From assembly GCA_050015895.1 (NCBI GenBank), contig JBEKAN010000002.1, forward strand, positions 1 through 39,792: a stretch of 39,792 nucleotides of DNA, in the 5' to 3' direction. Shown here piece after piece: positions 1-39,792 of this stretch. Positions within the stretch are counted from its first letter, which is position 1. The number at the start of each line of letters is the position of its first letter. The translations under genes and the position numbers were made by a program. This DNA is from Verrucomicrobiota bacterium. Lineage in GTDB: Bacteria; Verrucomicrobiota; Verrucomicrobiia; Limisphaerales; Palsa-1400. The notes beneath the pieces were generated by a model. It made no database searches. It saw nothing but the letters and a program-made list of their open reading frames with translations, and had not been told where the DNA came from.

Positions 1-560
1 CGGAAGCGCACAGCAACCTGGGAAACGCGCTTCTGCAAAAAGGCAGAGTGGACGAAGCGATCAGCCACTGTCAAAAGGCCCTGCAAATCAACCCGAACTA
101 CGCGGACGCCCACAACAACCTCGGCACCGCTCTTCTGCGAAAAGGCGGAGTGGACGAAGCGATCACCCAATTCCAGGAGGCCCTGCGAAACAAGCCTGAC
201 CTCACGGAAGCCCACTGCAGCCTCGGCACCGCTCTTCAGCAAAAAGGAAAAGTGGATGAAGCGATCAGCCAGTACCAAGAGGCCCTGCAAATCAAGCCCG
301 ACTACTCGGAAGCCCACAACAACCTCGGCAACGCTCTTCTGCAAAAGGGAAAAGTGGATGAAGCGATCAGCCAATGCCAAAAGGCCCTGCAAACCAATCC
401 AGACTTCACGGAAGCGCATTGGAATCTCGGCAACGCTCTGCTGCAAAAGGGCAGAATGGACGAGGCGATCACCCAATACCAAGAGGTCCTACGAATCAAG
501 CCCGACCTCGCGGAAGCCCGCAACAACCTCGGCAGAGTCCTGGTCCTTAAAGGAGATTTG
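1..560 (+). repeat. Intragenic 102-nt periodic tandem repeats (one TPR unit per repeat)
   Basis: ggaaaagtggatgaagcgatcagcca occurs at 246 and again at 348, exactly 102 nt apart, and the flanking unit sequence is highly similar. The same periodicity recurs in the TPR blocks of the other seven genes. Confidence 0.8.
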
Positions 561-1121
561 GACGGGGCGATGGCCTGCTTCCAAAAAAGCACCACCATCA
601 ACCCGAACCAGGAGGAGGCCTGGTATTATCTCGGTATTCTCCTTCTGCAAAAGGGGGATTTCGACCAAGCGATTGTGTCCTGTCGCCAGGCGCTAAAAAT
701 CAACCCCCGCTCGGCCGACACTTACGACAATCTCGGTGTGGCTTTATCGCAGAAAGGGCAAGCCAAGGAGGCGATCGACGCCTGGCAAAAGGCCTTGGAA
801 ATCAAGCCGGACCAACTCCACGTCCTGAACAACCTGGCGTGGCTGCTGGCGACCACCCCCGACGCGTCGCTGCGCGACGGGGCAAAAGCCGTCGCGCTGG
901 CCAAGCAGGCCGACCAGTTGAGCGGGGGCGGCAATCCGATGGTCCTGCACACCCTGGCGGCAGCGCGCGCGGAGACGGGGGATTATGCGCTGGCGGCGAC
1001 CACCGCCCAGCGCGGCCTGGAGTTGGCGGTGGAGCAGAAGAACGACGCGCTGGCCGCGACATTGCAAAGGGAAGTCCAACTTTACGAGACAGGCAAGCCG
1101 GAGCGAGAGGCGCCTCCCTGA
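1..1121 (+). CDS. TPR-repeat protein, 3' part of a gene that begins upstream of the window (member of the tandem paralogue family)
   Basis: Frame 3 is open from base 3 (EAHSNLGNALLQKGRVDEAI...), so the tracked ORF 48..1121 is only an internal GTG. It holds about seven 34-aa TPR units (AEAHxNLGxALxxKGxxDEAIxxYQxALxIxPD), then the family C-terminal module NNLAWLLATTPDASLRDGAKAVALAKQADQLSGGGNP...LQREVQLYETGKPERE. Stop TGA at 1119-1121. Confidence 0.9.
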   Translation, partial: EAHSNLGNALLQKGRVDEAISHCQKALQINPNYADAHNNLGTALLRKGGVDEAITQFQEALRNKPDLTEAHCSLGTALQQKGKVDEAISQYQEALQIKPDYSEAHNNLGNALLQKGKVDEAISQCQKALQTNPDFTEAHWNLGNALLQKGRMDEAITQYQEVLRIKPDLAEARNNLGRVLVLKGDLDGAMACFQKSTTINPNQEEAWYYLGILLLQKGDFDQAIVSCRQALKINPRSADTYDNLGVALSQKGQAKEAIDAWQKALEIKPDQLHVLNNLAWLLATTPDASLRDGAKAVALAKQADQLSGGGNPMVLHTLAAARAETGDYALAATTAQRGLELAVEQKNDALAATLQREVQLYETGKPEREAPP

Positions 1122-1152
1122 GCGCGCAATTTGAGATTTGAAGGTTGCAACC

Positions 1153-3576
1153 ATGTCAGACAGCACTACAGAAGAGGGGAAAGCGGCGGCAAATGAAGGC
1201 GGGAGCCGCTGGACGCGCTGGGCCGTTTTGGGCGCCGTCTGCGCGCTGGTCGTCGGGTTTTACGCCTGGAGCGCCAAGTCGGGAGTGTTGGAGTTGACGG
1301 GGTCCGGGCCGCAGGACAGCTACTACAACCTGCAGGTGCGGGGGTTTCGCGACGGCCAGCTCAACGTGAAACGGGAGGCGCCCCCCGGCCTCGCCCAGCC
1401 CGGCGCCCCTGCCGCCCTGACTTGGGGGGACAATGTGATCGCTGGTTCCGCCGACCTGAGTTATTACAAGGGAAAACTCTATTTGTATTTTGGCGTCACC
1501 CCCGCGTTGCTGCTCTTCTGGCCGTATGCGGCGCTGACGGGCCATTATCTGGCGCACAAGGACGCGGTGGTGATTTTCTTCTCGGTGGGTTTTCTGGCGG
1601 GCGCGGGCCTGCTGTGCGCGGTGTGGCGGCGTTATTTCAAGGAAACCAGTCTTGGGGTCGTGGCGGCCGGGGCGCTGGCGCTCGGCCTGGCCAATCTGAC
1701 ACCGGCGATTTTGGAGGGTTGTGATGTTTATGAAGTGGCGATCAGTTGCGGGTATGCCCTAACCATGCTGGCGCTGGCGGGAGTTTGGGGGGCCTTGCAG
1801 AACGCGCGGCGACGGTTGTGCTGGCTGGCTGCGGCCAGTCTGGCCTACGGATTGGCCGTGGGGGCGCGCCCCTCGCTGTTGTTTGGGGCGGTGATTCTTC
1901 TGGTTCCCGTGGCGCAGGAGTGGCGGGAGAGACGCCGGGTGTGGCCCTTATTGCTGGCGGCAGGCGGCCCGATTGTGGCGATTGGGGTGGGGCTGATGGT
2001 TTACAACGCGTTGCGGTTTGACAATCCGCTGGAATTCGGCCAGCGCTACCAGTTGCCTGTCAGCGCGCATCAACAGTTCAGCCCACGCTTCTTCTGGTTC
2101 AATTTCCGGGTGGGTTTCCTCGAGCTGGCGCGTTGGAGTCTCCGTTTTCCCTTTGTGCATGACATTTCGCCGCCGACGCAGCCAACCCGCTATTTCGGTT
2201 TGGATCATCCCTTTGGAGTTTTGACCAATATGCCGGTGGTCTGGATGGCACTGGCCGCGCCGCTGGTCTGGCGGGGCTGGTCGGGGGAAGGGCGCTCCCC
2301 TTTGCGCTGGTTTTTCGGGGCGGTGGCTCTGCTTTTCGCGGTGTGCGCTCTGACCCTTTGTCTCCACGATTCCATGTACCTGCGCTATGAGTTGGAGTAT
2401 GCCTCCCCGCTGATGCTGCTGGCGGTCGTGGGCATTCTGGCTTTGGAGCGCGGCCTGCCGGGCCGGCCGGTTTGGCGGCGGGCCGCGCGCTGTGGTTGGG
2501 GTTTGTTGCTGGCCTTATCGGTGGCCTTCAACTTGTTTGCAAGCTTTCAATTACAGGCGGACACCCACACATTCTTCGGTGACGCCCTTCTGCAAAAGGG
2601 GAATGTGGACGAGGCGATCAGCCAATTCCAAACGGCCCTGCGAATCGAGCCGGACAACGCGTCCGCCCACAACAACCTCGGCAACGCCCTGGAGCAAAAG
2701 GGAAGATTGGACGAGGCGATCCTCCAATACCACAATTCGCTGCAACTCCAGCCGGAGCACGCGGAAACCTACTGCAACCTCGGCAACGCGCTTCTGAAAA
2801 AGGGCAGCGTGGAGGAAGCGATCCGCCAACTTCAAAAGGCCCTGCAAATCAAGCCGGACTTCGCGGCCGCGCGTTACAACTTGGGCAACGCCTTTCTGCA
2901 ATCGGGCAGTTTGGACGAGGCGATCACCCAATACCAGAAGGCCCTGGAAATCAATCTGGATTACGCGGACGCCCACCACAACCTGGGCACCGCTCTTTTG
3001 CGAAAGGGCAGAGTGGACGAAGCGATCACCCAATATCAAGATGCGCTGCAAATCAAGCCGGACCTTGAGGATGCCCGCCACAATCTGGGGATGGCTTATT
3101 TCCAAAAGGGGGATTTGGAGAAAGCCATTGAGTGCTATCAGGAGGCGATAAAAATCAACCCCCGCTCGGCGGACGCTTACGCCAATCTCGGCCTGGCATT
3201 CTTCAAGAAAAGGGAAATCAAGCAAGCCGTGGACACCTGGGAAAAGGCATTGGTAATCAAACCGGAGCAACTCTTTGTTCTCAACAATCTGGCGTGGTTG
3301 CTGGCGACAACCCCCGACGCGTCCCTGCGCGACGGGGCAAGAGCCGTCACGCTGGCCAAGCAGGCCGACCAGTTGGGCGGAAACAGCAATCCGATGATGC
3401 TGCACACGCTGGCGGCGGCGTACGCCGAGACGGGGGATTATGCGCTGGCGGCCGCGACCGCGCGGCGCGGTCTGGATTTGGCGGTGGAGCAAAAGAACAA
3501 CGCGCTGGCGGCGACGCTGCAAAGGGAAATCCAACTTTACGAGGCGCAAACGCCGCTCAGAGACGAGCCGCGGTAG
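1153..3576 (+). CDS. Type-A paralogue: about 12-TM membrane domain (GT-C-like, family unassigned) fused to a TPR block and the conserved C-terminal module
   Basis: ATG at 1153 (MSDSTTEEGK); the tracked ORF starts at TTG 1138. About 12 hydrophobic segments by eye. Acidic motif SGPQDSYYNL directly after TM1 and DLSYYKGKLYLYFGVTPALLLFWPY. TPR units begin near residue 480 (GDALLQKGNVDEAISQFQTALRIEPD...). The C-terminal module NNLAWLLATTPDASLRDGARAVTLAKQADQL is present. Stop TAG at 3574-3576. Confidence 0.85.
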   Translation: MSDSTTEEGKAAANEGGSRWTRWAVLGAVCALVVGFYAWSAKSGVLELTGSGPQDSYYNLQVRGFRDGQLNVKREAPPGLAQPGAPAALTWGDNVIAGSADLSYYKGKLYLYFGVTPALLLFWPYAALTGHYLAHKDAVVIFFSVGFLAGAGLLCAVWRRYFKETSLGVVAAGALALGLANLTPAILEGCDVYEVAISCGYALTMLALAGVWGALQNARRRLCWLAAASLAYGLAVGARPSLLFGAVILLVPVAQEWRERRRVWPLLLAAGGPIVAIGVGLMVYNALRFDNPLEFGQRYQLPVSAHQQFSPRFFWFNFRVGFLELARWSLRFPFVHDISPPTQPTRYFGLDHPFGVLTNMPVVWMALAAPLVWRGWSGEGRSPLRWFFGAVALLFAVCALTLCLHDSMYLRYELEYASPLMLLAVVGILALERGLPGRPVWRRAARCGWGLLLALSVAFNLFASFQLQADTHTFFGDALLQKGNVDEAISQFQTALRIEPDNASAHNNLGNALEQKGRLDEAILQYHNSLQLQPEHAETYCNLGNALLKKGSVEEAIRQLQKALQIKPDFAAARYNLGNAFLQSGSLDEAITQYQKALEINLDYADAHHNLGTALLRKGRVDEAITQYQDALQIKPDLEDARHNLGMAYFQKGDLEKAIECYQEAIKINPRSADAYANLGLAFFKKREIKQAVDTWEKALVIKPEQLFVLNNLAWLLATTPDASLRDGARAVTLAKQADQLGGNSNPMMLHTLAAAYAETGDYALAAATARRGLDLAVEQKNNALAATLQREIQLYEAQTPLRDEPR

Positions 3577-3606
3577 GAAGGCTGTTTCAAACGTGAAAGG
3601 AGAAAT

Positions 3607-6054
3607 TTGAAAACCGGCGGCACACCAGAAGAAAAAAAGGGGGCGGCAATTGGAGGCGGGATCGGATGGACGCGCCGCGCCGTCCTGGGCGCGGTCTGCG
3701 CGGCGGTCATCGGGGTTTATGCCTGGAGCGCGCACCCGGGATTTGTGGAGTCCTTGGGATCGGGCGCGGAGGACCACTACTACAATCTGCTGGTGCGGGG
3801 TTTTCGGGAGGGCCAACTGAACGTGAAACTGGAGGCGCCGCCCGGACTGGCGCGGACTGGCGGGACCACGGACGGGAGGATCGAACGCAACCGGTCCGGC
3901 GATCCGGGATTGGACACGGACCGGCTGGTGGACCTGAGTTATTACAAAGGGAAACTGTATCTGTTTTTTGGGGCGACCCCCGCGCTGGTACTGTTCTGGC
4001 CGTATGCGGCGGTGACCGGCCATTATCTGGCGCACAAGGACGCGGTGGTGATTTTTTTCTCGGTGGGATTTCTGGCGGGCGCGGGTCTGCTGTGCGCGGT
4101 GTGGCGGCGTTGTTTCAAGGAAACAAGCTTCGGGTTGCTGGTGTGCGGCACATTGGCTCTGGGTCTGGCCAATTTGGCACCGGCGATATTGGGTCGGAGT
4201 GATGTGTATGTAGTGGCGATCAGTTGCGGGTATGCGCTGACGATGCTGGCGCTGGCCGGGGTTTGGGGCGCGTTGGAGGACGCGGGGCGTCGTTGGCTCT
4301 GGCTGGCGGCGGCCAGTCTGGCCTACGGCCTGGCCTTGGGGGCGCGCCCCGGTCTGTTGTTTGGGGCGGTCATCCTGCTGGTTCCCGTGGCGAAGGCGTG
4401 GCAGGAGAGGCGTTCGGTGTGGCGGTTGTTGCCGGCGGCGGGCGGCCCGGTTGTTTTGATGGGGCTGGGGATCCTGGTTTACAACGCGATGCGTTTCGAC
4501 CACGCGCTGGAATTCGGGCAGCGCTACCAACTACCGATCACCGCGCACCACCAGTTCAGTCCGAGCTACCTCTGGTTCAATTTCCGGGTTGGTTTTCTGG
4601 AGGCGGCGAACTGGACCCGTGGGGTTCCCTTCGTGTATGACATGAATCTGCCGGCGCAGCCGAGCCGCTATTTCGGTGTGGATCATCCCTTTGGAGTTCT
4701 GACCAACATCCCGGTGGTCTGGCTGGCGCTGGCGGCGCCGCTGGCGTGGCGCGGCCGGTCGGGGGAGGAGCGATCCCTGTTGCGCTGGTTTTCCGGGGCG
4801 GTGGCTCTGCTATTCGGGACCTGCGCCCTGACGCTGTGTCTCCACGATTCCATGTGTCTGCGCTACGAGTTGGAGTATGCGTCCCCGCTGGTCTTGCTGG
4901 CGGTCATTGGCCTTCTTGGTTTGGAGCGCACCCTGGCCGGGCAACCGGTTTGGCGACAAGCCGCCCGGTGCGGTTGGGGTTTGTTGCTGGTCTTTTCAGC
5001 GGCGTTCAACTTGTTGGCGAACTTCAACTTGCAAGCGGACGTCCACCTCGGGAGCGGGATAATGTTTCTGAAATCGGGCAAAGCGGAGGAAGCGATCGCC
5101 CAGTACCAAACGGCCCTGCAACTGGACCCGGGCTACGCGGAAGCCCACTACGACCTCGGCAACGCTCTCCGGCAAAAAGGCGGGTTGGACCTAGCGATCA
5201 CCCAATATCACGCGGCGCTGCAAATCAAGCCGGACTACACGGAAGCCCACAACAACCTGGGCAATGCTCTGCTCGCAAAGGGAGATCTGGAGGAGGCGAT
5301 CGCGGAATACCGCAAGGCCTCGCAAACCGATCCCGGCAACGCCCAATTCCACCTCAATTTGGGTCTTGCTCTTTCGGCCAGTGGAGATGTGAATGGAGCC
5401 ATCGCGCAATACCGGGACGTGCTGGCCATCCAGCCCAATTTCGCCGCCGTCCGCGACAACCTGGGCAGTGCTCTTCTCCTGAAAGGAGATGTGGACGGGG
5501 CGATCGCCTGTTTCAAAGAAACCGCCGCCATGAACCCGGACCAGGAGGAGGCGTGGTATAATCTCGGCAACGCCCTCCTGCAAAAGGGGGATTTGGACCC
5601 AGCCATCGCGTCGTTTCGCAAGGCGCTCCAAATCGCCCCCCGCTCGGCGGAGGCTTGCGGCAACCTCGGGGTGGCTCTGTTCCAGAAAGGGGAGACCCGG
5701 GAGGCGATGGACTCCTGGCAGAAGGCGCTGGAAATCCAGCCCGACCAAGTCAACGCCCTGGTCAACTTCGCCTGGTCTCTGGCGACGACCCCCGACGCCA
5801 CACTGCGGGATGGGGCGAAAGCCGTGGCGCTGGCCGGGCGGGCCAGCCAATTGAGCGGGGGCGGCAATCCGGCCATATTGCGCATACTGGCGGCGGCTTA
5901 CGCGGAAGAGGGAAACTACGAGCGGGCGGCAGGGACGGCCCGGCGCGCCGCGGAGTTGGCGGCGGGTCAAAAGAACCAGACGCTGGCCGCCACGCTGCAA
6001 CAGGAGATCAAACTCTACGAGGCGGGCAAGCCGGCGCTGGGAGCGCGGCCGTGA
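3607..6054 (+). CDS. Type-A paralogue (second copy): 12-TM GT-C-like domain plus TPR block plus conserved C-terminal module
   Basis: TTG start at 3607, 4 nt after AAGGAG (3597-3602). Long identical stretches with the previous gene (HYLAHKDAVVIFFSVGFLAGAGLLCAVWRR, DLSYYKGKLYLFFGATPALVLFWPY, SGAEDHYYNL). TPR units and the module FAWSLATTPDATLRDGAKAVALAGRASQLSGGGNP are present. Stop TGA at 6052-6054. Confidence 0.85.
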   Translation: MKTGGTPEEKKGAAIGGGIGWTRRAVLGAVCAAVIGVYAWSAHPGFVESLGSGAEDHYYNLLVRGFREGQLNVKLEAPPGLARTGGTTDGRIERNRSGDPGLDTDRLVDLSYYKGKLYLFFGATPALVLFWPYAAVTGHYLAHKDAVVIFFSVGFLAGAGLLCAVWRRCFKETSFGLLVCGTLALGLANLAPAILGRSDVYVVAISCGYALTMLALAGVWGALEDAGRRWLWLAAASLAYGLALGARPGLLFGAVILLVPVAKAWQERRSVWRLLPAAGGPVVLMGLGILVYNAMRFDHALEFGQRYQLPITAHHQFSPSYLWFNFRVGFLEAANWTRGVPFVYDMNLPAQPSRYFGVDHPFGVLTNIPVVWLALAAPLAWRGRSGEERSLLRWFSGAVALLFGTCALTLCLHDSMCLRYELEYASPLVLLAVIGLLGLERTLAGQPVWRQAARCGWGLLLVFSAAFNLLANFNLQADVHLGSGIMFLKSGKAEEAIAQYQTALQLDPGYAEAHYDLGNALRQKGGLDLAITQYHAALQIKPDYTEAHNNLGNALLAKGDLEEAIAEYRKASQTDPGNAQFHLNLGLALSASGDVNGAIAQYRDVLAIQPNFAAVRDNLGSALLLKGDVDGAIACFKETAAMNPDQEEAWYNLGNALLQKGDLDPAIASFRKALQIAPRSAEACGNLGVALFQKGETREAMDSWQKALEIQPDQVNALVNFAWSLATTPDATLRDGAKAVALAGRASQLSGGGNPAILRILAAAYAEEGNYERAAGTARRAAELAAGQKNQTLAATLQQEIKLYEAGKPALGARP

Positions 6055-8498
6055 GCGGAAAATATGAAAGCGGAAACTTGAAACCAGCAATCTCCAAAAC
6101 AACCTCGGACGGAAAAAGCGCGCAAGCCTTGCCGGTGGTGTGCGTTTGCGTTTTTCTGGCGCTGGCGGTTCTGGCTGTGTTTGGACAAACGGGGCGGTTC
6201 GAGTTTGTGAATTATGACGACCCGGAGAATGTGTATGAAAACCCGGTGGTGCAAAAGGGGTTGTCCGCGCACGCGGTGGGCTGGGCCTTCACGCACACGC
6301 AACTCGCAAACTGGATTCCTCTGACCACTCTTTCCCATATCCTGGACTGCCAGCTCTTCGGGTTGAACGCGGGCGGGCATCACCTGGTCAATGTGTTCTG
6401 GCACGCCGCCAGCGCGGTGCTGCTCTTCCTGGTGTTGCGGCGGATGACCGGCGGCCTATGGCGGAGCGCGTTTGTGTCGGCGGTGTTCGCCGTCCACCCG
6501 CTGAGGGCGGAGTCGGTGGCGTGGGTGTCGGAGCGCAAGGACGTGCTGAGCGCGTTTTTCTTCATGTTGACAATCGGGGCTTATGTGGGGTACGTGGAAA
6601 AGCAGAAAGCAGAAACTAGAAAGCAGAAATTTTATTATGCGCTGGCTGTGGTGTTTTTCGCGCTGGGTCTGATGGCGAAGAGCATGGTGGCCACGCTGCC
6701 CTTCGTGCTGTTGCTTCTGGATTACTGGCCGCTGGGAAGGATGAGGGGAATGAAGAATTCAGAAATTAGAACGCAGAATGGGGAAAGCAAAGAGCGGAAA
6801 GCAGATGGAGGAGAGGAGGGAGGCGAGGGGGTTCCGTTTTGGGGGTTGGTGAGGGAGAAGATTCCGCTGTTCGCGCTGGGCGCGGCGGCGTGCGCGGCGG
6901 CGGCCCTGGCGCCGGGACTGGTGGTGACAAAGCACATCCACGGGCTTCCGCTCCTGGAGCGCATCGGCAACGCCCTGGTTTCCTATGTGGTGTATCTGCG
7001 GCAAATGGTTTTCCCGGCGCGATTGGCCATCCCTTATCCGTTGGTCCCAAACGGTCAGCCGCCCTGGAAAGTCTGCCTGGCGTTTGCGGCGCTGGCGGCC
7101 ATCTCCGCCGCGGTGGTGGCCTGCCGGAAGAAGCGCCCCTGGCTGCTGACGGGCTGGCTCTGGTATGTGGGAATGCTGGCGCCGGTCATTGGGATCGTCC
7201 AAATCTCCTCCGACGCCGCCCATGCCGACCGGTACACCTATCTGCCCGGCATCGGTTTGGTTGTGGCGGCGACGTGGGCCTTGGCGGATTGGGGCGCGGG
7301 CTGGAAATATCGGCGCGGGATCTTTGGCGTTTTGATGGTGGCGGTGATTGGCGCGCTGCTGGTATTCGCATGTATCCAGGCTTCCTATTGGAAAAAGGGC
7401 GAAACGCTGTGGAATCGCGCGCTGGAATGCACCACCGGCAACAGCACCGCCCATAACAACCTGGGGGTGTGCTACGACCACGAGGGAAAGCTGGAGGACG
7501 CCATCGCGCAATACAAACTGGCTGTGGGAATCAAGCCCGATTACTGGGACGCCCATTTCAACATGGGAGTTGTTCTTGTCAAGAAGAGCGACACGGATGG
7601 GGCCATCGCGGAATACCAGAAGGCCGTGGAGATCAACCCCGACTACATGGAAGCGCACCTCGGCCTGGGCAATGCTCTGGCGCTCAAGGGCGAAGTGGCG
7701 GAAGCCATCGCGCAATACCAACAAGCCCTGGCGATCGCCCCCGACGACGCCGACGCCCGCTACAACCTGGGCAACGCCCTTGTCCAGCATGGCAAAGTGG
7801 ACGATGCAGTGGCCCAATACCGCAAGGCGCTGGAGATCAAACCCGATTACCTGCAAGCCCGCTCCAACCTGGGCAATGCTCTCAAGCTCCAGGGGGATCT
7901 GGAAGGGGCAATCGCGGAATACCGGAAAGTGCTCGATCTGAACCCGGCATACGAAAAAGCCCGCGACAATTTGGCGTTTACTCTTCTATCGAAAGGAGAT
8001 GTGGAGGGAGCCATTGTGTGCTATCAGCAGGGGATCAAAATCAACCCGCGCTCGGCGGACGCCTGGGCCAATCTGGGCCTGGCTTTCTTCAAGGAAGGGC
8101 AAACCCGGGAGGCCGTGGACGCCTGGCAAAAGGCCCTGAAAATCAAGCCCGACCAACTCTACGTTCTGAACAACCTGGCGTGGTTGCTGGCCACGACGCC
8201 CGACTCCGCCCTCCGCGACGGGGCCAAAGCCGTCGCGCTGGCCAAAGAGGCCGGACAGTTGGGCGGGGACGCCAATCCGATGATCCAGCACACCCTGGCG
8301 GCGGCTTACGCCGAGACGGGGAATTACGGGCTGGCGGCCGCCACGGCCCAGCGCGGTTTGGAGCTGGCGGTGGAGCAAAAGAACGACAAGCTGGCCGCCA
8401 CGTTGCAAAAGGAAATCCAACTCTACCAGGCGGGCAAGCCGGCGCGGGAGAGCACCCCGCAGGCAAGCCCTCCAACCGCGCCGGACGCGCCGCGGTGA
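6051..8498 (+). CDS. Type-B (alpha subtype) paralogue: TMTC/DUF1736-like GT-C membrane domain plus TPR block plus conserved C-terminal module
   Basis: The body frame is open from GTG 6051, which overlaps the upstream stop as GTGA. An alternative start is TTG 6078 (LKPAISK). Motifs: FEFVNYDDPENVYENP (first-loop DD), GGHHLVNVFWHAASAVLLFLVLRRMTG, and AVHPLRAESVAWVSERKDVLSAFFF (DUF1736/TMTC signature). TPRs run from about NSTAHNNLGVCYDHEGKLEDAI. The part of tracked ORF 5655..8498 upstream of 6051 is an out-of-frame reading of the previous gene. Confidence 0.85.
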   Translation: MSGKYESGNLKPAISKTTSDGKSAQALPVVCVCVFLALAVLAVFGQTGRFEFVNYDDPENVYENPVVQKGLSAHAVGWAFTHTQLANWIPLTTLSHILDCQLFGLNAGGHHLVNVFWHAASAVLLFLVLRRMTGGLWRSAFVSAVFAVHPLRAESVAWVSERKDVLSAFFFMLTIGAYVGYVEKQKAETRKQKFYYALAVVFFALGLMAKSMVATLPFVLLLLDYWPLGRMRGMKNSEIRTQNGESKERKADGGEEGGEGVPFWGLVREKIPLFALGAAACAAAALAPGLVVTKHIHGLPLLERIGNALVSYVVYLRQMVFPARLAIPYPLVPNGQPPWKVCLAFAALAAISAAVVACRKKRPWLLTGWLWYVGMLAPVIGIVQISSDAAHADRYTYLPGIGLVVAATWALADWGAGWKYRRGIFGVLMVAVIGALLVFACIQASYWKKGETLWNRALECTTGNSTAHNNLGVCYDHEGKLEDAIAQYKLAVGIKPDYWDAHFNMGVVLVKKSDTDGAIAEYQKAVEINPDYMEAHLGLGNALALKGEVAEAIAQYQQALAIAPDDADARYNLGNALVQHGKVDDAVAQYRKALEIKPDYLQARSNLGNALKLQGDLEGAIAEYRKVLDLNPAYEKARDNLAFTLLSKGDVEGAIVCYQQGIKINPRSADAWANLGLAFFKEGQTREAVDAWQKALKIKPDQLYVLNNLAWLLATTPDSALRDGAKAVALAKEAGQLGGDANPMIQHTLAAAYAETGNYGLAAATAQRGLELAVEQKNDKLAATLQKEIQLYQAGKPARESTPQASPPTAPDAPR
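6600..6627 (+). repeat. Heptanucleotide tandem repeat AAGCAGA x4 (third copy AACTAGA) inside a type-B loop
   Basis: Read directly: aagcaga aagcaga aactaga aagcaga, encoding KQKAETRKQK. A 2-copy version lies at 11868-11881. Confidence 0.85.
6748..6781 (+). repeat. AT-rich degenerate heptamer tract (GAATNNA)x5, diverged copy, in the loop after LLLLDYWPLGR
   Basis: gaatgaa gaattca gaaatta gaacgca gaatgg, encoding GMKNSEIRTQNGE. Confidence 0.8.
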
Positions 8499-11071
8499 GC
8501 GGAAAATTTGAAAGCGGAAACTTGAAACCAGCAACCTCAACAGCGACCCCGGAGGCAAGAAGCCCGCAGGCCTTGCCGGTGGTCTGCGTTTGCGTTTTTC
8601 TGGTGCTGGCGGTTCTGGCCGTCTTTTGGCAGACGGCGCATTTTCAGTTTATCAATTGCGATGATCAACGCTATGTGTATGAGAACTCCAAGTTTGGCGG
8701 CGGCCTGAGCATGGGGAGTGTCGTCCGGGCCTTCACTCATGCGGAGTGCGGCCTCTACCACCCGCTGACCATGATCTCCCTGATGGTGGATTACGATTTC
8801 CACGGGGTTCAGGCCGGCGGCTATCATCTGACCAATGTCCTGGTCCACGCGCTTTCCGGGGTCGTGCTGTTTCTGATTTTGCGGCGGATGACCGGGGCGC
8901 TTTGGCGAAGCGCGTTTGTGGCGGCGGTGTTTGCCATCCACCCGCTGCGGGTCGAATCGGTGGCCTGGGTGGCGGAGCGCAAGGACGTGCTGGGCGCTTT
9001 TTTCTTCCTGCTCACGGTCGGCGCCTACGTCCGCTATGTCCGCGATCCAAGCTCCCGGGGGCGTTACTGGACGGTGGCGGGTTTGTTCGTGTTGGGCCTG
9101 TTGTCCAAGCCGACGGCGGTGACCCTGCCGTTTGTGCTGTTGCTGCTGGATTACTGGCCGCTGGGGAGGATGGGGGGAATGAAGAATTTAGAATTTAGAA
9201 TGCAGAATGGGGAAAACAAAGAGCGGAAAGCAGATGGACGAGAGGAGGAAAGCGAGGGGTTTCCATTTTGGGGGTTGGTGAGGGAGAAGATGCTGCTGTT
9301 CGCGCTGGCGGCGGCGGCGTGCGTTGTCACCGTTTTTGCGGCGAGGCAGGGGGGCGGTCCCACAGCCAGCCTTCCGGTGTCCGCGCGGGTCGGCAACGCC
9401 CTGGTCTCCTACGTGGTCTATCTGCGCCAGACGGTGTGGCCGGCAAGGCTGGCGGCCTTTTATCCCTATCCGCGGAATAGCCGGCCACTTTGGGAAATCG
9501 CGCTGGCGGTTCTCCTGCTGGCGGGCATTTCTGGAGGGGCGCTGGCGCTGAGGCGCAGCCGGCCGTGGCTGGTTGTCGGCTGGCTCTGGTATTTGGGGAC
9601 GCTGGTTCCGATGATCGGCCTGATTCCATCGGGCGACTTTGCGCACGCGGACCGCAACACCTACCTGCCGCAGATCGGCGTGTGCGTGATGCTGACTTGG
9701 GCGCTGGCCGGGATGTCCGAGGGATGGCGTCACCGCCGTTGGATTCAAGGCGGAGTTTCGACGGCGGTTCTTGGGCTTTTGATGCTTTGCGCGCGGCAGC
9801 AGACCTCCTTTTGGCGCGAGAGCGAGTCGCTTTGGAGACACACACTTTCCCGCACCTCCGGGAACCTCTTCGCCCTCAACAACCTGGGCGGGGTTCTGGA
9901 GCAGAAAGGGGAGTTGGACAAAGCCATCGAGCAGTACGGAAAAGCGCTGGAAATCAAGCCCGACGACGCGGAGTCCCGAAACAACTTGGGCACGGCTCTG
10001 GCGCAGGAGGGAAAGCTGGAGGAGGCCGTCGCGCAATACCAAAAGGTTCTCGAGGCCAATCCCGACTATGAATATGCCCGCAACAACTTGGCGGTCGCTC
10101 TGGCCAGAAAGGGGAATCTGGAGGAGGCGATCGCGCAATACCGGAAAGTTCTGGAGACGCATCCCAATAGTGAGGACGCCCGAAACAACCTGGGAGCCGC
10201 TCTGGCGCAAAAGGGAAATCTGGAGGAGGCCGTCCTGCAATATCGCAAGGCTGTGGAACTCAATCCGGATTATGCGCAAGCCCGCCGCAATTTGGGGAAC
10301 GCTCTTTCCGCCCAGGGAGATCTGGAGGGGGCCGCCGCGCAGCTTCGCAAGGCCCTGGAACTCAATCCCGATCACCTGGGGACCCTCCTGGACCTCGGCA
10401 ACGTCCTCCTGCAAAAAGGAGATTTGGACGGCGCGATGGCCATTCTCCAAAAAGCCACCGCCGCAACCCCGGAGCTTCTGCAAGCATGGTATAATCTCGG
10501 CAATGCATTTCTGCAAAGCGGGGAATTGGACCACGCCATCGCGTGCTACCGGCACGTCGAAAAAATCAACCCGCGCTCGGCGGACGCCCGCGCCAATTTG
10601 GGAGTGGCTTTCCTCCTGAAAGGAGAAACCCAGGAGGCCAGGGACGCCTGGCAAAAGGCTTTGGAAATCAAGCCCGACCAACTCTATGTTCTGAACAACC
10701 TGGCGTGGTTGCTGGCCACGACACAGGACGCGGCGCTGCGCGACGGGGCCAAAGCCGTCGCGCTGGCCAAAGAGGCCGGGCAGGTGGGCGGGGATGAAAA
10801 TCCGGCACTCCCGCGCACCCTGGCGGCGGCTTACGCCGAGACGGGGAATTATGGGCTGGCGGCCGCCACGGCCCGGCGCGGTTTGGAGTTGGCGGTGGAG
10901 CAAAAGAACGACAAGCTGGCCGCCACGCTGCAAAAGGAAATCCAACTCTACGGGGCGGGCAAGCCGGTGCGGGAAAGCGCCGCACAGGCAAGCCAGATGG
11001 AACAACAGAAGGAAGCGGCCCAACGGGGCGAGCCAGCGGCGCCGGACGCGCCGCGGCAGGCGGGAAATTGA
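8495..11071 (+). CDS. Type-B (beta subtype) paralogue: TMTC/DUF1736-like GT-C domain plus TPR block plus conserved C-terminal module
   Basis: GTG 8495 overlaps the upstream stop (GTGA); an alternative start is TTG 8522. Motifs: FQFINCDD, YHPLTMISLMVDYDFHG, GGYHLTNVLVHALSGVVLFLILRRMTG, AIHPLRVESVAWVAERKDVLGAFFF. About nine TPRs. The C-terminal module plus an extra tail QMEQQKEAAQRGEPAAPDAPRQAGN. Stop TGA at 11069-11071. Confidence 0.85.
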   Translation: MSGKFESGNLKPATSTATPEARSPQALPVVCVCVFLVLAVLAVFWQTAHFQFINCDDQRYVYENSKFGGGLSMGSVVRAFTHAECGLYHPLTMISLMVDYDFHGVQAGGYHLTNVLVHALSGVVLFLILRRMTGALWRSAFVAAVFAIHPLRVESVAWVAERKDVLGAFFFLLTVGAYVRYVRDPSSRGRYWTVAGLFVLGLLSKPTAVTLPFVLLLLDYWPLGRMGGMKNLEFRMQNGENKERKADGREEESEGFPFWGLVREKMLLFALAAAACVVTVFAARQGGGPTASLPVSARVGNALVSYVVYLRQTVWPARLAAFYPYPRNSRPLWEIALAVLLLAGISGGALALRRSRPWLVVGWLWYLGTLVPMIGLIPSGDFAHADRNTYLPQIGVCVMLTWALAGMSEGWRHRRWIQGGVSTAVLGLLMLCARQQTSFWRESESLWRHTLSRTSGNLFALNNLGGVLEQKGELDKAIEQYGKALEIKPDDAESRNNLGTALAQEGKLEEAVAQYQKVLEANPDYEYARNNLAVALARKGNLEEAIAQYRKVLETHPNSEDARNNLGAALAQKGNLEEAVLQYRKAVELNPDYAQARRNLGNALSAQGDLEGAAAQLRKALELNPDHLGTLLDLGNVLLQKGDLDGAMAILQKATAATPELLQAWYNLGNAFLQSGELDHAIACYRHVEKINPRSADARANLGVAFLLKGETQEARDAWQKALEIKPDQLYVLNNLAWLLATTQDAALRDGAKAVALAKEAGQVGGDENPALPRTLAAAYAETGNYGLAAATARRGLELAVEQKNDKLAATLQKEIQLYGAGKPVRESAAQASQMEQQKEAAQRGEPAAPDAPRQAGN
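9177..9210 (+). repeat. AT-rich heptamer tract GAATGAA GAATTTA GAATTTA GAATGCA GAATGG
   Basis: Read directly. About 30% GC inside a gene of about 62% GC. Encodes GMKNLEFRMQNGE. The 34-mer is identical at 14200 and 16527. Confidence 0.85.
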
Positions 11072-13476
11072 AGGCGGAGAACTTGAAACCAGCAACCTCA
11101 ACAGCGACCCCGGAGGCAAGAAGCCCGCAGGCCTTGCCGGCGTTCTGCATTTGCATTTTTCTGGCGCTGGCGGTTCTGGCCGTCTTTTGGCAGACGGCGC
11201 ATTTTGAGTTCGTCAATTACGATGACGAAAAGAATGTGTATGAGAACCCGGTGGTGCAAAAGGGGTTGTCCCTCAACGCGGTGGGCTGGGCCTTCACGCA
11301 CTTGCAAGTCGCCAACTGGATTCCCCTGACCACTCTCTCGCATATCCTGGACTGCCAGCTCTTCGGGTTGCATGCGGGCGGGCATCACCTGGTCAATGTG
11401 TTCTGGCACGCCGCCAGCGCGGTGCTGCTGTTCCTGGTGTCGCGGCGGATGACCGGCGCCCTCTGGCGGAGCGCGTTTGTGGCGGCGGTGTTCGCCGTCC
11501 ACCCGCTGCGGGCGGAGTCGGTGGCGTGGGTGTCGGAGCGCAAGGACGTGCTGAGCGCGTTTTTTTTCATGTTGACAATTGGAGCTTATGTCCGGTTTGT
11601 GGAAAAGCAGAAAGCATCCGCCTCCGCCAAGGCCACGGCGGACAAGACGGCGGACAGAGAAAGCAGAGATTGGAACAACAGGACGAATTGCGCCATTCGG
11701 CGCGGGCGGAGATTTTATTATACCCTGGCTTTGGTGTTTTTCGCGCTGGGACTGCTGGCCAAGAGCATGGTGGCCACGCTGCCCTTTGTGCTGTTGCTGC
11801 TGGATTACTGGCCGCTGGGAAGGATGAGGGGAATGGAGAATTTAGAATTTAGAATGCAGAATGGGGAAAGCAGAAAGCAGAAACCGGTCAGAGGAGAGGC
11901 GGGAAGCGAGGGGGTTCCGTTTTGGGGGTTGGTGAGGGAGAAGATTCCGTTCTTCGCGCTGGGGGCGGGAGTGTGCGTGGCGACGGCCCTGGCGCCGGGA
12001 CTGGTGGTCCGGAACACCCATGCGGCGCCACTCCCGGAACGCGCCGCCAACGCCCTGGTTTCTTGCGCGGTGTATCTGCGGCAAATGGTGTTCCCGGCGA
12101 ATTTGGCGACGCCTTATCCCAATCCCCCAAACGGTCAGCCGCCCTGGGAAGTCTGCCTGGCGTTTGCCGTATTGGCCGCCATCTCCGCGGCGGTGGTCGT
12201 GTGCCGGAAAAAGCGGCCCTGGCTGCTGATGGGCTGGCTCTGGTATCTGGGGATGGTGTTTCCGGTGATTGGGATCATTCAAATCTCCCCCGACACCGCG
12301 CATGCCGACCGCTACACGTATCTGCCGCAGATCGGTCTGGCGCTGGCGGGGACCTGGGCGGTGGCGGAATGGGGCGCGGGGTGGAAATATCGGCGCGAGA
12401 TTTTTGGCGCCTTGATGATCGCGGTGGTGGGCGCGTTGATGGTGTGCGCCCACCGCCAGACCTCGTATTGGCAGGACCCCGAATCCCTCTGGACGCGGGC
12501 GCTGGCCCGCACCTCCAACAACAGCGTCGCACACAATAACATCGGCCACGCTCTGTTCCAAAAGGGCAAGCTGGAGGAGGCCGTCGGCCACTACAAACAG
12601 GCCCTCGAAATCAATACCAATTATGCGCAGGCCCATTACAATCTGGGGGTGGTTTGTCTCAAGCAGAATGACACGGACGGCGCGATCGCGGAATTCATAA
12701 GGGCCATGCGGGTCAGGCCGGACTACATGGAGGCCCACTTCGACCTCGGCACGGCTCTGGCCCTCAAGGGCGATCTGGACGAGGCCATCCTGGAGTACAA
12801 AACGGCCCTGGAGATTGAGCCGGATTTTGTGCAGGCCAATTACAATCTGGGCAAGGCCCTTCTCCTCAAAGGGGATGTGGACCCAGCCATGTCTTGTCTG
12901 TCCAAGACCATCCCTGTGAGCCAGGACCCGCTGGCGAATTGGTACAACTTCGGCAACGGATTCCTCCAAGAACCGGATCCCTCGTGCGCCATCGTCTGCT
13001 ACCGGCAGGCGATAAAAATCAACCCCCGCTTTGCGGACGCTTACGCCAATCTGGGAGTGGCTTTGTCCCAGAAAGGGGAAACCAAAGAGGCCCTGGACTC
13101 GTGGCAAAAGGCCTTGGAAATCAATCCCGCCCAGATCTATGTCCAAAACAACCTGGCGTGGTCGCTGGCGACAACTCCCGACGCCACCCTGCGCAACGGC
13201 GCAAAAGCCGTCGCGCTGGCGACCCAGGCCAACCAGTCGAGCGGGAGCGGCAATCCGGCGATATTGCGCACGCTGGCGGCGGCTTATGCCGAGACGGGGG
13301 ATTGCGCGCGGGCGGCCACAACGGCGCGGCGCGCCCTGGAGTTGGCGCAGGGGCGGAAGAACGACGGGCTGGCGGCCACGTTGCGGGAGGAACTCAAACT
13401 CTACCAGGCGGGCAAGCCGGCGCGGGACATCCCGCCGAAGGAAAACAAGCCCACAGCGCCGGACGCGCCGCCGTGA
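11068..13476 (+). CDS. Type-B (alpha subtype) paralogue: TMTC/DUF1736-like GT-C domain plus TPR block plus conserved C-terminal module
   Basis: TTG 11068 overlaps the upstream stop as TTGA (MKAENLKPATSTATPEAR). Motifs: FEFVNYDDEKNVYENPVVQKGLS, ANWIPLTTLSHILDCQLFGLHAGGHHLVNVFWH, AVHPLRAESVAWVSERKDVLSAFFF. A variable loop KASASAKATADKTADRESRDWNNRTNCAIRRGRRFYY. TPRs and the C-terminal module are present. Stop at 13474-13476. Confidence 0.88.
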   Translation: MKAENLKPATSTATPEARSPQALPAFCICIFLALAVLAVFWQTAHFEFVNYDDEKNVYENPVVQKGLSLNAVGWAFTHLQVANWIPLTTLSHILDCQLFGLHAGGHHLVNVFWHAASAVLLFLVSRRMTGALWRSAFVAAVFAVHPLRAESVAWVSERKDVLSAFFFMLTIGAYVRFVEKQKASASAKATADKTADRESRDWNNRTNCAIRRGRRFYYTLALVFFALGLLAKSMVATLPFVLLLLDYWPLGRMRGMENLEFRMQNGESRKQKPVRGEAGSEGVPFWGLVREKIPFFALGAGVCVATALAPGLVVRNTHAAPLPERAANALVSCAVYLRQMVFPANLATPYPNPPNGQPPWEVCLAFAVLAAISAAVVVCRKKRPWLLMGWLWYLGMVFPVIGIIQISPDTAHADRYTYLPQIGLALAGTWAVAEWGAGWKYRREIFGALMIAVVGALMVCAHRQTSYWQDPESLWTRALARTSNNSVAHNNIGHALFQKGKLEEAVGHYKQALEINTNYAQAHYNLGVVCLKQNDTDGAIAEFIRAMRVRPDYMEAHFDLGTALALKGDLDEAILEYKTALEIEPDFVQANYNLGKALLLKGDVDPAMSCLSKTIPVSQDPLANWYNFGNGFLQEPDPSCAIVCYRQAIKINPRFADAYANLGVALSQKGETKEALDSWQKALEINPAQIYVQNNLAWSLATTPDATLRNGAKAVALATQANQSSGSGNPAILRTLAAAYAETGDCARAATTARRALELAQGRKNDGLAATLREELKLYQAGKPARDIPPKENKPTAPDAPP
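11831..11864 (+). repeat. AT-rich heptamer tract GAATGGA GAATTTA GAATTTA GAATGCA GAATGG
   Basis: One substitution relative to the 9177 copy; followed immediately by AAGCAGA x2 (11868-11881). Confidence 0.85.
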
Positions 13477-13508
13477 GCGGGCCATTTGCAATCGGAGAGC
13501 GGAATCCA

Positions 13509-15785
13509 ATGCGCCGAACATCCAAGCCAGCCACGGGAGGGAAAGAAGCGCGCGCGGCCCCGTCGGCAAGCCGTCCGGCGGGCTTGGCGGAAGGCTGGAC
13601 GGTTCTCGCCGTCTGCCTTTTTCTGGTGGCTGTCATCTGGGTGGTCTTTGGGCGGACGACGCGCTTCGGGTTCGTCAATTACGATGACGGGACCTACGTG
13701 TCGGACAACGCCCTGGTCACGGGCGGTCTGACCCCGCGGGGCGTCGCATGGGCGTGGACTCATGTGATCTGCAATTTCTATCACCCGCTGACCATGCTCT
13801 CGCTGATGCTGGATTTTCAATTTCACAAGCTCAACGCCGGCGGGTATCACCTCACCAATGTCCTGATACACACCGCCTCCTCCGTCCTGCTGTTCCTGGT
13901 TTTGAGGCGGATGACCGGCGCGCTCTGGCGCAGCGCGTTTGTGGCGGCGGTGTTCGCCATCCACCCGCTGAGGGCGGAGTCGGTGGCGTGGGTGACGGAG
14001 CGCAAGGATGTGCTGGGCGCGTTCTTTTTCATGCTCACGCTCGGGGCTTATGTGCGGTATGCGCGCAAACCGAACTCCCTGGGTCGCTATCTGGCGGTGG
14101 TGGCGCTCTTCGGGTTGGGGCTGCTCTGCAAGCCGACGGCGGTGACCCTGCCGTTTGTGCTGTTGCTGCTGGATTACTGGCCGCTGGGAAGGATGGGGGG
14201 AATGAAGAATTTAGAATTTAGAATGCAGAATGGAGAAAGAGGAGAGCACGGAAGGCCCGGGGTTCCGTTTTGGGGGTTGGTGAGGGAGAAGATTCCCTTG
14301 CTGGCGCTGGCGGCGGTTTCCTGCGTGGTGGCTTACTTTGCGCAAGGGAAGGCGGTCGAGTCCGTCGCATACGCTTCCATCCCCACGCGGATCGGCAATG
14401 TTTTGATTTCCTACGTGGTCTATCTGCGCCAGTTGGTGTGGCCGGCGGATCTGGCCGTGTATTATCCCTATCCGCAGAAAAGCCCCGCACTTGGGGAAGT
14501 CGCTTTGGCGTTTCTGCTGCTGGCCGTCATTTCCGCGGGAGTTTTGGCCTCTTTCCGAAAGCGCCCCTGGCTTCTAACCGGCTGGCTTTGGTATTTGGGA
14601 ATGCTGGTTCCGGTCATCGGCATTGTTCTGGTCACGCCAACCGCGCACGGGGATCGCAACACCTACTTGCCCCACATCGGCCTGGCTGTGCTGCTGACTT
14701 GGGCGGTGTGCGACATCTCCGCCGGCTGGCGTCACCGCCGCGCGCTCCTGGGCGCGTTGGCCGCCGGCGCGCTGGTTGCCCTGGTTCTCCTCGCCCGCGC
14801 GCAGACTTCTTACTGGCATGACAGCGAATCCCTGTGGAGGCGCGCGCTGGACCGCACTTCCGACAACCCCGCCGCGCACAACGGCCTGGCGACGGCTCTC
14901 CGCGACAAGGGGGATGTGGACGGAGCCATAGCCGAATACCGAAAAGCCCTGGCGCTCAATCCCTACTATGGGGAGAGCTTCGTCAATTTGGGCGTGGCTC
15001 TGGCGCTCAAGGGGGATCTGGACGGAGCCATCGCGCAATACCAACAAGCCCTCCAGATCAAGCCCGACTATATGGAAGCCCACTTTGATCTGGGCACGGC
15101 GCTGGGACTCAAGGGCAGTCTCGATGAGGCAGTCGCCCAATTCCGCAAGGTCTTGGAACTGAGGCCCGATTATCCGCGGGCCGACTACAATCTGGGCAAG
15201 GTCCTCCTCCTCAAAGGAGATTTGGACCCGGCCATGGACTGTCTGGCCAAAACCACCGCGGTGAGCCAGGACCCCCTGGCAAATTGGTACAACTTCGGCA
15301 ACCAATTCGTGCAAGAACGGGATTGGCAATGCGCCATTGTCTGCTATCGGCAGGCGACGAAAATCAATCCCCGCTTTGCGGACGCTTACGCGAATCTGGG
15401 CGTGGCTTTGTCCCAGAAAGGGGAAACCAAAGAGGCCCTGGACTCGTGGCAAAAGGCCTTGGAAATCAACCCCGGCCAGCTCTATGTGCAGAACAACTTG
15501 GCGTGGTCGCTGGCCACGACCGCCGACGCCTCCCTGCGCAACGGCGCAAAAGCCGTCGCGCTGGCCCAACAGGCGGAGCATCTGAGCGGGGGCGGCAATC
15601 CGGCGATTCTGCGCACCCTGGCGGCGGCGTACGCCGAGACGGGGGATTATGCGTCCGCGGCCTCGACGGCCCGGCGCGCCCTTCAGTTGGCGGTGGCGCA
15701 GAAGAACGAAGGGCTGGCCGCGACGCTGCAAAAGGAAATCCAACTCTACGACGCGGCCAAGCCGGCGCGGGAGACGCCGCCGTGA
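13509..15785 (+). CDS. Type-B (beta subtype) paralogue: TMTC/DUF1736-like GT-C domain plus TPR block plus conserved C-terminal module
   Basis: In-frame ATG at 13509 (MRRTSKPATGG); an in-frame GTG at 13473 overlapping the upstream stop is the alternative. Motifs: FGFVNYDDGTYVSDN, FYHPLTMLSLMLDFQFHKLNAGGYHLTNVLIH, AIHPLRAESVAWVTERKDVLGAFFF. TPRs and the C-terminal module are present. Stop TGA at 15783-15785. Confidence 0.85.
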   Translation: MRRTSKPATGGKEARAAPSASRPAGLAEGWTVLAVCLFLVAVIWVVFGRTTRFGFVNYDDGTYVSDNALVTGGLTPRGVAWAWTHVICNFYHPLTMLSLMLDFQFHKLNAGGYHLTNVLIHTASSVLLFLVLRRMTGALWRSAFVAAVFAIHPLRAESVAWVTERKDVLGAFFFMLTLGAYVRYARKPNSLGRYLAVVALFGLGLLCKPTAVTLPFVLLLLDYWPLGRMGGMKNLEFRMQNGERGEHGRPGVPFWGLVREKIPLLALAAVSCVVAYFAQGKAVESVAYASIPTRIGNVLISYVVYLRQLVWPADLAVYYPYPQKSPALGEVALAFLLLAVISAGVLASFRKRPWLLTGWLWYLGMLVPVIGIVLVTPTAHGDRNTYLPHIGLAVLLTWAVCDISAGWRHRRALLGALAAGALVALVLLARAQTSYWHDSESLWRRALDRTSDNPAAHNGLATALRDKGDVDGAIAEYRKALALNPYYGESFVNLGVALALKGDLDGAIAQYQQALQIKPDYMEAHFDLGTALGLKGSLDEAVAQFRKVLELRPDYPRADYNLGKVLLLKGDLDPAMDCLAKTTAVSQDPLANWYNFGNQFVQERDWQCAIVCYRQATKINPRFADAYANLGVALSQKGETKEALDSWQKALEINPGQLYVQNNLAWSLATTADASLRNGAKAVALAQQAEHLSGGGNPAILRTLAAAYAETGDYASAASTARRALQLAVAQKNEGLAATLQKEIQLYDAAKPARETPP
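14200..14233 (+). repeat. AT-rich heptamer tract, identical to the 9177 copy
   Basis: gaatgaagaatttagaatttagaatgcagaatgg, read directly. Confidence 0.85.
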
Positions 15786-15799
15786 GGAGCAACTGAAAT

Positions 15800-18115
15800 T
15801 TGAAAGCGGAAAGCGCCATTTTGAAACCGGCGAATCCGGATGGGACGCGGAGGGCAAATATCCCACAAGTGTGGCTGGCGCCGGGCGTTTGCGTCTTTCT
15901 GGTCCTCGCGGTTCTGGGCGTGTTTGCGCAGACGGCGCGGTTCGACTTCATCAATTACGACGACGGGTTGAACGTGAGTCAGAACCCGGTGGTGCGGAAG
16001 GGGTTGTCCGTCCAGGCGGTGGGCTGGGCCTTTGCTCATCCGCAGGCGGCCAACTGGGTGCCTCTGACCACTCTTTCGCATATCCTGGATTGCCAGCTCT
16101 TCGGGTTGCATGCGGGCGGGCATCACTTGGTCAATGTGTTCTGGCACGCCGCCAGCGCGGTGCTGCTGTTCCTGGTGTTGCGGCGGATGACCGGCGCCCT
16201 CTGGCGGAGCGCGTTTGTGGCGGCGGTCTTCGCCGTGCATCCCTTGCGGGCGGAGTCGGTGGCGTGGGTGTCGGAGCGCAAGGACGTGTTGAGCGCGTTT
16301 TTTTTCATGTTGACAATCGGCGCTTATGTCCGGTTTGTGGAAAAGCGGAAAGAACAAAGCGGAGATTGGAACAACAGGACGAATTGCGCCATTCAGCGCG
16401 GGCGGAGATTTTATTATACGCTGGCATTGGTGTTTTTCGCGCTGGGACTAATGGCCAAGAGCATGGTGGCCACGCTGCCCTTTGTGCTGTTGCTGCTGGA
16501 TTACTGGCCGCTGGGGAGGATGGGGGGAATGAAGAATTTAGAATTTAGAATGCAGAATGGAGAAAGAGGAGAGCAGGGAAGGCCCGGGGTTCCGTTTTGG
16601 GGGTTGGTGAGGGAGAAGATTCCGATGTTCGCGATGGCGGCGGCAGTGTGCGTGGCGACGGCGCTCATGCCGGGTATGGTGCTCGGGGACGCCCAACGAC
16701 TGGCGCTCGCGGACCGCGTCGGCAACGCCCTGGTTTCCTATGGGGTCTATCTGCGGCAAATGATTTTCCCGGCGCGACTGGCCATCCCCTACCCCATCGC
16801 GCCCACTGGTCAGCCGCCGTGGAAGGTCTGTCTGGCGTTGGTCATTTTGGCCGCAATTTCCGCGGGGGTCATTGCGTTTCGGAAGAAACGTCCCTGCCTG
16901 CTGACCGGCTGGCTCTGGTACCTGGGAATGTTGGTCCCGGTCATCGGCATCCTCCAAATCTCCAAGGATTCCGCCCATGCCGACCGCTACACCTATCTGC
17001 CACAGATCGGATTGGCGCTGGCGGGGACTTGGGCGGTGGCGGATTGGAGCGCGGGCTGGAAATATCGGCGCGAGATTTTGGGCGCGTTGATGACGGCGGT
17101 CATCGCGGCGTTGATGGTGTCCGGCCATCGCCAGACATCGTATTGGAAAGACAGCGAATCGCTCTGGACTCACACCCTTTCCTGCACCTCCTCCAACATG
17201 GTGGCCTGCGACAACCTGGCCGCCGATCTGGCCCAGAAGGGCCGCTTGAATGATGCCATCGCGCAATACCAAAACGCGCTGGAAATCGCGCCCGATGACG
17301 AGGGCACGCGAAACAACCTGGGGGCCGCACTTTTTCTCAACAACGATCTGGAGGGGGCCATCGCCCAATACCGAAAAGTCATCGAGTTGAATCCCGCCTA
17401 CGAAAACGCCCACTGCAATCTGGGGATTGCCCTGGCGCGAAAGGGAAACGTGGAGGAGGCCATCGCGCAATACAGAGAAGCCCTGGATCTCAAGCCGGAC
17501 GATGAGTCGGCGCTCAGGAACCTGGGCGACGCTCTTCTCAAGTCCGGCCAACTGGACGAGGCCCCCGCCCAATACCGCAAGGCCCTGGACCTGAATGCCG
17601 AGGACGAGGAGGCCCGCTCGAACCTCGGCAGAGCCTTGCTGCAAAAGGGGGATTTGGAACAAGCCATTGTGTGCTATCAGCAGACGTTAAAACTAAACCC
17701 CCGCTCGGCGGACGCATACGACAATCTCGGCCTGGCTTACTTCAAGAAATCGGAAATCAAGCGGGCCGTGGACGCATGGCAGCAGGCGCTGCAAATCAAG
17801 CCCGACCAACTCTACGTTCTGAACAACCTGGCGTGGCTGCTGGCCACGACCGCCGACGCCTCGCTCCGCGATGGCGCAAAAGCCGTCGCGCTGGCCAAAC
17901 GGGCCGACCAGTTGAGCGGGGGCGGCGATCCGATGATCCTGCACACCCTGGCGGCCGCTTGCGCCGAGACGGGGAGTTATGAGCTGGCGGCCGCCACGGC
18001 GCGGCGCGGTTTGGAGTTGGCGGTGGCGCAAAAGAACGACGCGCTGGCCGCGACGCTGCAAAAGGAAATCAAACTCTACGAGTCGGGCAGCCCGGCGCGG
18101 GATCCGGCGCGATGA
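15800..18115 (+). CDS. Type-B (alpha subtype) paralogue: TMTC/DUF1736-like GT-C domain plus TPR block plus conserved C-terminal module (last gene of the array)
   Basis: TTG at 15800 (MKAESAILKPANPDG), 14 nt after the upstream stop. Motifs: FDFINYDDGLNVSQNPVVRKGLS, GGHHLVNVFWHAASAVLLFLVLRRMTG, AVHPLRAESVAWVSERKDVLSAFFF. TPRs and NNLAWLLATTADASLRDGAKAVALAKRADQLSGGGDP are present. Stop TGA at 18113-18115. Confidence 0.88.
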   Translation: MKAESAILKPANPDGTRRANIPQVWLAPGVCVFLVLAVLGVFAQTARFDFINYDDGLNVSQNPVVRKGLSVQAVGWAFAHPQAANWVPLTTLSHILDCQLFGLHAGGHHLVNVFWHAASAVLLFLVLRRMTGALWRSAFVAAVFAVHPLRAESVAWVSERKDVLSAFFFMLTIGAYVRFVEKRKEQSGDWNNRTNCAIQRGRRFYYTLALVFFALGLMAKSMVATLPFVLLLLDYWPLGRMGGMKNLEFRMQNGERGEQGRPGVPFWGLVREKIPMFAMAAAVCVATALMPGMVLGDAQRLALADRVGNALVSYGVYLRQMIFPARLAIPYPIAPTGQPPWKVCLALVILAAISAGVIAFRKKRPCLLTGWLWYLGMLVPVIGILQISKDSAHADRYTYLPQIGLALAGTWAVADWSAGWKYRREILGALMTAVIAALMVSGHRQTSYWKDSESLWTHTLSCTSSNMVACDNLAADLAQKGRLNDAIAQYQNALEIAPDDEGTRNNLGAALFLNNDLEGAIAQYRKVIELNPAYENAHCNLGIALARKGNVEEAIAQYREALDLKPDDESALRNLGDALLKSGQLDEAPAQYRKALDLNAEDEEARSNLGRALLQKGDLEQAIVCYQQTLKLNPRSADAYDNLGLAYFKKSEIKRAVDAWQQALQIKPDQLYVLNNLAWLLATTADASLRDGAKAVALAKRADQLSGGGDPMILHTLAAACAETGSYELAAATARRGLELAVAQKNDALAATLQKEIKLYESGSPARDPAR
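16527..16560 (+). repeat. AT-rich heptamer tract, identical to the 9177 copy
   Basis: gaatgaagaatttagaatttagaatgcagaatgg, read directly. Confidence 0.85.
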
Positions 18116-18143
18116 CCAGGCAGCCTGGAGCAGAAGAGAAGCT

Positions 18144-19355
18144 TTACTGTTTGACGAGCCGAAGCGCCAGCACATCGTGTCCCCGCACCTCGGCGCTCAA
18201 TGGCTCCCGCGTCGTGCCGAGATTCCTCTTCATCCACAGATCGCGGATTTTGTAGGAAGTGGTGTCGAATCTGGTTTCCCGGTTTGAAATGTCGTCGGCC
18301 ACTTTTTCGCTCTTCCAGTCGAAGACGAACTTCCGCGGGTCGGGGTTTCGGTTCAGAACGCACATCGCCCATGCGTCATGGGCCAGAGGCTTGAACCAAA
18401 CCTCAACGCCGTCTTTGGCCGAATACCGCAATGCCTCGATCCCAAGGGGGTCCTGGTCGAGCGCGATCACGTCCTTGTCCGTCAGAATTTTTAGCGTCTG
18501 CGGATTCATCCGGCGCAGATCGTTGCCGGAAATCAGCGGCGCGGCCAGCATGCACCACAGGGTGAAGTGCGCGCGGTCCTCGCTGTCCGTCATGCCGTTG
18601 CCCACCTCCAGCATGTCCGGGTCGTTCCAGTGGCCGGGGCCGGCGTATTTGCGCAAGGGGACCTGTTTGTCGAGGATTTCCATGACGCCGTAATCGCTGT
18701 ATCCGGGGTGCGCGCGATTTTTGTCGAAACTGGCGTAAATGTCGCCGGTGGTGCGCCAGGACTGCCCCACATCTTTGGCCCAGGTCCAGGGCTGGCTGTT
18801 GCCCCATTCGCACAGGCTGAAGAAGATGGGCCGTCCGGCGGCGCGGAGGGCGTCGCTCATTTTCTTGTAGGCGTCCGGCGCTTTGAGGCCCTGGACATTG
18901 CACCAGTCGTATTTGAGATAATCCACCCCCCAGGACGCGTAGGTCTTCGCGTCCTGGAACTCATGGTCCCGGCTGCCGGGCCGCCCGGCGCAGGTCTTTG
19001 TGCCGGCGTCCGAATAAATTCCGAACTTGAGTCCTTTGGAGTGAACGTAGTCGGCCAGCGCCTTGATGCCGGAGGGAAACCGTTTTGGATCCGCCGTGAT
19101 GTTCCCCGCCGCGTCACGCTCCCCCTGCCAGAGGTCGTCGAGGTTGACGTATTGGTATCCCGCCTCTTTCATGCCGTTGGTCGCCATCGCGTCGGCGATT
19201 TGGCGGACCAACTGCTCGCTGACCTGGCCTTGGAATTTATTCCAACTGTTCCAGCCCATCGGCGGGGTCAGCCCCAGTTGCCCGGACTTCGGGGCGCGCC
19301 CGCTGACGCAGCCGGCGCAGGCCGAACAGATGACAATCCAAAGAATTGGTCTCAT
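18144..19355 (-). CDS. GH27 alpha-galactosidase (secreted)
   Basis: Motifs: [59 protein letters not shown]. The likely start is the ATG at 19355 ([16 protein letters not shown] signal-like N-terminus) rather than the ORF maximum at 19430. This ATG overlaps the upstream stop as ATGA. Confidence 0.9.
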
Positions 19356-19648
19356 AACGGGGAAGACACGGGGGCGAACTTCACCGAGGCGCGCGGTTCG
19401 GACATCATGGCGGCAACGGTGTCGCGCCATTTCTGGTAGTGCGCGGTTTCCTTGTGCGCGGCGGGGGCGCCGGCGTCGCGGTAGATTTCGACCAGCACGA
19501 AGCGCGAGGGGTCGTCGAGCTGTTGGATGACGTCGAAACTGGCGACGCCCGGCTCGCGCGCGCTTTGGCGGGCGTTCTCCAAGGTGGCTTGCTTGAAGGG
19601 TTCGATGAATTCGGGCTTCAGATGCGCGTGGACGTGGATGATGAGCAT
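19352..19648 (-). CDS. ABM-fold (antibiotic biosynthesis monooxygenase / YgiN-like) small protein, 98 aa
   Basis: [78 protein letters not shown] is the typical ferredoxin-like ABM pattern. Start ATG at 19648; the 90-aa upstream part of the tracked ORF lacks support. Confidence 0.75.
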
Positions 19649-19761
19649 GCGATATGGATGGGCGGCGGGGCGCGGGAAGTCAAGATTTTCAAGAAGGGCA
19701 ACGGCCGGCGGCGGCTCGGAAAAATGGAGATTCAGAACGAACAACCGGCTCGCAAACCGTC

Positions 19762-19795
19762 CTGAAATTCGGCACGCCCACGGATTGAATTTCAG
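19762..19795. promoter_or_regulatory. Perfect 9-bp inverted repeat CTGAAATTC-N16-GAATTTCAG in the divergent ABM/GH27 - GH53 intergenic region (candidate operator)
   Basis: Arms at 19762-19770 and 19787-19795 are exact reverse complements. The site lies about 30 nt upstream of the predicted -35 of the GH53 promoter. Confidence 0.4.
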
Positions 19796-19825
19796 TGACG
19801 CGGGCGCAATACCTTCACCAGCGGC

Positions 19826-19853
19826 TTGACGCGCCCGGCAGGACGCATACAAT
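19826..19853 (+). promoter_or_regulatory. Sigma-70-like promoter TTGACG-N16-TACAAT for the GH53 gene
   Basis: TTGACG at 19826-19831 and TACAAT at 19848-19853. The ATG lies at 19869, which implies a very short (about 9 nt) leader. Confidence 0.5.
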
Positions 19854-19868
19854 GCAAGCCTACCTTTT

Positions 19869-20981
19869 ATGAAAGCGACACATCTGTTCGGACGGCTTCC
19901 CGTTGTTTTTCTTGTCATGGCCGCCGTCGCCGGACTGGCGGGCGGCGAGAGCGGAACGCAGGCGGGCGGCGGCGAGGCCGGCGAGCGCGTGCCCTACCGG
20001 CCCGGATACATCGTCGGCGCGGACATCTCCTCGGTCCCGGCGGCCGAGGCGCGCGGCATGAAATTCAGCGACAACGGCGCGCAAAAGGACATTCTGCAAA
20101 TCCTCAAGGACCACGGCTTCAACTACATCCGGCTGCGCCTATTCGTGGAACCAAAGAATCCGGGCGGTTACAGCCCGCAGGGCTGGTGCGATCTGCCCCA
20201 CACCATCGCCATGGCCAGGCGCGTGAAGGAGGCCGGCATGGGACTGCTGCTGGATTTCCATTACAGCGACACCTGGGCCGATCCCGGCAAACAAACCAAG
20301 CCCCTGGCCTGGCGACAGTTGCCGCTGGACCAGCTCATCCAAACCATGCGCGACTACACGCGGGACGCCGTCGCCCAGCTCAAGGCCGCCGGCGCCGAAC
20401 CCGACATGGCGCAGATCGGCAATGAAATCACTCCCGGCCTGCTCCTCAACTCCCTGCCCGGCGGGCGCGGCGGCGCGGGAGCGCAAACCGTCTCCACCCA
20501 GCCGGAAGGCAGCGCGCGCGATTGGAACATCCTCTCTTCCCTTCTCAAGGCCGGGATCGCCGGCGTCAAGGATGTGGACCCCCGGATTCTCATCGTGCTG
20601 CACATTGACAAGGGCGGCGACAACGCGGCCTCGGGCCGGTGGGTGGATGCCGCGGTGGCGCACGGCGTCTCCTTCGACATCCTGGGCGAGTCCTGTTACA
20701 CCCGGTACCAGGGCTTGCCCGCGACGTGGAAGACGAACTTCGACGACCTGGCCGCGCGCTATCCCAAGCTCTCCTTCCTCGTCGCGGAAGTCGGGTTCGA
20801 GACCGCCGAGTCAAATGCAATCATGCGCGGCCTGCCGGGTCACCGCGGCCTCGGCACGTTCGTATGGGAACCCACGCAGAACGGCAACCAACAACGACTT
20901 TTCGACAGCACCGGCGCCGTCATCCCCGAAAAGATGGCGCCCTACGACCAGATCGCGAAGGACCTCCAGGCGCGACCGTGA
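19869..20981 (+). CDS. GH53 arabinogalactan endo-beta-1,4-galactanase (secreted)
   Basis: Motifs: [60 protein letters not shown] (acid/base Glu), FLVAEVGFE (nucleophile Glu). N-terminal signal peptide [25 protein letters not shown]. Confidence 0.9.
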
Positions 20982-21101
20982 TTCGATTTTTGCTTGATCC
21001 ATCGGGGTCACATCTTGCTATGGGCTGACATCTATTTCAAGCAACGTCAATGTGAACCTAGCTGATTGAATAAGTGTCGCACTAAATTTCTTGAGAACTC
21101 A

Positions 21102-21566
21102 ATGAAGCTGCCATATGGAGAAAGTACATGCTTCGCGGTTCCTTTGCGAGGCGGCGGGTTCGCCACTGGTGTCGTGGCACGAGCCACCAAAAAAGGAAAA
21201 ATTGTACTTTGTTACTTTTTCGGTCCTCGACTGAAATCAGTTCCGGAACTTAATCAGGTAATAGCTTTGAATCCAGCTACCCCTATCTGCGTCATTCGAG
21301 TGGGGGACTTAGGCTTGCTGCGAGGAGAATGGCCTATTATAGGAGAATTGACGTCTTGGAATCGCTTGGATTGGCCAATGCCAGTCTTTATTCGCCGAGG
21401 GACGCTTCCGCCTTATGTTAATTGGCTAGTTTATTACTCTGATATTGATCCAGCTAAGAGACTTAGGGAGGTCCGAGAGGCGAATGACAGGCCGGAACTT
21501 CGTAGGGATAGTCTATTTGGATCAGGCGCAGCTGAAATTCTTTTGTCACAACTTCTATGTCAGTGA
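21102..21566 (+). CDS. Orphan Imm26-like immunity-type protein on a low-GC islet
   Basis: The N-terminal pattern GESTCFAVPLRGGGFATGVVARATKKGKIVLCYFFG followed by IRVGDLGLLRGEWPIIGEL resembles the polymorphic-toxin immunity family Imm26 (recalled pattern GDvFaiPL-dGxyg-G-Vl ... W-viG). ATG at 21102 is preferred over TTG at 21066. Local GC is about 40-45%. Confidence 0.45.
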   Translation: MKLPYGESTCFAVPLRGGGFATGVVARATKKGKIVLCYFFGPRLKSVPELNQVIALNPATPICVIRVGDLGLLRGEWPIIGELTSWNRLDWPMPVFIRRGTLPPYVNWLVYYSDIDPAKRLREVREANDRPELRRDSLFGSGAAEILLSQLLCQ

Positions 21567-21790
21567 ACCAATGTTCAATGCTCGTTATTCGTCCATACGT
21601 TTAATCGCAAAGGGGCGGGAAGCGCAAAGCCGCCGGAGCAGGCTGAGGTTTTCTGCATTCGGGCTGACTCTCGCCAGCCGAGGAGCAAACGGTTGTTTGA
21701 CCGGCCGGATCGCTCGCCCGTGCTCTGATTTGTGGGGGAGCGCTTTCCTGGATGGGCTGCATGGACGGCGTGGACGGCCTGGGGGCCAGT

Positions 21791-24058
21791 TCATCTGGCG
21801 GATGCGGAGTTGTTGGTCGGGGGCGGGGCGAGATCTAGCTGGCCCAGACGGCGGAGATCGTCGAGGGCGGACGACAAGGACGGCAGGTCGCGCCTGGCGG
21901 ACTCGGAGTCGGAGGCGCCGGTGTTGCCCAGCATCGTCAGACGGGCGGCGGCGGACAATTCGAAAGCCGGGTGGCTGTTGTACCAGAAGTTGCCCGCCAA
22001 AATCATCTGCGCGGGTCGCGCGCCGGAGAGCCGGATTTTCATTTCCGCGGGGAGGCAATAAAACAGGCTCTGCCCGCAATAGATTTGCCCGGAATAGCCC
22101 AGAATATCGAAGAGCGGCTCCTGGGTGGACATTTGCAACTTGGGCGCTTCGATGGTGACGCGGCCCGCGGGCTGGCCGGCGTCGCCCCGCAGGTCCGCGA
22201 TCTGGTCGCTTGATTCGACGTAAAAATCACTCATCACCACCGAGTTGTTGTCGCGCACGCGCAGCGCCGGACGGGTCACAGTGGCCAGCCGGGTGAGGAA
22301 ACCGGTCAGCCCGTCCCGCGCCGCGCCGGCGCCCTCGATGGTGACTGTGCCCTCGTAGGAGGTCCGAAAGAGCAGGTTGGCGGCGGCGCAGTCGGTGATC
22401 CTGAGATTGCCCTGCACATGCCGGGCGTCCACAAAACTCCCGGCGGCGAGATGATCGAAATGGATGCCGTGCGTGTCGGGGGCCTTGTCGTACATCCCAA
22501 ACGCGTAAACGCCGTCCAGAACCAACTGGCAGGGTTTCCCAGACGGTGAAGCGACCAGGATGTCGTCCCCGTGGTTCATGGGTCCAAGATCGTGGTGGCC
22601 GACCTCGAAGTTGGCCAGCGTCACATTTTGCGCGTCGGAGACCGCAAGGAGCGGCTCCCCGGCTTTGCCCCGCCAGACCAGCCCGCAGCGAAACCCGCTG
22701 CCCTCAAACGTGTAGTCCCCGCCGGTGATGGAGAGCGCGCGCGACACCACGTAGCGGCCCGTCGCCAGATAGGCGGTCGCGCCGCGGCCATATTGCCGCG
22801 CGGCGTTGATGGCGGATTGGATGGCGGCGGAGTCGTCGGTCCGCTCGTCGCCTTTGGCGCCGAAGTCGCGCACGGCGTCAAACACTTTCTGCGGGACGGC
22901 AAGCGATGCTTGGAGAAAGTGCTGGCTGGCGGCGGTCACAACTCCCCTTCCCTGTCCGGCTGGAACCACATAGAGGTTGTCGGGACTCATTCCCCCCACC
23001 AAGCGATCAGGCGAAGCCGGCTGGTTGTGGCTGATGAGAAGCTTCTGTTTGGAATTGGTGGATTTGACGGGAATGGCGCTGGGCGGCGTTGCGGCGGCGG
23101 AGCCGGAAACACCGGGGGACTGGGCGGGGGTGAACACGCTGTCGAAAATGAGCGCGGGACTGCCGTCCAGGAGGATGGCGGCGTCCTTGCCGGTCCAATT
23201 GGCGACGTTGCAATCCTGCACGGTCAGGGGGGCGATGGTGTTGCGCTCCAGGACGAAACACTTGGAGCCGACGGAGGTGCAGCGGCGGATGGAACAGCCA
23301 TGCTCGGCTTCGATGATGAAATCGGCCAGGCGGCTGTTTTCGAAATGGGAGTTCCGCGCGTAGAAGTTGGATTTGTGGGAGATGACGCCGGTGCCGCAGC
23401 CGCGAAACTCGCACTGGTCAATGGTATTGTCGTAATCGTTGAAGGTGAGGAGGCCGACGGCGGTGCCGCAGTTCTCGAAGAGGCAGTTGTGATAGAGAAT
23501 CTCGGCGGAGGCGATTTTCTGGTCGTGTCCCACCCGGATGCCGAAGTCGGTGAAGTTGCGGAAGGCCTCGCATTCGTGGGTGATTTCGGTTTCGAAGCGC
23601 AGCTTGGCGTCATGATCGAAGCCGACGGCGGCTGTGCCGCGTCCGTCCCAGCTCAAACCGACGTAGCGGCTGTAGGCGATGCCATCGCTCCAGAACATGC
23701 GCCCGCCCGCCGGGCCGTTCCAGACCAGGCGTGTCTGGCTGCCGTGGCCGACGACCGCCGAACCGGTGCCCGGCCCGTGGAAGACGAGGGTTTGGGTGAT
23801 GCGATAGACGCCCGGCGGCAGATAGACGGTGATCCCGTTGGCGCCGCGGTTGAGGGCGGTTTGGAGGGCCTGGGTGTCGTCGGCCTTGCCGTCGCCGAGG
23901 GCGGGAGGGTGGATGTCTTTCTGGACGTTGATCCAGTCGGAGCGCGGCTGCCAGTCCAGGCGGGGGATGTCCAGCGCGGCGGCGGGGGAGGAGAAGCAAA
24001 GGGCGGCGGACGCCAATGCGCCCAGAAGCAGGGGCGTGATGTTGCGCGTTTTCAACAC
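21791..24058 (-). CDS. Secreted protein with two tandem right-handed beta-helix (Pectate_lyase_3-type) domains, a GH55-like architecture; probable glycan hydrolase, lyase or epimerase
   Basis: GTG start at 24058, 6 nt after the upstream GT4 stop. Signal peptide MLKTRNITPLLLGALASAALCFSSPAAA. Two copies of the beta-helix N-cap motif: GDGKADDTQALQTALNRGANGITVYLPPGVYRITQTLVF and AKGDERTDDSAAIQSAINAARQYGRGATAYLATGRYVVSRALSI. Confidence 0.65.
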   Translation of the reverse strand: MLKTRNITPLLLGALASAALCFSSPAAALDIPRLDWQPRSDWINVQKDIHPPALGDGKADDTQALQTALNRGANGITVYLPPGVYRITQTLVFHGPGTGSAVVGHGSQTRLVWNGPAGGRMFWSDGIAYSRYVGLSWDGRGTAAVGFDHDAKLRFETEITHECEAFRNFTDFGIRVGHDQKIASAEILYHNCLFENCGTAVGLLTFNDYDNTIDQCEFRGCGTGVISHKSNFYARNSHFENSRLADFIIEAEHGCSIRRCTSVGSKCFVLERNTIAPLTVQDCNVANWTGKDAAILLDGSPALIFDSVFTPAQSPGVSGSAAATPPSAIPVKSTNSKQKLLISHNQPASPDRLVGGMSPDNLYVVPAGQGRGVVTAASQHFLQASLAVPQKVFDAVRDFGAKGDERTDDSAAIQSAINAARQYGRGATAYLATGRYVVSRALSITGGDYTFEGSGFRCGLVWRGKAGEPLLAVSDAQNVTLANFEVGHHDLGPMNHGDDILVASPSGKPCQLVLDGVYAFGMYDKAPDTHGIHFDHLAAGSFVDARHVQGNLRITDCAAANLLFRTSYEGTVTIEGAGAARDGLTGFLTRLATVTRPALRVRDNNSVVMSDFYVESSDQIADLRGDAGQPAGRVTIEAPKLQMSTQEPLFDILGYSGQIYCGQSLFYCLPAEMKIRLSGARPAQMILAGNFWYNSHPAFELSAAARLTMLGNTGASDSESARRDLPSLSSALDDLRRLGQLDLAPPPTNNSASAR

Positions 24059-24064
24059 AGCTTC

Positions 24065-25375
24065 TCAGATTTGTTGGAGCAGGGCGGCCACGACTTTGGC
24101 GGCGTGTTCGGCGGACTGCTCGCGGGAGAGTTCGAGGGAACGGGCGCCAAATTTTTGCCGAAGCAAATCATCGTCCAGCAGGCAGGCGATGCGCGCCGCC
24201 AGCTCCTGGATGTCGCCGCAAGGGTAAACAAAGCCATTCTCACCGGGGCGCAAGATGTCGTGCGCCCCCCACACGCCGCAAAAATGACTGACGACAACCG
24301 GGAGGCCGCACATGGCGAACTCTGTGGTCACCAGCGGGTGAGGGTCCCATTCCGAAGGCATGACGGCCAGATCGGCCAGCAGCATGTGACAGGGAATCTG
24401 GCTTTGATTGACAAAGCCGGTGACGCGGACGCGGTCCTGCGCACGGAGGGACTGACGAAGCGCGGCCTCCAACTCGCCAGAGCCGATGAGCAGGGCATAG
24501 ACATTGTTGCGATTGAGGAGGCGGAGAGCCTCAATGAGGTCCTGCGGCCGTTTGATCCCGATCAATTTGCCACAAAACGCGACCACGCGGGCCTCGGCGG
24601 GGATTTGGTATTTCTGGCGCAGTTCGGCGAGCCGGGAGGGGAGATCCGGGTCATTCCGGGCGGTTTCATAGCGGTTCATGTCCACCGGCAGCGGACACCA
24701 CGCCAGCCGTTTCTCGCCGACGCCAAACTCGATGTAGCTCTCGCGGTTTTTGTCCCCGGCCACGAGAAACTTGTCCACACCGGCCAGGAAGAGACCCAAG
24801 GCCAAACTCCGCGCGGCGCGCTTGAGCAAGGCGGACCGCTTGCGCCGGACATCCAAAATGTTGGTGTCCGATTGATAAAACAACTTTGACTTGAACAGGC
24901 GCGAGCAGGCGAGAACGAGCCAGTTGGAGGGGCTGATATAGCCGGAGACAAAGACCGCGTCGAACCGCTCCCGAAAGAAGGCGCCGATTACGCCGGGATT
25001 GAGCTGGCGAAACTGGTTCACCCGCCCGCCGCGCAGCAGATTTGGAAGGATCACGCTTTGGGTGCCACCCAGCAAGTCCACATCCCAGGCCACGGCGTTT
25101 CCATAGCCGGGATCGAACATGCGGCCTAGCGAGCCGGGATCGTAATAATAGATCTTCACGTCCAGATCCTTCATGTGCGCCAAGTGCCAGAACATGGCGG
25201 AATGGTGCTGGGTGGGATGGGTGAAGAAGACGCCCAGTTTGGGCCGGCACGGAGTTGAGGGCGGCTGTTGGCTCCGTTCCGTCCCTGGATTTTCTTTGAA
25301 TGGCTGCATTTTAGCTTTTATGGTGGCCACTGCTGATTCAATTCTCCTCAAGCTCAAGCACGAGCCTGGTCCCAC
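24065..25375 (-). CDS. GT4-family (glycosyl transferases group 1) glycosyltransferase
   Basis: The C-terminal half matches the GT-B/GT4 pattern: FCGKLIGIKRPQDLIEALRLL, LLIGSGELEAALRQ, VRVTGFVNQSQIP, ADLAVMPSEWDPHPLVTTEFAMCGLPVVVS, ILRPGENGFVY. The start is uncertain (ATG at 25375 or ATG at 25309). Confidence 0.8.
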   Translation of the reverse strand: MGPGSCLSLRRIESAVATIKAKMQPFKENPGTERSQQPPSTPCRPKLGVFFTHPTQHHSAMFWHLAHMKDLDVKIYYYDPGSLGRMFDPGYGNAVAWDVDLLGGTQSVILPNLLRGGRVNQFRQLNPGVIGAFFRERFDAVFVSGYISPSNWLVLACSRLFKSKLFYQSDTNILDVRRKRSALLKRAARSLALGLFLAGVDKFLVAGDKNRESYIEFGVGEKRLAWCPLPVDMNRYETARNDPDLPSRLAELRQKYQIPAEARVVAFCGKLIGIKRPQDLIEALRLLNRNNVYALLIGSGELEAALRQSLRAQDRVRVTGFVNQSQIPCHMLLADLAVMPSEWDPHPLVTTEFAMCGLPVVVSHFCGVWGAHDILRPGENGFVYPCGDIQELAARIACLLDDDLLRQKFGARSLELSREQSAEHAAKVVAALLQQI

Positions 25376-25668
25376 CTTTTGCCGGCAACAAGAGGTTTCG
25401 CCTCTGGTTTGTCAGCCGTCCAACTACTCCAAATTGACGGAAATGGGTTCGTTTTCCCACTTGTCGGCATCATTAAAATCTCCATAAGTGCCTCACTTTG
25501 AACGGCTTTTGAATCTTTCGATTTGGGTTCGTTTTGCAAAAAACACTTTCTTTGATCAAACTCTCTCCGAACCCTCCATCGTGAGGGGCGGCGGAGCGTG
25601 GGACACATAGGTCTCAGCCACTTGCGGCCCCACCGCCCCGCCGCACCGCCTCCAAGCCGTTCCGTCCG

Positions 25669-26478
25669 CTATGCTTGAATTTGGTCGGGCTCTCGATGGG
25701 TCTCGGAAAGGCCACCCGATTTGCTTTCGCTCGGCGATAGGCTAAAAACGGATTTGACGGTTTTCAAGAGGCTGGTGGACCTGGTCTCCCGAAATGTTCC
25801 TTCGACTGGATCTGGATTCGGCCCGTTGTGGCGGGCCAACTGCCTCTTCTCAACCTGGACGTCTTCACCGTCAGCGATATCCTCGTCAATGAATGCGCCC
25901 GGTGCAATGACCACATTTTCCCCGATATGCACGTTTGGTTGAACCTGAGCGCCATTGCCGATGTATGAACATTCACCGATCTCCGCCCCACAGCCGACAA
26001 ATGACCCTGCTCCCAATTGCGCATGGGAACGAATTCGGCAGTGGCTTTCCACTAGCGCGCCGATGTTCACCGTCACATTGTCATCGAGAACCGACTTCGT
26101 GCTGACGACGCTTCCCGCCAAAATGCAGGCTCCCCGCCCGATCTTCGCCGTCCGGGAAACCATCGCCTTCGGGTGGATGATTCCCAGCGGTTTTAGGCCG
26201 CAAGCAATCGCGTGATTGAAGAGCGCGCGTTTCTTTTCGCGCGTGCGCGGGGAGTTGAGGCCCATGAAGAAATCCTGTATGTTTTGCTCCTTTGCACATC
26301 GTTGAATCCATTCCGACGATGAATCAACGGACATAACGCAGATCTCCCCCACCATTCTAATTTGAATCGAGTCGTCGTCGTTCAGCACGACCGACACATC
26401 GAAAGCCCCGGCGCTTTCGATCAATTCCATCAAAACCGCCGCATGAGCCTCGGCCCCAAGACCAATAATTCGTTTCAT
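25669..26478 (-). CDS. NeuD/PglD-like sugar N/O-acetyltransferase (Rossmann-like N-domain plus left-handed beta-helix hexapeptide repeats) with an approximately 60-aa C-terminal tail
   Basis: Start ATG at 26478 (MKRIIGLGAEAHAAVLMELIESAG). Hexapeptide repeats: AKIGRGACILAGSVVSTKSVLDDNVTVNIGALVESHCRIRSHAQLGAGSFVGCGAEIGECSYIGNGAQVQPNVHIGENVVIAPGAFI. GC is lower than in the flanking genes. Confidence 0.8.
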   Translation of the reverse strand: MKRIIGLGAEAHAAVLMELIESAGAFDVSVVLNDDDSIQIRMVGEICVMSVDSSSEWIQRCAKEQNIQDFFMGLNSPRTREKKRALFNHAIACGLKPLGIIHPKAMVSRTAKIGRGACILAGSVVSTKSVLDDNVTVNIGALVESHCRIRSHAQLGAGSFVGCGAEIGECSYIGNGAQVQPNVHIGENVVIAPGAFIDEDIADGEDVQVEKRQLARHNGPNPDPVEGTFRETRSTSLLKTVKSVFSLSPSESKSGGLSETHREPDQIQA

Positions 26479-26603
26479 ATATGATTTAATAGTTGTACGT
26501 GAATGTTGACGAGGCCACCCTCTGGGCTGGCCCCGGTGATCATCGGCGCGACACACATCGCATCCTTCACGCTCGCAATTGGATCATACTTTTTGAAAAG
26601 TTC

Positions 26604-26620
26604 CTTCCCACGGTGGGAAG
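26604..26620 (-). terminator. Stem-loop CTTCCCA-CGG-TGGGAAG followed on the minus strand by CTTTTCAAAAAG (weak intrinsic-terminator candidate)
   Basis: A 7-bp perfect stem with a 3-nt loop, read directly. It sits in the AT-rich spacer between the upstream operon segment and the NeuD-like gene. The T tract is short. Confidence 0.3.
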
Positions 26621-26624
26621 CAAC

Positions 26625-26849
26625 TCAACTTTTCTTTGTAACACGCATCTGCCTGACTGACAGGCTCTTACGTGCCATTTGTATAGTAAAAGAATTACCT
26701 GGACGCAAAAATAATTTTGCCAACATGCCTGTTTTTCTTCCAAACAGGCTCCATTTCGGGGTCAAATTCTCGCAGAAAGCCTCGTTCATGAGCTTGAGGC
26801 CTTCCAGTTCCGATTCTTCATTCTCTGTAAACGCCTCATGCAGAGCCAC
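26625..26849 (-). CDS. Hypothetical small protein (74 aa), doubtful
   Basis: An ATG lies 12 nt downstream of the CgeB-like stop. The N-terminus is acidic (MALHEAFTENEESELEGLKLMNEAF), I recognise no family, and the composition is atypically low in GC. It may be non-coding spacer. Confidence 0.2.
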   Translation of the reverse strand: MALHEAFTENEESELEGLKLMNEAFCENLTPKWSLFGRKTGMLAKLFLRPGNSFTIQMARKSLSVRQMRVTKKS

Positions 26850-26861
26850 TTAGCTTCGAAA

Positions 26862-27953
26862 TCAAGAGGGTGTTGGGCGGGCGGCGAAGTAATGGTCCAT
26901 GATGGTTCGGGCGCGATGATCCCAGCTATGGGCCTGCTCCACCACGGCGCGACCGCGTTCGGCGATGGCGCGGCGGCGGGGTTCGTCCTTGAGGAGCAGG
27001 TCAATTTTGCCGACCAGTTCGTCAATTCCTTCGAAGCAGACGCAACTCTCGTCTTCGCGGTAGATTGCAAGCAAATCGCGGGTGCGCTCGTGCAGCATGG
27101 ACCCCCCGCAGGCGGGAATCTCGAAGGTGCGCATGGTGATCTCATCGCCGCTGGAGGAGCCGGGGATGGCTTCCTGCAAAAGGCCCAGGTTGATGGTGGA
27201 GGCGCAGATGGCCACGGGGAATTGCATGCCGAACACGCCCCGGAACACGGCGAATTTGCGCAACGGGGATTGCGGGGCGAGATTTTGCCACGCATCGCCC
27301 CAGACTTTCAACTTGAGATTGGGCCGGCGGCGCGCCAATTCCTCGAGAATCGCCGCCTTTTTGGGGGACCAGCGGCCAATGAATGAGACCTCGCAGCCGT
27401 AGGCGGCCAAATCCTCCCGGCTCAATTGGCGGGGGCGGTGGATTTCCGGCCCGTAGGCGTGCATGAGATAGCTGCTGCGCTCCACGCCCAGGCTGGTTTT
27501 GAGGTCTTTGGGGCCAAAGGATTTGGAGAAGAAAATCCAATCATACTCCCGGGCGGCTTGCGGCAGATACGGGCCAAAGGCGGTGAAGGACAAATCGGGG
27601 AAGAAGTTGTAGAGACGCGCGCCGGAGACGCGCATGGCGCGGAGGGTCCCGGCCTGGATGAACCGGCCCTTGACCGCCAAAAAGAGATGCGGTTTCAAGG
27701 AGAGGGTGAGCTGGAGCAGGGCGCGATTGAACTCGCGCACGCCCAAGGGCCGGAGGGCCTTGGCGGCGGCGCGCATGAAAAAGGAGTGGTAGGAGAGCGG
27801 AATGAAGTCGCTCTCGGAGATGGAACCCACCACGCAACCGGCGCGGAGCAAGGCGTTGAAAGCGCTCGTTGCGACGCCGCCCAACACAACATCCGTCGGC
27901 ACCAGAACTCGAAGTTCGGAATAATCTCTCGTGGATGTCATTTCTTGACTCAT
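26862..27953 (-). CDS. CgeB-family glycosyltransferase (DUF3880 plus Glyco_trans_1_2-like)
   Basis: The ATG at 27953 shares one base with the upstream stop (TGATG). Motifs: SFIGRWSPKKAAILEELARRRPNLKLKVWGDAW, INLGLLQE, DEITMRTFEIPACGGSMLHERT, IDELVGKIDLLLKDEPRRRAIAERGRAVV. The 133-aa N-terminal extension of the tracked ORF is an Arg-rich overlap with the GT9 gene. Confidence 0.75.
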   Translation of the reverse strand: MSQEMTSTRDYSELRVLVPTDVVLGGVATSAFNALLRAGCVVGSISESDFIPLSYHSFFMRAAAKALRPLGVREFNRALLQLTLSLKPHLFLAVKGRFIQAGTLRAMRVSGARLYNFFPDLSFTAFGPYLPQAAREYDWIFFSKSFGPKDLKTSLGVERSSYLMHAYGPEIHRPRQLSREDLAAYGCEVSFIGRWSPKKAAILEELARRRPNLKLKVWGDAWQNLAPQSPLRKFAVFRGVFGMQFPVAICASTINLGLLQEAIPGSSSGDEITMRTFEIPACGGSMLHERTRDLLAIYREDESCVCFEGIDELVGKIDLLLKDEPRRRAIAERGRAVVEQAHSWDHRARTIMDHYFAARPTPS

Positions 27954-29038
27954 CAGCTTATGGGGAGCTTCTCGCGCAACACGTCCTGGCACCCGGCGAG
28001 TACCTGTTTGACGGTGATGCGTTGCAGGCATTCGTTGCCATGCTCCACGCAGTCGACCAGGGCGCACCCTTCGCAGGCGATTTCGGAGCGGAAAACGCGA
28101 TGTCCCGCTCCGTATGGATACCACATCCCCGGCCACTCCCTCGCGGAGAAAACGGCCATACAAGGAGTTCCTACCGCTGCGGCCAGATGCATGGTCCCGG
28201 TGTCGTTTCCCAAGAAGAGGACGCATCTTTTCAACGCGGCGGCGGCGGGCAGAAGCCCCAAGGGACCTGCGGCGTTGTATCCCCTCCCCCAAGCCGTGAT
28301 CAGTTGCCGGCCGATTCGGGCCTCCTCCCGCGCGCCAAAAATGACCGGCCACAAGTCGAATTCTTGAATCAGAGCTTTGACGACCCTCTCATAGCGGTCC
28401 ACGGGCCAGCGTTTGGCGGGCATTTTGGAGCCTGGGCCGACGGCGAGCCACCGTCTGCCGCCATCTGGAGGAAGCCCGGCCACCCAGTCCGCGAGGGCTC
28501 TTTCCTCTGCGGGGCCAAGACCAAGGCTCATGCAACCCATGCCAGCCGCGGGCACAGGAATGCCGTCCTTGCGCAACCGCGCCAACAGCAGATCCGCCTC
28601 CGCCGCCGTGGCGCCCAGCGGTTGTCCGTCCAACTTCGCCGGCAGGGACGGGAAGTCGTTCATTCCGAGCAACCGCGCGATTCCCGCCGCGCGAAAAAAC
28701 CGGCGGTCCCGCTTGATTTGGACTCCGCTGCGAATGCTGGGAGCCAGGTACGCCAAGGTGTCGAAACGACGCCGGCGCAAATTCACGAGGAGCGCGCACA
28801 TCCTGAGAGTTTGCGCGAGCCCGCGCCGACCGCCTCCCGCAGTGGGATAGGAAATGAAATGATCGAAGATTCCGCTTCCGCGCAGGACATCTGCGGCGGG
28901 GACATAATCGCGCCCCGCTTGTTGGTCGCAGAGCAACGTCATGGCCGCATCGGGAAAATGGCGGCGGACCGCCCATAAGGCTGGGAGAGCGGCGATGGTG
29001 TCGCCCAATTGCCCGATGTGAAAGACAAGAATGCGCAT
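27953..29038 (-). CDS. GT9-family glycosyltransferase (heptosyltransferase-like)
   Basis: Start ATG at 29038. MRILVFHIGQLGDTIAALPALWAVRRHFPDAAMTLLCD is the classic GT9 N-terminus. Further motifs: AVGPGSKMPAKRWP and LFLGNDTGTMHLAAAVGTPCMAVFS. Confidence 0.85.
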   Translation of the reverse strand: MRILVFHIGQLGDTIAALPALWAVRRHFPDAAMTLLCDQQAGRDYVPAADVLRGSGIFDHFISYPTAGGGRRGLAQTLRMCALLVNLRRRRFDTLAYLAPSIRSGVQIKRDRRFFRAAGIARLLGMNDFPSLPAKLDGQPLGATAAEADLLLARLRKDGIPVPAAGMGCMSLGLGPAEERALADWVAGLPPDGGRRWLAVGPGSKMPAKRWPVDRYERVVKALIQEFDLWPVIFGAREEARIGRQLITAWGRGYNAAGPLGLLPAAAALKRCVLFLGNDTGTMHLAAAVGTPCMAVFSAREWPGMWYPYGAGHRVFRSEIACEGCALVDCVEHGNECLQRITVKQVLAGCQDVLREKLPIS

Positions 29039-29063
29039 GGCGAAGACGATTTTCCCAGGCCCG

Positions 29064-29642
29064 CTAGGCCCGGATGACGCGCATCTTGGCCACGATTGCT
29101 GGAATTCCGTGATAAATGCCATACGGCTCCAAATTGTGGGCGGCGACGGATCCCGCCGTGAGCACGGCGTGGCTGCCAACGACCACGCCCGGCCCGACAA
29201 ACGCATTTGCGCCGATCCATCCACCCTCCTCCACGCGGATGGGCGAGACGATCAGATCGAAAGTGGGCGAGTTGTAATCGTGGTTGCCCGCGCACAAGAA
29301 GGCGCGCTGGGAGATACAAACGCTGCTCGCCAGTGAAATGGGCGCGAGATTCAACAACCAGCATTCCTCGCCCAGCCAGACGTGGTCCCCCACCGTCAGC
29401 TTCCACGGGAAAGTGATTTTGACGCGGGGCTTGATGACGACGCCCCGGCCCATCCGGGCGCCAAAGAGCCGGAGGACAGCGCACTTGAGGGAAGAAAGCT
29501 TGAGCGGAGACAACTGAAAGAGCAGAAGACTGACGACCACCCAGAGCAGTTCGCGGAACCAACCGGCTCCGCGGTCGAGTTGGCCGGGCTTGTAGGCGGC
29601 CAAGTTGACTTTGAGCCGGGGCGCAGGAGCGGGGTCGTTCAT
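29064..29642 (-). CDS. WcaF-like hexapeptide-repeat polysaccharide O-acetyltransferase
   Basis: LLFQLSPLKLSSLKCAVLRLFGARMGRGVVIKPRVKITFPWKLTVGDHVWLGEECWL...ISQRAFLCAGNHDYNSPTFDLIVSPIRVEEGGWIGANAFVGPGVVVGSHAVLTAGSV matches the colanic-acid WcaF-type architecture. Confidence 0.85.
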   Translation of the reverse strand: MNDPAPAPRLKVNLAAYKPGQLDRGAGWFRELLWVVVSLLLFQLSPLKLSSLKCAVLRLFGARMGRGVVIKPRVKITFPWKLTVGDHVWLGEECWLLNLAPISLASSVCISQRAFLCAGNHDYNSPTFDLIVSPIRVEEGGWIGANAFVGPGVVVGSHAVLTAGSVAAHNLEPYGIYHGIPAIVAKMRVIRA

Positions 29643-29660
29643 TTGGACAGGAATATAAAG

Positions 29661-30590
29661 TCAAACGGCGCCGATGGCACGGATGTTCTGTTGGAGGAGT
29701 TCCGGCCATTGCTGTGGCGGGCCAAGCGCAGGCCCCTCGTAATACCTCTCATTGACGGAATCGGGCCGGATGGATTTATGGATATGATCCGGATGCATGA
29801 TCATGGCGCAATCCCCCAGAAACCCACCCCAATACCCGAACGTGCTGCCCGCCGAAGGAATCAAGACCCTGCCGCGGGCCATTCGGAAGATGTCCACGAT
29901 GGCTGTCTGCCGCGAGCCGAGTTCCACCGCCGGAATCGCCAATAATTCGCGCAACTGATCGCGGCTGCCGTCGCTCAAAATCGTAACCGGCAACTGGGAG
30001 CCATGAATTTCCCGGATGCCTTCGATCATTTTGACGAAATAGGCCAAAGGCGTGCGCGTGCCTCCGACCTTGGCAAAATCCTGCCCTGGTTTCAGGATAA
30101 AGAAGTCCCCCATCCGAACTTGAATGCACACTTTGGCCTTTGGGAGCCGCTCCAATTCGCGCCGCCGCGCGGGAGTGAGCATGGAAAACAAAGCGTCCCG
30201 AACCAATTCCCGATGAGGCTTAAGGTCTCCAAAATAGTCCGACCAATGCGAAAGCCGGCGGAACGTATAAATCGTGGGCTGGCTTGGCCCCTCAACGCGC
30301 GACAAGGGAGGATCGTCCACAATCCGCGCCCTTCTCCGGATCGTCACTCGCCTGAACCAATTGACTTCTTTGACACGGCGGAAATAATTCCAATAAAGCC
30401 GCAAATCGCGCCCCTGTAGAATCGGCGCAAGTTGAAACGTGGTCCAGCCAGTGACGACCAGGGGAAGGTCGTTGATTCTGGCGAAAACCATCGCCTTCGC
30501 CCAGACCAACAACTTGTTGCCCAGCCCCGCGTTGGGGAGTCCGGCATGGCAGAATGAAATTCCGCTATTTTTGTCACGCCGCGCGTTCAC
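29661..30590 (-). CDS. GT11-like (alpha-1,2-fucosyltransferase-fold) glycosyltransferase
   Basis: GT11-like motif series: AGLGNKLLVWAKAMVFA (motif I), VCIQVRMGDF (HxRRGDY-like), VTILSDGS, IPSAGSTFGYWGGFLG. Start assigned to GTG 30590, because the ORF-maximal ATG at 30719 would overlap the upstream gene by 94 nt. Confidence 0.5.
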   Translation of the reverse strand: MNARRDKNSGISFCHAGLPNAGLGNKLLVWAKAMVFARINDLPLVVTGWTTFQLAPILQGRDLRLYWNYFRRVKEVNWFRRVTIRRRARIVDDPPLSRVEGPSQPTIYTFRRLSHWSDYFGDLKPHRELVRDALFSMLTPARRRELERLPKAKVCIQVRMGDFFILKPGQDFAKVGGTRTPLAYFVKMIEGIREIHGSQLPVTILSDGSRDQLRELLAIPAVELGSRQTAIVDIFRMARGRVLIPSAGSTFGYWGGFLGDCAMIMHPDHIHKSIRPDSVNERYYEGPALGPPQQWPELLQQNIRAIGAV

Positions 30591-30625
30591 GATATTTGCG
30601 GTTGGATGGAGAAAGTGAGACGAGA

Positions 30626-31384
30626 TCAGCGTTTTGGCTTCCTGAAGCAGAAGCAGGCCACCGGGTCCTTTGTCATCTCTGCGGATGCATACGCGACGGG
30701 AGTCGGAGTTAGAACACATGAATCCACTAGCTCCCAGCCCTTGAACAAACCGGCCGCTTGATGGTAGTCAAACCTCCGGTTGGCGTTAAATTCCAATATC
30801 TCTTCCGATCCAACAGGGACACTATAGACCACAATCCCGCCGGGCCGAATCACCCGCGCGATCTCCACCGCCGCATCCTCGGTTCCAGTCGGATTCAGCG
30901 GATCGCCATACCTTCCCAAGCCTATGTGCTCCAGGACACACATGGTTGTCAGGCAGGGGACTTGATTATCCTTGAATGGCAGGGTCAAAACTGATCCCTC
31001 CACGCACTCCAAACCCTTCAATTCGCTCTTAATTGGCCTGATATCAACCGAGACCCATCTGGCAAATTGGGAGAGAATTCCAACGAGTAACACTGTGGAG
31101 CCGACATCCACCCCCCATTCGGGTCGTTCGCGAAACACCTGTCGTGCGGCCCAGCAATCCTGATAGAAGTAATAGCCATGACCCGATTGAGACTCCTGCA
31201 AATCGTCCAAGCACGGATAGAAGCGCAGAGGTGTCCACCTGCCCGTCCTTTCAAGTTCGAGCCTCCGATAAGCTTTCAACTGCCCAAGGAGGCGCGGGAG
31301 GCCCAACAGCAAGCGGGGATGGGTGGCCAACATCTTGATGGAACCGAGACTCAAATGTTTTCGAAGCTTCGATTTTAATGTCAT
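30626..31384 (-). CDS. Class I SAM-dependent methyltransferase (DUF268-like, glycan O-methyltransferase candidate)
   Basis: Motifs: GHGYYFYQDCWAARQVF, WGVDVGSTVLLVGILSQFA, LPFKDNQVPCLTTMCVLEHIGLGRYGDPLNPTGTEDAAVEIARVIRPGGIVVYSVPVG. ATG at 31384. Confidence 0.75.
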   Translation of the reverse strand: MTLKSKLRKHLSLGSIKMLATHPRLLLGLPRLLGQLKAYRRLELERTGRWTPLRFYPCLDDLQESQSGHGYYFYQDCWAARQVFRERPEWGVDVGSTVLLVGILSQFARWVSVDIRPIKSELKGLECVEGSVLTLPFKDNQVPCLTTMCVLEHIGLGRYGDPLNPTGTEDAAVEIARVIRPGGIVVYSVPVGSEEILEFNANRRFDYHQAAGLFKGWELVDSCVLTPTPVAYASAEMTKDPVACFCFRKPKR

Positions 31385-32711
31385 AATGAGAAATCCAATT
31401 TCGGATTTTTTGCCCCAGCTTTGTCACCGTGACGGTTCCATCCGGTTCAACAGCCAGGCCGGAGGCGTCGCCGCGGGCCACAAATTCCGCGATCTCCCCG
31501 CCGATGGCCAGGGAGGCGGTGGCCGCCGGGCTTGGGGCGTTCAACACATGCAGGGCGCGGGGACGGCGCACGAGGCGGAAATCATGGATCAACTCGCCCT
31601 GGGGCGACATGGCCTGGGCGCGCACCCCCGCGCCGCCCGGCTCCAGGTCTTCCTCGCGGATTTCCGGCACCAGGCGCTGGAGCGCCTTGCAAAACAACCG
31701 GCGACTGAAGGATTTTTTCATTTCCTCCCAGCATAACCGCCGGTGTTTGAGGAGAAACCTCCACAGTCCCGAAAAGCTCAGGGCGTCATAAAAGTCCGGC
31801 AGATTCAGGTCGGTTTTGCGATAGCCCTCGCGAGCGAAGGCGAGCACGGCGTCCGGCCCGGCCTCCACCCCGCCTTCGATAAGCCGGGTGAAATGAACCC
31901 CCAAAAAGGGGAATTGCGGATCGGGCACGGGATAAATCAGGTTGCGCGCCAGAAATTGCCGCTCCGGTTTGATCTTGTAGTACTCCCCGCGGAAAGGAAC
32001 GATGCGCGCCTCGCGTTTCTCGCCCGCCAACACCGCCAGGCGGTCGCTCTGCAATCCGCCGCAAGTCACCAGATAATCCGCCTCCCAATCCCCCGCCGTG
32101 GTGCGCACGGTCCAAACGCCGGACCGCTCGCGCATTCCGACGACCCTGGCGCGGGTGACGACCCGTCCTCCGGCCTCCTGGATTTTGCGGGCCATGACGC
32201 GGCAGACGCCGGGATAGTCCACAATACCCTCCTGGGGCACATGCAACGCGGCAATGCCGCCGACGTGCGGCTCGATCTCCCGCATTTGGGCCTGGTCCAA
32301 CATCCGCAAACCCTGCAAGCCATTTTCCCGGCCGCGCTGGAAAAGATCGCGCAGCCGCTGCAATTCGCTTTCCTCCACCGCCACGACCAGTTTGCCGCAG
32401 ATTTCGTGCGCGACGCCGTTCTCCCGGCAGAAGGCGGTCATTTCACGAATGCCCGCCACCGCCAGGCGGGCCTTCAGCGAGCCGGGCTTGTAATACAGGC
32501 CGGAGTGCAACACGCCGCTGTTATGGCCCGATTGGTGCCGACCGACTTCCGGCTCCTTTTCCAGCACGACGATTTGAGAGCCGGGAAAGCGCCCGGCCAG
32601 CTTGAGAGCCGTGGCCAAGCCGACGAGGCCGCCGCCCACGACGAGGAATCGTCGCACGCGCGCGCCGGTTGGGGAGGGCCGCGCCTCCAAGATGTCAGCC
32701 GGGCCGGTCAT
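31251..32711 (-). CDS. lhgO: L-2-hydroxyglutarate oxidase-like FAD-dependent oxidoreductase, with an anomalous 72-aa C-terminal tail that overlaps the next gene
   Basis: The ATG at 32711 overlaps the upstream stop (ATGA). RFLVVGGGLVGLATALKLAG...VVLEKEPEVGRHQSGHNSGVLHSGLYYKPGSLKARL closely parallels the E. coli LhgO N-terminus. HVLNAPSPAATASLAIGGEIA lies near the normal C-terminus. The ORF then runs 134 nt into the methyltransferase gene. Confidence 0.8.
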   Translation of the reverse strand: MTGPADILEARPSPTGARVRRFLVVGGGLVGLATALKLAGRFPGSQIVVLEKEPEVGRHQSGHNSGVLHSGLYYKPGSLKARLAVAGIREMTAFCRENGVAHEICGKLVVAVEESELQRLRDLFQRGRENGLQGLRMLDQAQMREIEPHVGGIAALHVPQEGIVDYPGVCRVMARKIQEAGGRVVTRARVVGMRERSGVWTVRTTAGDWEADYLVTCGGLQSDRLAVLAGEKREARIVPFRGEYYKIKPERQFLARNLIYPVPDPQFPFLGVHFTRLIEGGVEAGPDAVLAFAREGYRKTDLNLPDFYDALSFSGLWRFLLKHRRLCWEEMKKSFSRRLFCKALQRLVPEIREEDLEPGGAGVRAQAMSPQGELIHDFRLVRRPRALHVLNAPSPAATASLAIGGEIAEFVARGDASGLAVEPDGTVTVTKLGQKIRNWISHYDIKIEASKTFESRFHQDVGHPSPLAVGPPAPPWAVESLSEART

Positions 32712-34177
32712 TTGAGCTTGGGCGATGGCAAAGACTTGGACCCCAGCAGCGCGCGACGGAAGGCGGGAAGAAGGAGGATGATGGCAACCACGACGATGCA
32801 AGATTTGACGGTCCAATTGACGACTTCATAGATGCCATCCTCGGCCTTCAGGGCGGAGAAGCCGATGTAGGGCATGATGGCCCACCATAAGGGCGATTTG
32901 AAGGCCTGCCGGCATACGAAACGAAAGAGCAAAGCGAAGGCCAGGGCATAGCAGGCGCATCCAATGACTCCGCCGTTCAAGCCGAAGTTGGCGTACATCT
33001 CGCCGGCGTAACCGAGGTTCATGCTGGTCGTCTCGGTGAGGATGACGCCGGCGTATTTCTCCATGTTGGCCCGTCCGCCCACGATCGCTTTGTTGGGGGC
33101 CAGGAAGCGGGGCAGAATGGAGCCAGCGAGCGCCGATTTCAAGGTTTCGCCCTCCGCATAAGGCTCCGTATCCGGGACGTGCTGCATCACCCGGTAAATG
33201 ATCCAGCCCTGGTTGTACCGCATCACGGTGTCCGACACAAAGTCCTCATCTAGAGCGCCATGCAAGGTGTGCCCCAAGCTTTGATATAGGAATGAGAGCC
33301 AGAGGGAGGTCCGGGAGAGTGTTTTGCCCATCGAAACTTGCTGGTCGGGGTCCTCCCATGTCACTTCGCGGAGTTGCCACTTTGACTCCTGCAAGGCGGG
33401 GATGAGGAGCATGGACAGAGCGCCCGCCAGAAGAACCGCGCGCCAGGAGGGCTTGAAGGTGTAGATCCAAATGGAGAATGTCCAAAGCGCCCAGAGGATC
33501 AAGGTGTGAAACATGGCGCTTTCGGCCGCCAGCAAGACCTCGACCGCGAGCACTAAGGCAAGTCGCCAGAACCATCCAGGCCCCCGGCAAATCATGCGGC
33601 CATAGACGCCAACAAAGCGCAGATTGCCCAGCAGCAAGAATACGAAGGCAAAGTTCGTTTTGCCAAAGCGGGGCGCCAGGATGCTGGCGGCAAACCCGAG
33701 CGCGAGGAGGATGTCCAAGTCCCATAATAATTGCCGGGACGGAGGCGCCTGGACCCGCGGCGGAGGCCGCAGTTTGGTCAGACCCAGACCCCAGGACAGA
33801 GCCAGGGCGACCACCACCGGGACCGCATAGGAAAGATAGCGATGGATGCCTTGGCCAATTTCGTAACTGGGATCCAGGGGCGGGTATTGGATGGAGAGCC
33901 AGGGGGCGATGACATATTGCAAGAGCGCCATGAACAGGGCGATGTGGGGAAAGGGGATGATGTATTGACAGGCATAGCGCATGTGGACGACGGTAACACC
34001 CAAAATGAAAAGACCGTATCCCACGTTCGGGGAGATGTCCCTGTACCAGGGCGCCAACGAGGCGGCCAGGGCCAGGCCCACGAACACCGCCAGCAGCCAT
34101 TGCCTGGGGGTCAGGAGCAAAAACAATCTGTCGCCGCCCACGGCGCCATCTGTGATTTTCAAGCCGCGATAAGCCAT
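32708..34177 (-). CDS. Polytopic membrane protein, probable Wzy-type glycan polymerase (or O-antigen ligase-like)
   Basis: At least 10 hydrophobic segments by eye plus a larger loop region (QESKWQLREVTWEDPDQQVSMGKTLSRT). It sits in a Wzx-containing glycan operon. ATG at 34177 (TTG at 34183 is the alternative). No motif-level family assignment was possible. Confidence 0.45.
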   Translation of the reverse strand: MAYRGLKITDGAVGGDRLFLLLTPRQWLLAVFVGLALAASLAPWYRDISPNVGYGLFILGVTVVHMRYACQYIIPFPHIALFMALLQYVIAPWLSIQYPPLDPSYEIGQGIHRYLSYAVPVVVALALSWGLGLTKLRPPPRVQAPPSRQLLWDLDILLALGFAASILAPRFGKTNFAFVFLLLGNLRFVGVYGRMICRGPGWFWRLALVLAVEVLLAAESAMFHTLILWALWTFSIWIYTFKPSWRAVLLAGALSMLLIPALQESKWQLREVTWEDPDQQVSMGKTLSRTSLWLSFLYQSLGHTLHGALDEDFVSDTVMRYNQGWIIYRVMQHVPDTEPYAEGETLKSALAGSILPRFLAPNKAIVGGRANMEKYAGVILTETTSMNLGYAGEMYANFGLNGGVIGCACYALAFALLFRFVCRQAFKSPLWWAIMPYIGFSALKAEDGIYEVVNWTVKSCIVVVAIILLLPAFRRALLGSKSLPSPKLK

Positions 34178-34179
34178 AA

Positions 34180-35400
34180 TCAAAATAAGTTCTCAGGCTT
34201 GCAGAGGCGCTGGACGACCGGGTCGAACCGGGATTCATAATTCCACTCATCCGCGATCCGCTTTCTTCCGCGCGCGCCCATCTGGCGTGCGGCTTCGGGA
34301 TTGGCAATGAACCAGCGCAAGGCCTTCGCCAGACTGGCGGGGTCCTCCGGATCGCAGGCCAGGCCGTATCCCGGCTCGACAAACATGCGTTTCCAATCGG
34401 GCAGATCGGAAACCAGGAGGGCAAGGCCGCAGGCCATGTACTCGAAGGCCTTGTTGGAGGCCCCCGCCATGCTTTGCTCGTTTGGGTCGCGGGCATTTCC
34501 GGGCATGAACGCCAGGCCGATGTCTGAGTTGCGACATTGGGCAAGCAGTTCGGCCCTTTGCGGGACTGCGCCGAGGTATTCGACTCTGCTTGAGAGACCG
34601 AGCCGGGCGGTTTCGGCCCTGATCTCGTCCACGTAGCCGGGGTGGCCGATGGTCTCATATCCAGCGAAACGAAGCAGAATGTTTTCCGGGAGTTGTGCAA
34701 GCGCCGAAAGCACCGCCAGTGGCAGGCGGACGGGAACTATAGTGCCGTGGTAGAAGAGAACAAGATTTCCCTCTCCCCTCTTCGTGGGGCGGGGGAAACT
34801 GGAAATCGCAACCCGGGGGTCTTGAGACGCGCCCGGATTTCCCTCCGTTAGAACTTCCTCAAGACTGGGACAATTCCAGACCGAGATGACAGGTTTTGTG
34901 GTGCGGGTCTGATCGGCGAGATGCCGGCCCCTCTGGTCGTTTGGAACGATGCAAAAGGCGGCGCGCCGGGCGAGTTTCTCGCGCGCCCAAAAGGCAAAGC
35001 GGATGGCGGTGGAAGCTGGCGGCGAATTGCTCGGGTCCGCCGGAAGGTCGTGCTCGTGGTAAGCGACGCGGACGCCGGGCCAATAACTCAAGGCCAGGGC
35101 GGCGGGGCAGGCCAGCATGTCGGACGCATAGATCCATTGTGGCCGCCAGCGAAAAAGCCAGAGGAAAGCCCAAAAGGCAAAGCGGAGGAAATGCAGTTTC
35201 TGACCCCAACCGGGCGGGCAGAATGGGAGACGGCGCACCTGGATGTTTGGATGCGGGGGAAACTCCAGTGAATCGGCCTTGCCGAGCGCCCCAATGCCCA
35301 GAATCGTCACTTGCCAGCCTTTGCCGGCGAGAATGCGCGAGCTGTGCTCAATGGGAGGGTAGCCGGCGGGGTTTGCGTATTGGAGGTAGAGAATGCGCAT
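34180..35400 (-). CDS. GT4-family glycosyltransferase
   Basis: Motifs: MRILYLQYANPAGYPPIEHSSRILAGKGWQV, LVLFYHGTIVPVR, LRFAGYETIGHPGYVDEIRAETARLGLSSRVEYLGAVP, GASNKAFEYMACGLALLVSDLPDW (EX7E-like region). Confidence 0.8.
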   Translation of the reverse strand: MRILYLQYANPAGYPPIEHSSRILAGKGWQVTILGIGALGKADSLEFPPHPNIQVRRLPFCPPGWGQKLHFLRFAFWAFLWLFRWRPQWIYASDMLACPAALALSYWPGVRVAYHEHDLPADPSNSPPASTAIRFAFWAREKLARRAAFCIVPNDQRGRHLADQTRTTKPVISVWNCPSLEEVLTEGNPGASQDPRVAISSFPRPTKRGEGNLVLFYHGTIVPVRLPLAVLSALAQLPENILLRFAGYETIGHPGYVDEIRAETARLGLSSRVEYLGAVPQRAELLAQCRNSDIGLAFMPGNARDPNEQSMAGASNKAFEYMACGLALLVSDLPDWKRMFVEPGYGLACDPEDPASLAKALRWFIANPEAARQMGARGRKRIADEWNYESRFDPVVQRLCKPENLF

Positions 35401-35406
35401 CTTAAT

Positions 35407-36333
35407 TCACCCTTCAGGTGGGGATTTTCGAAGCCACAAGCTGGAGGCCCTGTCTGATCCGACTGCCGGAAAAGCTCTGTGCCACTCCCATGGATGCAGC
35501 CTCTCCAGCCACGATGCAAATAATTCGATGCGATATTTCGCATTGTTCGCGAGGAAAGCCCTCAGCAGGTAGGCTTCGTTCCAACTCCTCCCGGCGAGCA
35601 CATCCCGCTCCGGGTATTCAAATGGCCAAAAGACATCATGAAAATGAATCAAGACCCCATCTTTCAGCAAAGGCAGAACGCGAAAAAGAACATCATTCAA
35701 ATCGCTCCCCACTTTCGACACGTGACTTCCATCAACAAACAAGACGTCGTTTCTTTCCAGTTCCTGAAAAGTACGATCCGGGACCTCCTGGACCCGCTTC
35801 TCTTGAATGACCACCCGTTCCTTGTCGCTTGCATGGAGCAGATTCACCAATCGGTCTGTGTCAGGCTCAATAAAAGTAAACTTCAATTTCTCCCCGAACA
35901 ACTCATCGCTCAAATCAAGGGCGAGTGCCGAACTGAAGCCGCTTCCGATCTCCACATAATTTCTCGGCCGGTTTTCCATGAGCATGGCGGCAAACACCGT
36001 TGCATCCTTGGAGAAAAAGTAGTCGTTCTCGATGTAATATCTTCGTGGAGGAGAGGACTTCCCGCCGAGATGGATCGTCGCCGATTGTTTACCCAAAGAG
36101 CCGACCAATTTCAACTGCTCGGCCTCCCGAATCCTGATCTCGGGAAGATCTGCCACATTTCCATCAAAAATCCTTTGCCTGTCACGCCGCAGTTCATTGG
36201 GGGATGGAATGGGGGAATAAAAGTGTCCCGGTGCACAGCATTGCGGAAACCTCATCTCCGCCCAGGTGGTGGCGAGCAGCCGCTGCAACCGAATCCCCAT
36301 CGGGACATGAACAAGCCAATTAATTCGCTTCAT
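35407..36333 (-). CDS. Class I SAM-dependent methyltransferase (Methyltransf_24 / CmcI-like)
   Basis: YVEIGSGFSSALALDLS...FIEPDTDRL...NDVLFVDGSHVSKVGSDLNDVLFRVLPLLKDGVLIHFHDVFWPFEYP. GC is markedly lower than in the neighbours. Confidence 0.7.
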   Translation of the reverse strand: MKRINWLVHVPMGIRLQRLLATTWAEMRFPQCCAPGHFYSPIPSPNELRRDRQRIFDGNVADLPEIRIREAEQLKLVGSLGKQSATIHLGGKSSPPRRYYIENDYFFSKDATVFAAMLMENRPRNYVEIGSGFSSALALDLSDELFGEKLKFTFIEPDTDRLVNLLHASDKERVVIQEKRVQEVPDRTFQELERNDVLFVDGSHVSKVGSDLNDVLFRVLPLLKDGVLIHFHDVFWPFEYPERDVLAGRSWNEAYLLRAFLANNAKYRIELFASWLERLHPWEWHRAFPAVGSDRASSLWLRKSPPEG

Positions 36334-36344
36334 AAGCTGGATAT

Positions 36345-37475
36345 TTAGCCAGGCAATTGCTCATCCGGCTCATTCTTTGGATCGCCCGTTCCCGTTTTTC
36401 GCCACCCCGCTAACGCGGCCCGCGTTCCTTCCAAACTTGCGTATCTCAACCAGCCAAGAAGATACCTGATCAAAACATATCCGTTTAGACCAAAAAGACT
36501 GGCCACTCTTTGCGCCCGGCTGACATAAGGAGAGGAGTTCCAATAGCGCAGCCGGCCAAAAAAGCCAAGCGTCCACCATTTTTGATGGATCGGAAGCGCC
36601 GCAATGTGTCCTTCAATCAAACTTTCCAGCTCGGCAAGCGATATCGGACTTAGACCCAATTTCTCCGTTGCGGTCCGAATGTCCCCGATGACGTTGATTG
36701 AGGTCGGCGGACGCCAACTTTCATTGTGCATCATCTGTAACGCTTGCCATTTGTAAAATGAAAGAGATAGATCCGCCCTTTGCCCCCTCCCGGTGAAACT
36801 CGTGCTTTGAGAATGACTGCGGTATTTCACCAGCGATTGATTCACTGTGTACAAGCCGCCAATCAGAAAGCCTCTAAACGAAAGAATCACGTCCTCATGC
36901 ATGACCCCCTCCCTGATTTTTCCGAACAGGTTCCAATTCTCTTTTGACCACGCCGCCGAGCAACCCAACAGACCAATCCGTGTGTGCTCCAGAAACAGGC
37001 GGACCAGCGCCGGGGGGGGCATGACGCCTCCTTTGTGTCCGCGCGGCAAAATGATGTCCGTGTGCGCTTCCATTCTCTCGCCGTTTTGGTCCATGGCGAT
37101 GATACCAGAAGCAATGCCCGCGGGACGCTCTTCCCTCACCCACGCCTCGGTGAGCACCGTTGTCCGTTCCGGAAGGGACACGTCGTCTCCCGCGGCCATG
37201 ATGATCAATTCCCCGCGCGCCATCTCCATGACAGCGTTGACATGCCCGCCAAGACCGAGATTCTGACGGTTCCGGTTAAGCACCAATTTGTGGGGTCCGG
37301 CATACGCCTCCGCCATCTGTTCCATGATTTCATACGTCCCATCCGGGGAGCAGTCATCGGAGAGGATGATTTCCAAGGGCGAATACCTTTGGGCCAGGGC
37401 ACCCTCCACGGCCTCGCGAATGAAGCGCTCTTGTTTGTAAGCAAAAAGAGCAAAGGTGACGAGAGGCTGTGACAT
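36345..37475 (-). CDS. GT2-family glycosyltransferase
   Basis: Motifs: VTFALFAYKQERFIREAVEGALAQRYSPLEIILSDDCSPDGTYEIM and IIMAAGDDV (DxD). Confidence 0.85.
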   Translation of the reverse strand: MSQPLVTFALFAYKQERFIREAVEGALAQRYSPLEIILSDDCSPDGTYEIMEQMAEAYAGPHKLVLNRNRQNLGLGGHVNAVMEMARGELIIMAAGDDVSLPERTTVLTEAWVREERPAGIASGIIAMDQNGERMEAHTDIILPRGHKGGVMPPPALVRLFLEHTRIGLLGCSAAWSKENWNLFGKIREGVMHEDVILSFRGFLIGGLYTVNQSLVKYRSHSQSTSFTGRGQRADLSLSFYKWQALQMMHNESWRPPTSINVIGDIRTATEKLGLSPISLAELESLIEGHIAALPIHQKWWTLGFFGRLRYWNSSPYVSRAQRVASLFGLNGYVLIRYLLGWLRYASLEGTRAALAGWRKTGTGDPKNEPDEQLPG

Positions 37476-37508
37476 GGCACTCCTTGGTTAATCAGTGGTG
37501 GTGGACGA

Positions 37509-38990
37509 TCAGGCGGCTGGTGGGTTCAGTTTTCGCAGCACTGTATCCCAGAGATTCACGCCCAGCAATTTTTGCAGCGCGAGCAGCGAGGCCACGCCCG
37601 CCGCGCACGTCGCGGCCGAACCGATGTAAAGAGCCCACACTTCCGGGAGAAAGCGGGTGCAGCCGAAAATGGCCCCCAGAATCAAAACCGCCGGTCCAAG
37701 AATCTTCAAGGCGCTGGGCGACCACCGGAAACCGGTCAGCCGCGAAACAACGCCCGCCATCATTGCGGTGTAAAAGCCATAAAGCAGGGCGAAAGCGACG
37801 CCCACCCCTTCCAGCTTCCACAGTCTCATGCACAAGAAAATCAAGCCGACATTGACCACGCCGCTCCATAGTTCCGTCAGCATGTACAAAAGGCTCTTTC
37901 CCTTGGCGATCAGCACATAGCCCAGCGGCCAGCTCACCACGCGCAAAAACACTCCGAGAACCTGCCAGCGCGCCACTTCCGCCCCCTGCACAAAGGCGCC
38001 CGAGTAGAACACTTTCATCACCCACGGGGCCAGGGTCAGCGTGGCGAGCACGCCAGGCACCGCAATCAGGACACCCATCTCGGACTGTTCGTTGACCAGC
38101 CGGTTCATGGTGGCGTGGTCCTGCGAGGCGGCCGTCAGGCGTGGCATGAAATCCGTTCCCATGGCGGTGAGCACAAAGCCGACGTAATAGGAGGATAGCG
38201 TCCAGGTCGCGGTGTAAATGCCCACGGCCTCCATGCCCAGTTGGCGTTGCACCAGCACCCGCGTCAGGTAAGCAGTTCCGCTCCCAATCAAGGCCGACAC
38301 CGTGAACGCCAGCCCGAGCGCCAGCAGACCGCGCGAATCCGCAAGGGTCTCCCGCCACGTGACCGCGACCGGCCGCACCGGCACCCGCCGCGCATACCAC
38401 CAGGAGAGCAGAAGAGTAAATGCTGAAATAACCACAAGGTAAGGAACGATGCCCCTTTGCCCTAGCCACCACACCAGCGCGACACTCACCAACGCTCCAA
38501 AGACCGCCCCCAAAACCTGGGACATCGCCAGGTCTCGGAGACGGCGCAAGCCCTGCAACAAGGCGCTTTGCCCCGCCGAAATGCCGCCGAACAGGAGCGT
38601 CACGGACATCAGGGCAATGCCAAAAACATGTTTGTCATCTCCAAAAGTCGCGCCGCTCAACAACGGAGCCAACGCCAAAAGGATCACCATGCCAACCACC
38701 CCGGAAATCACAGCGACACGGCGAACGGTGATGATGGTTCGAGCAATCCTGTTTTCATCATTGGTACCGGCGGCCACGGCAATCTGTCGCACCCCGCTGG
38801 CATTGATGCCCAGGCCCGCCACGGAACCGACTAGACCCGAGGCCGACATGTAGAGTCCGGCCAGCCCCATGCCCGCCGGCCCCAGCAGCACGGCCAGGGC
38901 CTTGGTACGGACCACGCCAATGCCCATGTTGATGACCTGCGCCCCGCCGATGAGCGCCGTACTCTTGAAAATTTGCCTGTGCGATGACAT
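37509..38990 (-). CDS. wzx: Wzx-type oligosaccharide flippase (MOP/PST superfamily)
   Basis: MSSHRQIFKSTALIGGAQVINMGIGVVRTKALAVLLGPAGMGLAGLY plus about 14 hydrophobic segments, the typical O-antigen translocase N-terminus. Confidence 0.85.
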   Translation of the reverse strand: MSSHRQIFKSTALIGGAQVINMGIGVVRTKALAVLLGPAGMGLAGLYMSASGLVGSVAGLGINASGVRQIAVAAGTNDENRIARTIITVRRVAVISGVVGMVILLALAPLLSGATFGDDKHVFGIALMSVTLLFGGISAGQSALLQGLRRLRDLAMSQVLGAVFGALVSVALVWWLGQRGIVPYLVVISAFTLLLSWWYARRVPVRPVAVTWRETLADSRGLLALGLAFTVSALIGSGTAYLTRVLVQRQLGMEAVGIYTATWTLSSYYVGFVLTAMGTDFMPRLTAASQDHATMNRLVNEQSEMGVLIAVPGVLATLTLAPWVMKVFYSGAFVQGAEVARWQVLGVFLRVVSWPLGYVLIAKGKSLLYMLTELWSGVVNVGLIFLCMRLWKLEGVGVAFALLYGFYTAMMAGVVSRLTGFRWSPSALKILGPAVLILGAIFGCTRFLPEVWALYIGSAATCAAGVASLLALQKLLGVNLWDTVLRKLNPPAA

Positions 38991-38998
38991 TGGTTAAA

Positions 38999-39792
38999 TC
39001 AAAGAGCGGCCAGCGCGCTTTTCAACGCGGCGACGACATCGGCCGCCTGTCCCGCACTGAAATGCGCCCCGATGGGCAGGCTCAAGAGCGTGTTGGCGAT
39101 CTTGTCGGCAATGGGGAGGTTCCAGACTTCGGAGTTCGGAGCTCGGAGGGATGAGTAAGCCCCGGAGCGATGCGGCGGGACGGGATAGTGGATGAGGGTG
39201 CTGATGCCCGCCTCGGTCAATTTCTGTTGCAAGGCGTCGCGCCGCGGATGGCGAATGACAAACAGGTGCCAGACGGGGCTGGCCCACTCAGGAACAAAAG
39301 GAAGTGTCAGAGCGGAGGTCGGAGGACAGAGGTCGGAGGACAGAGGTTGGAGCGCGCCGAGATAAGCCGCTGCTATTTTGCAACGGCGTTCGTTCCATTC
39401 ATCCAAGTGTCGGAGTTTGACCCGAAGGAGGGCGGCCTGTAATTCGTCCAGGCGGGAGTTGTAGCCAATCGTCTCGTTGTAATAACGTTTTTTTGAACCG
39501 TAGTTGCGCAGGGTTTTCACGCGGTCAGCCAGTTCCGCATCGTCCGTCGTGACGGCGCCAGCGTCGCCGAAAGCGCCAAGATTTTTGGTCGGATAAAAGC
39601 TGTGGCCTGCGGCATGGCCAAGCGAGCCACTGCGGCGGCCCTTGTAACGGGCCCCCTGCGCCTGCGCCGCGTCCTCCAGGACTCTCAATCCATGGTTCTT
39701 CGCCAGAGCCATGATGGGGTCCATGTCCGCCGTCTGGCCGTAGAGGTGTACCGGCAGGATCGCCTTCGTGCTGGTCGTGATTGCCTCCTCAA
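38999..39792 (-). CDS. DegT/DnrJ/EryC1/StrS-family sugar aminotransferase, 3' part (the gene starts beyond the window end)
   Basis: The frame stays open to the window edge ([84 protein letters not shown]; the PLP-lysine context is YPTKNLG). Confidence 0.9.
39317..39352. repeat. 14-nt direct tandem repeat GGTCGGAGGACAGA x2 plus a partial third copy, inside the aminotransferase gene
   Basis: The 14-mers at 39317-39330 and 39331-39344 are identical, followed by ggttggag. On the coding strand this encodes [13 protein letters not shown]. Confidence 0.8.

Follow-up and report, generated by a model that had tools for sequence, protein, structure and literature searches.

A head-to-tail array of GT-C/TPR fusion genes in a Verrucomicrobiota genome and its possible role in periplasmic glycosylation

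Introduction

What might a bacterium do with eight paralogous membrane-protein genes set end to end? We analyzed a 39,792-nucleotide stretch of a Verrucomicrobiota genome (contig JBEKAN010000002.1; hereafter, the window) in which a preliminary description, made from the sequence alone, had recognized such an array and proposed it to be a battery of periplasmic protein-glycosylating enzymes. Known GT-C enzymes have a periplasm-facing active site and take their sugar from a polyprenyl-phosphate-linked donor. We ask here whether the array genes belong to this group, how reliable their number is, and which acceptors their products would be expected to recognize.

Results

The ORF coordinates agree with the earlier account that positions 1–18,115 of the forward strand are filled by eight paralogous genes, arranged head-to-tail with no other genes between them. 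Seven copies (G2–G8) are complete, whereas G1 is truncated by the window edge; a polytopic N-terminal domain, previously ascribed to each of the eight, is thus visible in seven, and that of G1 lies outside the window. A near-identical sister contig (JGI, L001) reaches just 324 nt beyond this edge and is itself cut there. The array and the next gene beyond it are as follows.

G1, ..1121, forward strand: 3′ part (372 aa) with 8 TPR units and the shared C-terminal module; 5′ end cut
G2, 1153–3576, forward strand: type A GT-C domain (aa 1 to ~468), 7 TPR units, C-module; alternative TTG start at 1138
G3, 3607–6054, forward strand: type A GT-C domain, TPRs, C-module; chimeric relative to the sister contig
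G4, 6078–8498, forward strand: type B GT-C domain (aa 1 to ~452), 7 TPR units, C-module; alternative GTG start at 6051, overlapping the G3 stop codon
G5, 8522–11071, forward strand: type B GT-C domain (G7 subtype), 8 TPR units, C-module; alternative GTG start at 8495
G6, 11083–13476, forward strand: type B GT-C domain (G4/G8 subtype), TPRs, C-module; alternative TTG start at 11068
G7, 13509–15785, forward strand: type B GT-C domain (G5 subtype), TPRs, C-module; alternative GTG start at 13473
G8, 15800–18115, forward strand: type B GT-C domain, 6 detected TPR units, C-module; last gene of the array
GH27 alpha-galactosidase, 18144–19430, convergent with G8: next gene beyond the array

Gaps between array genes range from 4-nt overlaps, with alternative starts, to about 14–30 nt. 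With the GTG/TTG starts chosen by the JGI gene caller on the sister contig, 4-nt NTGA overlaps of start and stop codons occur at G3/G4, G4/G5, G5/G6 and G6/G7, and judging from these the array genes seem to form a single long operon with translational coupling. The membrane domains fall into type A (G2 and G3) and type B (G4–G8), only ~21% identical to each other, so the claim that two membrane-domain types coexist in one array is upheld.

We compared AF2 models of both types with the PDB using Foldseek. For the G4 membrane domain (pLDDT 87.9, pTM 0.90), the top 11 matches and 21 of the top 23 were GT-C enzymes, including Pmt4, AglB, ArnT, STT3, PglB, Pmt1/2 and DPY19. The G2 domain (pLDDT 90.5, pTM 0.91) matched best to ArnT (5f15/5ezm), AftA, AglB, STT3, DPY19 and Emb, its alignment with ArnT 5ezm/5f15 giving a TM-score of 0.47–0.51 and an rmsd of 6–6.8 Å over 427–449 aligned columns at probability 1.0. 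Essentially all significant PDB matches of both domains were GT-C enzymes; by these models, types A and B both have the GT-C fold that the preliminary description had proposed. We derived topology from the way the helices are ordered in the model and from the positive-inside rule rather than from a dedicated predictor. On this reading the GT-C domain of each protein would have 11 TM helices, and type B, with C-terminal TPRs behind them, would have a TMTC-like architecture.

Type B membrane domains share 54–75% identity pairwise and form two subtypes, G5 and G7 versus G4, G6 and G8. The motifs reported earlier for five copies (FxxxxDD, GGxHLxNVxxH and HPLRxESVAWVxERKDVL) are indeed found in all of G4–G8, the first two in the form FxFxN[YC]DD and GG[HY]HLxNVxxH. 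Of the seven TMTC motifs in the literature, five to six can be matched in order along type B, namely M1 DD, M2 (W-I-P-L), M3 RxD, M4 K....T, M6 P and M7 (D/E)RxxY. Residues of these motifs are 95–100% conserved among 107 homologues and present in all five window copies; DD, RKD, the loop-3 Lys and D-R-Y-T-Y are kept. The TMTC motif KE(T/Q)xxT has a Glu modelled as a metal ligand, and type B has S, N or P in its place. Conservation of a first-loop DD/ED pair holds for type B, with DD conserved at 95–97% in the 107 homologues, but not for type A, which has no such pair after TM1.

The assignment of HPLRxESVAWVxERKD as a DUF1736 signature had to be dropped: it corresponds to TMTC motif M3 (RxD) in loop EL2, whereas DUF1736 is the TM7–TM8 loop in the TMTC motif map (PMC7801869), and Pfam PF08409 (DUF1736) gave no match at E ≤ 1 in the seven window domains or in 15 relatives. 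The window copies also remained under the Pfam PMT and PMT_2 thresholds (PMT, 17.9 bits versus a cutoff of 22.7); distant type B relatives exceed the PMT_2 gathering score, and some close homologues carry the JGI name "protein O-mannosyl-transferase".

A variable insertion in the TM6–TM7 loop of type B is encoded by a tandem repeat. This loop is probably cytoplasmic, and AF2 confidence is low across it.

11831–11882, forward strand: degenerate heptanucleotide tandem repeat (GAATGCA, 7.4 copies) in G6
9177–9209 (G5), 14200–14237 (G7) and 16527–16564 (G8): equivalent repeats

The membrane part of type A had no Pfam, NCBIfam or PDB HMM match, although the type spans about 3,400–4,500 clusters at 50% identity. 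G2 and G3 are 72% identical in this domain. Its conserved loop-1 acid is D101 (100% D/E), whereas D55 is D in just 68%; E194 (96%), R239, R288 and R411-Y-E are also conserved, and the type has motifs of its own (YYNL, D-x-S-Y-Y-K-G, V-Y-E, G-A-R-P, N..RF..P.EFG and R-Y-E).

Every array protein ends in a block of about 7–8 TPR units followed by a common helical module of ~105 aa, and TPR Pfam matches are strong in all eight. The module had been described correctly as shared; against the earlier count of 7–10 TPR units, 5–8 clear units were detected per protein. The C-module is TPR-like and has no Pfam family of its own. As claimed, the TPR block is the part that varies most (39–52% identity), but the catalytic parts (54–75%) and the C-module (59–88% among array genes) are not nearly identical, as had been supposed. 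Of 52 units, 43 have Asn at canonical TPR position 6, and entropy is highest at canonical positions 5, 9, 2 and 12. These variable positions line the concave binding face of the TPR; hypervariability there is common across TPR families and is not a specific sign of diversification in this array. C-module and TPR-block identities are discordant with membrane-domain type, and G6 and G7, for instance, are 65% identical in the TPR block and only 55% in the membrane domain. This discordance, together with the single clean crossover that distinguishes the window from the sister contig, points to exchange between paralogues.

The crossover also bears on copy number. The sister contig carries 12 array genes against eight in the window, so the count of eight, correct for the window, depends on the assembly. 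The two contigs show 0 mismatches over 1–5244 and 2 over 6035–11921, and apart from one junction they differ at only these two aligned positions. Inside 5245–6034 the window changes copy, diagnostic sites flipping between 5599 and 5748, and 8,759 bp (four genes) of the sister contig are missing.

5600–5747, forward strand: crossover interval, 148 bp identical between two paralogous copies of the sister contig

G3 takes its 5′ part from the sister contig's 827-aa gene and its 3′ end from the 857-aa type B gene; a crossover between two paralogues, either by recombination or as an assembly shortcut, has produced the window's G3. We consider it very improbable that collapsed or mis-joined repeats in a short-read metagenome have produced the array, or its gene number, as an artefact. 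Such an error would account for the disagreement over a segment bounded by an exact paralogue match, an exact repeat of ~148 bp being of a size that allows de Bruijn assemblers to jump between paths, and the chimeric G3 protein has no record in any other assembly. However, the window paralogues reach at most 85–95% DNA identity over at most 600 bp and can therefore be separated by short reads, pieces of the 12-gene version come from three independent samples, and similar arrays occur in many other MAGs. Doubt is confined to the G3 junction (8 versus 12 genes); the large array itself is not in doubt.

Mixed arrays of types A and B recur in other Verrucomicrobiota MAGs with up to 11–12 genes. 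Of the comparable arrays in other MAGs, one on a 554-kb contig has 11 genes on the same strand and a further gene that is divergent, and another has 9 genes that fill a 21-kb locus. Tandem and mixed arrays are common in Verrucomicrobiota MAGs. Full-length prokaryotic TMTC homologues have already been noted (PMC7801869) and TfpW is known, so the array is not as undescribed as first thought; bacterial genes of this GT-C plus TPR kind have nevertheless hardly been studied.

At 6 kb downstream, the array is followed by a Wzx-type polysaccharide cluster (DegT, Wzx, GT2, GT4s, GT9 and methyltransferases). Among the other arrays, genes for Bac_transf, a Wzc-like kinase and an exostosin-type GT come after one (L162), and another (L163) is situated near a PEP-CTERM gene. 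The window encodes neither a polyprenyl-phosphate sugar synthase (GtrB/Ppm1/ArnC-like) nor a GtrA-like flippase, its only GT2 resembling EpsE/WcaA-type enzymes, and next to the array there is no pilin or other candidate acceptor gene. These absences, like the missing DUF1736 match, the sub-threshold PMT/PMT_2 scores and the replaced KE Glu, count against the reading of the array as periplasmic protein-glycosylating enzymes, and the polysaccharide gene clusters adjoining this array and one other would suit a glycan acceptor equally well.

Discussion

Several characterized enzymes resemble the array proteins in part. TMTC1–4 (CAZy GT105), ER protein O-mannosyltransferases for cadherins, combine an 11-TM GT-C domain with TPRs on the active-site side, as type B would, and have the same motif order with similar spacing (M2 is ..YRPL.. 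in TMTC and ..WIPL.. in type B). Unlike TMTC, type B lacks a PF08409 match and the KE(T/Q)xxT Glu, has a shorter EL4 region, and carries the repeat-derived TM6–TM7 insertion and the C-module. The array genes are, moreover, massively tandemly duplicated and encode bacterial inner-membrane proteins, which would draw on a bacterial polyprenyl-phosphate sugar as donor. PMT/PMT_2 enzymes (GT39; fungi and actinobacteria) share the GT-C fold and acidic loop-1 pair with type B, and Pmt4, Pmt1 and Pmt2 are among its top structural matches, but instead of C-terminal TPRs they have a MIR beta-trefoil domain within a loop. The closest structures to type A, ArnT (GT83) and mycobacterial AftA, Emb and AftD, also fit its loop and charge pattern by our own reading; they act on lipid A or arabinan, have no TPR domains and show no sequence-level similarity to it in the Pfam, NCBIfam and PDB HMM searches.

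The only characterized bacterial GT-C plus TPR fusion that we found is TfpW of P. aeruginosa, a pilin D-arabinofuranosyl transferase required for pilin glycosylation. Its N-terminus is cytoplasmic, 11 TM helices are predicted, loop 1 has a DDx motif and the C-terminal TPR domain is periplasmic; its best structural template is ArnT, and its TPR domain matches best to that of OGT (bioRxiv 10.1101/2020.04.19.049825). The likeness to the array proteins is one of architecture. TfpW is encoded by one gene that directly follows pilA, the gene for its substrate, and is served by its own D-Araf donor pathway, whereas the array has many paralogues and no adjoining pilin or donor-pathway gene. OGT itself has consensus-like TPR units with an "asparagine ladder", as in the array TPRs, through which extended substrate peptides are bound by their backbone (PMC11145291; bioRxiv 10.1101/2020.12.22.423982). 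As a soluble cytoplasmic GT-B enzyme using UDP-GlcNAc, it is comparable only in its logic of substrate recognition.

We give about an even chance to the reading that the array is an operon of periplasm-facing GT-C glycosyltransferases whose TPRs select the acceptor, most likely for O-glycosylation of exported proteins. Protein acceptors seem the likeliest because of the OGT-like Asn ladder, the concave-face variability, and the fact that both TMTC1–4 and TfpW glycosylate proteins. A less likely alternative is that the enzymes, with this fold and type of donor unchanged, act on glycans or glycolipids in the periplasm, decorating exopolysaccharide, O-antigen/LPS or peptidoglycan-linked polymers with side-branch sugars while the TPRs dock to export or assembly machinery. 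ArnT, GtrC-type and Emb/Aft enzymes add sugars to glycans or lipids in the periplasm, and BcsC, PgaA and AlgK are established TPR scaffolds in polysaccharide export; all the best structures for type A modify lipids or glycans, and the gene contexts of this array and of L162 and L163 point the same way. However, the cluster in the window runs on the other strand, with unrelated hydrolase genes between it and the array, and dozens of different TPR solenoids are hard to square with docking onto one export machine. The Asn ladder is also typical of peptide-binding TPRs such as OGT (PMC11145291), and both characterized GT-C plus TPR fusions act on proteins.

That the proteins are inactive transferases, acting in envelope assembly as chaperones or as TPR scaffolds anchored in the membrane, with the GT-C-like part as a lipid-binding or anchoring module, seems improbable. 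The sub-threshold Pfam scores, the missing metal-binding Glu and the 68% conservation of D55 would be compatible with it, but positions with a catalytic or phosphate-binding role in TMTC, ArnT and PMT (DD, RKD, the loop-3 Lys and DRYTY in type B; D101, E194, R239, R288 and RYE in type A) are 92–100% kept across >100 homologues that are otherwise just 57–80% identical, which argues for purifying selection on an active site.

Under the preferred reading of protein O-glycosylation, the N-terminal GT-C domain would transfer a sugar from a polyprenyl-phosphate donor in the periplasm, with the TPR solenoid and helical end-module on the same side as the active site. Two catalytic chassis would be available, a TMTC/PMT-like type B and an ArnT/Emb-like type A for which no family model exists. 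The solenoid would most likely pick and position the acceptor, most likely extended stretches of exported proteins, and the paralogues would differ in acceptor, with the donor sugar possibly differing between types A and B. Homologous exchange would use the conserved 3′ module and gene junctions as substrates and may shuffle TPR and C-terminal halves among catalytic domains and alter copy number.

Organization of the array and its gene junctions

Eight long forward-strand ORFs occupy positions 1-18115 of the window (39,792 bp, ~62% GC), and their products carry one of two versions of an N-terminal membrane domain, here called type A and type B:

..1121, +, G1, 5′ end outside the window
1153-3576, +, G2, type A
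3607-6054, +, G3, type A
6078-8498, +, G4, type B
8522-11071, +, G5, type B
11083-13476, +, G6, type B
13509-15785, +, G7, type B
15800-18115, +, G8, type B

Alignment of the eight products revealed a polytopic N-terminal domain of ~420-475 aa (in its two versions), a consensus-like TPR block and a helical C-terminal module of ~105 aa (the C-module), which follows the pattern ..NNLAWLLATTPDASLRDGAKAV...LAAAYAETG...LAATLQ.EI.LY..G.P in all eight. ORFs and alignment thus agree with the preliminary description of eight paralogous genes filling 18 kb, the exception being the membrane domain of G1, which lies outside the window.

Intergenic gaps within the array measure 14-30 nt. Under the GTG/TTG starts chosen by the JGI gene caller on a near-identical contig, four junctions instead overlap by 4 nt (NTGA), an arrangement typical of translational coupling. 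The array ends at 18115 and is followed by a convergent gene for a GH27 alpha-galactosidase. Scanned for promoters and terminators, the array showed a sole promoter-like site, on the wrong strand, and weak, intragenic terminator-like matches.

The gene junctions are also conserved at the DNA level, with 87.5% identity over 600 bp between the end of G3-start of G4 and the end of G5-start of G6. Junctions at 8498-8527 and 11058-11087 hold a 14-15-nt direct duplication, AGCGGAAAACTTGAA, and TTG/GTG starts at 6051, 8495, 11068 and 13473 overlap the preceding stop codon. This conservation, with its duplication and overlapping starts, suggests that the units of duplication span gene boundaries.

Both membrane domains adopt a GT-C fold

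Structure prediction bore out the GT-C fold proposed earlier for these proteins. For the membrane domain of G4 (type B), the AlphaFold2 model (pLDDT 87.9, pTM 0.90) contains ~11 TM helices, as counted from the model, plus juxtamembrane helices. In a Foldseek search of the PDB, GT-C enzymes made up its top 11 matches and 21 of the top 23, comprising Pmt4, AglB, ArnT, STT3, PglB, Pmt1/2 and DPY19, mostly at probability 1.0 and with TM-scores of 0.36-0.51; the two non-GT-C matches had probabilities of 0.72 and 0.25. The model of G2 (type A; pLDDT 90.5, pTM 0.91) matched ArnT best (5f15 and 5ezm; TM-score 0.47-0.51, rmsd 6-6.8 Å), and its other best matches were AftA, AglB, STT3, DPY19, EmbA and AftD. 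Because essentially all significant structural matches of both models are GT-C enzymes, we assign both types to this fold.

Topology was read from the helix order of the models and the charged loops. On this basis, both types are predicted to start in the cytoplasm, cross the membrane with 11 TM helices and end in the periplasm, which would place the TPRs on the active-site side of the membrane.

Type B is TMTC-like and lacks a DUF1736 match

We compared type B with the motif map of human TMTC1-4, the eukaryotic GT-C protein O-mannosyltransferases with TPRs (PMC7801869). In that map, motifs M1 (DD) and M2 (SHKSYRP) lie in loop 1, M3 (RxD) in loop 2, M4 (KE(T/Q)xxT, whose Glu is a modelled metal ligand) in loop 3, M5 (DW) in loop 4, M6 (PxxP) in TM9 and M7 (ERxxY) in loop 5, while DUF1736 corresponds to the TM7-TM8 loop. 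Type B is collinear with the TMTC motif order at similar spacing.

Counterparts of TMTC motifs in type B (G4 numbering; conservation among homologues)
M1: DD47-48; D47 is D in 102/107 and D48 in 104/107
M2: W-I-P-L79-82
M3: R153-K-D155; 99-100% conserved
M4: K201....T206; K201 100%, T206 98%, spacing correct
M6: P369
M7: D384-R-Y-T-Y388; 93-100% conserved

The residues listed for M1-M4, M6 and M7 are 93-100% conserved across 107 homologues and occur in all five window copies. Type B therefore shares with TMTC (GT105) the GT-C domain, the loop-1 DD, the RxD of EL2, the (E/D)RxxY of EL5 and C-terminal TPRs, but differs in that the M4 Glu position is occupied by S, N or P and in that no DUF1736 match is found.

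The latter point overturns part of the preliminary description, which had read HPLRxESVAWVxERKD as the DUF1736 signature; this stretch is the loop 2 (EL2) helix that bears M3. None of the seven membrane domains in the window matched PF08409 (DUF1736) at E ≤ 1, in a library copy that we take to include it, nor did any of 15 relatives, ten of them distant type B proteins and five further array members from other genomes. Full-length Pfam/NCBIfam scans returned TPR families only, and membrane domains of either type scanned alone gave nothing above Pfam threshold and no NCBIfam model. G4 was the sole window match to Pfam PMT, at a sub-threshold 17.9 bits (cutoff 22.7). Two of the distant type B relatives exceeded the PMT_2 cutoff of 26.1 (L075, 33.7 bits; L054, 31.3 bits), and L158, one of the further array members, scored 25.8. 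Searching the PDB by sequence, with single sequences and with profiles, gave nothing but noise (aquaporin and designed TPRs, for example); fold comparison alone proved informative. Some close type B homologues are named ‘protein O-mannosyl-transferase’ by JGI. Since the motifs are collinear and the DUF1736 match is absent, we read type B as a TMTC-like representative of the PMT/ArnT GT-C clan in which one family-defining HMM feature is missing. The proposed TMTC relationship thus holds for architecture and motif order, and not for DUF1736.

Type A is a large family without a model

Type A has no Pfam or NCBIfam match at E ≤ 1 in the membrane domains of the window copies, and ten representatives of the family likewise gave no Pfam match above threshold. 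It resembles ArnT (GT83) in having that enzyme as its nearest GT-C fold, but differs in showing no PMT_2/ArnT HMM match and no arn context, as the window holds no arn genes. The DD pair after TM1 is absent. Its own invariant features are YYNL, D101-x-S-Y-Y-K-G (D101 being D/E in 100%), V-Y-E194, G-A-R239-P, N285..R288-F..P..E-F-G and R411-Y-E. We scored 1,876 relatives; at 50% identity, the family forms 4,460 clusters at E ≤ 1e-3, 3,419 at 1e-10 and 900 at 1e-30, and it occurs at no fewer than 488 genome loci, mostly in Verrucomicrobiia and Opitutia. Type A merits its own family model, and the annotation ‘tetratricopeptide repeat protein’ alone masks a predicted glycosyltransferase.

Domains of the paralogues diverge to different degrees

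Pairwise identity between membrane domains is 72% for A versus A and 54-75% for B versus B, where two subtypes (G4/G6/G8 and G5/G7) can be told apart; A versus B gives ~21%, and the two versions look unrelated. A profile-profile comparison, A1 versus A2, was swamped by the common TPR/C-terminal region and was uninformative on membrane-domain homology. The TPR blocks share 39-52% (65% for the G6/G7 pair) and the C-modules 59-88%. The TPR block is therefore the most divergent region, as had been noted, but the catalytic and C-terminal parts do not show the near-identity once ascribed to them.

The similarity of the TPR/C-terminal halves is at odds with membrane-domain type: the C-modules of G2 (type A) and G8 (type B) are 76% identical, and G4 and G5 share 88% in the C-module versus 58% in the membrane domain. 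This departure indicates that paralogues have exchanged their 3′ halves.

The TPR blocks match Pfam at E-values of 1e-40 to 1e-77. Entropy was highest at canonical positions 5, 9, 2 and 12, which we take to line the concave face; variability there is a general trait of ligand-binding TPRs. Among 52 extracted units, position 6 is Asn in 43 and Asp in 4, the same position that carries the asparagine ladder of OGT, by which that enzyme binds extended substrate peptides along their backbone (PMC11145291; bioRxiv 10.1101/2020.12.22.423982). The TPR groove is thus probably functional and different among the paralogues, and we read nothing beyond that from these data.

Degenerate heptanucleotide repeats (GAATGNA, 4.4-7.4 copies, 80-84% matches) lie at 9177-9209, 11831-11882, 14200-14237, 16527-16564 and also 6599-6629. 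In the type B products they give rise to a variable insertion, ..GMKNLEFRMQNGE.., within the TM6-TM7 loop, which is predicted to be cytoplasmic. Homologues carry insertions of 0 to ~26 aa at the same site, often with 7-aa periodicity (e.g. MQNAECRMQNAE), and the repeat region is the stretch of highest G7-G8 DNA identity (94.8%). We considered phase variation through these repeats; because they are degenerate, slippage today is doubtful.

Mixed arrays recur across Verrucomicrobiota

At least 8,000 type B relatives were scored in a 90%-identity protein collection, and GTDB species representatives contain at least 595 type B loci, whose hosts, among the matches listed, include Verrucomicrobiota, Planctomycetota, Desulfobacterota and Acidobacteriota, with others. 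Type B genes often stand in tandem, 2-5 of them within ±10 kb. Mixed head-to-tail arrays of A and B genes recur in other genomes, for example at L112, L121, L125 and L158, of which L112 reads BBBB-A-BBBB over 21 kb. On contig CAVQOW010000017.1 (554 kb), a further example, 11 genes run along one strand over ~28 kb and a single type A gene is divergent from them (L086 plus L090). Given this recurrence, large mixed arrays are a regular feature of Verrucomicrobiota and not an artefact of the window, and the array is not unique. In the literature searched on bacterial DUF1736, GT105 and TPR glycosyltransferase paralogues of Verrucomicrobia, we found no account of arrays of this kind. DNA identity between paralogues inside the window reaches at most 85-95%, over ≤600 bp, and short-read assembly of the window copies is therefore not intrinsically suspect. 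Arrays elsewhere and this resolvable identity led us to reject an assembly artefact as the source of the whole array.

In other Verrucomicrobiota, the same TPR block and C-module are joined to further membrane domains (L087 17916-20486; L106 8223-9941; L122 5056-7341; L158 19653-21338). One of these belongs to a subtype closer to TMTC, in which the KE motif is retained (..HPLQTESVTY..RAES.., ..ASKEVMV..), and at least two others have no family match. As the same pair of modules sits on several membrane domains, the C-terminal cassette looks modular. Separately, in the arrays L162 (12316-16196), L163 (13524-19010) and L164, TonB_2/ExbD/ExbB genes and a gene for a stand-alone PMT_2 protein of ~700 aa come after the type B genes; at L162, EPS genes also follow (Bac_transf, a Wzc-like kinase and an exostosin-like GT).

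A sister contig differs in copy number, with a crossover in G3

A near-identical sister contig (JGI Ga0455671_0002330, 66 kb; L001) carries a 12-gene array. It shows 0 mismatches over window 1-5244 and two over 6035-11921, and holds 8,759 bp extra between the two aligned stretches, encoding four genes: two type A, one type B and one 473-aa polytopic protein. The last ~790 bp of its 827-aa type A gene and its 857-aa type B gene differ at 43 sites, which allowed the intervening part of the window to be assigned:

5245-6034 (window), +, crossover region, corresponding to L001 5569-6358 and 14328-15117

The window tracks the first L001 copy through 5599 and the second from 5748. Because the diagnostic sites change copy there, the crossover falls inside 5600-5747, a 148-bp stretch identical in both L001 copies. 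By these sites, G3 of the window reads as a chimera, its catalytic domain being of type A and its 3′ end that of a type B gene.

The chimera arose either by homologous recombination in the population or by an assembler jump over a read-length exact repeat. Fragments of the 12-gene version are present in three samples, and the chimeric G3 protein has no exact match on record in public assemblies. The array accordingly comprises eight or twelve genes, with its upstream end open. Either origin shows how a conserved 3′ module lets cassettes move between chassis. A more far-reaching idea, which we consider improbable, is recombination-driven diversification: 3′ modules and junctions would serve as crossover sites that shuffle TPR cassettes over at least two unrelated GT-C chassis and alter copy number, giving related strains different transferase repertoires and envelope glycosylation. 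If it were true, such strain differences could answer, for example, phage or grazer pressure.

The 473-aa protein (L001 11120-12541) lacks TPRs, lies within the 12-gene array and is absent from the window. It has no Pfam/NCBIfam match, and we rejected it as a type A relative since no similarity to type A was detectable; its start, ..DIEFKYDEWFMFD.., recalls the GT-C loop-1 acidic motif.

Genomic surroundings

Downstream of the array lie genes for the GH27 alpha-galactosidase, an ABM monooxygenase, a GH53 galactanase, an Imm26-like ORF and a beta-helix protein, and then a polysaccharide cluster:

24065-39724, −, Wzx-type polysaccharide biosynthesis cluster

The cluster encodes GT4, hexapeptide acyltransferase, Glyco_trans_1_2 (GT1-like) and GT9-like enzymes, two methyltransferases, an L-2-hydroxyglutarate-oxidase-like FAD enzyme, a 491-aa protein with no match (32711-34183), a GT4, a GT2, the Wzx flippase and a DegT-family aminotransferase truncated by the window end. 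The sole GT2 of the window (36348-37475, −) resembles EpsE/TuaG/WcaA-type enzymes and belongs to this cluster, separate from the array. The window contains no polyprenyl-phosphate sugar synthase (GtrB/ArnC/Ppm1-like GT2) and no family match to a GtrA-type flippase; unlike three-component GtrA/GtrB/GT-C systems, the array thus has no linked GT2 synthase or flippase gene. Pfam scans of the neighbouring window ORFs revealed no pilin family or other candidate acceptor gene.

The Imm26 ORF (21066-21566, +) adjoins the beta-helix protein (21791-24058, −), which has 755 aa, is pectate-lyase/rhamnogalacturonase-like and matches an endosialidase N-terminal extension. A 772-aa ORF on the opposite strand (22571-24889) has no matches and is probably a shadow ORF.

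Function and biological meaning

The best-supported reading is that the array is a translationally coupled operon of periplasm-facing GT-C transferases built on two catalytic chassis, which would take sugars from polyprenyl-phosphate donors and use their TPR solenoids to select the acceptor. Overall, the preliminary description was largely correct in its observations, and its interpretation is partly supported. It is unlikely that the proteins have lost catalytic function, since homologues with only 57-80% identity elsewhere keep the active-site positions at 92-100% conservation.

To our knowledge, TMTC1-4 and TfpW, a pilin glycosyltransferase of P. aeruginosa, are the only characterised enzymes with the GT-C plus TPR architecture, and their bacterial relatives are essentially unstudied. 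Both glycosylate proteins (PMC7801869; bioRxiv 10.1101/2020.04.19.049825). By analogy with them, and because the array TPRs carry an Asn ladder, we favour proteins as the probable acceptors. At the level of architecture, type B resembles TfpW in having a DDx motif, 11 predicted TM helices and a TPR domain that would be periplasmic, but the array differs in having no adjacent pilin substrate gene or dedicated donor pathway. Acceptors that are glycans or lipids form a serious rival to proteins, favoured by the ArnT/Emb-like structure of type A and by the polysaccharide clusters that adjoin arrays.

What makes the locus valuable is the type A family without a model, the size of the arrays and how widely they recur, and the direct evidence that cassettes are exchanged. 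A large GT-C family (~3,400 clusters at E ≤ 1e-10), without a Pfam/NCBIfam model, carries the same TPR/C-terminal cassette, and this cassette shifts between catalytic chassis. In Verrucomicrobiota, GT-C plus TPR genes are expanded into arrays that resemble operons and number 8-12 genes. Should the acceptors be proteins, the TPR variation would constitute a natural library for GT-C acceptor selection, and periplasmic protein glycosylation in these soil and peat hosts would be far more elaborate than in any characterised bacterium.

What the first reader, a model, noticed from the sequence alone, without database searches (positions are those of the whole stretch)
6748..16560. Conserved AT-rich heptanucleotide-repeat insert (GAATNNA)x5 at the same loop of all five type-B genes
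Seen: immediately after the codons for LLLLDYWPLGRMxG, every type-B gene contains GAATGAA GAATTTA GAATTTA GAATGCA GAATGG. The loci are 9177-9210, 14200-14233 and 16527-16560 (identical), 11831-11864 (one substitution) and 6748-6781 (diverged). This is about 30% GC inside genes of about 62% GC, and it encodes GMKNLEFRMQNGE. A 7-nt unit is not a multiple of three, so gain or loss of one unit would frameshift the gene after its catalytic N-terminal half. Inference, alternatives: (a) a slipped-strand contingency switch that turns individual paralogues on or off; (b) a protein- or RNA-binding or recombination site maintained by gene conversion; (c) a domesticated dispersed repeat. From memory only and unverified, similar AGAAT-rich heptamer tracts turn up in other Verrucomicrobiota sequences. 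The exact identity of a non-optimal, compositionally alien 34-mer across diverged paralogues argues for selection on the DNA or RNA itself, not just the peptide.
Basis: partly seen in the sequence, partly recalled or inferred. Interest (0 to 1): 0.65.

Follow-up and report, generated by a model that had tools for sequence, protein, structure and literature searches.

The report
Translated heptanucleotide repeat in membrane-protein loop
Five neighbouring copies of a membrane sugar-transferase gene each carry, in a floppy loop, a short run of 7-letter DNA repeats read as protein; similar runs occur in many bacterial phyla, their role is unknown, and here they show no sign of acting as an on/off switch.

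Summary
The 34-mer sits at the five stated places (three exact, 1 and 3 mismatches), is 29% GC and encodes GMKNLEFRMQNGE. It is the clearest part of a 63-84 nt degenerate period-7 array. The array lies in a disordered loop of five tandem GT-C glycosyltransferase + TPR paralogues.

More than half of the best homologues (66 of 118) lack the insert. Others carry period-7 arrays with quite different units at the same loop and at a second loop about 35 codons upstream. In the nearest clade, loop lengths step by 7 residues (21 nt, three units). All 206 homologous loops examined are in frame. Contigs from eight peat or wetland metagenomes and an independent assembly show no indels. I therefore rate an on/off contingency switch unlikely.

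Identity among the paralogues fits gene conversion. Identical patches of 38-80 nt occur throughout the genes, and the loop's indel grouping disagrees with the flanks. However, the tract is also better conserved between genomes than silent sites, with mostly non-synonymous changes. Constraint on the DNA or RNA is therefore not excluded.

(AATGCAG)n arrays occur in many phyla, often as polar hairpins and often in frame inside unrelated genes. Their function is unknown.

The parts
6051..8498 (+). Gene B1: N-terminal GT-C-fold membrane glycosyltransferase domain plus C-terminal TPR domain
   Evidence: ORF and start by the 4-nt GTGA overlap with the upstream stop. TPR domain by Pfam on paralogues B3 and B5. 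Paralogue alignment.
8495..11071 (+). Gene B2, paralogue of subtype ii (grouped with B4)
11068..13476 (+). Gene B3, paralogue of subtype i (grouped with B1 and B5)
13473..15785 (+). Gene B4, paralogue of subtype ii
15800..18115 (+). Gene B5, paralogue of subtype i. This is the protein modelled: GT-C fold, with the insert in a low-confidence coil.
6748..6831 (+). B1 loop-2 heptanucleotide array, about 12 units. The first 34 nt are the diverged copy of the 34-mer.
   Evidence: Lag-7 identity 0.58, no shuffle reaches it.
9177..9260 (+). B2 loop-2 array, about 12 units: GAATGAA GAATTTA GAATTTA GAATGCA GAATGGG, then degenerate GAAAACA..GAGGGGT. Exact 34-mer at 9177-9210.
11831..11914 (+). B3 loop-2 array, about 12 units. 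TRF reports 7.4 copies. It continues as AAAGCAG AAAGCAG.
   Evidence: Lag-7 identity 0.68.
14200..14262 (+). B4 loop-2 array, about 9 units. It lacks 21 nt (3 units) relative to B1-B3.
16527..16589 (+). B5 loop-2 array, about 9 units, with the same 21-nt deletion as its neighbour B4.
9131..9300 (+). Block of near-zero synonymous divergence among the paralogues, given in B2 coordinates with equivalents in the other four genes. It runs from the LLLLDYWPLGR codons through the array to GLVREK..FALAAA.
   Evidence: Codon identity at identical residues is 0.93-1.0 here against about 0.4-0.6 elsewhere. 9149-9208 is the most invariant 60-nt window of the whole gene. B2/B5 share an 80-nt identical run at 9131-9210.
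6599..6629 (+). Second, independent heptanucleotide array (AAAGCAG)x4.4 in the preceding loop of B1. It encodes KQKAETRKQK.
   Evidence: TRF. The same loop carries period-7 arrays in many homologues.
11682..11712 (+). 31-nt element GACGAATTGCGCCATTCGGCGCGGGCGGAGA in loop 1 of B3. A similar sequence lies in loop 2 of a homologue on L282.
16378..16408 (+). Second copy of the same 31-nt element, in loop 1 of B5.

Best explanation
The 34-mer is the best-preserved part of a short, degenerate tandem array of 7-nt units (GAATNNA; AATGCAG in the phase used for relatives). The array lies in frame in a disordered loop between two transmembrane helices of a GT-C-fold glycosyltransferase + TPR protein. 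I infer that the loop is cytoplasmic.

Shown:
- It is an insert that most close homologues lack.
- The same loop, and the loop before it, carry period-7 arrays of unrelated unit sequence in many relatives.
- All examined copies stay in frame.
- Loop lengths in the nearest clade differ by 7 residues (21 nt, three units).
- GAATNNA/AATGCAG arrays occur in many phyla, between genes and in frame within unrelated genes.

Inferred:
- The array arose or arrived as one arm of such a repeat element.
- It changes length by strand slippage, and only three-unit changes survive selection for an intact protein.
- It is tolerated because the loop is structurally permissive.
- The near-identity of the five copies comes from gene conversion between the tandem paralogues, not from a function peculiar to this 34-mer.
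- In its present imperfect form (only two identical adjacent units) it is not a working on/off switch.
For: Insert status: 66 of 118 homologues have a loop of at most 14 residues.

Disordered loop in a GT-C fold: the AF2 model has pTM 0.85, with the insert as coil at pLDDT 54-62. Foldseek gives AglB, Pmt4, PglB, ArnT and DPY19 at probability 1.0.

Period-7 specificity: of 184 homologous loops of at least 42 nt, 27 have a strongly self-similar 28-nt window, and 26 of those 27 are at lag 7. In 963 kb of related loci, TRF at score >= 50 gives 42 arrays of period 7 and 18 of period 14, against at most 4 for any other period.

In frame: 206 of 206 loops.

Quantised lengths: 17, 24, 31 or 38 residues in 30 of 52 loops. 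The B1-3 versus B4-5 indel is 21 nt.

Close relatives in the same phase: (AATGCAG)x5 perfect in L286 and 14-unit arrays in L285.

Gene conversion: the synonymous-identity block; the loop indel groups neighbours B4+B5 while the flanks group B1/3/5 against B2/4; identical runs of 38-80 nt at many places along the genes, permutation p <= 0.0075.

No length variants: the independent assembly L281 is 99.99% identical over 22,316 bases with 0 gaps, and contigs of 8 metagenomes show no indels.

No peptide constraint: by my count of the alignment, 8 non-synonymous and 3 synonymous changes in the tract.

Wide occurrence. The window's own aminotransferase gene has in-frame period-7 arrays at 39313-39352 and 39128-39148.
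Against: The tract is more conserved than passive tolerance predicts. The 60 nt at 9149-9208 are the most invariant DNA of the whole gene among the five paralogues, 90% against a mean of 41%.

Between two genomes the 36-nt tract is 0.86-0.97 identical while 4-fold sites are 0.58-0.66 identical. The comparison may involve non-orthologous paralogues, and it rests on about 12 codons.

Rare AT-rich codons persist in a GC-rich genome.

Repeated occupancy of the same two loops by unrelated units, and the strict polarity of paired (AATGCAG)n arrays (14:0), hint at a mechanism or function that simple slippage plus tolerance does not explain.

Within the window the periodicity of units 6-12 is not significant on its own.

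Only assembled contigs were available, so low-frequency +-7 nt variants are untested. The loop's cytoplasmic location is inferred from helix order and the positive-inside rule.
Confidence: 0.6

Rival explanations
1. Cis-acting nucleic-acid element under selection. The GAAT heptads, as DNA or as unstructured purine-rich mRNA, would be recognised by a protein that binds tandem 7-nt repeats. Alternatively they would act as a translational pause site (a rare-codon cluster after a transmembrane hairpin) or as a hotspot that starts gene conversion among the paralogues.
For: The tract is the most invariant DNA of the gene among the paralogues. It is more conserved between genomes than 4-fold sites, with few synonymous changes and retained rare codons. 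The AATnnAG phase is kept across relatives while the middle positions vary. The same units recur across phyla, and paired arrays have a fixed polarity of 14:0. The mRNA block is less structured than shuffles, z +1.4 and +2.4, so it would be accessible. The Geobacter metallireducens genome paper proposed that tandem heptanucleotide sites, within and between genes, bind global regulators (PMC2700814).
Against: No binding factor is known. There is no Rfam match and no promoter-like site at the tracts. Most homologues work without any insert. Units at the same loop differ completely between lineages. Gene conversion alone explains the within-genome identity. The between-genome comparison rests on about 12 codons and possibly on non-orthologous paralogues.
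Confidence: 0.2
2. Slipped-strand contingency switch. Gain or loss of one 7-nt unit would frameshift individual paralogues after the N-terminal part, turning them on or off in the population.
For: The unit length is not a multiple of three. The host genes are tandem paralogous glycosyltransferases, a typical class for phase variation. Quantised 21-nt length classes show that unit slippage has occurred over evolutionary time. Some relatives carry perfect (AATGCAG)x5 or longer arrays. Known precedents are the NeuO heptanucleotide repeats (PMC13001214) and the Haemophilus heptanucleotide repeats upstream of hmw1A (PMC8262952).
Against: Only two identical adjacent units are present here. None of 206 homologous loops is out of frame. 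An independent assembly and the contigs of 8 metagenomes show no indels. A third GAATTTA unit would bring a TAG stop into frame (read directly from the sequence).
Confidence: 0.08
3. Peptide-level function. The hydrophilic heptad peptide would be a selected linker whose length tunes enzyme activity or partner binding, as reported for the NeuO repeat domain (from my own knowledge).
For: Loop length is quantised and always in frame. The insert persists across two genomes.
Against: Substitutions in the tract are mostly non-synonymous, 8 to 3, at roughly the neutral ratio. Peptides at this loop are unrelated between lineages: MQNAECR, IQNSEFR, KAESRKQ, LKTQNSK, STFNFQL. More than half of the homologues lack the insert. 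The region is modelled as a low-confidence coil.
Confidence: 0.07

Closest known systems
NeuO O-acetyltransferase heptanucleotide VNTR (E. coli K1; PMC13001214, listed, abstract only; repeat details from my own knowledge)
   Same: A 7-nt unit inside an ORF is translated through all three frames into a 7-residue peptide repeat. Only copy numbers that keep the frame give full-length enzyme. The host is a sugar-modifying enzyme.
   Different: In NeuO the repeats are near the 5' end of the gene and the tract is described as phase-variable. Here there are 5-12 imperfect units in an internal loop, no out-of-frame alleles were found, and no population variation was seen.
Rickettsia palindromic elements (RPEs), selfish repeats inserted in frame in protein-coding genes (papers listed, e.g. 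PMC1779305; the description here is from my own knowledge)
   Same: Short dispersed repeats tolerated in frame at structurally permissive sites of otherwise conserved proteins. They also occur between genes. Relatives of the present arrays often form hairpins.
   Different: RPEs are palindromic elements of roughly 100-150 bp with a family-specific sequence and are not tandem 7-mers. The window copies have one arm only. The phylum range here is far wider.
Multicopy tandem-heptanucleotide elements of Geobacter metallireducens (PMC2700814)
   Same: [quoted passage not shown] Class 3 sites are pairs on opposite strands with consensus MTYCTGA. The reverse complement of its ATTCTGA form is TCAGAAT, a rotation of GAATTCA.
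   Different: They were described in one deltaproteobacterial genome as putative global-regulator (IHF/HU) sites, without experimental test. No link to a particular protein loop or to reading frame was made.
Cyanobacterial short tandemly repeated repetitive (STRR) heptamers (from my own knowledge; the term appears in papers listed)
   Same: Tandem 7-nt arrays are dispersed in the genome and their function is unknown. The exact 27-mer AGAATTTAGAATTTAGAATGCAGAATG of the window occurs in Okeania, Symploca, Caldora, Dapis and Calothrix.
   Different: The classical STRR units are different sequences and lie between genes in AT-rich cyanobacterial DNA. Here the array is coding, in a 62% GC verrucomicrobial genome.
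Simple-sequence-repeat contingency loci of Haemophilus and Neisseria (PMC2651432, PMC8262952, PMC5953494)
   Same: The unit length is not divisible by three, and the tract lies in a surface-glycan-related gene family.
   Different: Those tracts are long, perfect and polymorphic, with many OFF alleles in sequenced genomes. None of this is seen here.

Membership tests
SSR-mediated phase-variable (contingency) locus | Long tract of identical tandem units whose length is not a multiple of three, in an ORF or promoter | tested here: not met
   The unit is 7 nt and lies in the ORF, but only two adjacent units are identical (GAATTTA x2). The other units differ.
SSR-mediated phase-variable (contingency) locus | Length polymorphism in unit steps among strains or populations, including out-of-frame alleles | tested here: not met
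   0 of 206 homologous loops are out of frame. The independent assembly has 0 gaps. Contigs of 8 metagenomes show no indels. Caveat: contigs drop rare variants.
SSR-mediated phase-variable (contingency) locus | Measured reversible switching of expression | not testable with these tools
   Needs cultures or deep raw reads. No RNA runs were found.
NeuO-type translated heptanucleotide repeat | A 7-nt unit translated in all three frames into a 7-residue peptide period | tested here: met
   GAAT falls in all three codon phases in GMKNLEFRMQNGE. Relatives read MQNAECRMQNAE, IQNSEFRIQN and similar.
NeuO-type translated heptanucleotide repeat | Length classes differ by three units (21 nt), the only in-frame steps | tested here: met
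   The B1-3 versus B4-5 indel is 21 nt. Loop lengths of 17/24/31/38 residues account for 30 of 52 loops.
NeuO-type translated heptanucleotide repeat | Many perfect copies that vary between isolates, with an effect on enzyme activity | tested here: not met
   5-12 imperfect units and no variation between assemblies. The effect on activity is not testable here.
In-frame intragenic dispersed repeat (RPE-like) | The same repeat type at many loci, both between genes and inside unrelated genes | tested here: met
54 arrays lie in stop-free stretches of 400 aa or more, in proteins that by their motifs look like MetH, PheT, RluA, GatA and a Ser/Thr kinase. For the source genome only 40 kb is available; it holds other period-7 arrays in an aminotransferase gene.
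In-frame intragenic dispersed repeat (RPE-like) | Palindromic (hairpin) architecture | tested here: not met
   The window copies have no inverted partner: all matches are on the + strand. Roughly 30% of the (AATGCAG)n arrays elsewhere do have one.
In-frame intragenic dispersed repeat (RPE-like) | Located at a structurally permissive site, with the host protein otherwise intact | tested here: met
   Coil with pLDDT 54-62 between helices 221-235 and 266-289. Homologues without the insert are common. The ORFs are intact.
GT-C fold glycosyltransferase with TPR domain (PMT/TMTC-like) | GT-C membrane fold | tested here: met
   Foldseek matches AglB 3waj (E 2.4e-4), Pmt4 9i5k, PglB, ArnT and DPY19, probability 1.0, TM-score 0.35-0.50.
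GT-C fold glycosyltransferase with TPR domain (PMT/TMTC-like) | Acidic motif in the first extracytoplasmic loop | tested here: met
   F(V/I)NYDD directly after helix 1 in four of the five paralogues (B2 reads FINCDD). The second Asp is invariant and the first nearly invariant across 42 homologues.
GT-C fold glycosyltransferase with TPR domain (PMT/TMTC-like) | Match to the curated PMT/PMT_2 sequence models | tested here: not met
   No Pfam match for the N-terminal domains at E <= 1. There are only weak PMT_2 hits on B4 and on some homologues. No PDB sequence match.
GT-C fold glycosyltransferase with TPR domain (PMT/TMTC-like) | C-terminal TPR repeats | tested here: met
   Pfam TPR_11, TPR_1 and TPR_2 with E 1e-37 to 1e-72.
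Cyanobacterial STRR | Intergenic heptamer arrays in (heterocystous) cyanobacteria | tested here: not met
   The source is a peat Verrucomicrobiota population and the array is coding. Only the unit run is shared with cyanobacteria.

The most novel reading that the evidence does not exclude
GAATNNA/AATGCAG heptanucleotide arrays would form an undescribed class of element spread across many bacterial phyla. The arrays are single or paired, and pairs always read 5'-(AATGCAG)n..spacer..(CTGCATT)n-3'. Some dedicated machinery would generate, move or bind them (a hairpin-specific transposase, a repeat-adding polymerase or a heptad-binding protein). They would colonise permissive loops of proteins in frame. 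The five tracts in this window would be maintained copies, whose unusual conservation reflects that machinery or a cis function, rather than decaying passengers.
Probability: 0.3. Interest if true: 0.75.

Novelty: new variant of a known kind. Interest (0 to 1): 0.5.

Why it matters
If the main reading holds, this is a clean case of protein loops being built from non-coding-style repeat DNA. A 7-nt array, filtered by reading frame into 7-residue steps, supplies variable linkers in a large family of bacterial GT-C glycosyltransferases. Annotators should recognise strings such as MQNAECRMQNAE or FCILHSAFCIL as translated repeats and not as protein motifs.

The wider pattern has no entry in Rfam (window region only) and no hit for these strings in the open literature searched. 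That pattern is one 7-nt unit family present in more than ten phyla, with fixed hairpin polarity and frequent in-frame residence in conserved genes. It may point to an unrecognised mobile or protein-bound repeat system comparable in reach to REP elements. It also gives a concrete test bed, five tandem paralogues with identical tracts, for asking whether short imperfect heptamer arrays slip at measurable rates in nature.

Tried and rejected
- **RNA structure:** the conserved block folds less stably than shuffles (z +1.42 and +2.37), so a structured RNA element is rejected.
- **Known RNA families:** nothing in Rfam near threshold, only two chance lncRNA hits at E about 0.9.
- **Internal promoter:** there is no sigma-70-like site at any tract.
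- **Transcript evidence:** no RNA runs hold the locus.
- **Length variants:** two read-laying runs on 8 runs gave no indels, but all runs are Logan contigs, not reads.
- **Naming the N-terminal domain by sequence:** Pfam at E <= 1 and a PDB profile search found nothing. The fold search was needed.
- **Source genome census:** the exact 27-mer is absent from Verrucomicrobiota representatives in genome contigs, so the source genome could not be surveyed.
- **P0017 contig look-up:** failed.
- **Chance or assembly artefact:** rejected, because a second assembly is identical and shuffles give no matches.
- **Literature:** searches for the repeat strings and for heptanucleotide repeats in Verrucomicrobia or Planctomycetes found no description.
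Full report
**1. The observation**

The 34-mer GAATGAAGAATTTAGAATTTAGAATGCAGAATGG lies on the + strand at the five stated places. It is exact at 9177, 14200 and 16527, has one mismatch at 11831 and three at 6748. No dinucleotide-preserving shuffle gives a single match. A looser GAATNNAGAATNNAGAAT search finds only these five loci in the window, all on the + strand. The tract is 29% GC in DNA that is about 60-65% GC, and it encodes GMKNLEFRMQNG(E) directly after LLLLDYWPLGRMxG. Lag-7 self-identity over the first five units is 0.79, against 0.20-0.33 at other lags.

**2. The genes**

Seven co-directional genes fill 1138-18115. The two 'type A' genes are 1138-3576 and 3607-6054. The five 'type B' genes are B1 6051-8498, B2 8495-11071, B3 11068-13476, B4 13473-15785 and B5 15800-18115. 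B1 to B4 are joined to their upstream neighbours by 4-nt GTGA or TTGA overlaps.

Where tested, the C-terminal half is TPR repeats. Pfam and a PDB profile search do not recognise the N-terminal half. An AlphaFold2 model of B5 residues 1-477 has pTM 0.85. It matches GT-C glycosyltransferases at probability 1.0: AglB, Pmt4, PglB, ArnT and DPY19. The acidic motif F(V/I)NYDD follows helix 1 in four of the five paralogues (B2 reads FINCDD), and the two Asp positions are invariant or nearly so across 42 homologues.

The insert (B5 residues about 241-265) is coil with pLDDT 54-62, between helices 221-235 and 266-289. From the order of helices, the N-in orientation of GT-C enzymes and the positive-inside rule, I infer that this loop and the preceding one are cytoplasmic. 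This was not tested.

Homologues are very numerous: all 8000 scored candidates passed E <= 1e-10. The few that carry a source name are called Verrucomicrobiota or Limisphaerales. Relatives also occur in Planctomycetota, Desulfobacterota and Acidobacteriota MAGs. The source population occurs in peat and wetland metagenomes.

**3. What the tract is part of**

Read in the phase AATGAAG, each copy continues as a degenerate array. In B2 it reads AATGAAG AATTTAG AATTTAG AATGCAG AATGGGG AAAACAA AGAGCGG AAAGCAG, and so on. B1-B3 have about 12 units and B4/B5 about 9. The difference is one 21-nt indel, exactly three units. Inside the window the periodicity is significant for the whole arrays, but not for B2 units 6-12 taken alone (p = 0.23). 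That part rests on comparison with relatives.

Close relatives have clearer arrays in the same position and phase:
- (AATGCAG)x5 perfect in L286.
- Two 14-unit arrays in L285, running AATGCAG to AAAGCGG to AGAG.
- (AATTCAG)-type units in L201.
- AATGGAG AATTTGG AATTTAG AATGCAG in L282.

B1 has a second array, (AAAGCAG)x4.4 at 6599-6629, in the loop about 35 codons upstream.

**4. It is an insert, and the site is recurrent**

Of 118 close homologues with both anchors, 66 have a loop of at most 14 residues, 60 of them exactly 12, for example GRFQNLQQFLRLAREK. Another 41 have 20 residues or more.

In 160 related loci I found 206 loops of this kind. Of the 184 that are at least 42 nt long, 27 contain a 28-nt window that is at least 75% self-identical at some lag between 2 and 12. 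In 26 of those 27 the lag is 7. The units differ completely between lineages: GAATGCA, GAATTCA, GAAAGCG, AAAACTC, CAACTTT, CGGAGTT, GTCAGAG, GTGACAA, CAACCCT.

TRF on the same 963 kb, at score >= 50, gives 42 arrays of period 7 and 18 of period 14, against at most 4 for any other period. At score >= 36 there are 127 arrays of period 7 or 14. Of these, 34 lie in this loop, about 32 in the preceding loop, and the rest in other genes or between genes. Several are inverted pairs that would form hairpins. Examples are L133 GTCGAGC/CTCGACC, L164 GGTCAGT...CACTGAC and the intergenic L058.

The peptides are simply the three-frame translations of the units: MQNAECR, IQNSEFR, KAESRKQ, LKTQNSK, STFNFQL. 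The periodicity is therefore a property of the DNA and not of the protein.

**5. Switch or not**

- All 206 loops are in frame with the downstream EKxPLF anchor. The search would have reported the anchor in any frame.
- In the nearest clade (anchor PFWGLVxEK), loop lengths cluster at 17, 24, 31 and 38 residues (30 of 52). A second series runs 13, 20, 27. Length has therefore changed by unit slippage, but only three-unit steps are fixed.
- An independent JGI assembly of the same locus (L281) is 99.99% identical over 22,316 bases without a gap.
- Contigs of eight peat or wetland metagenomes show no inserted or missing letters anywhere in 6000-18200.
- Only two adjacent units are identical here, and a third GAATTTA would put TAG in frame.

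I conclude that the tract is not a working on/off switch. The reservation is that contigs cannot show rare alleles and no raw reads were available.

**6. Why the five copies are identical**

The paralogues are 67-78% identical in DNA overall. Codon identity at identical residues between the two subtypes (B1/3/5 against B2/4) is about 0.4-0.6 over most of the gene. It is 0.93-1.0 over about 165 nt, from LLLLDYWPLG through the array to GLVREK..FALAAA. Within this block the 21-nt indel groups the neighbours B4+B5, whereas the flanks group B1/3/5 against B2/4.

Identical runs of 38-80 nt occur between all pairs at many positions. Examples are B3/B4 68 nt in the TPR part, B2/B3 61 nt at the 5' end, and B2/B5 80 nt over the tract. 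All are longer than expected by permutation. Gene conversion among tandem paralogues is therefore general here, and it suffices for the exact identity.

First, 9149-9208 is the most invariant 60-nt window of the whole gene, 90% against a mean of 41% and against 80% at the best-conserved other motifs. Second, against two paralogues from another genome (L282) the 36-nt tract is 0.86-0.97 identical while 4-fold sites are 0.58-0.66 identical. By my count of that alignment the few changes are 8 non-synonymous to 3 synonymous. This argues against ordinary peptide constraint. It is compatible with nucleotide-level constraint, or with a younger shared origin of this segment. Orthology could not be established from a 6-kb contig.

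**7. Tests of a cis-acting role**

The block folds less stably than shuffled sequence (z +1.4 and +2.4), and the heptads are predicted unpaired. Rfam gives nothing. No promoter-like site lies at any tract. No RNA-seq run holds the locus. Nothing positive was found, but an accessible purine-rich stretch that binds a factor or slows ribosomes is not excluded.

**8. The wider phenomenon**

The phyla are Verrucomicrobiota, Planctomycetota, Acidobacteriota, Gemmatimonadota, Bacteroidota, Clostridia, Chloroflexota, Cyanobacteria, Fibrobacter, Lentisphaeria and Methylobacter.

Of 142 arrays, roughly 30% have an inverted partner within 200 nt. When both arms have at least 3 perfect units, the order is always 5'-(AATGCAG)n..(CTGCATT)n-3', 14 to 0. 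The spacers are 14-110 nt and mostly unrelated, apart from a shared spacer in two Bacteroidales genomes.

Fifty-four arrays lie in stop-free stretches of at least 400 aa. They read MQNAECRMQNAE, or FCILHSAFCIL on the other strand, inside unrelated proteins. By their motifs these look like MetH, PheT, RluA, GatA, a Ser/Thr kinase and a squalene-cyclase-like protein. Only three of the 54 are this glycosyltransferase loop.

The window's own 27-mer AGAATTTAGAATTTAGAATGCAGAATG occurs exactly in Okeania, Symploca, Caldora, Dapis and Calothrix, in one Clostridia MAG and in one Peribacteria MAG. There it lies in AT-rich DNA that does not look coding, and it is sometimes part of a hairpin.

The window also holds in-frame period-7 arrays of another unit in what looks like a DegT-type aminotransferase gene on the minus strand, at 39313-39352 and 39128-39148.

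The open literature searched does not contain these strings. The nearest description is in the Geobacter metallireducens genome paper. It lists 49 elements of four tandem heptanucleotides 'within genes ... as well as between genes'. It also lists paired opposite-strand sites of five tandem heptanucleotides, consensus MTYCTGA. The reverse complement of its ATTCTGA form is a rotation of GAATTCA. The authors proposed these as binding sites for global regulators (PMC2700814).

**9. Verdict**

The most likely account is a degenerate, translated heptanucleotide array that belongs to a widespread repeat class. It is tolerated in a disordered loop of a GT-C glycosyltransferase, changes length in three-unit steps, and is homogenised among five tandem paralogues by gene conversion (confidence about 0.6).

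A cis-acting DNA or RNA role is the main rival (about 0.2). A contingency switch (about 0.08) and a peptide role (about 0.07) are unlikely.

What generates 7-nt arrays in particular, why the same unit recurs across phyla with fixed polarity, and why these two loops are colonised so often all remain unexplained. These open questions are the reason for a middling rather than a low interest score.

Noticed in passing
window 39313-39352 and 39128-39148 (gene on the minus strand, 38999 to beyond 39790): What looks by its motifs like a DegT/DnrJ-type aminotransferase gene carries two in-frame period-7 arrays of a different unit. On the coding strand they read CCTCYGW x about 6 (peptide [14 protein letters not shown]) and CTCCGAA x3. 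The source genome therefore has translated heptamer arrays outside the glycosyltransferase family.
   Followed up: partly
window 6599-6629: (AAAGCAG)x4.4 lies in the loop before the one reported, in gene B1 only, and encodes KQKAETRKQK. The same loop (AYVRYVEK...FYYAL) carries period-7 arrays, often as inverted pairs, in many homologues.
   Followed up: yes
window 11682-11712 and 16378-16408; L282 loop after position 1049: A 31-nt element, GACGAATTGCGCCATTCRGCGCGGGCGGAGA, sits in loop 1 of B3 and B5 (peptide TNCAIRRGRR). A similar sequence (GACGGGCATTGCGCCACAGGCGCGGGCGGAGA) sits in loop 2 of a homologue from another genome. This looks like a second small dispersed element using the same loops.
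   Followed up: partly
window 11600-11690 (B3 loop 1); homologues P0014, P0046, L282 and L285: Peptides such as KASASAKATADKTADRE and ASSFAKATEDRES recur in loop 1 or loop 2 of several family members. They look like the translation of yet another repeat, not of period 7.
   Followed up: no
L287-L404 (genome-contig hits): Paired (AATGCAG)n arrays are always ordered 5'-(AATGCAG)n..spacer..(CTGCATT)n-3' (14 to 0). Spacers are 14-110 nt and mostly unrelated. Prevotella L287 and Bacteroidaceae L355 share the whole element, spacer included, and in L287 it is in frame in a gene that looks like MetH.
   Followed up: partly
window 6051/6054, 8495/8498, 11068/11071, 13473/13476: Successive genes overlap by 4 nt (GTGA or TTGA), which suggests translational coupling along the array. 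The 5' ends of B1/B2 and of B3 differ by one A in a GGAAA(A)C run, which shifts the usable start codon.
   Followed up: no
window 13057-13124 / 15402-15469, 8519-8579 / 11080-11140, and others: Identical patches of 56-68 nt between paralogues that are otherwise about 70% identical, in the TPR region and at the 5' ends. They indicate frequent gene conversion along the whole array and not only at the loop.
   Followed up: yes
Logan contig loose ends at window 14192 (run X3) and 6628 (run X10): Related genes in the same metagenomes continue from the same junctions into other heptamer arrays: GTGACAAGTGACAAGTGGCAGGTGACAAGA and GTCAAAAGGCAAATGGCAAAAGGCAAAT. Co-occurring relatives therefore carry different units at the same sites.
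   Followed up: no
window 6000-18200: Terminator-like hairpin plus T-run matches are about twice as frequent as in shuffles, 36 against 14.9 +- 4.3. Several recur at homologous positions of the paralogues, for example AAGGACGTGCTGAGCGCGTTTTT at 6537, 11542 and 16280, inside coding sequence.
   Followed up: no
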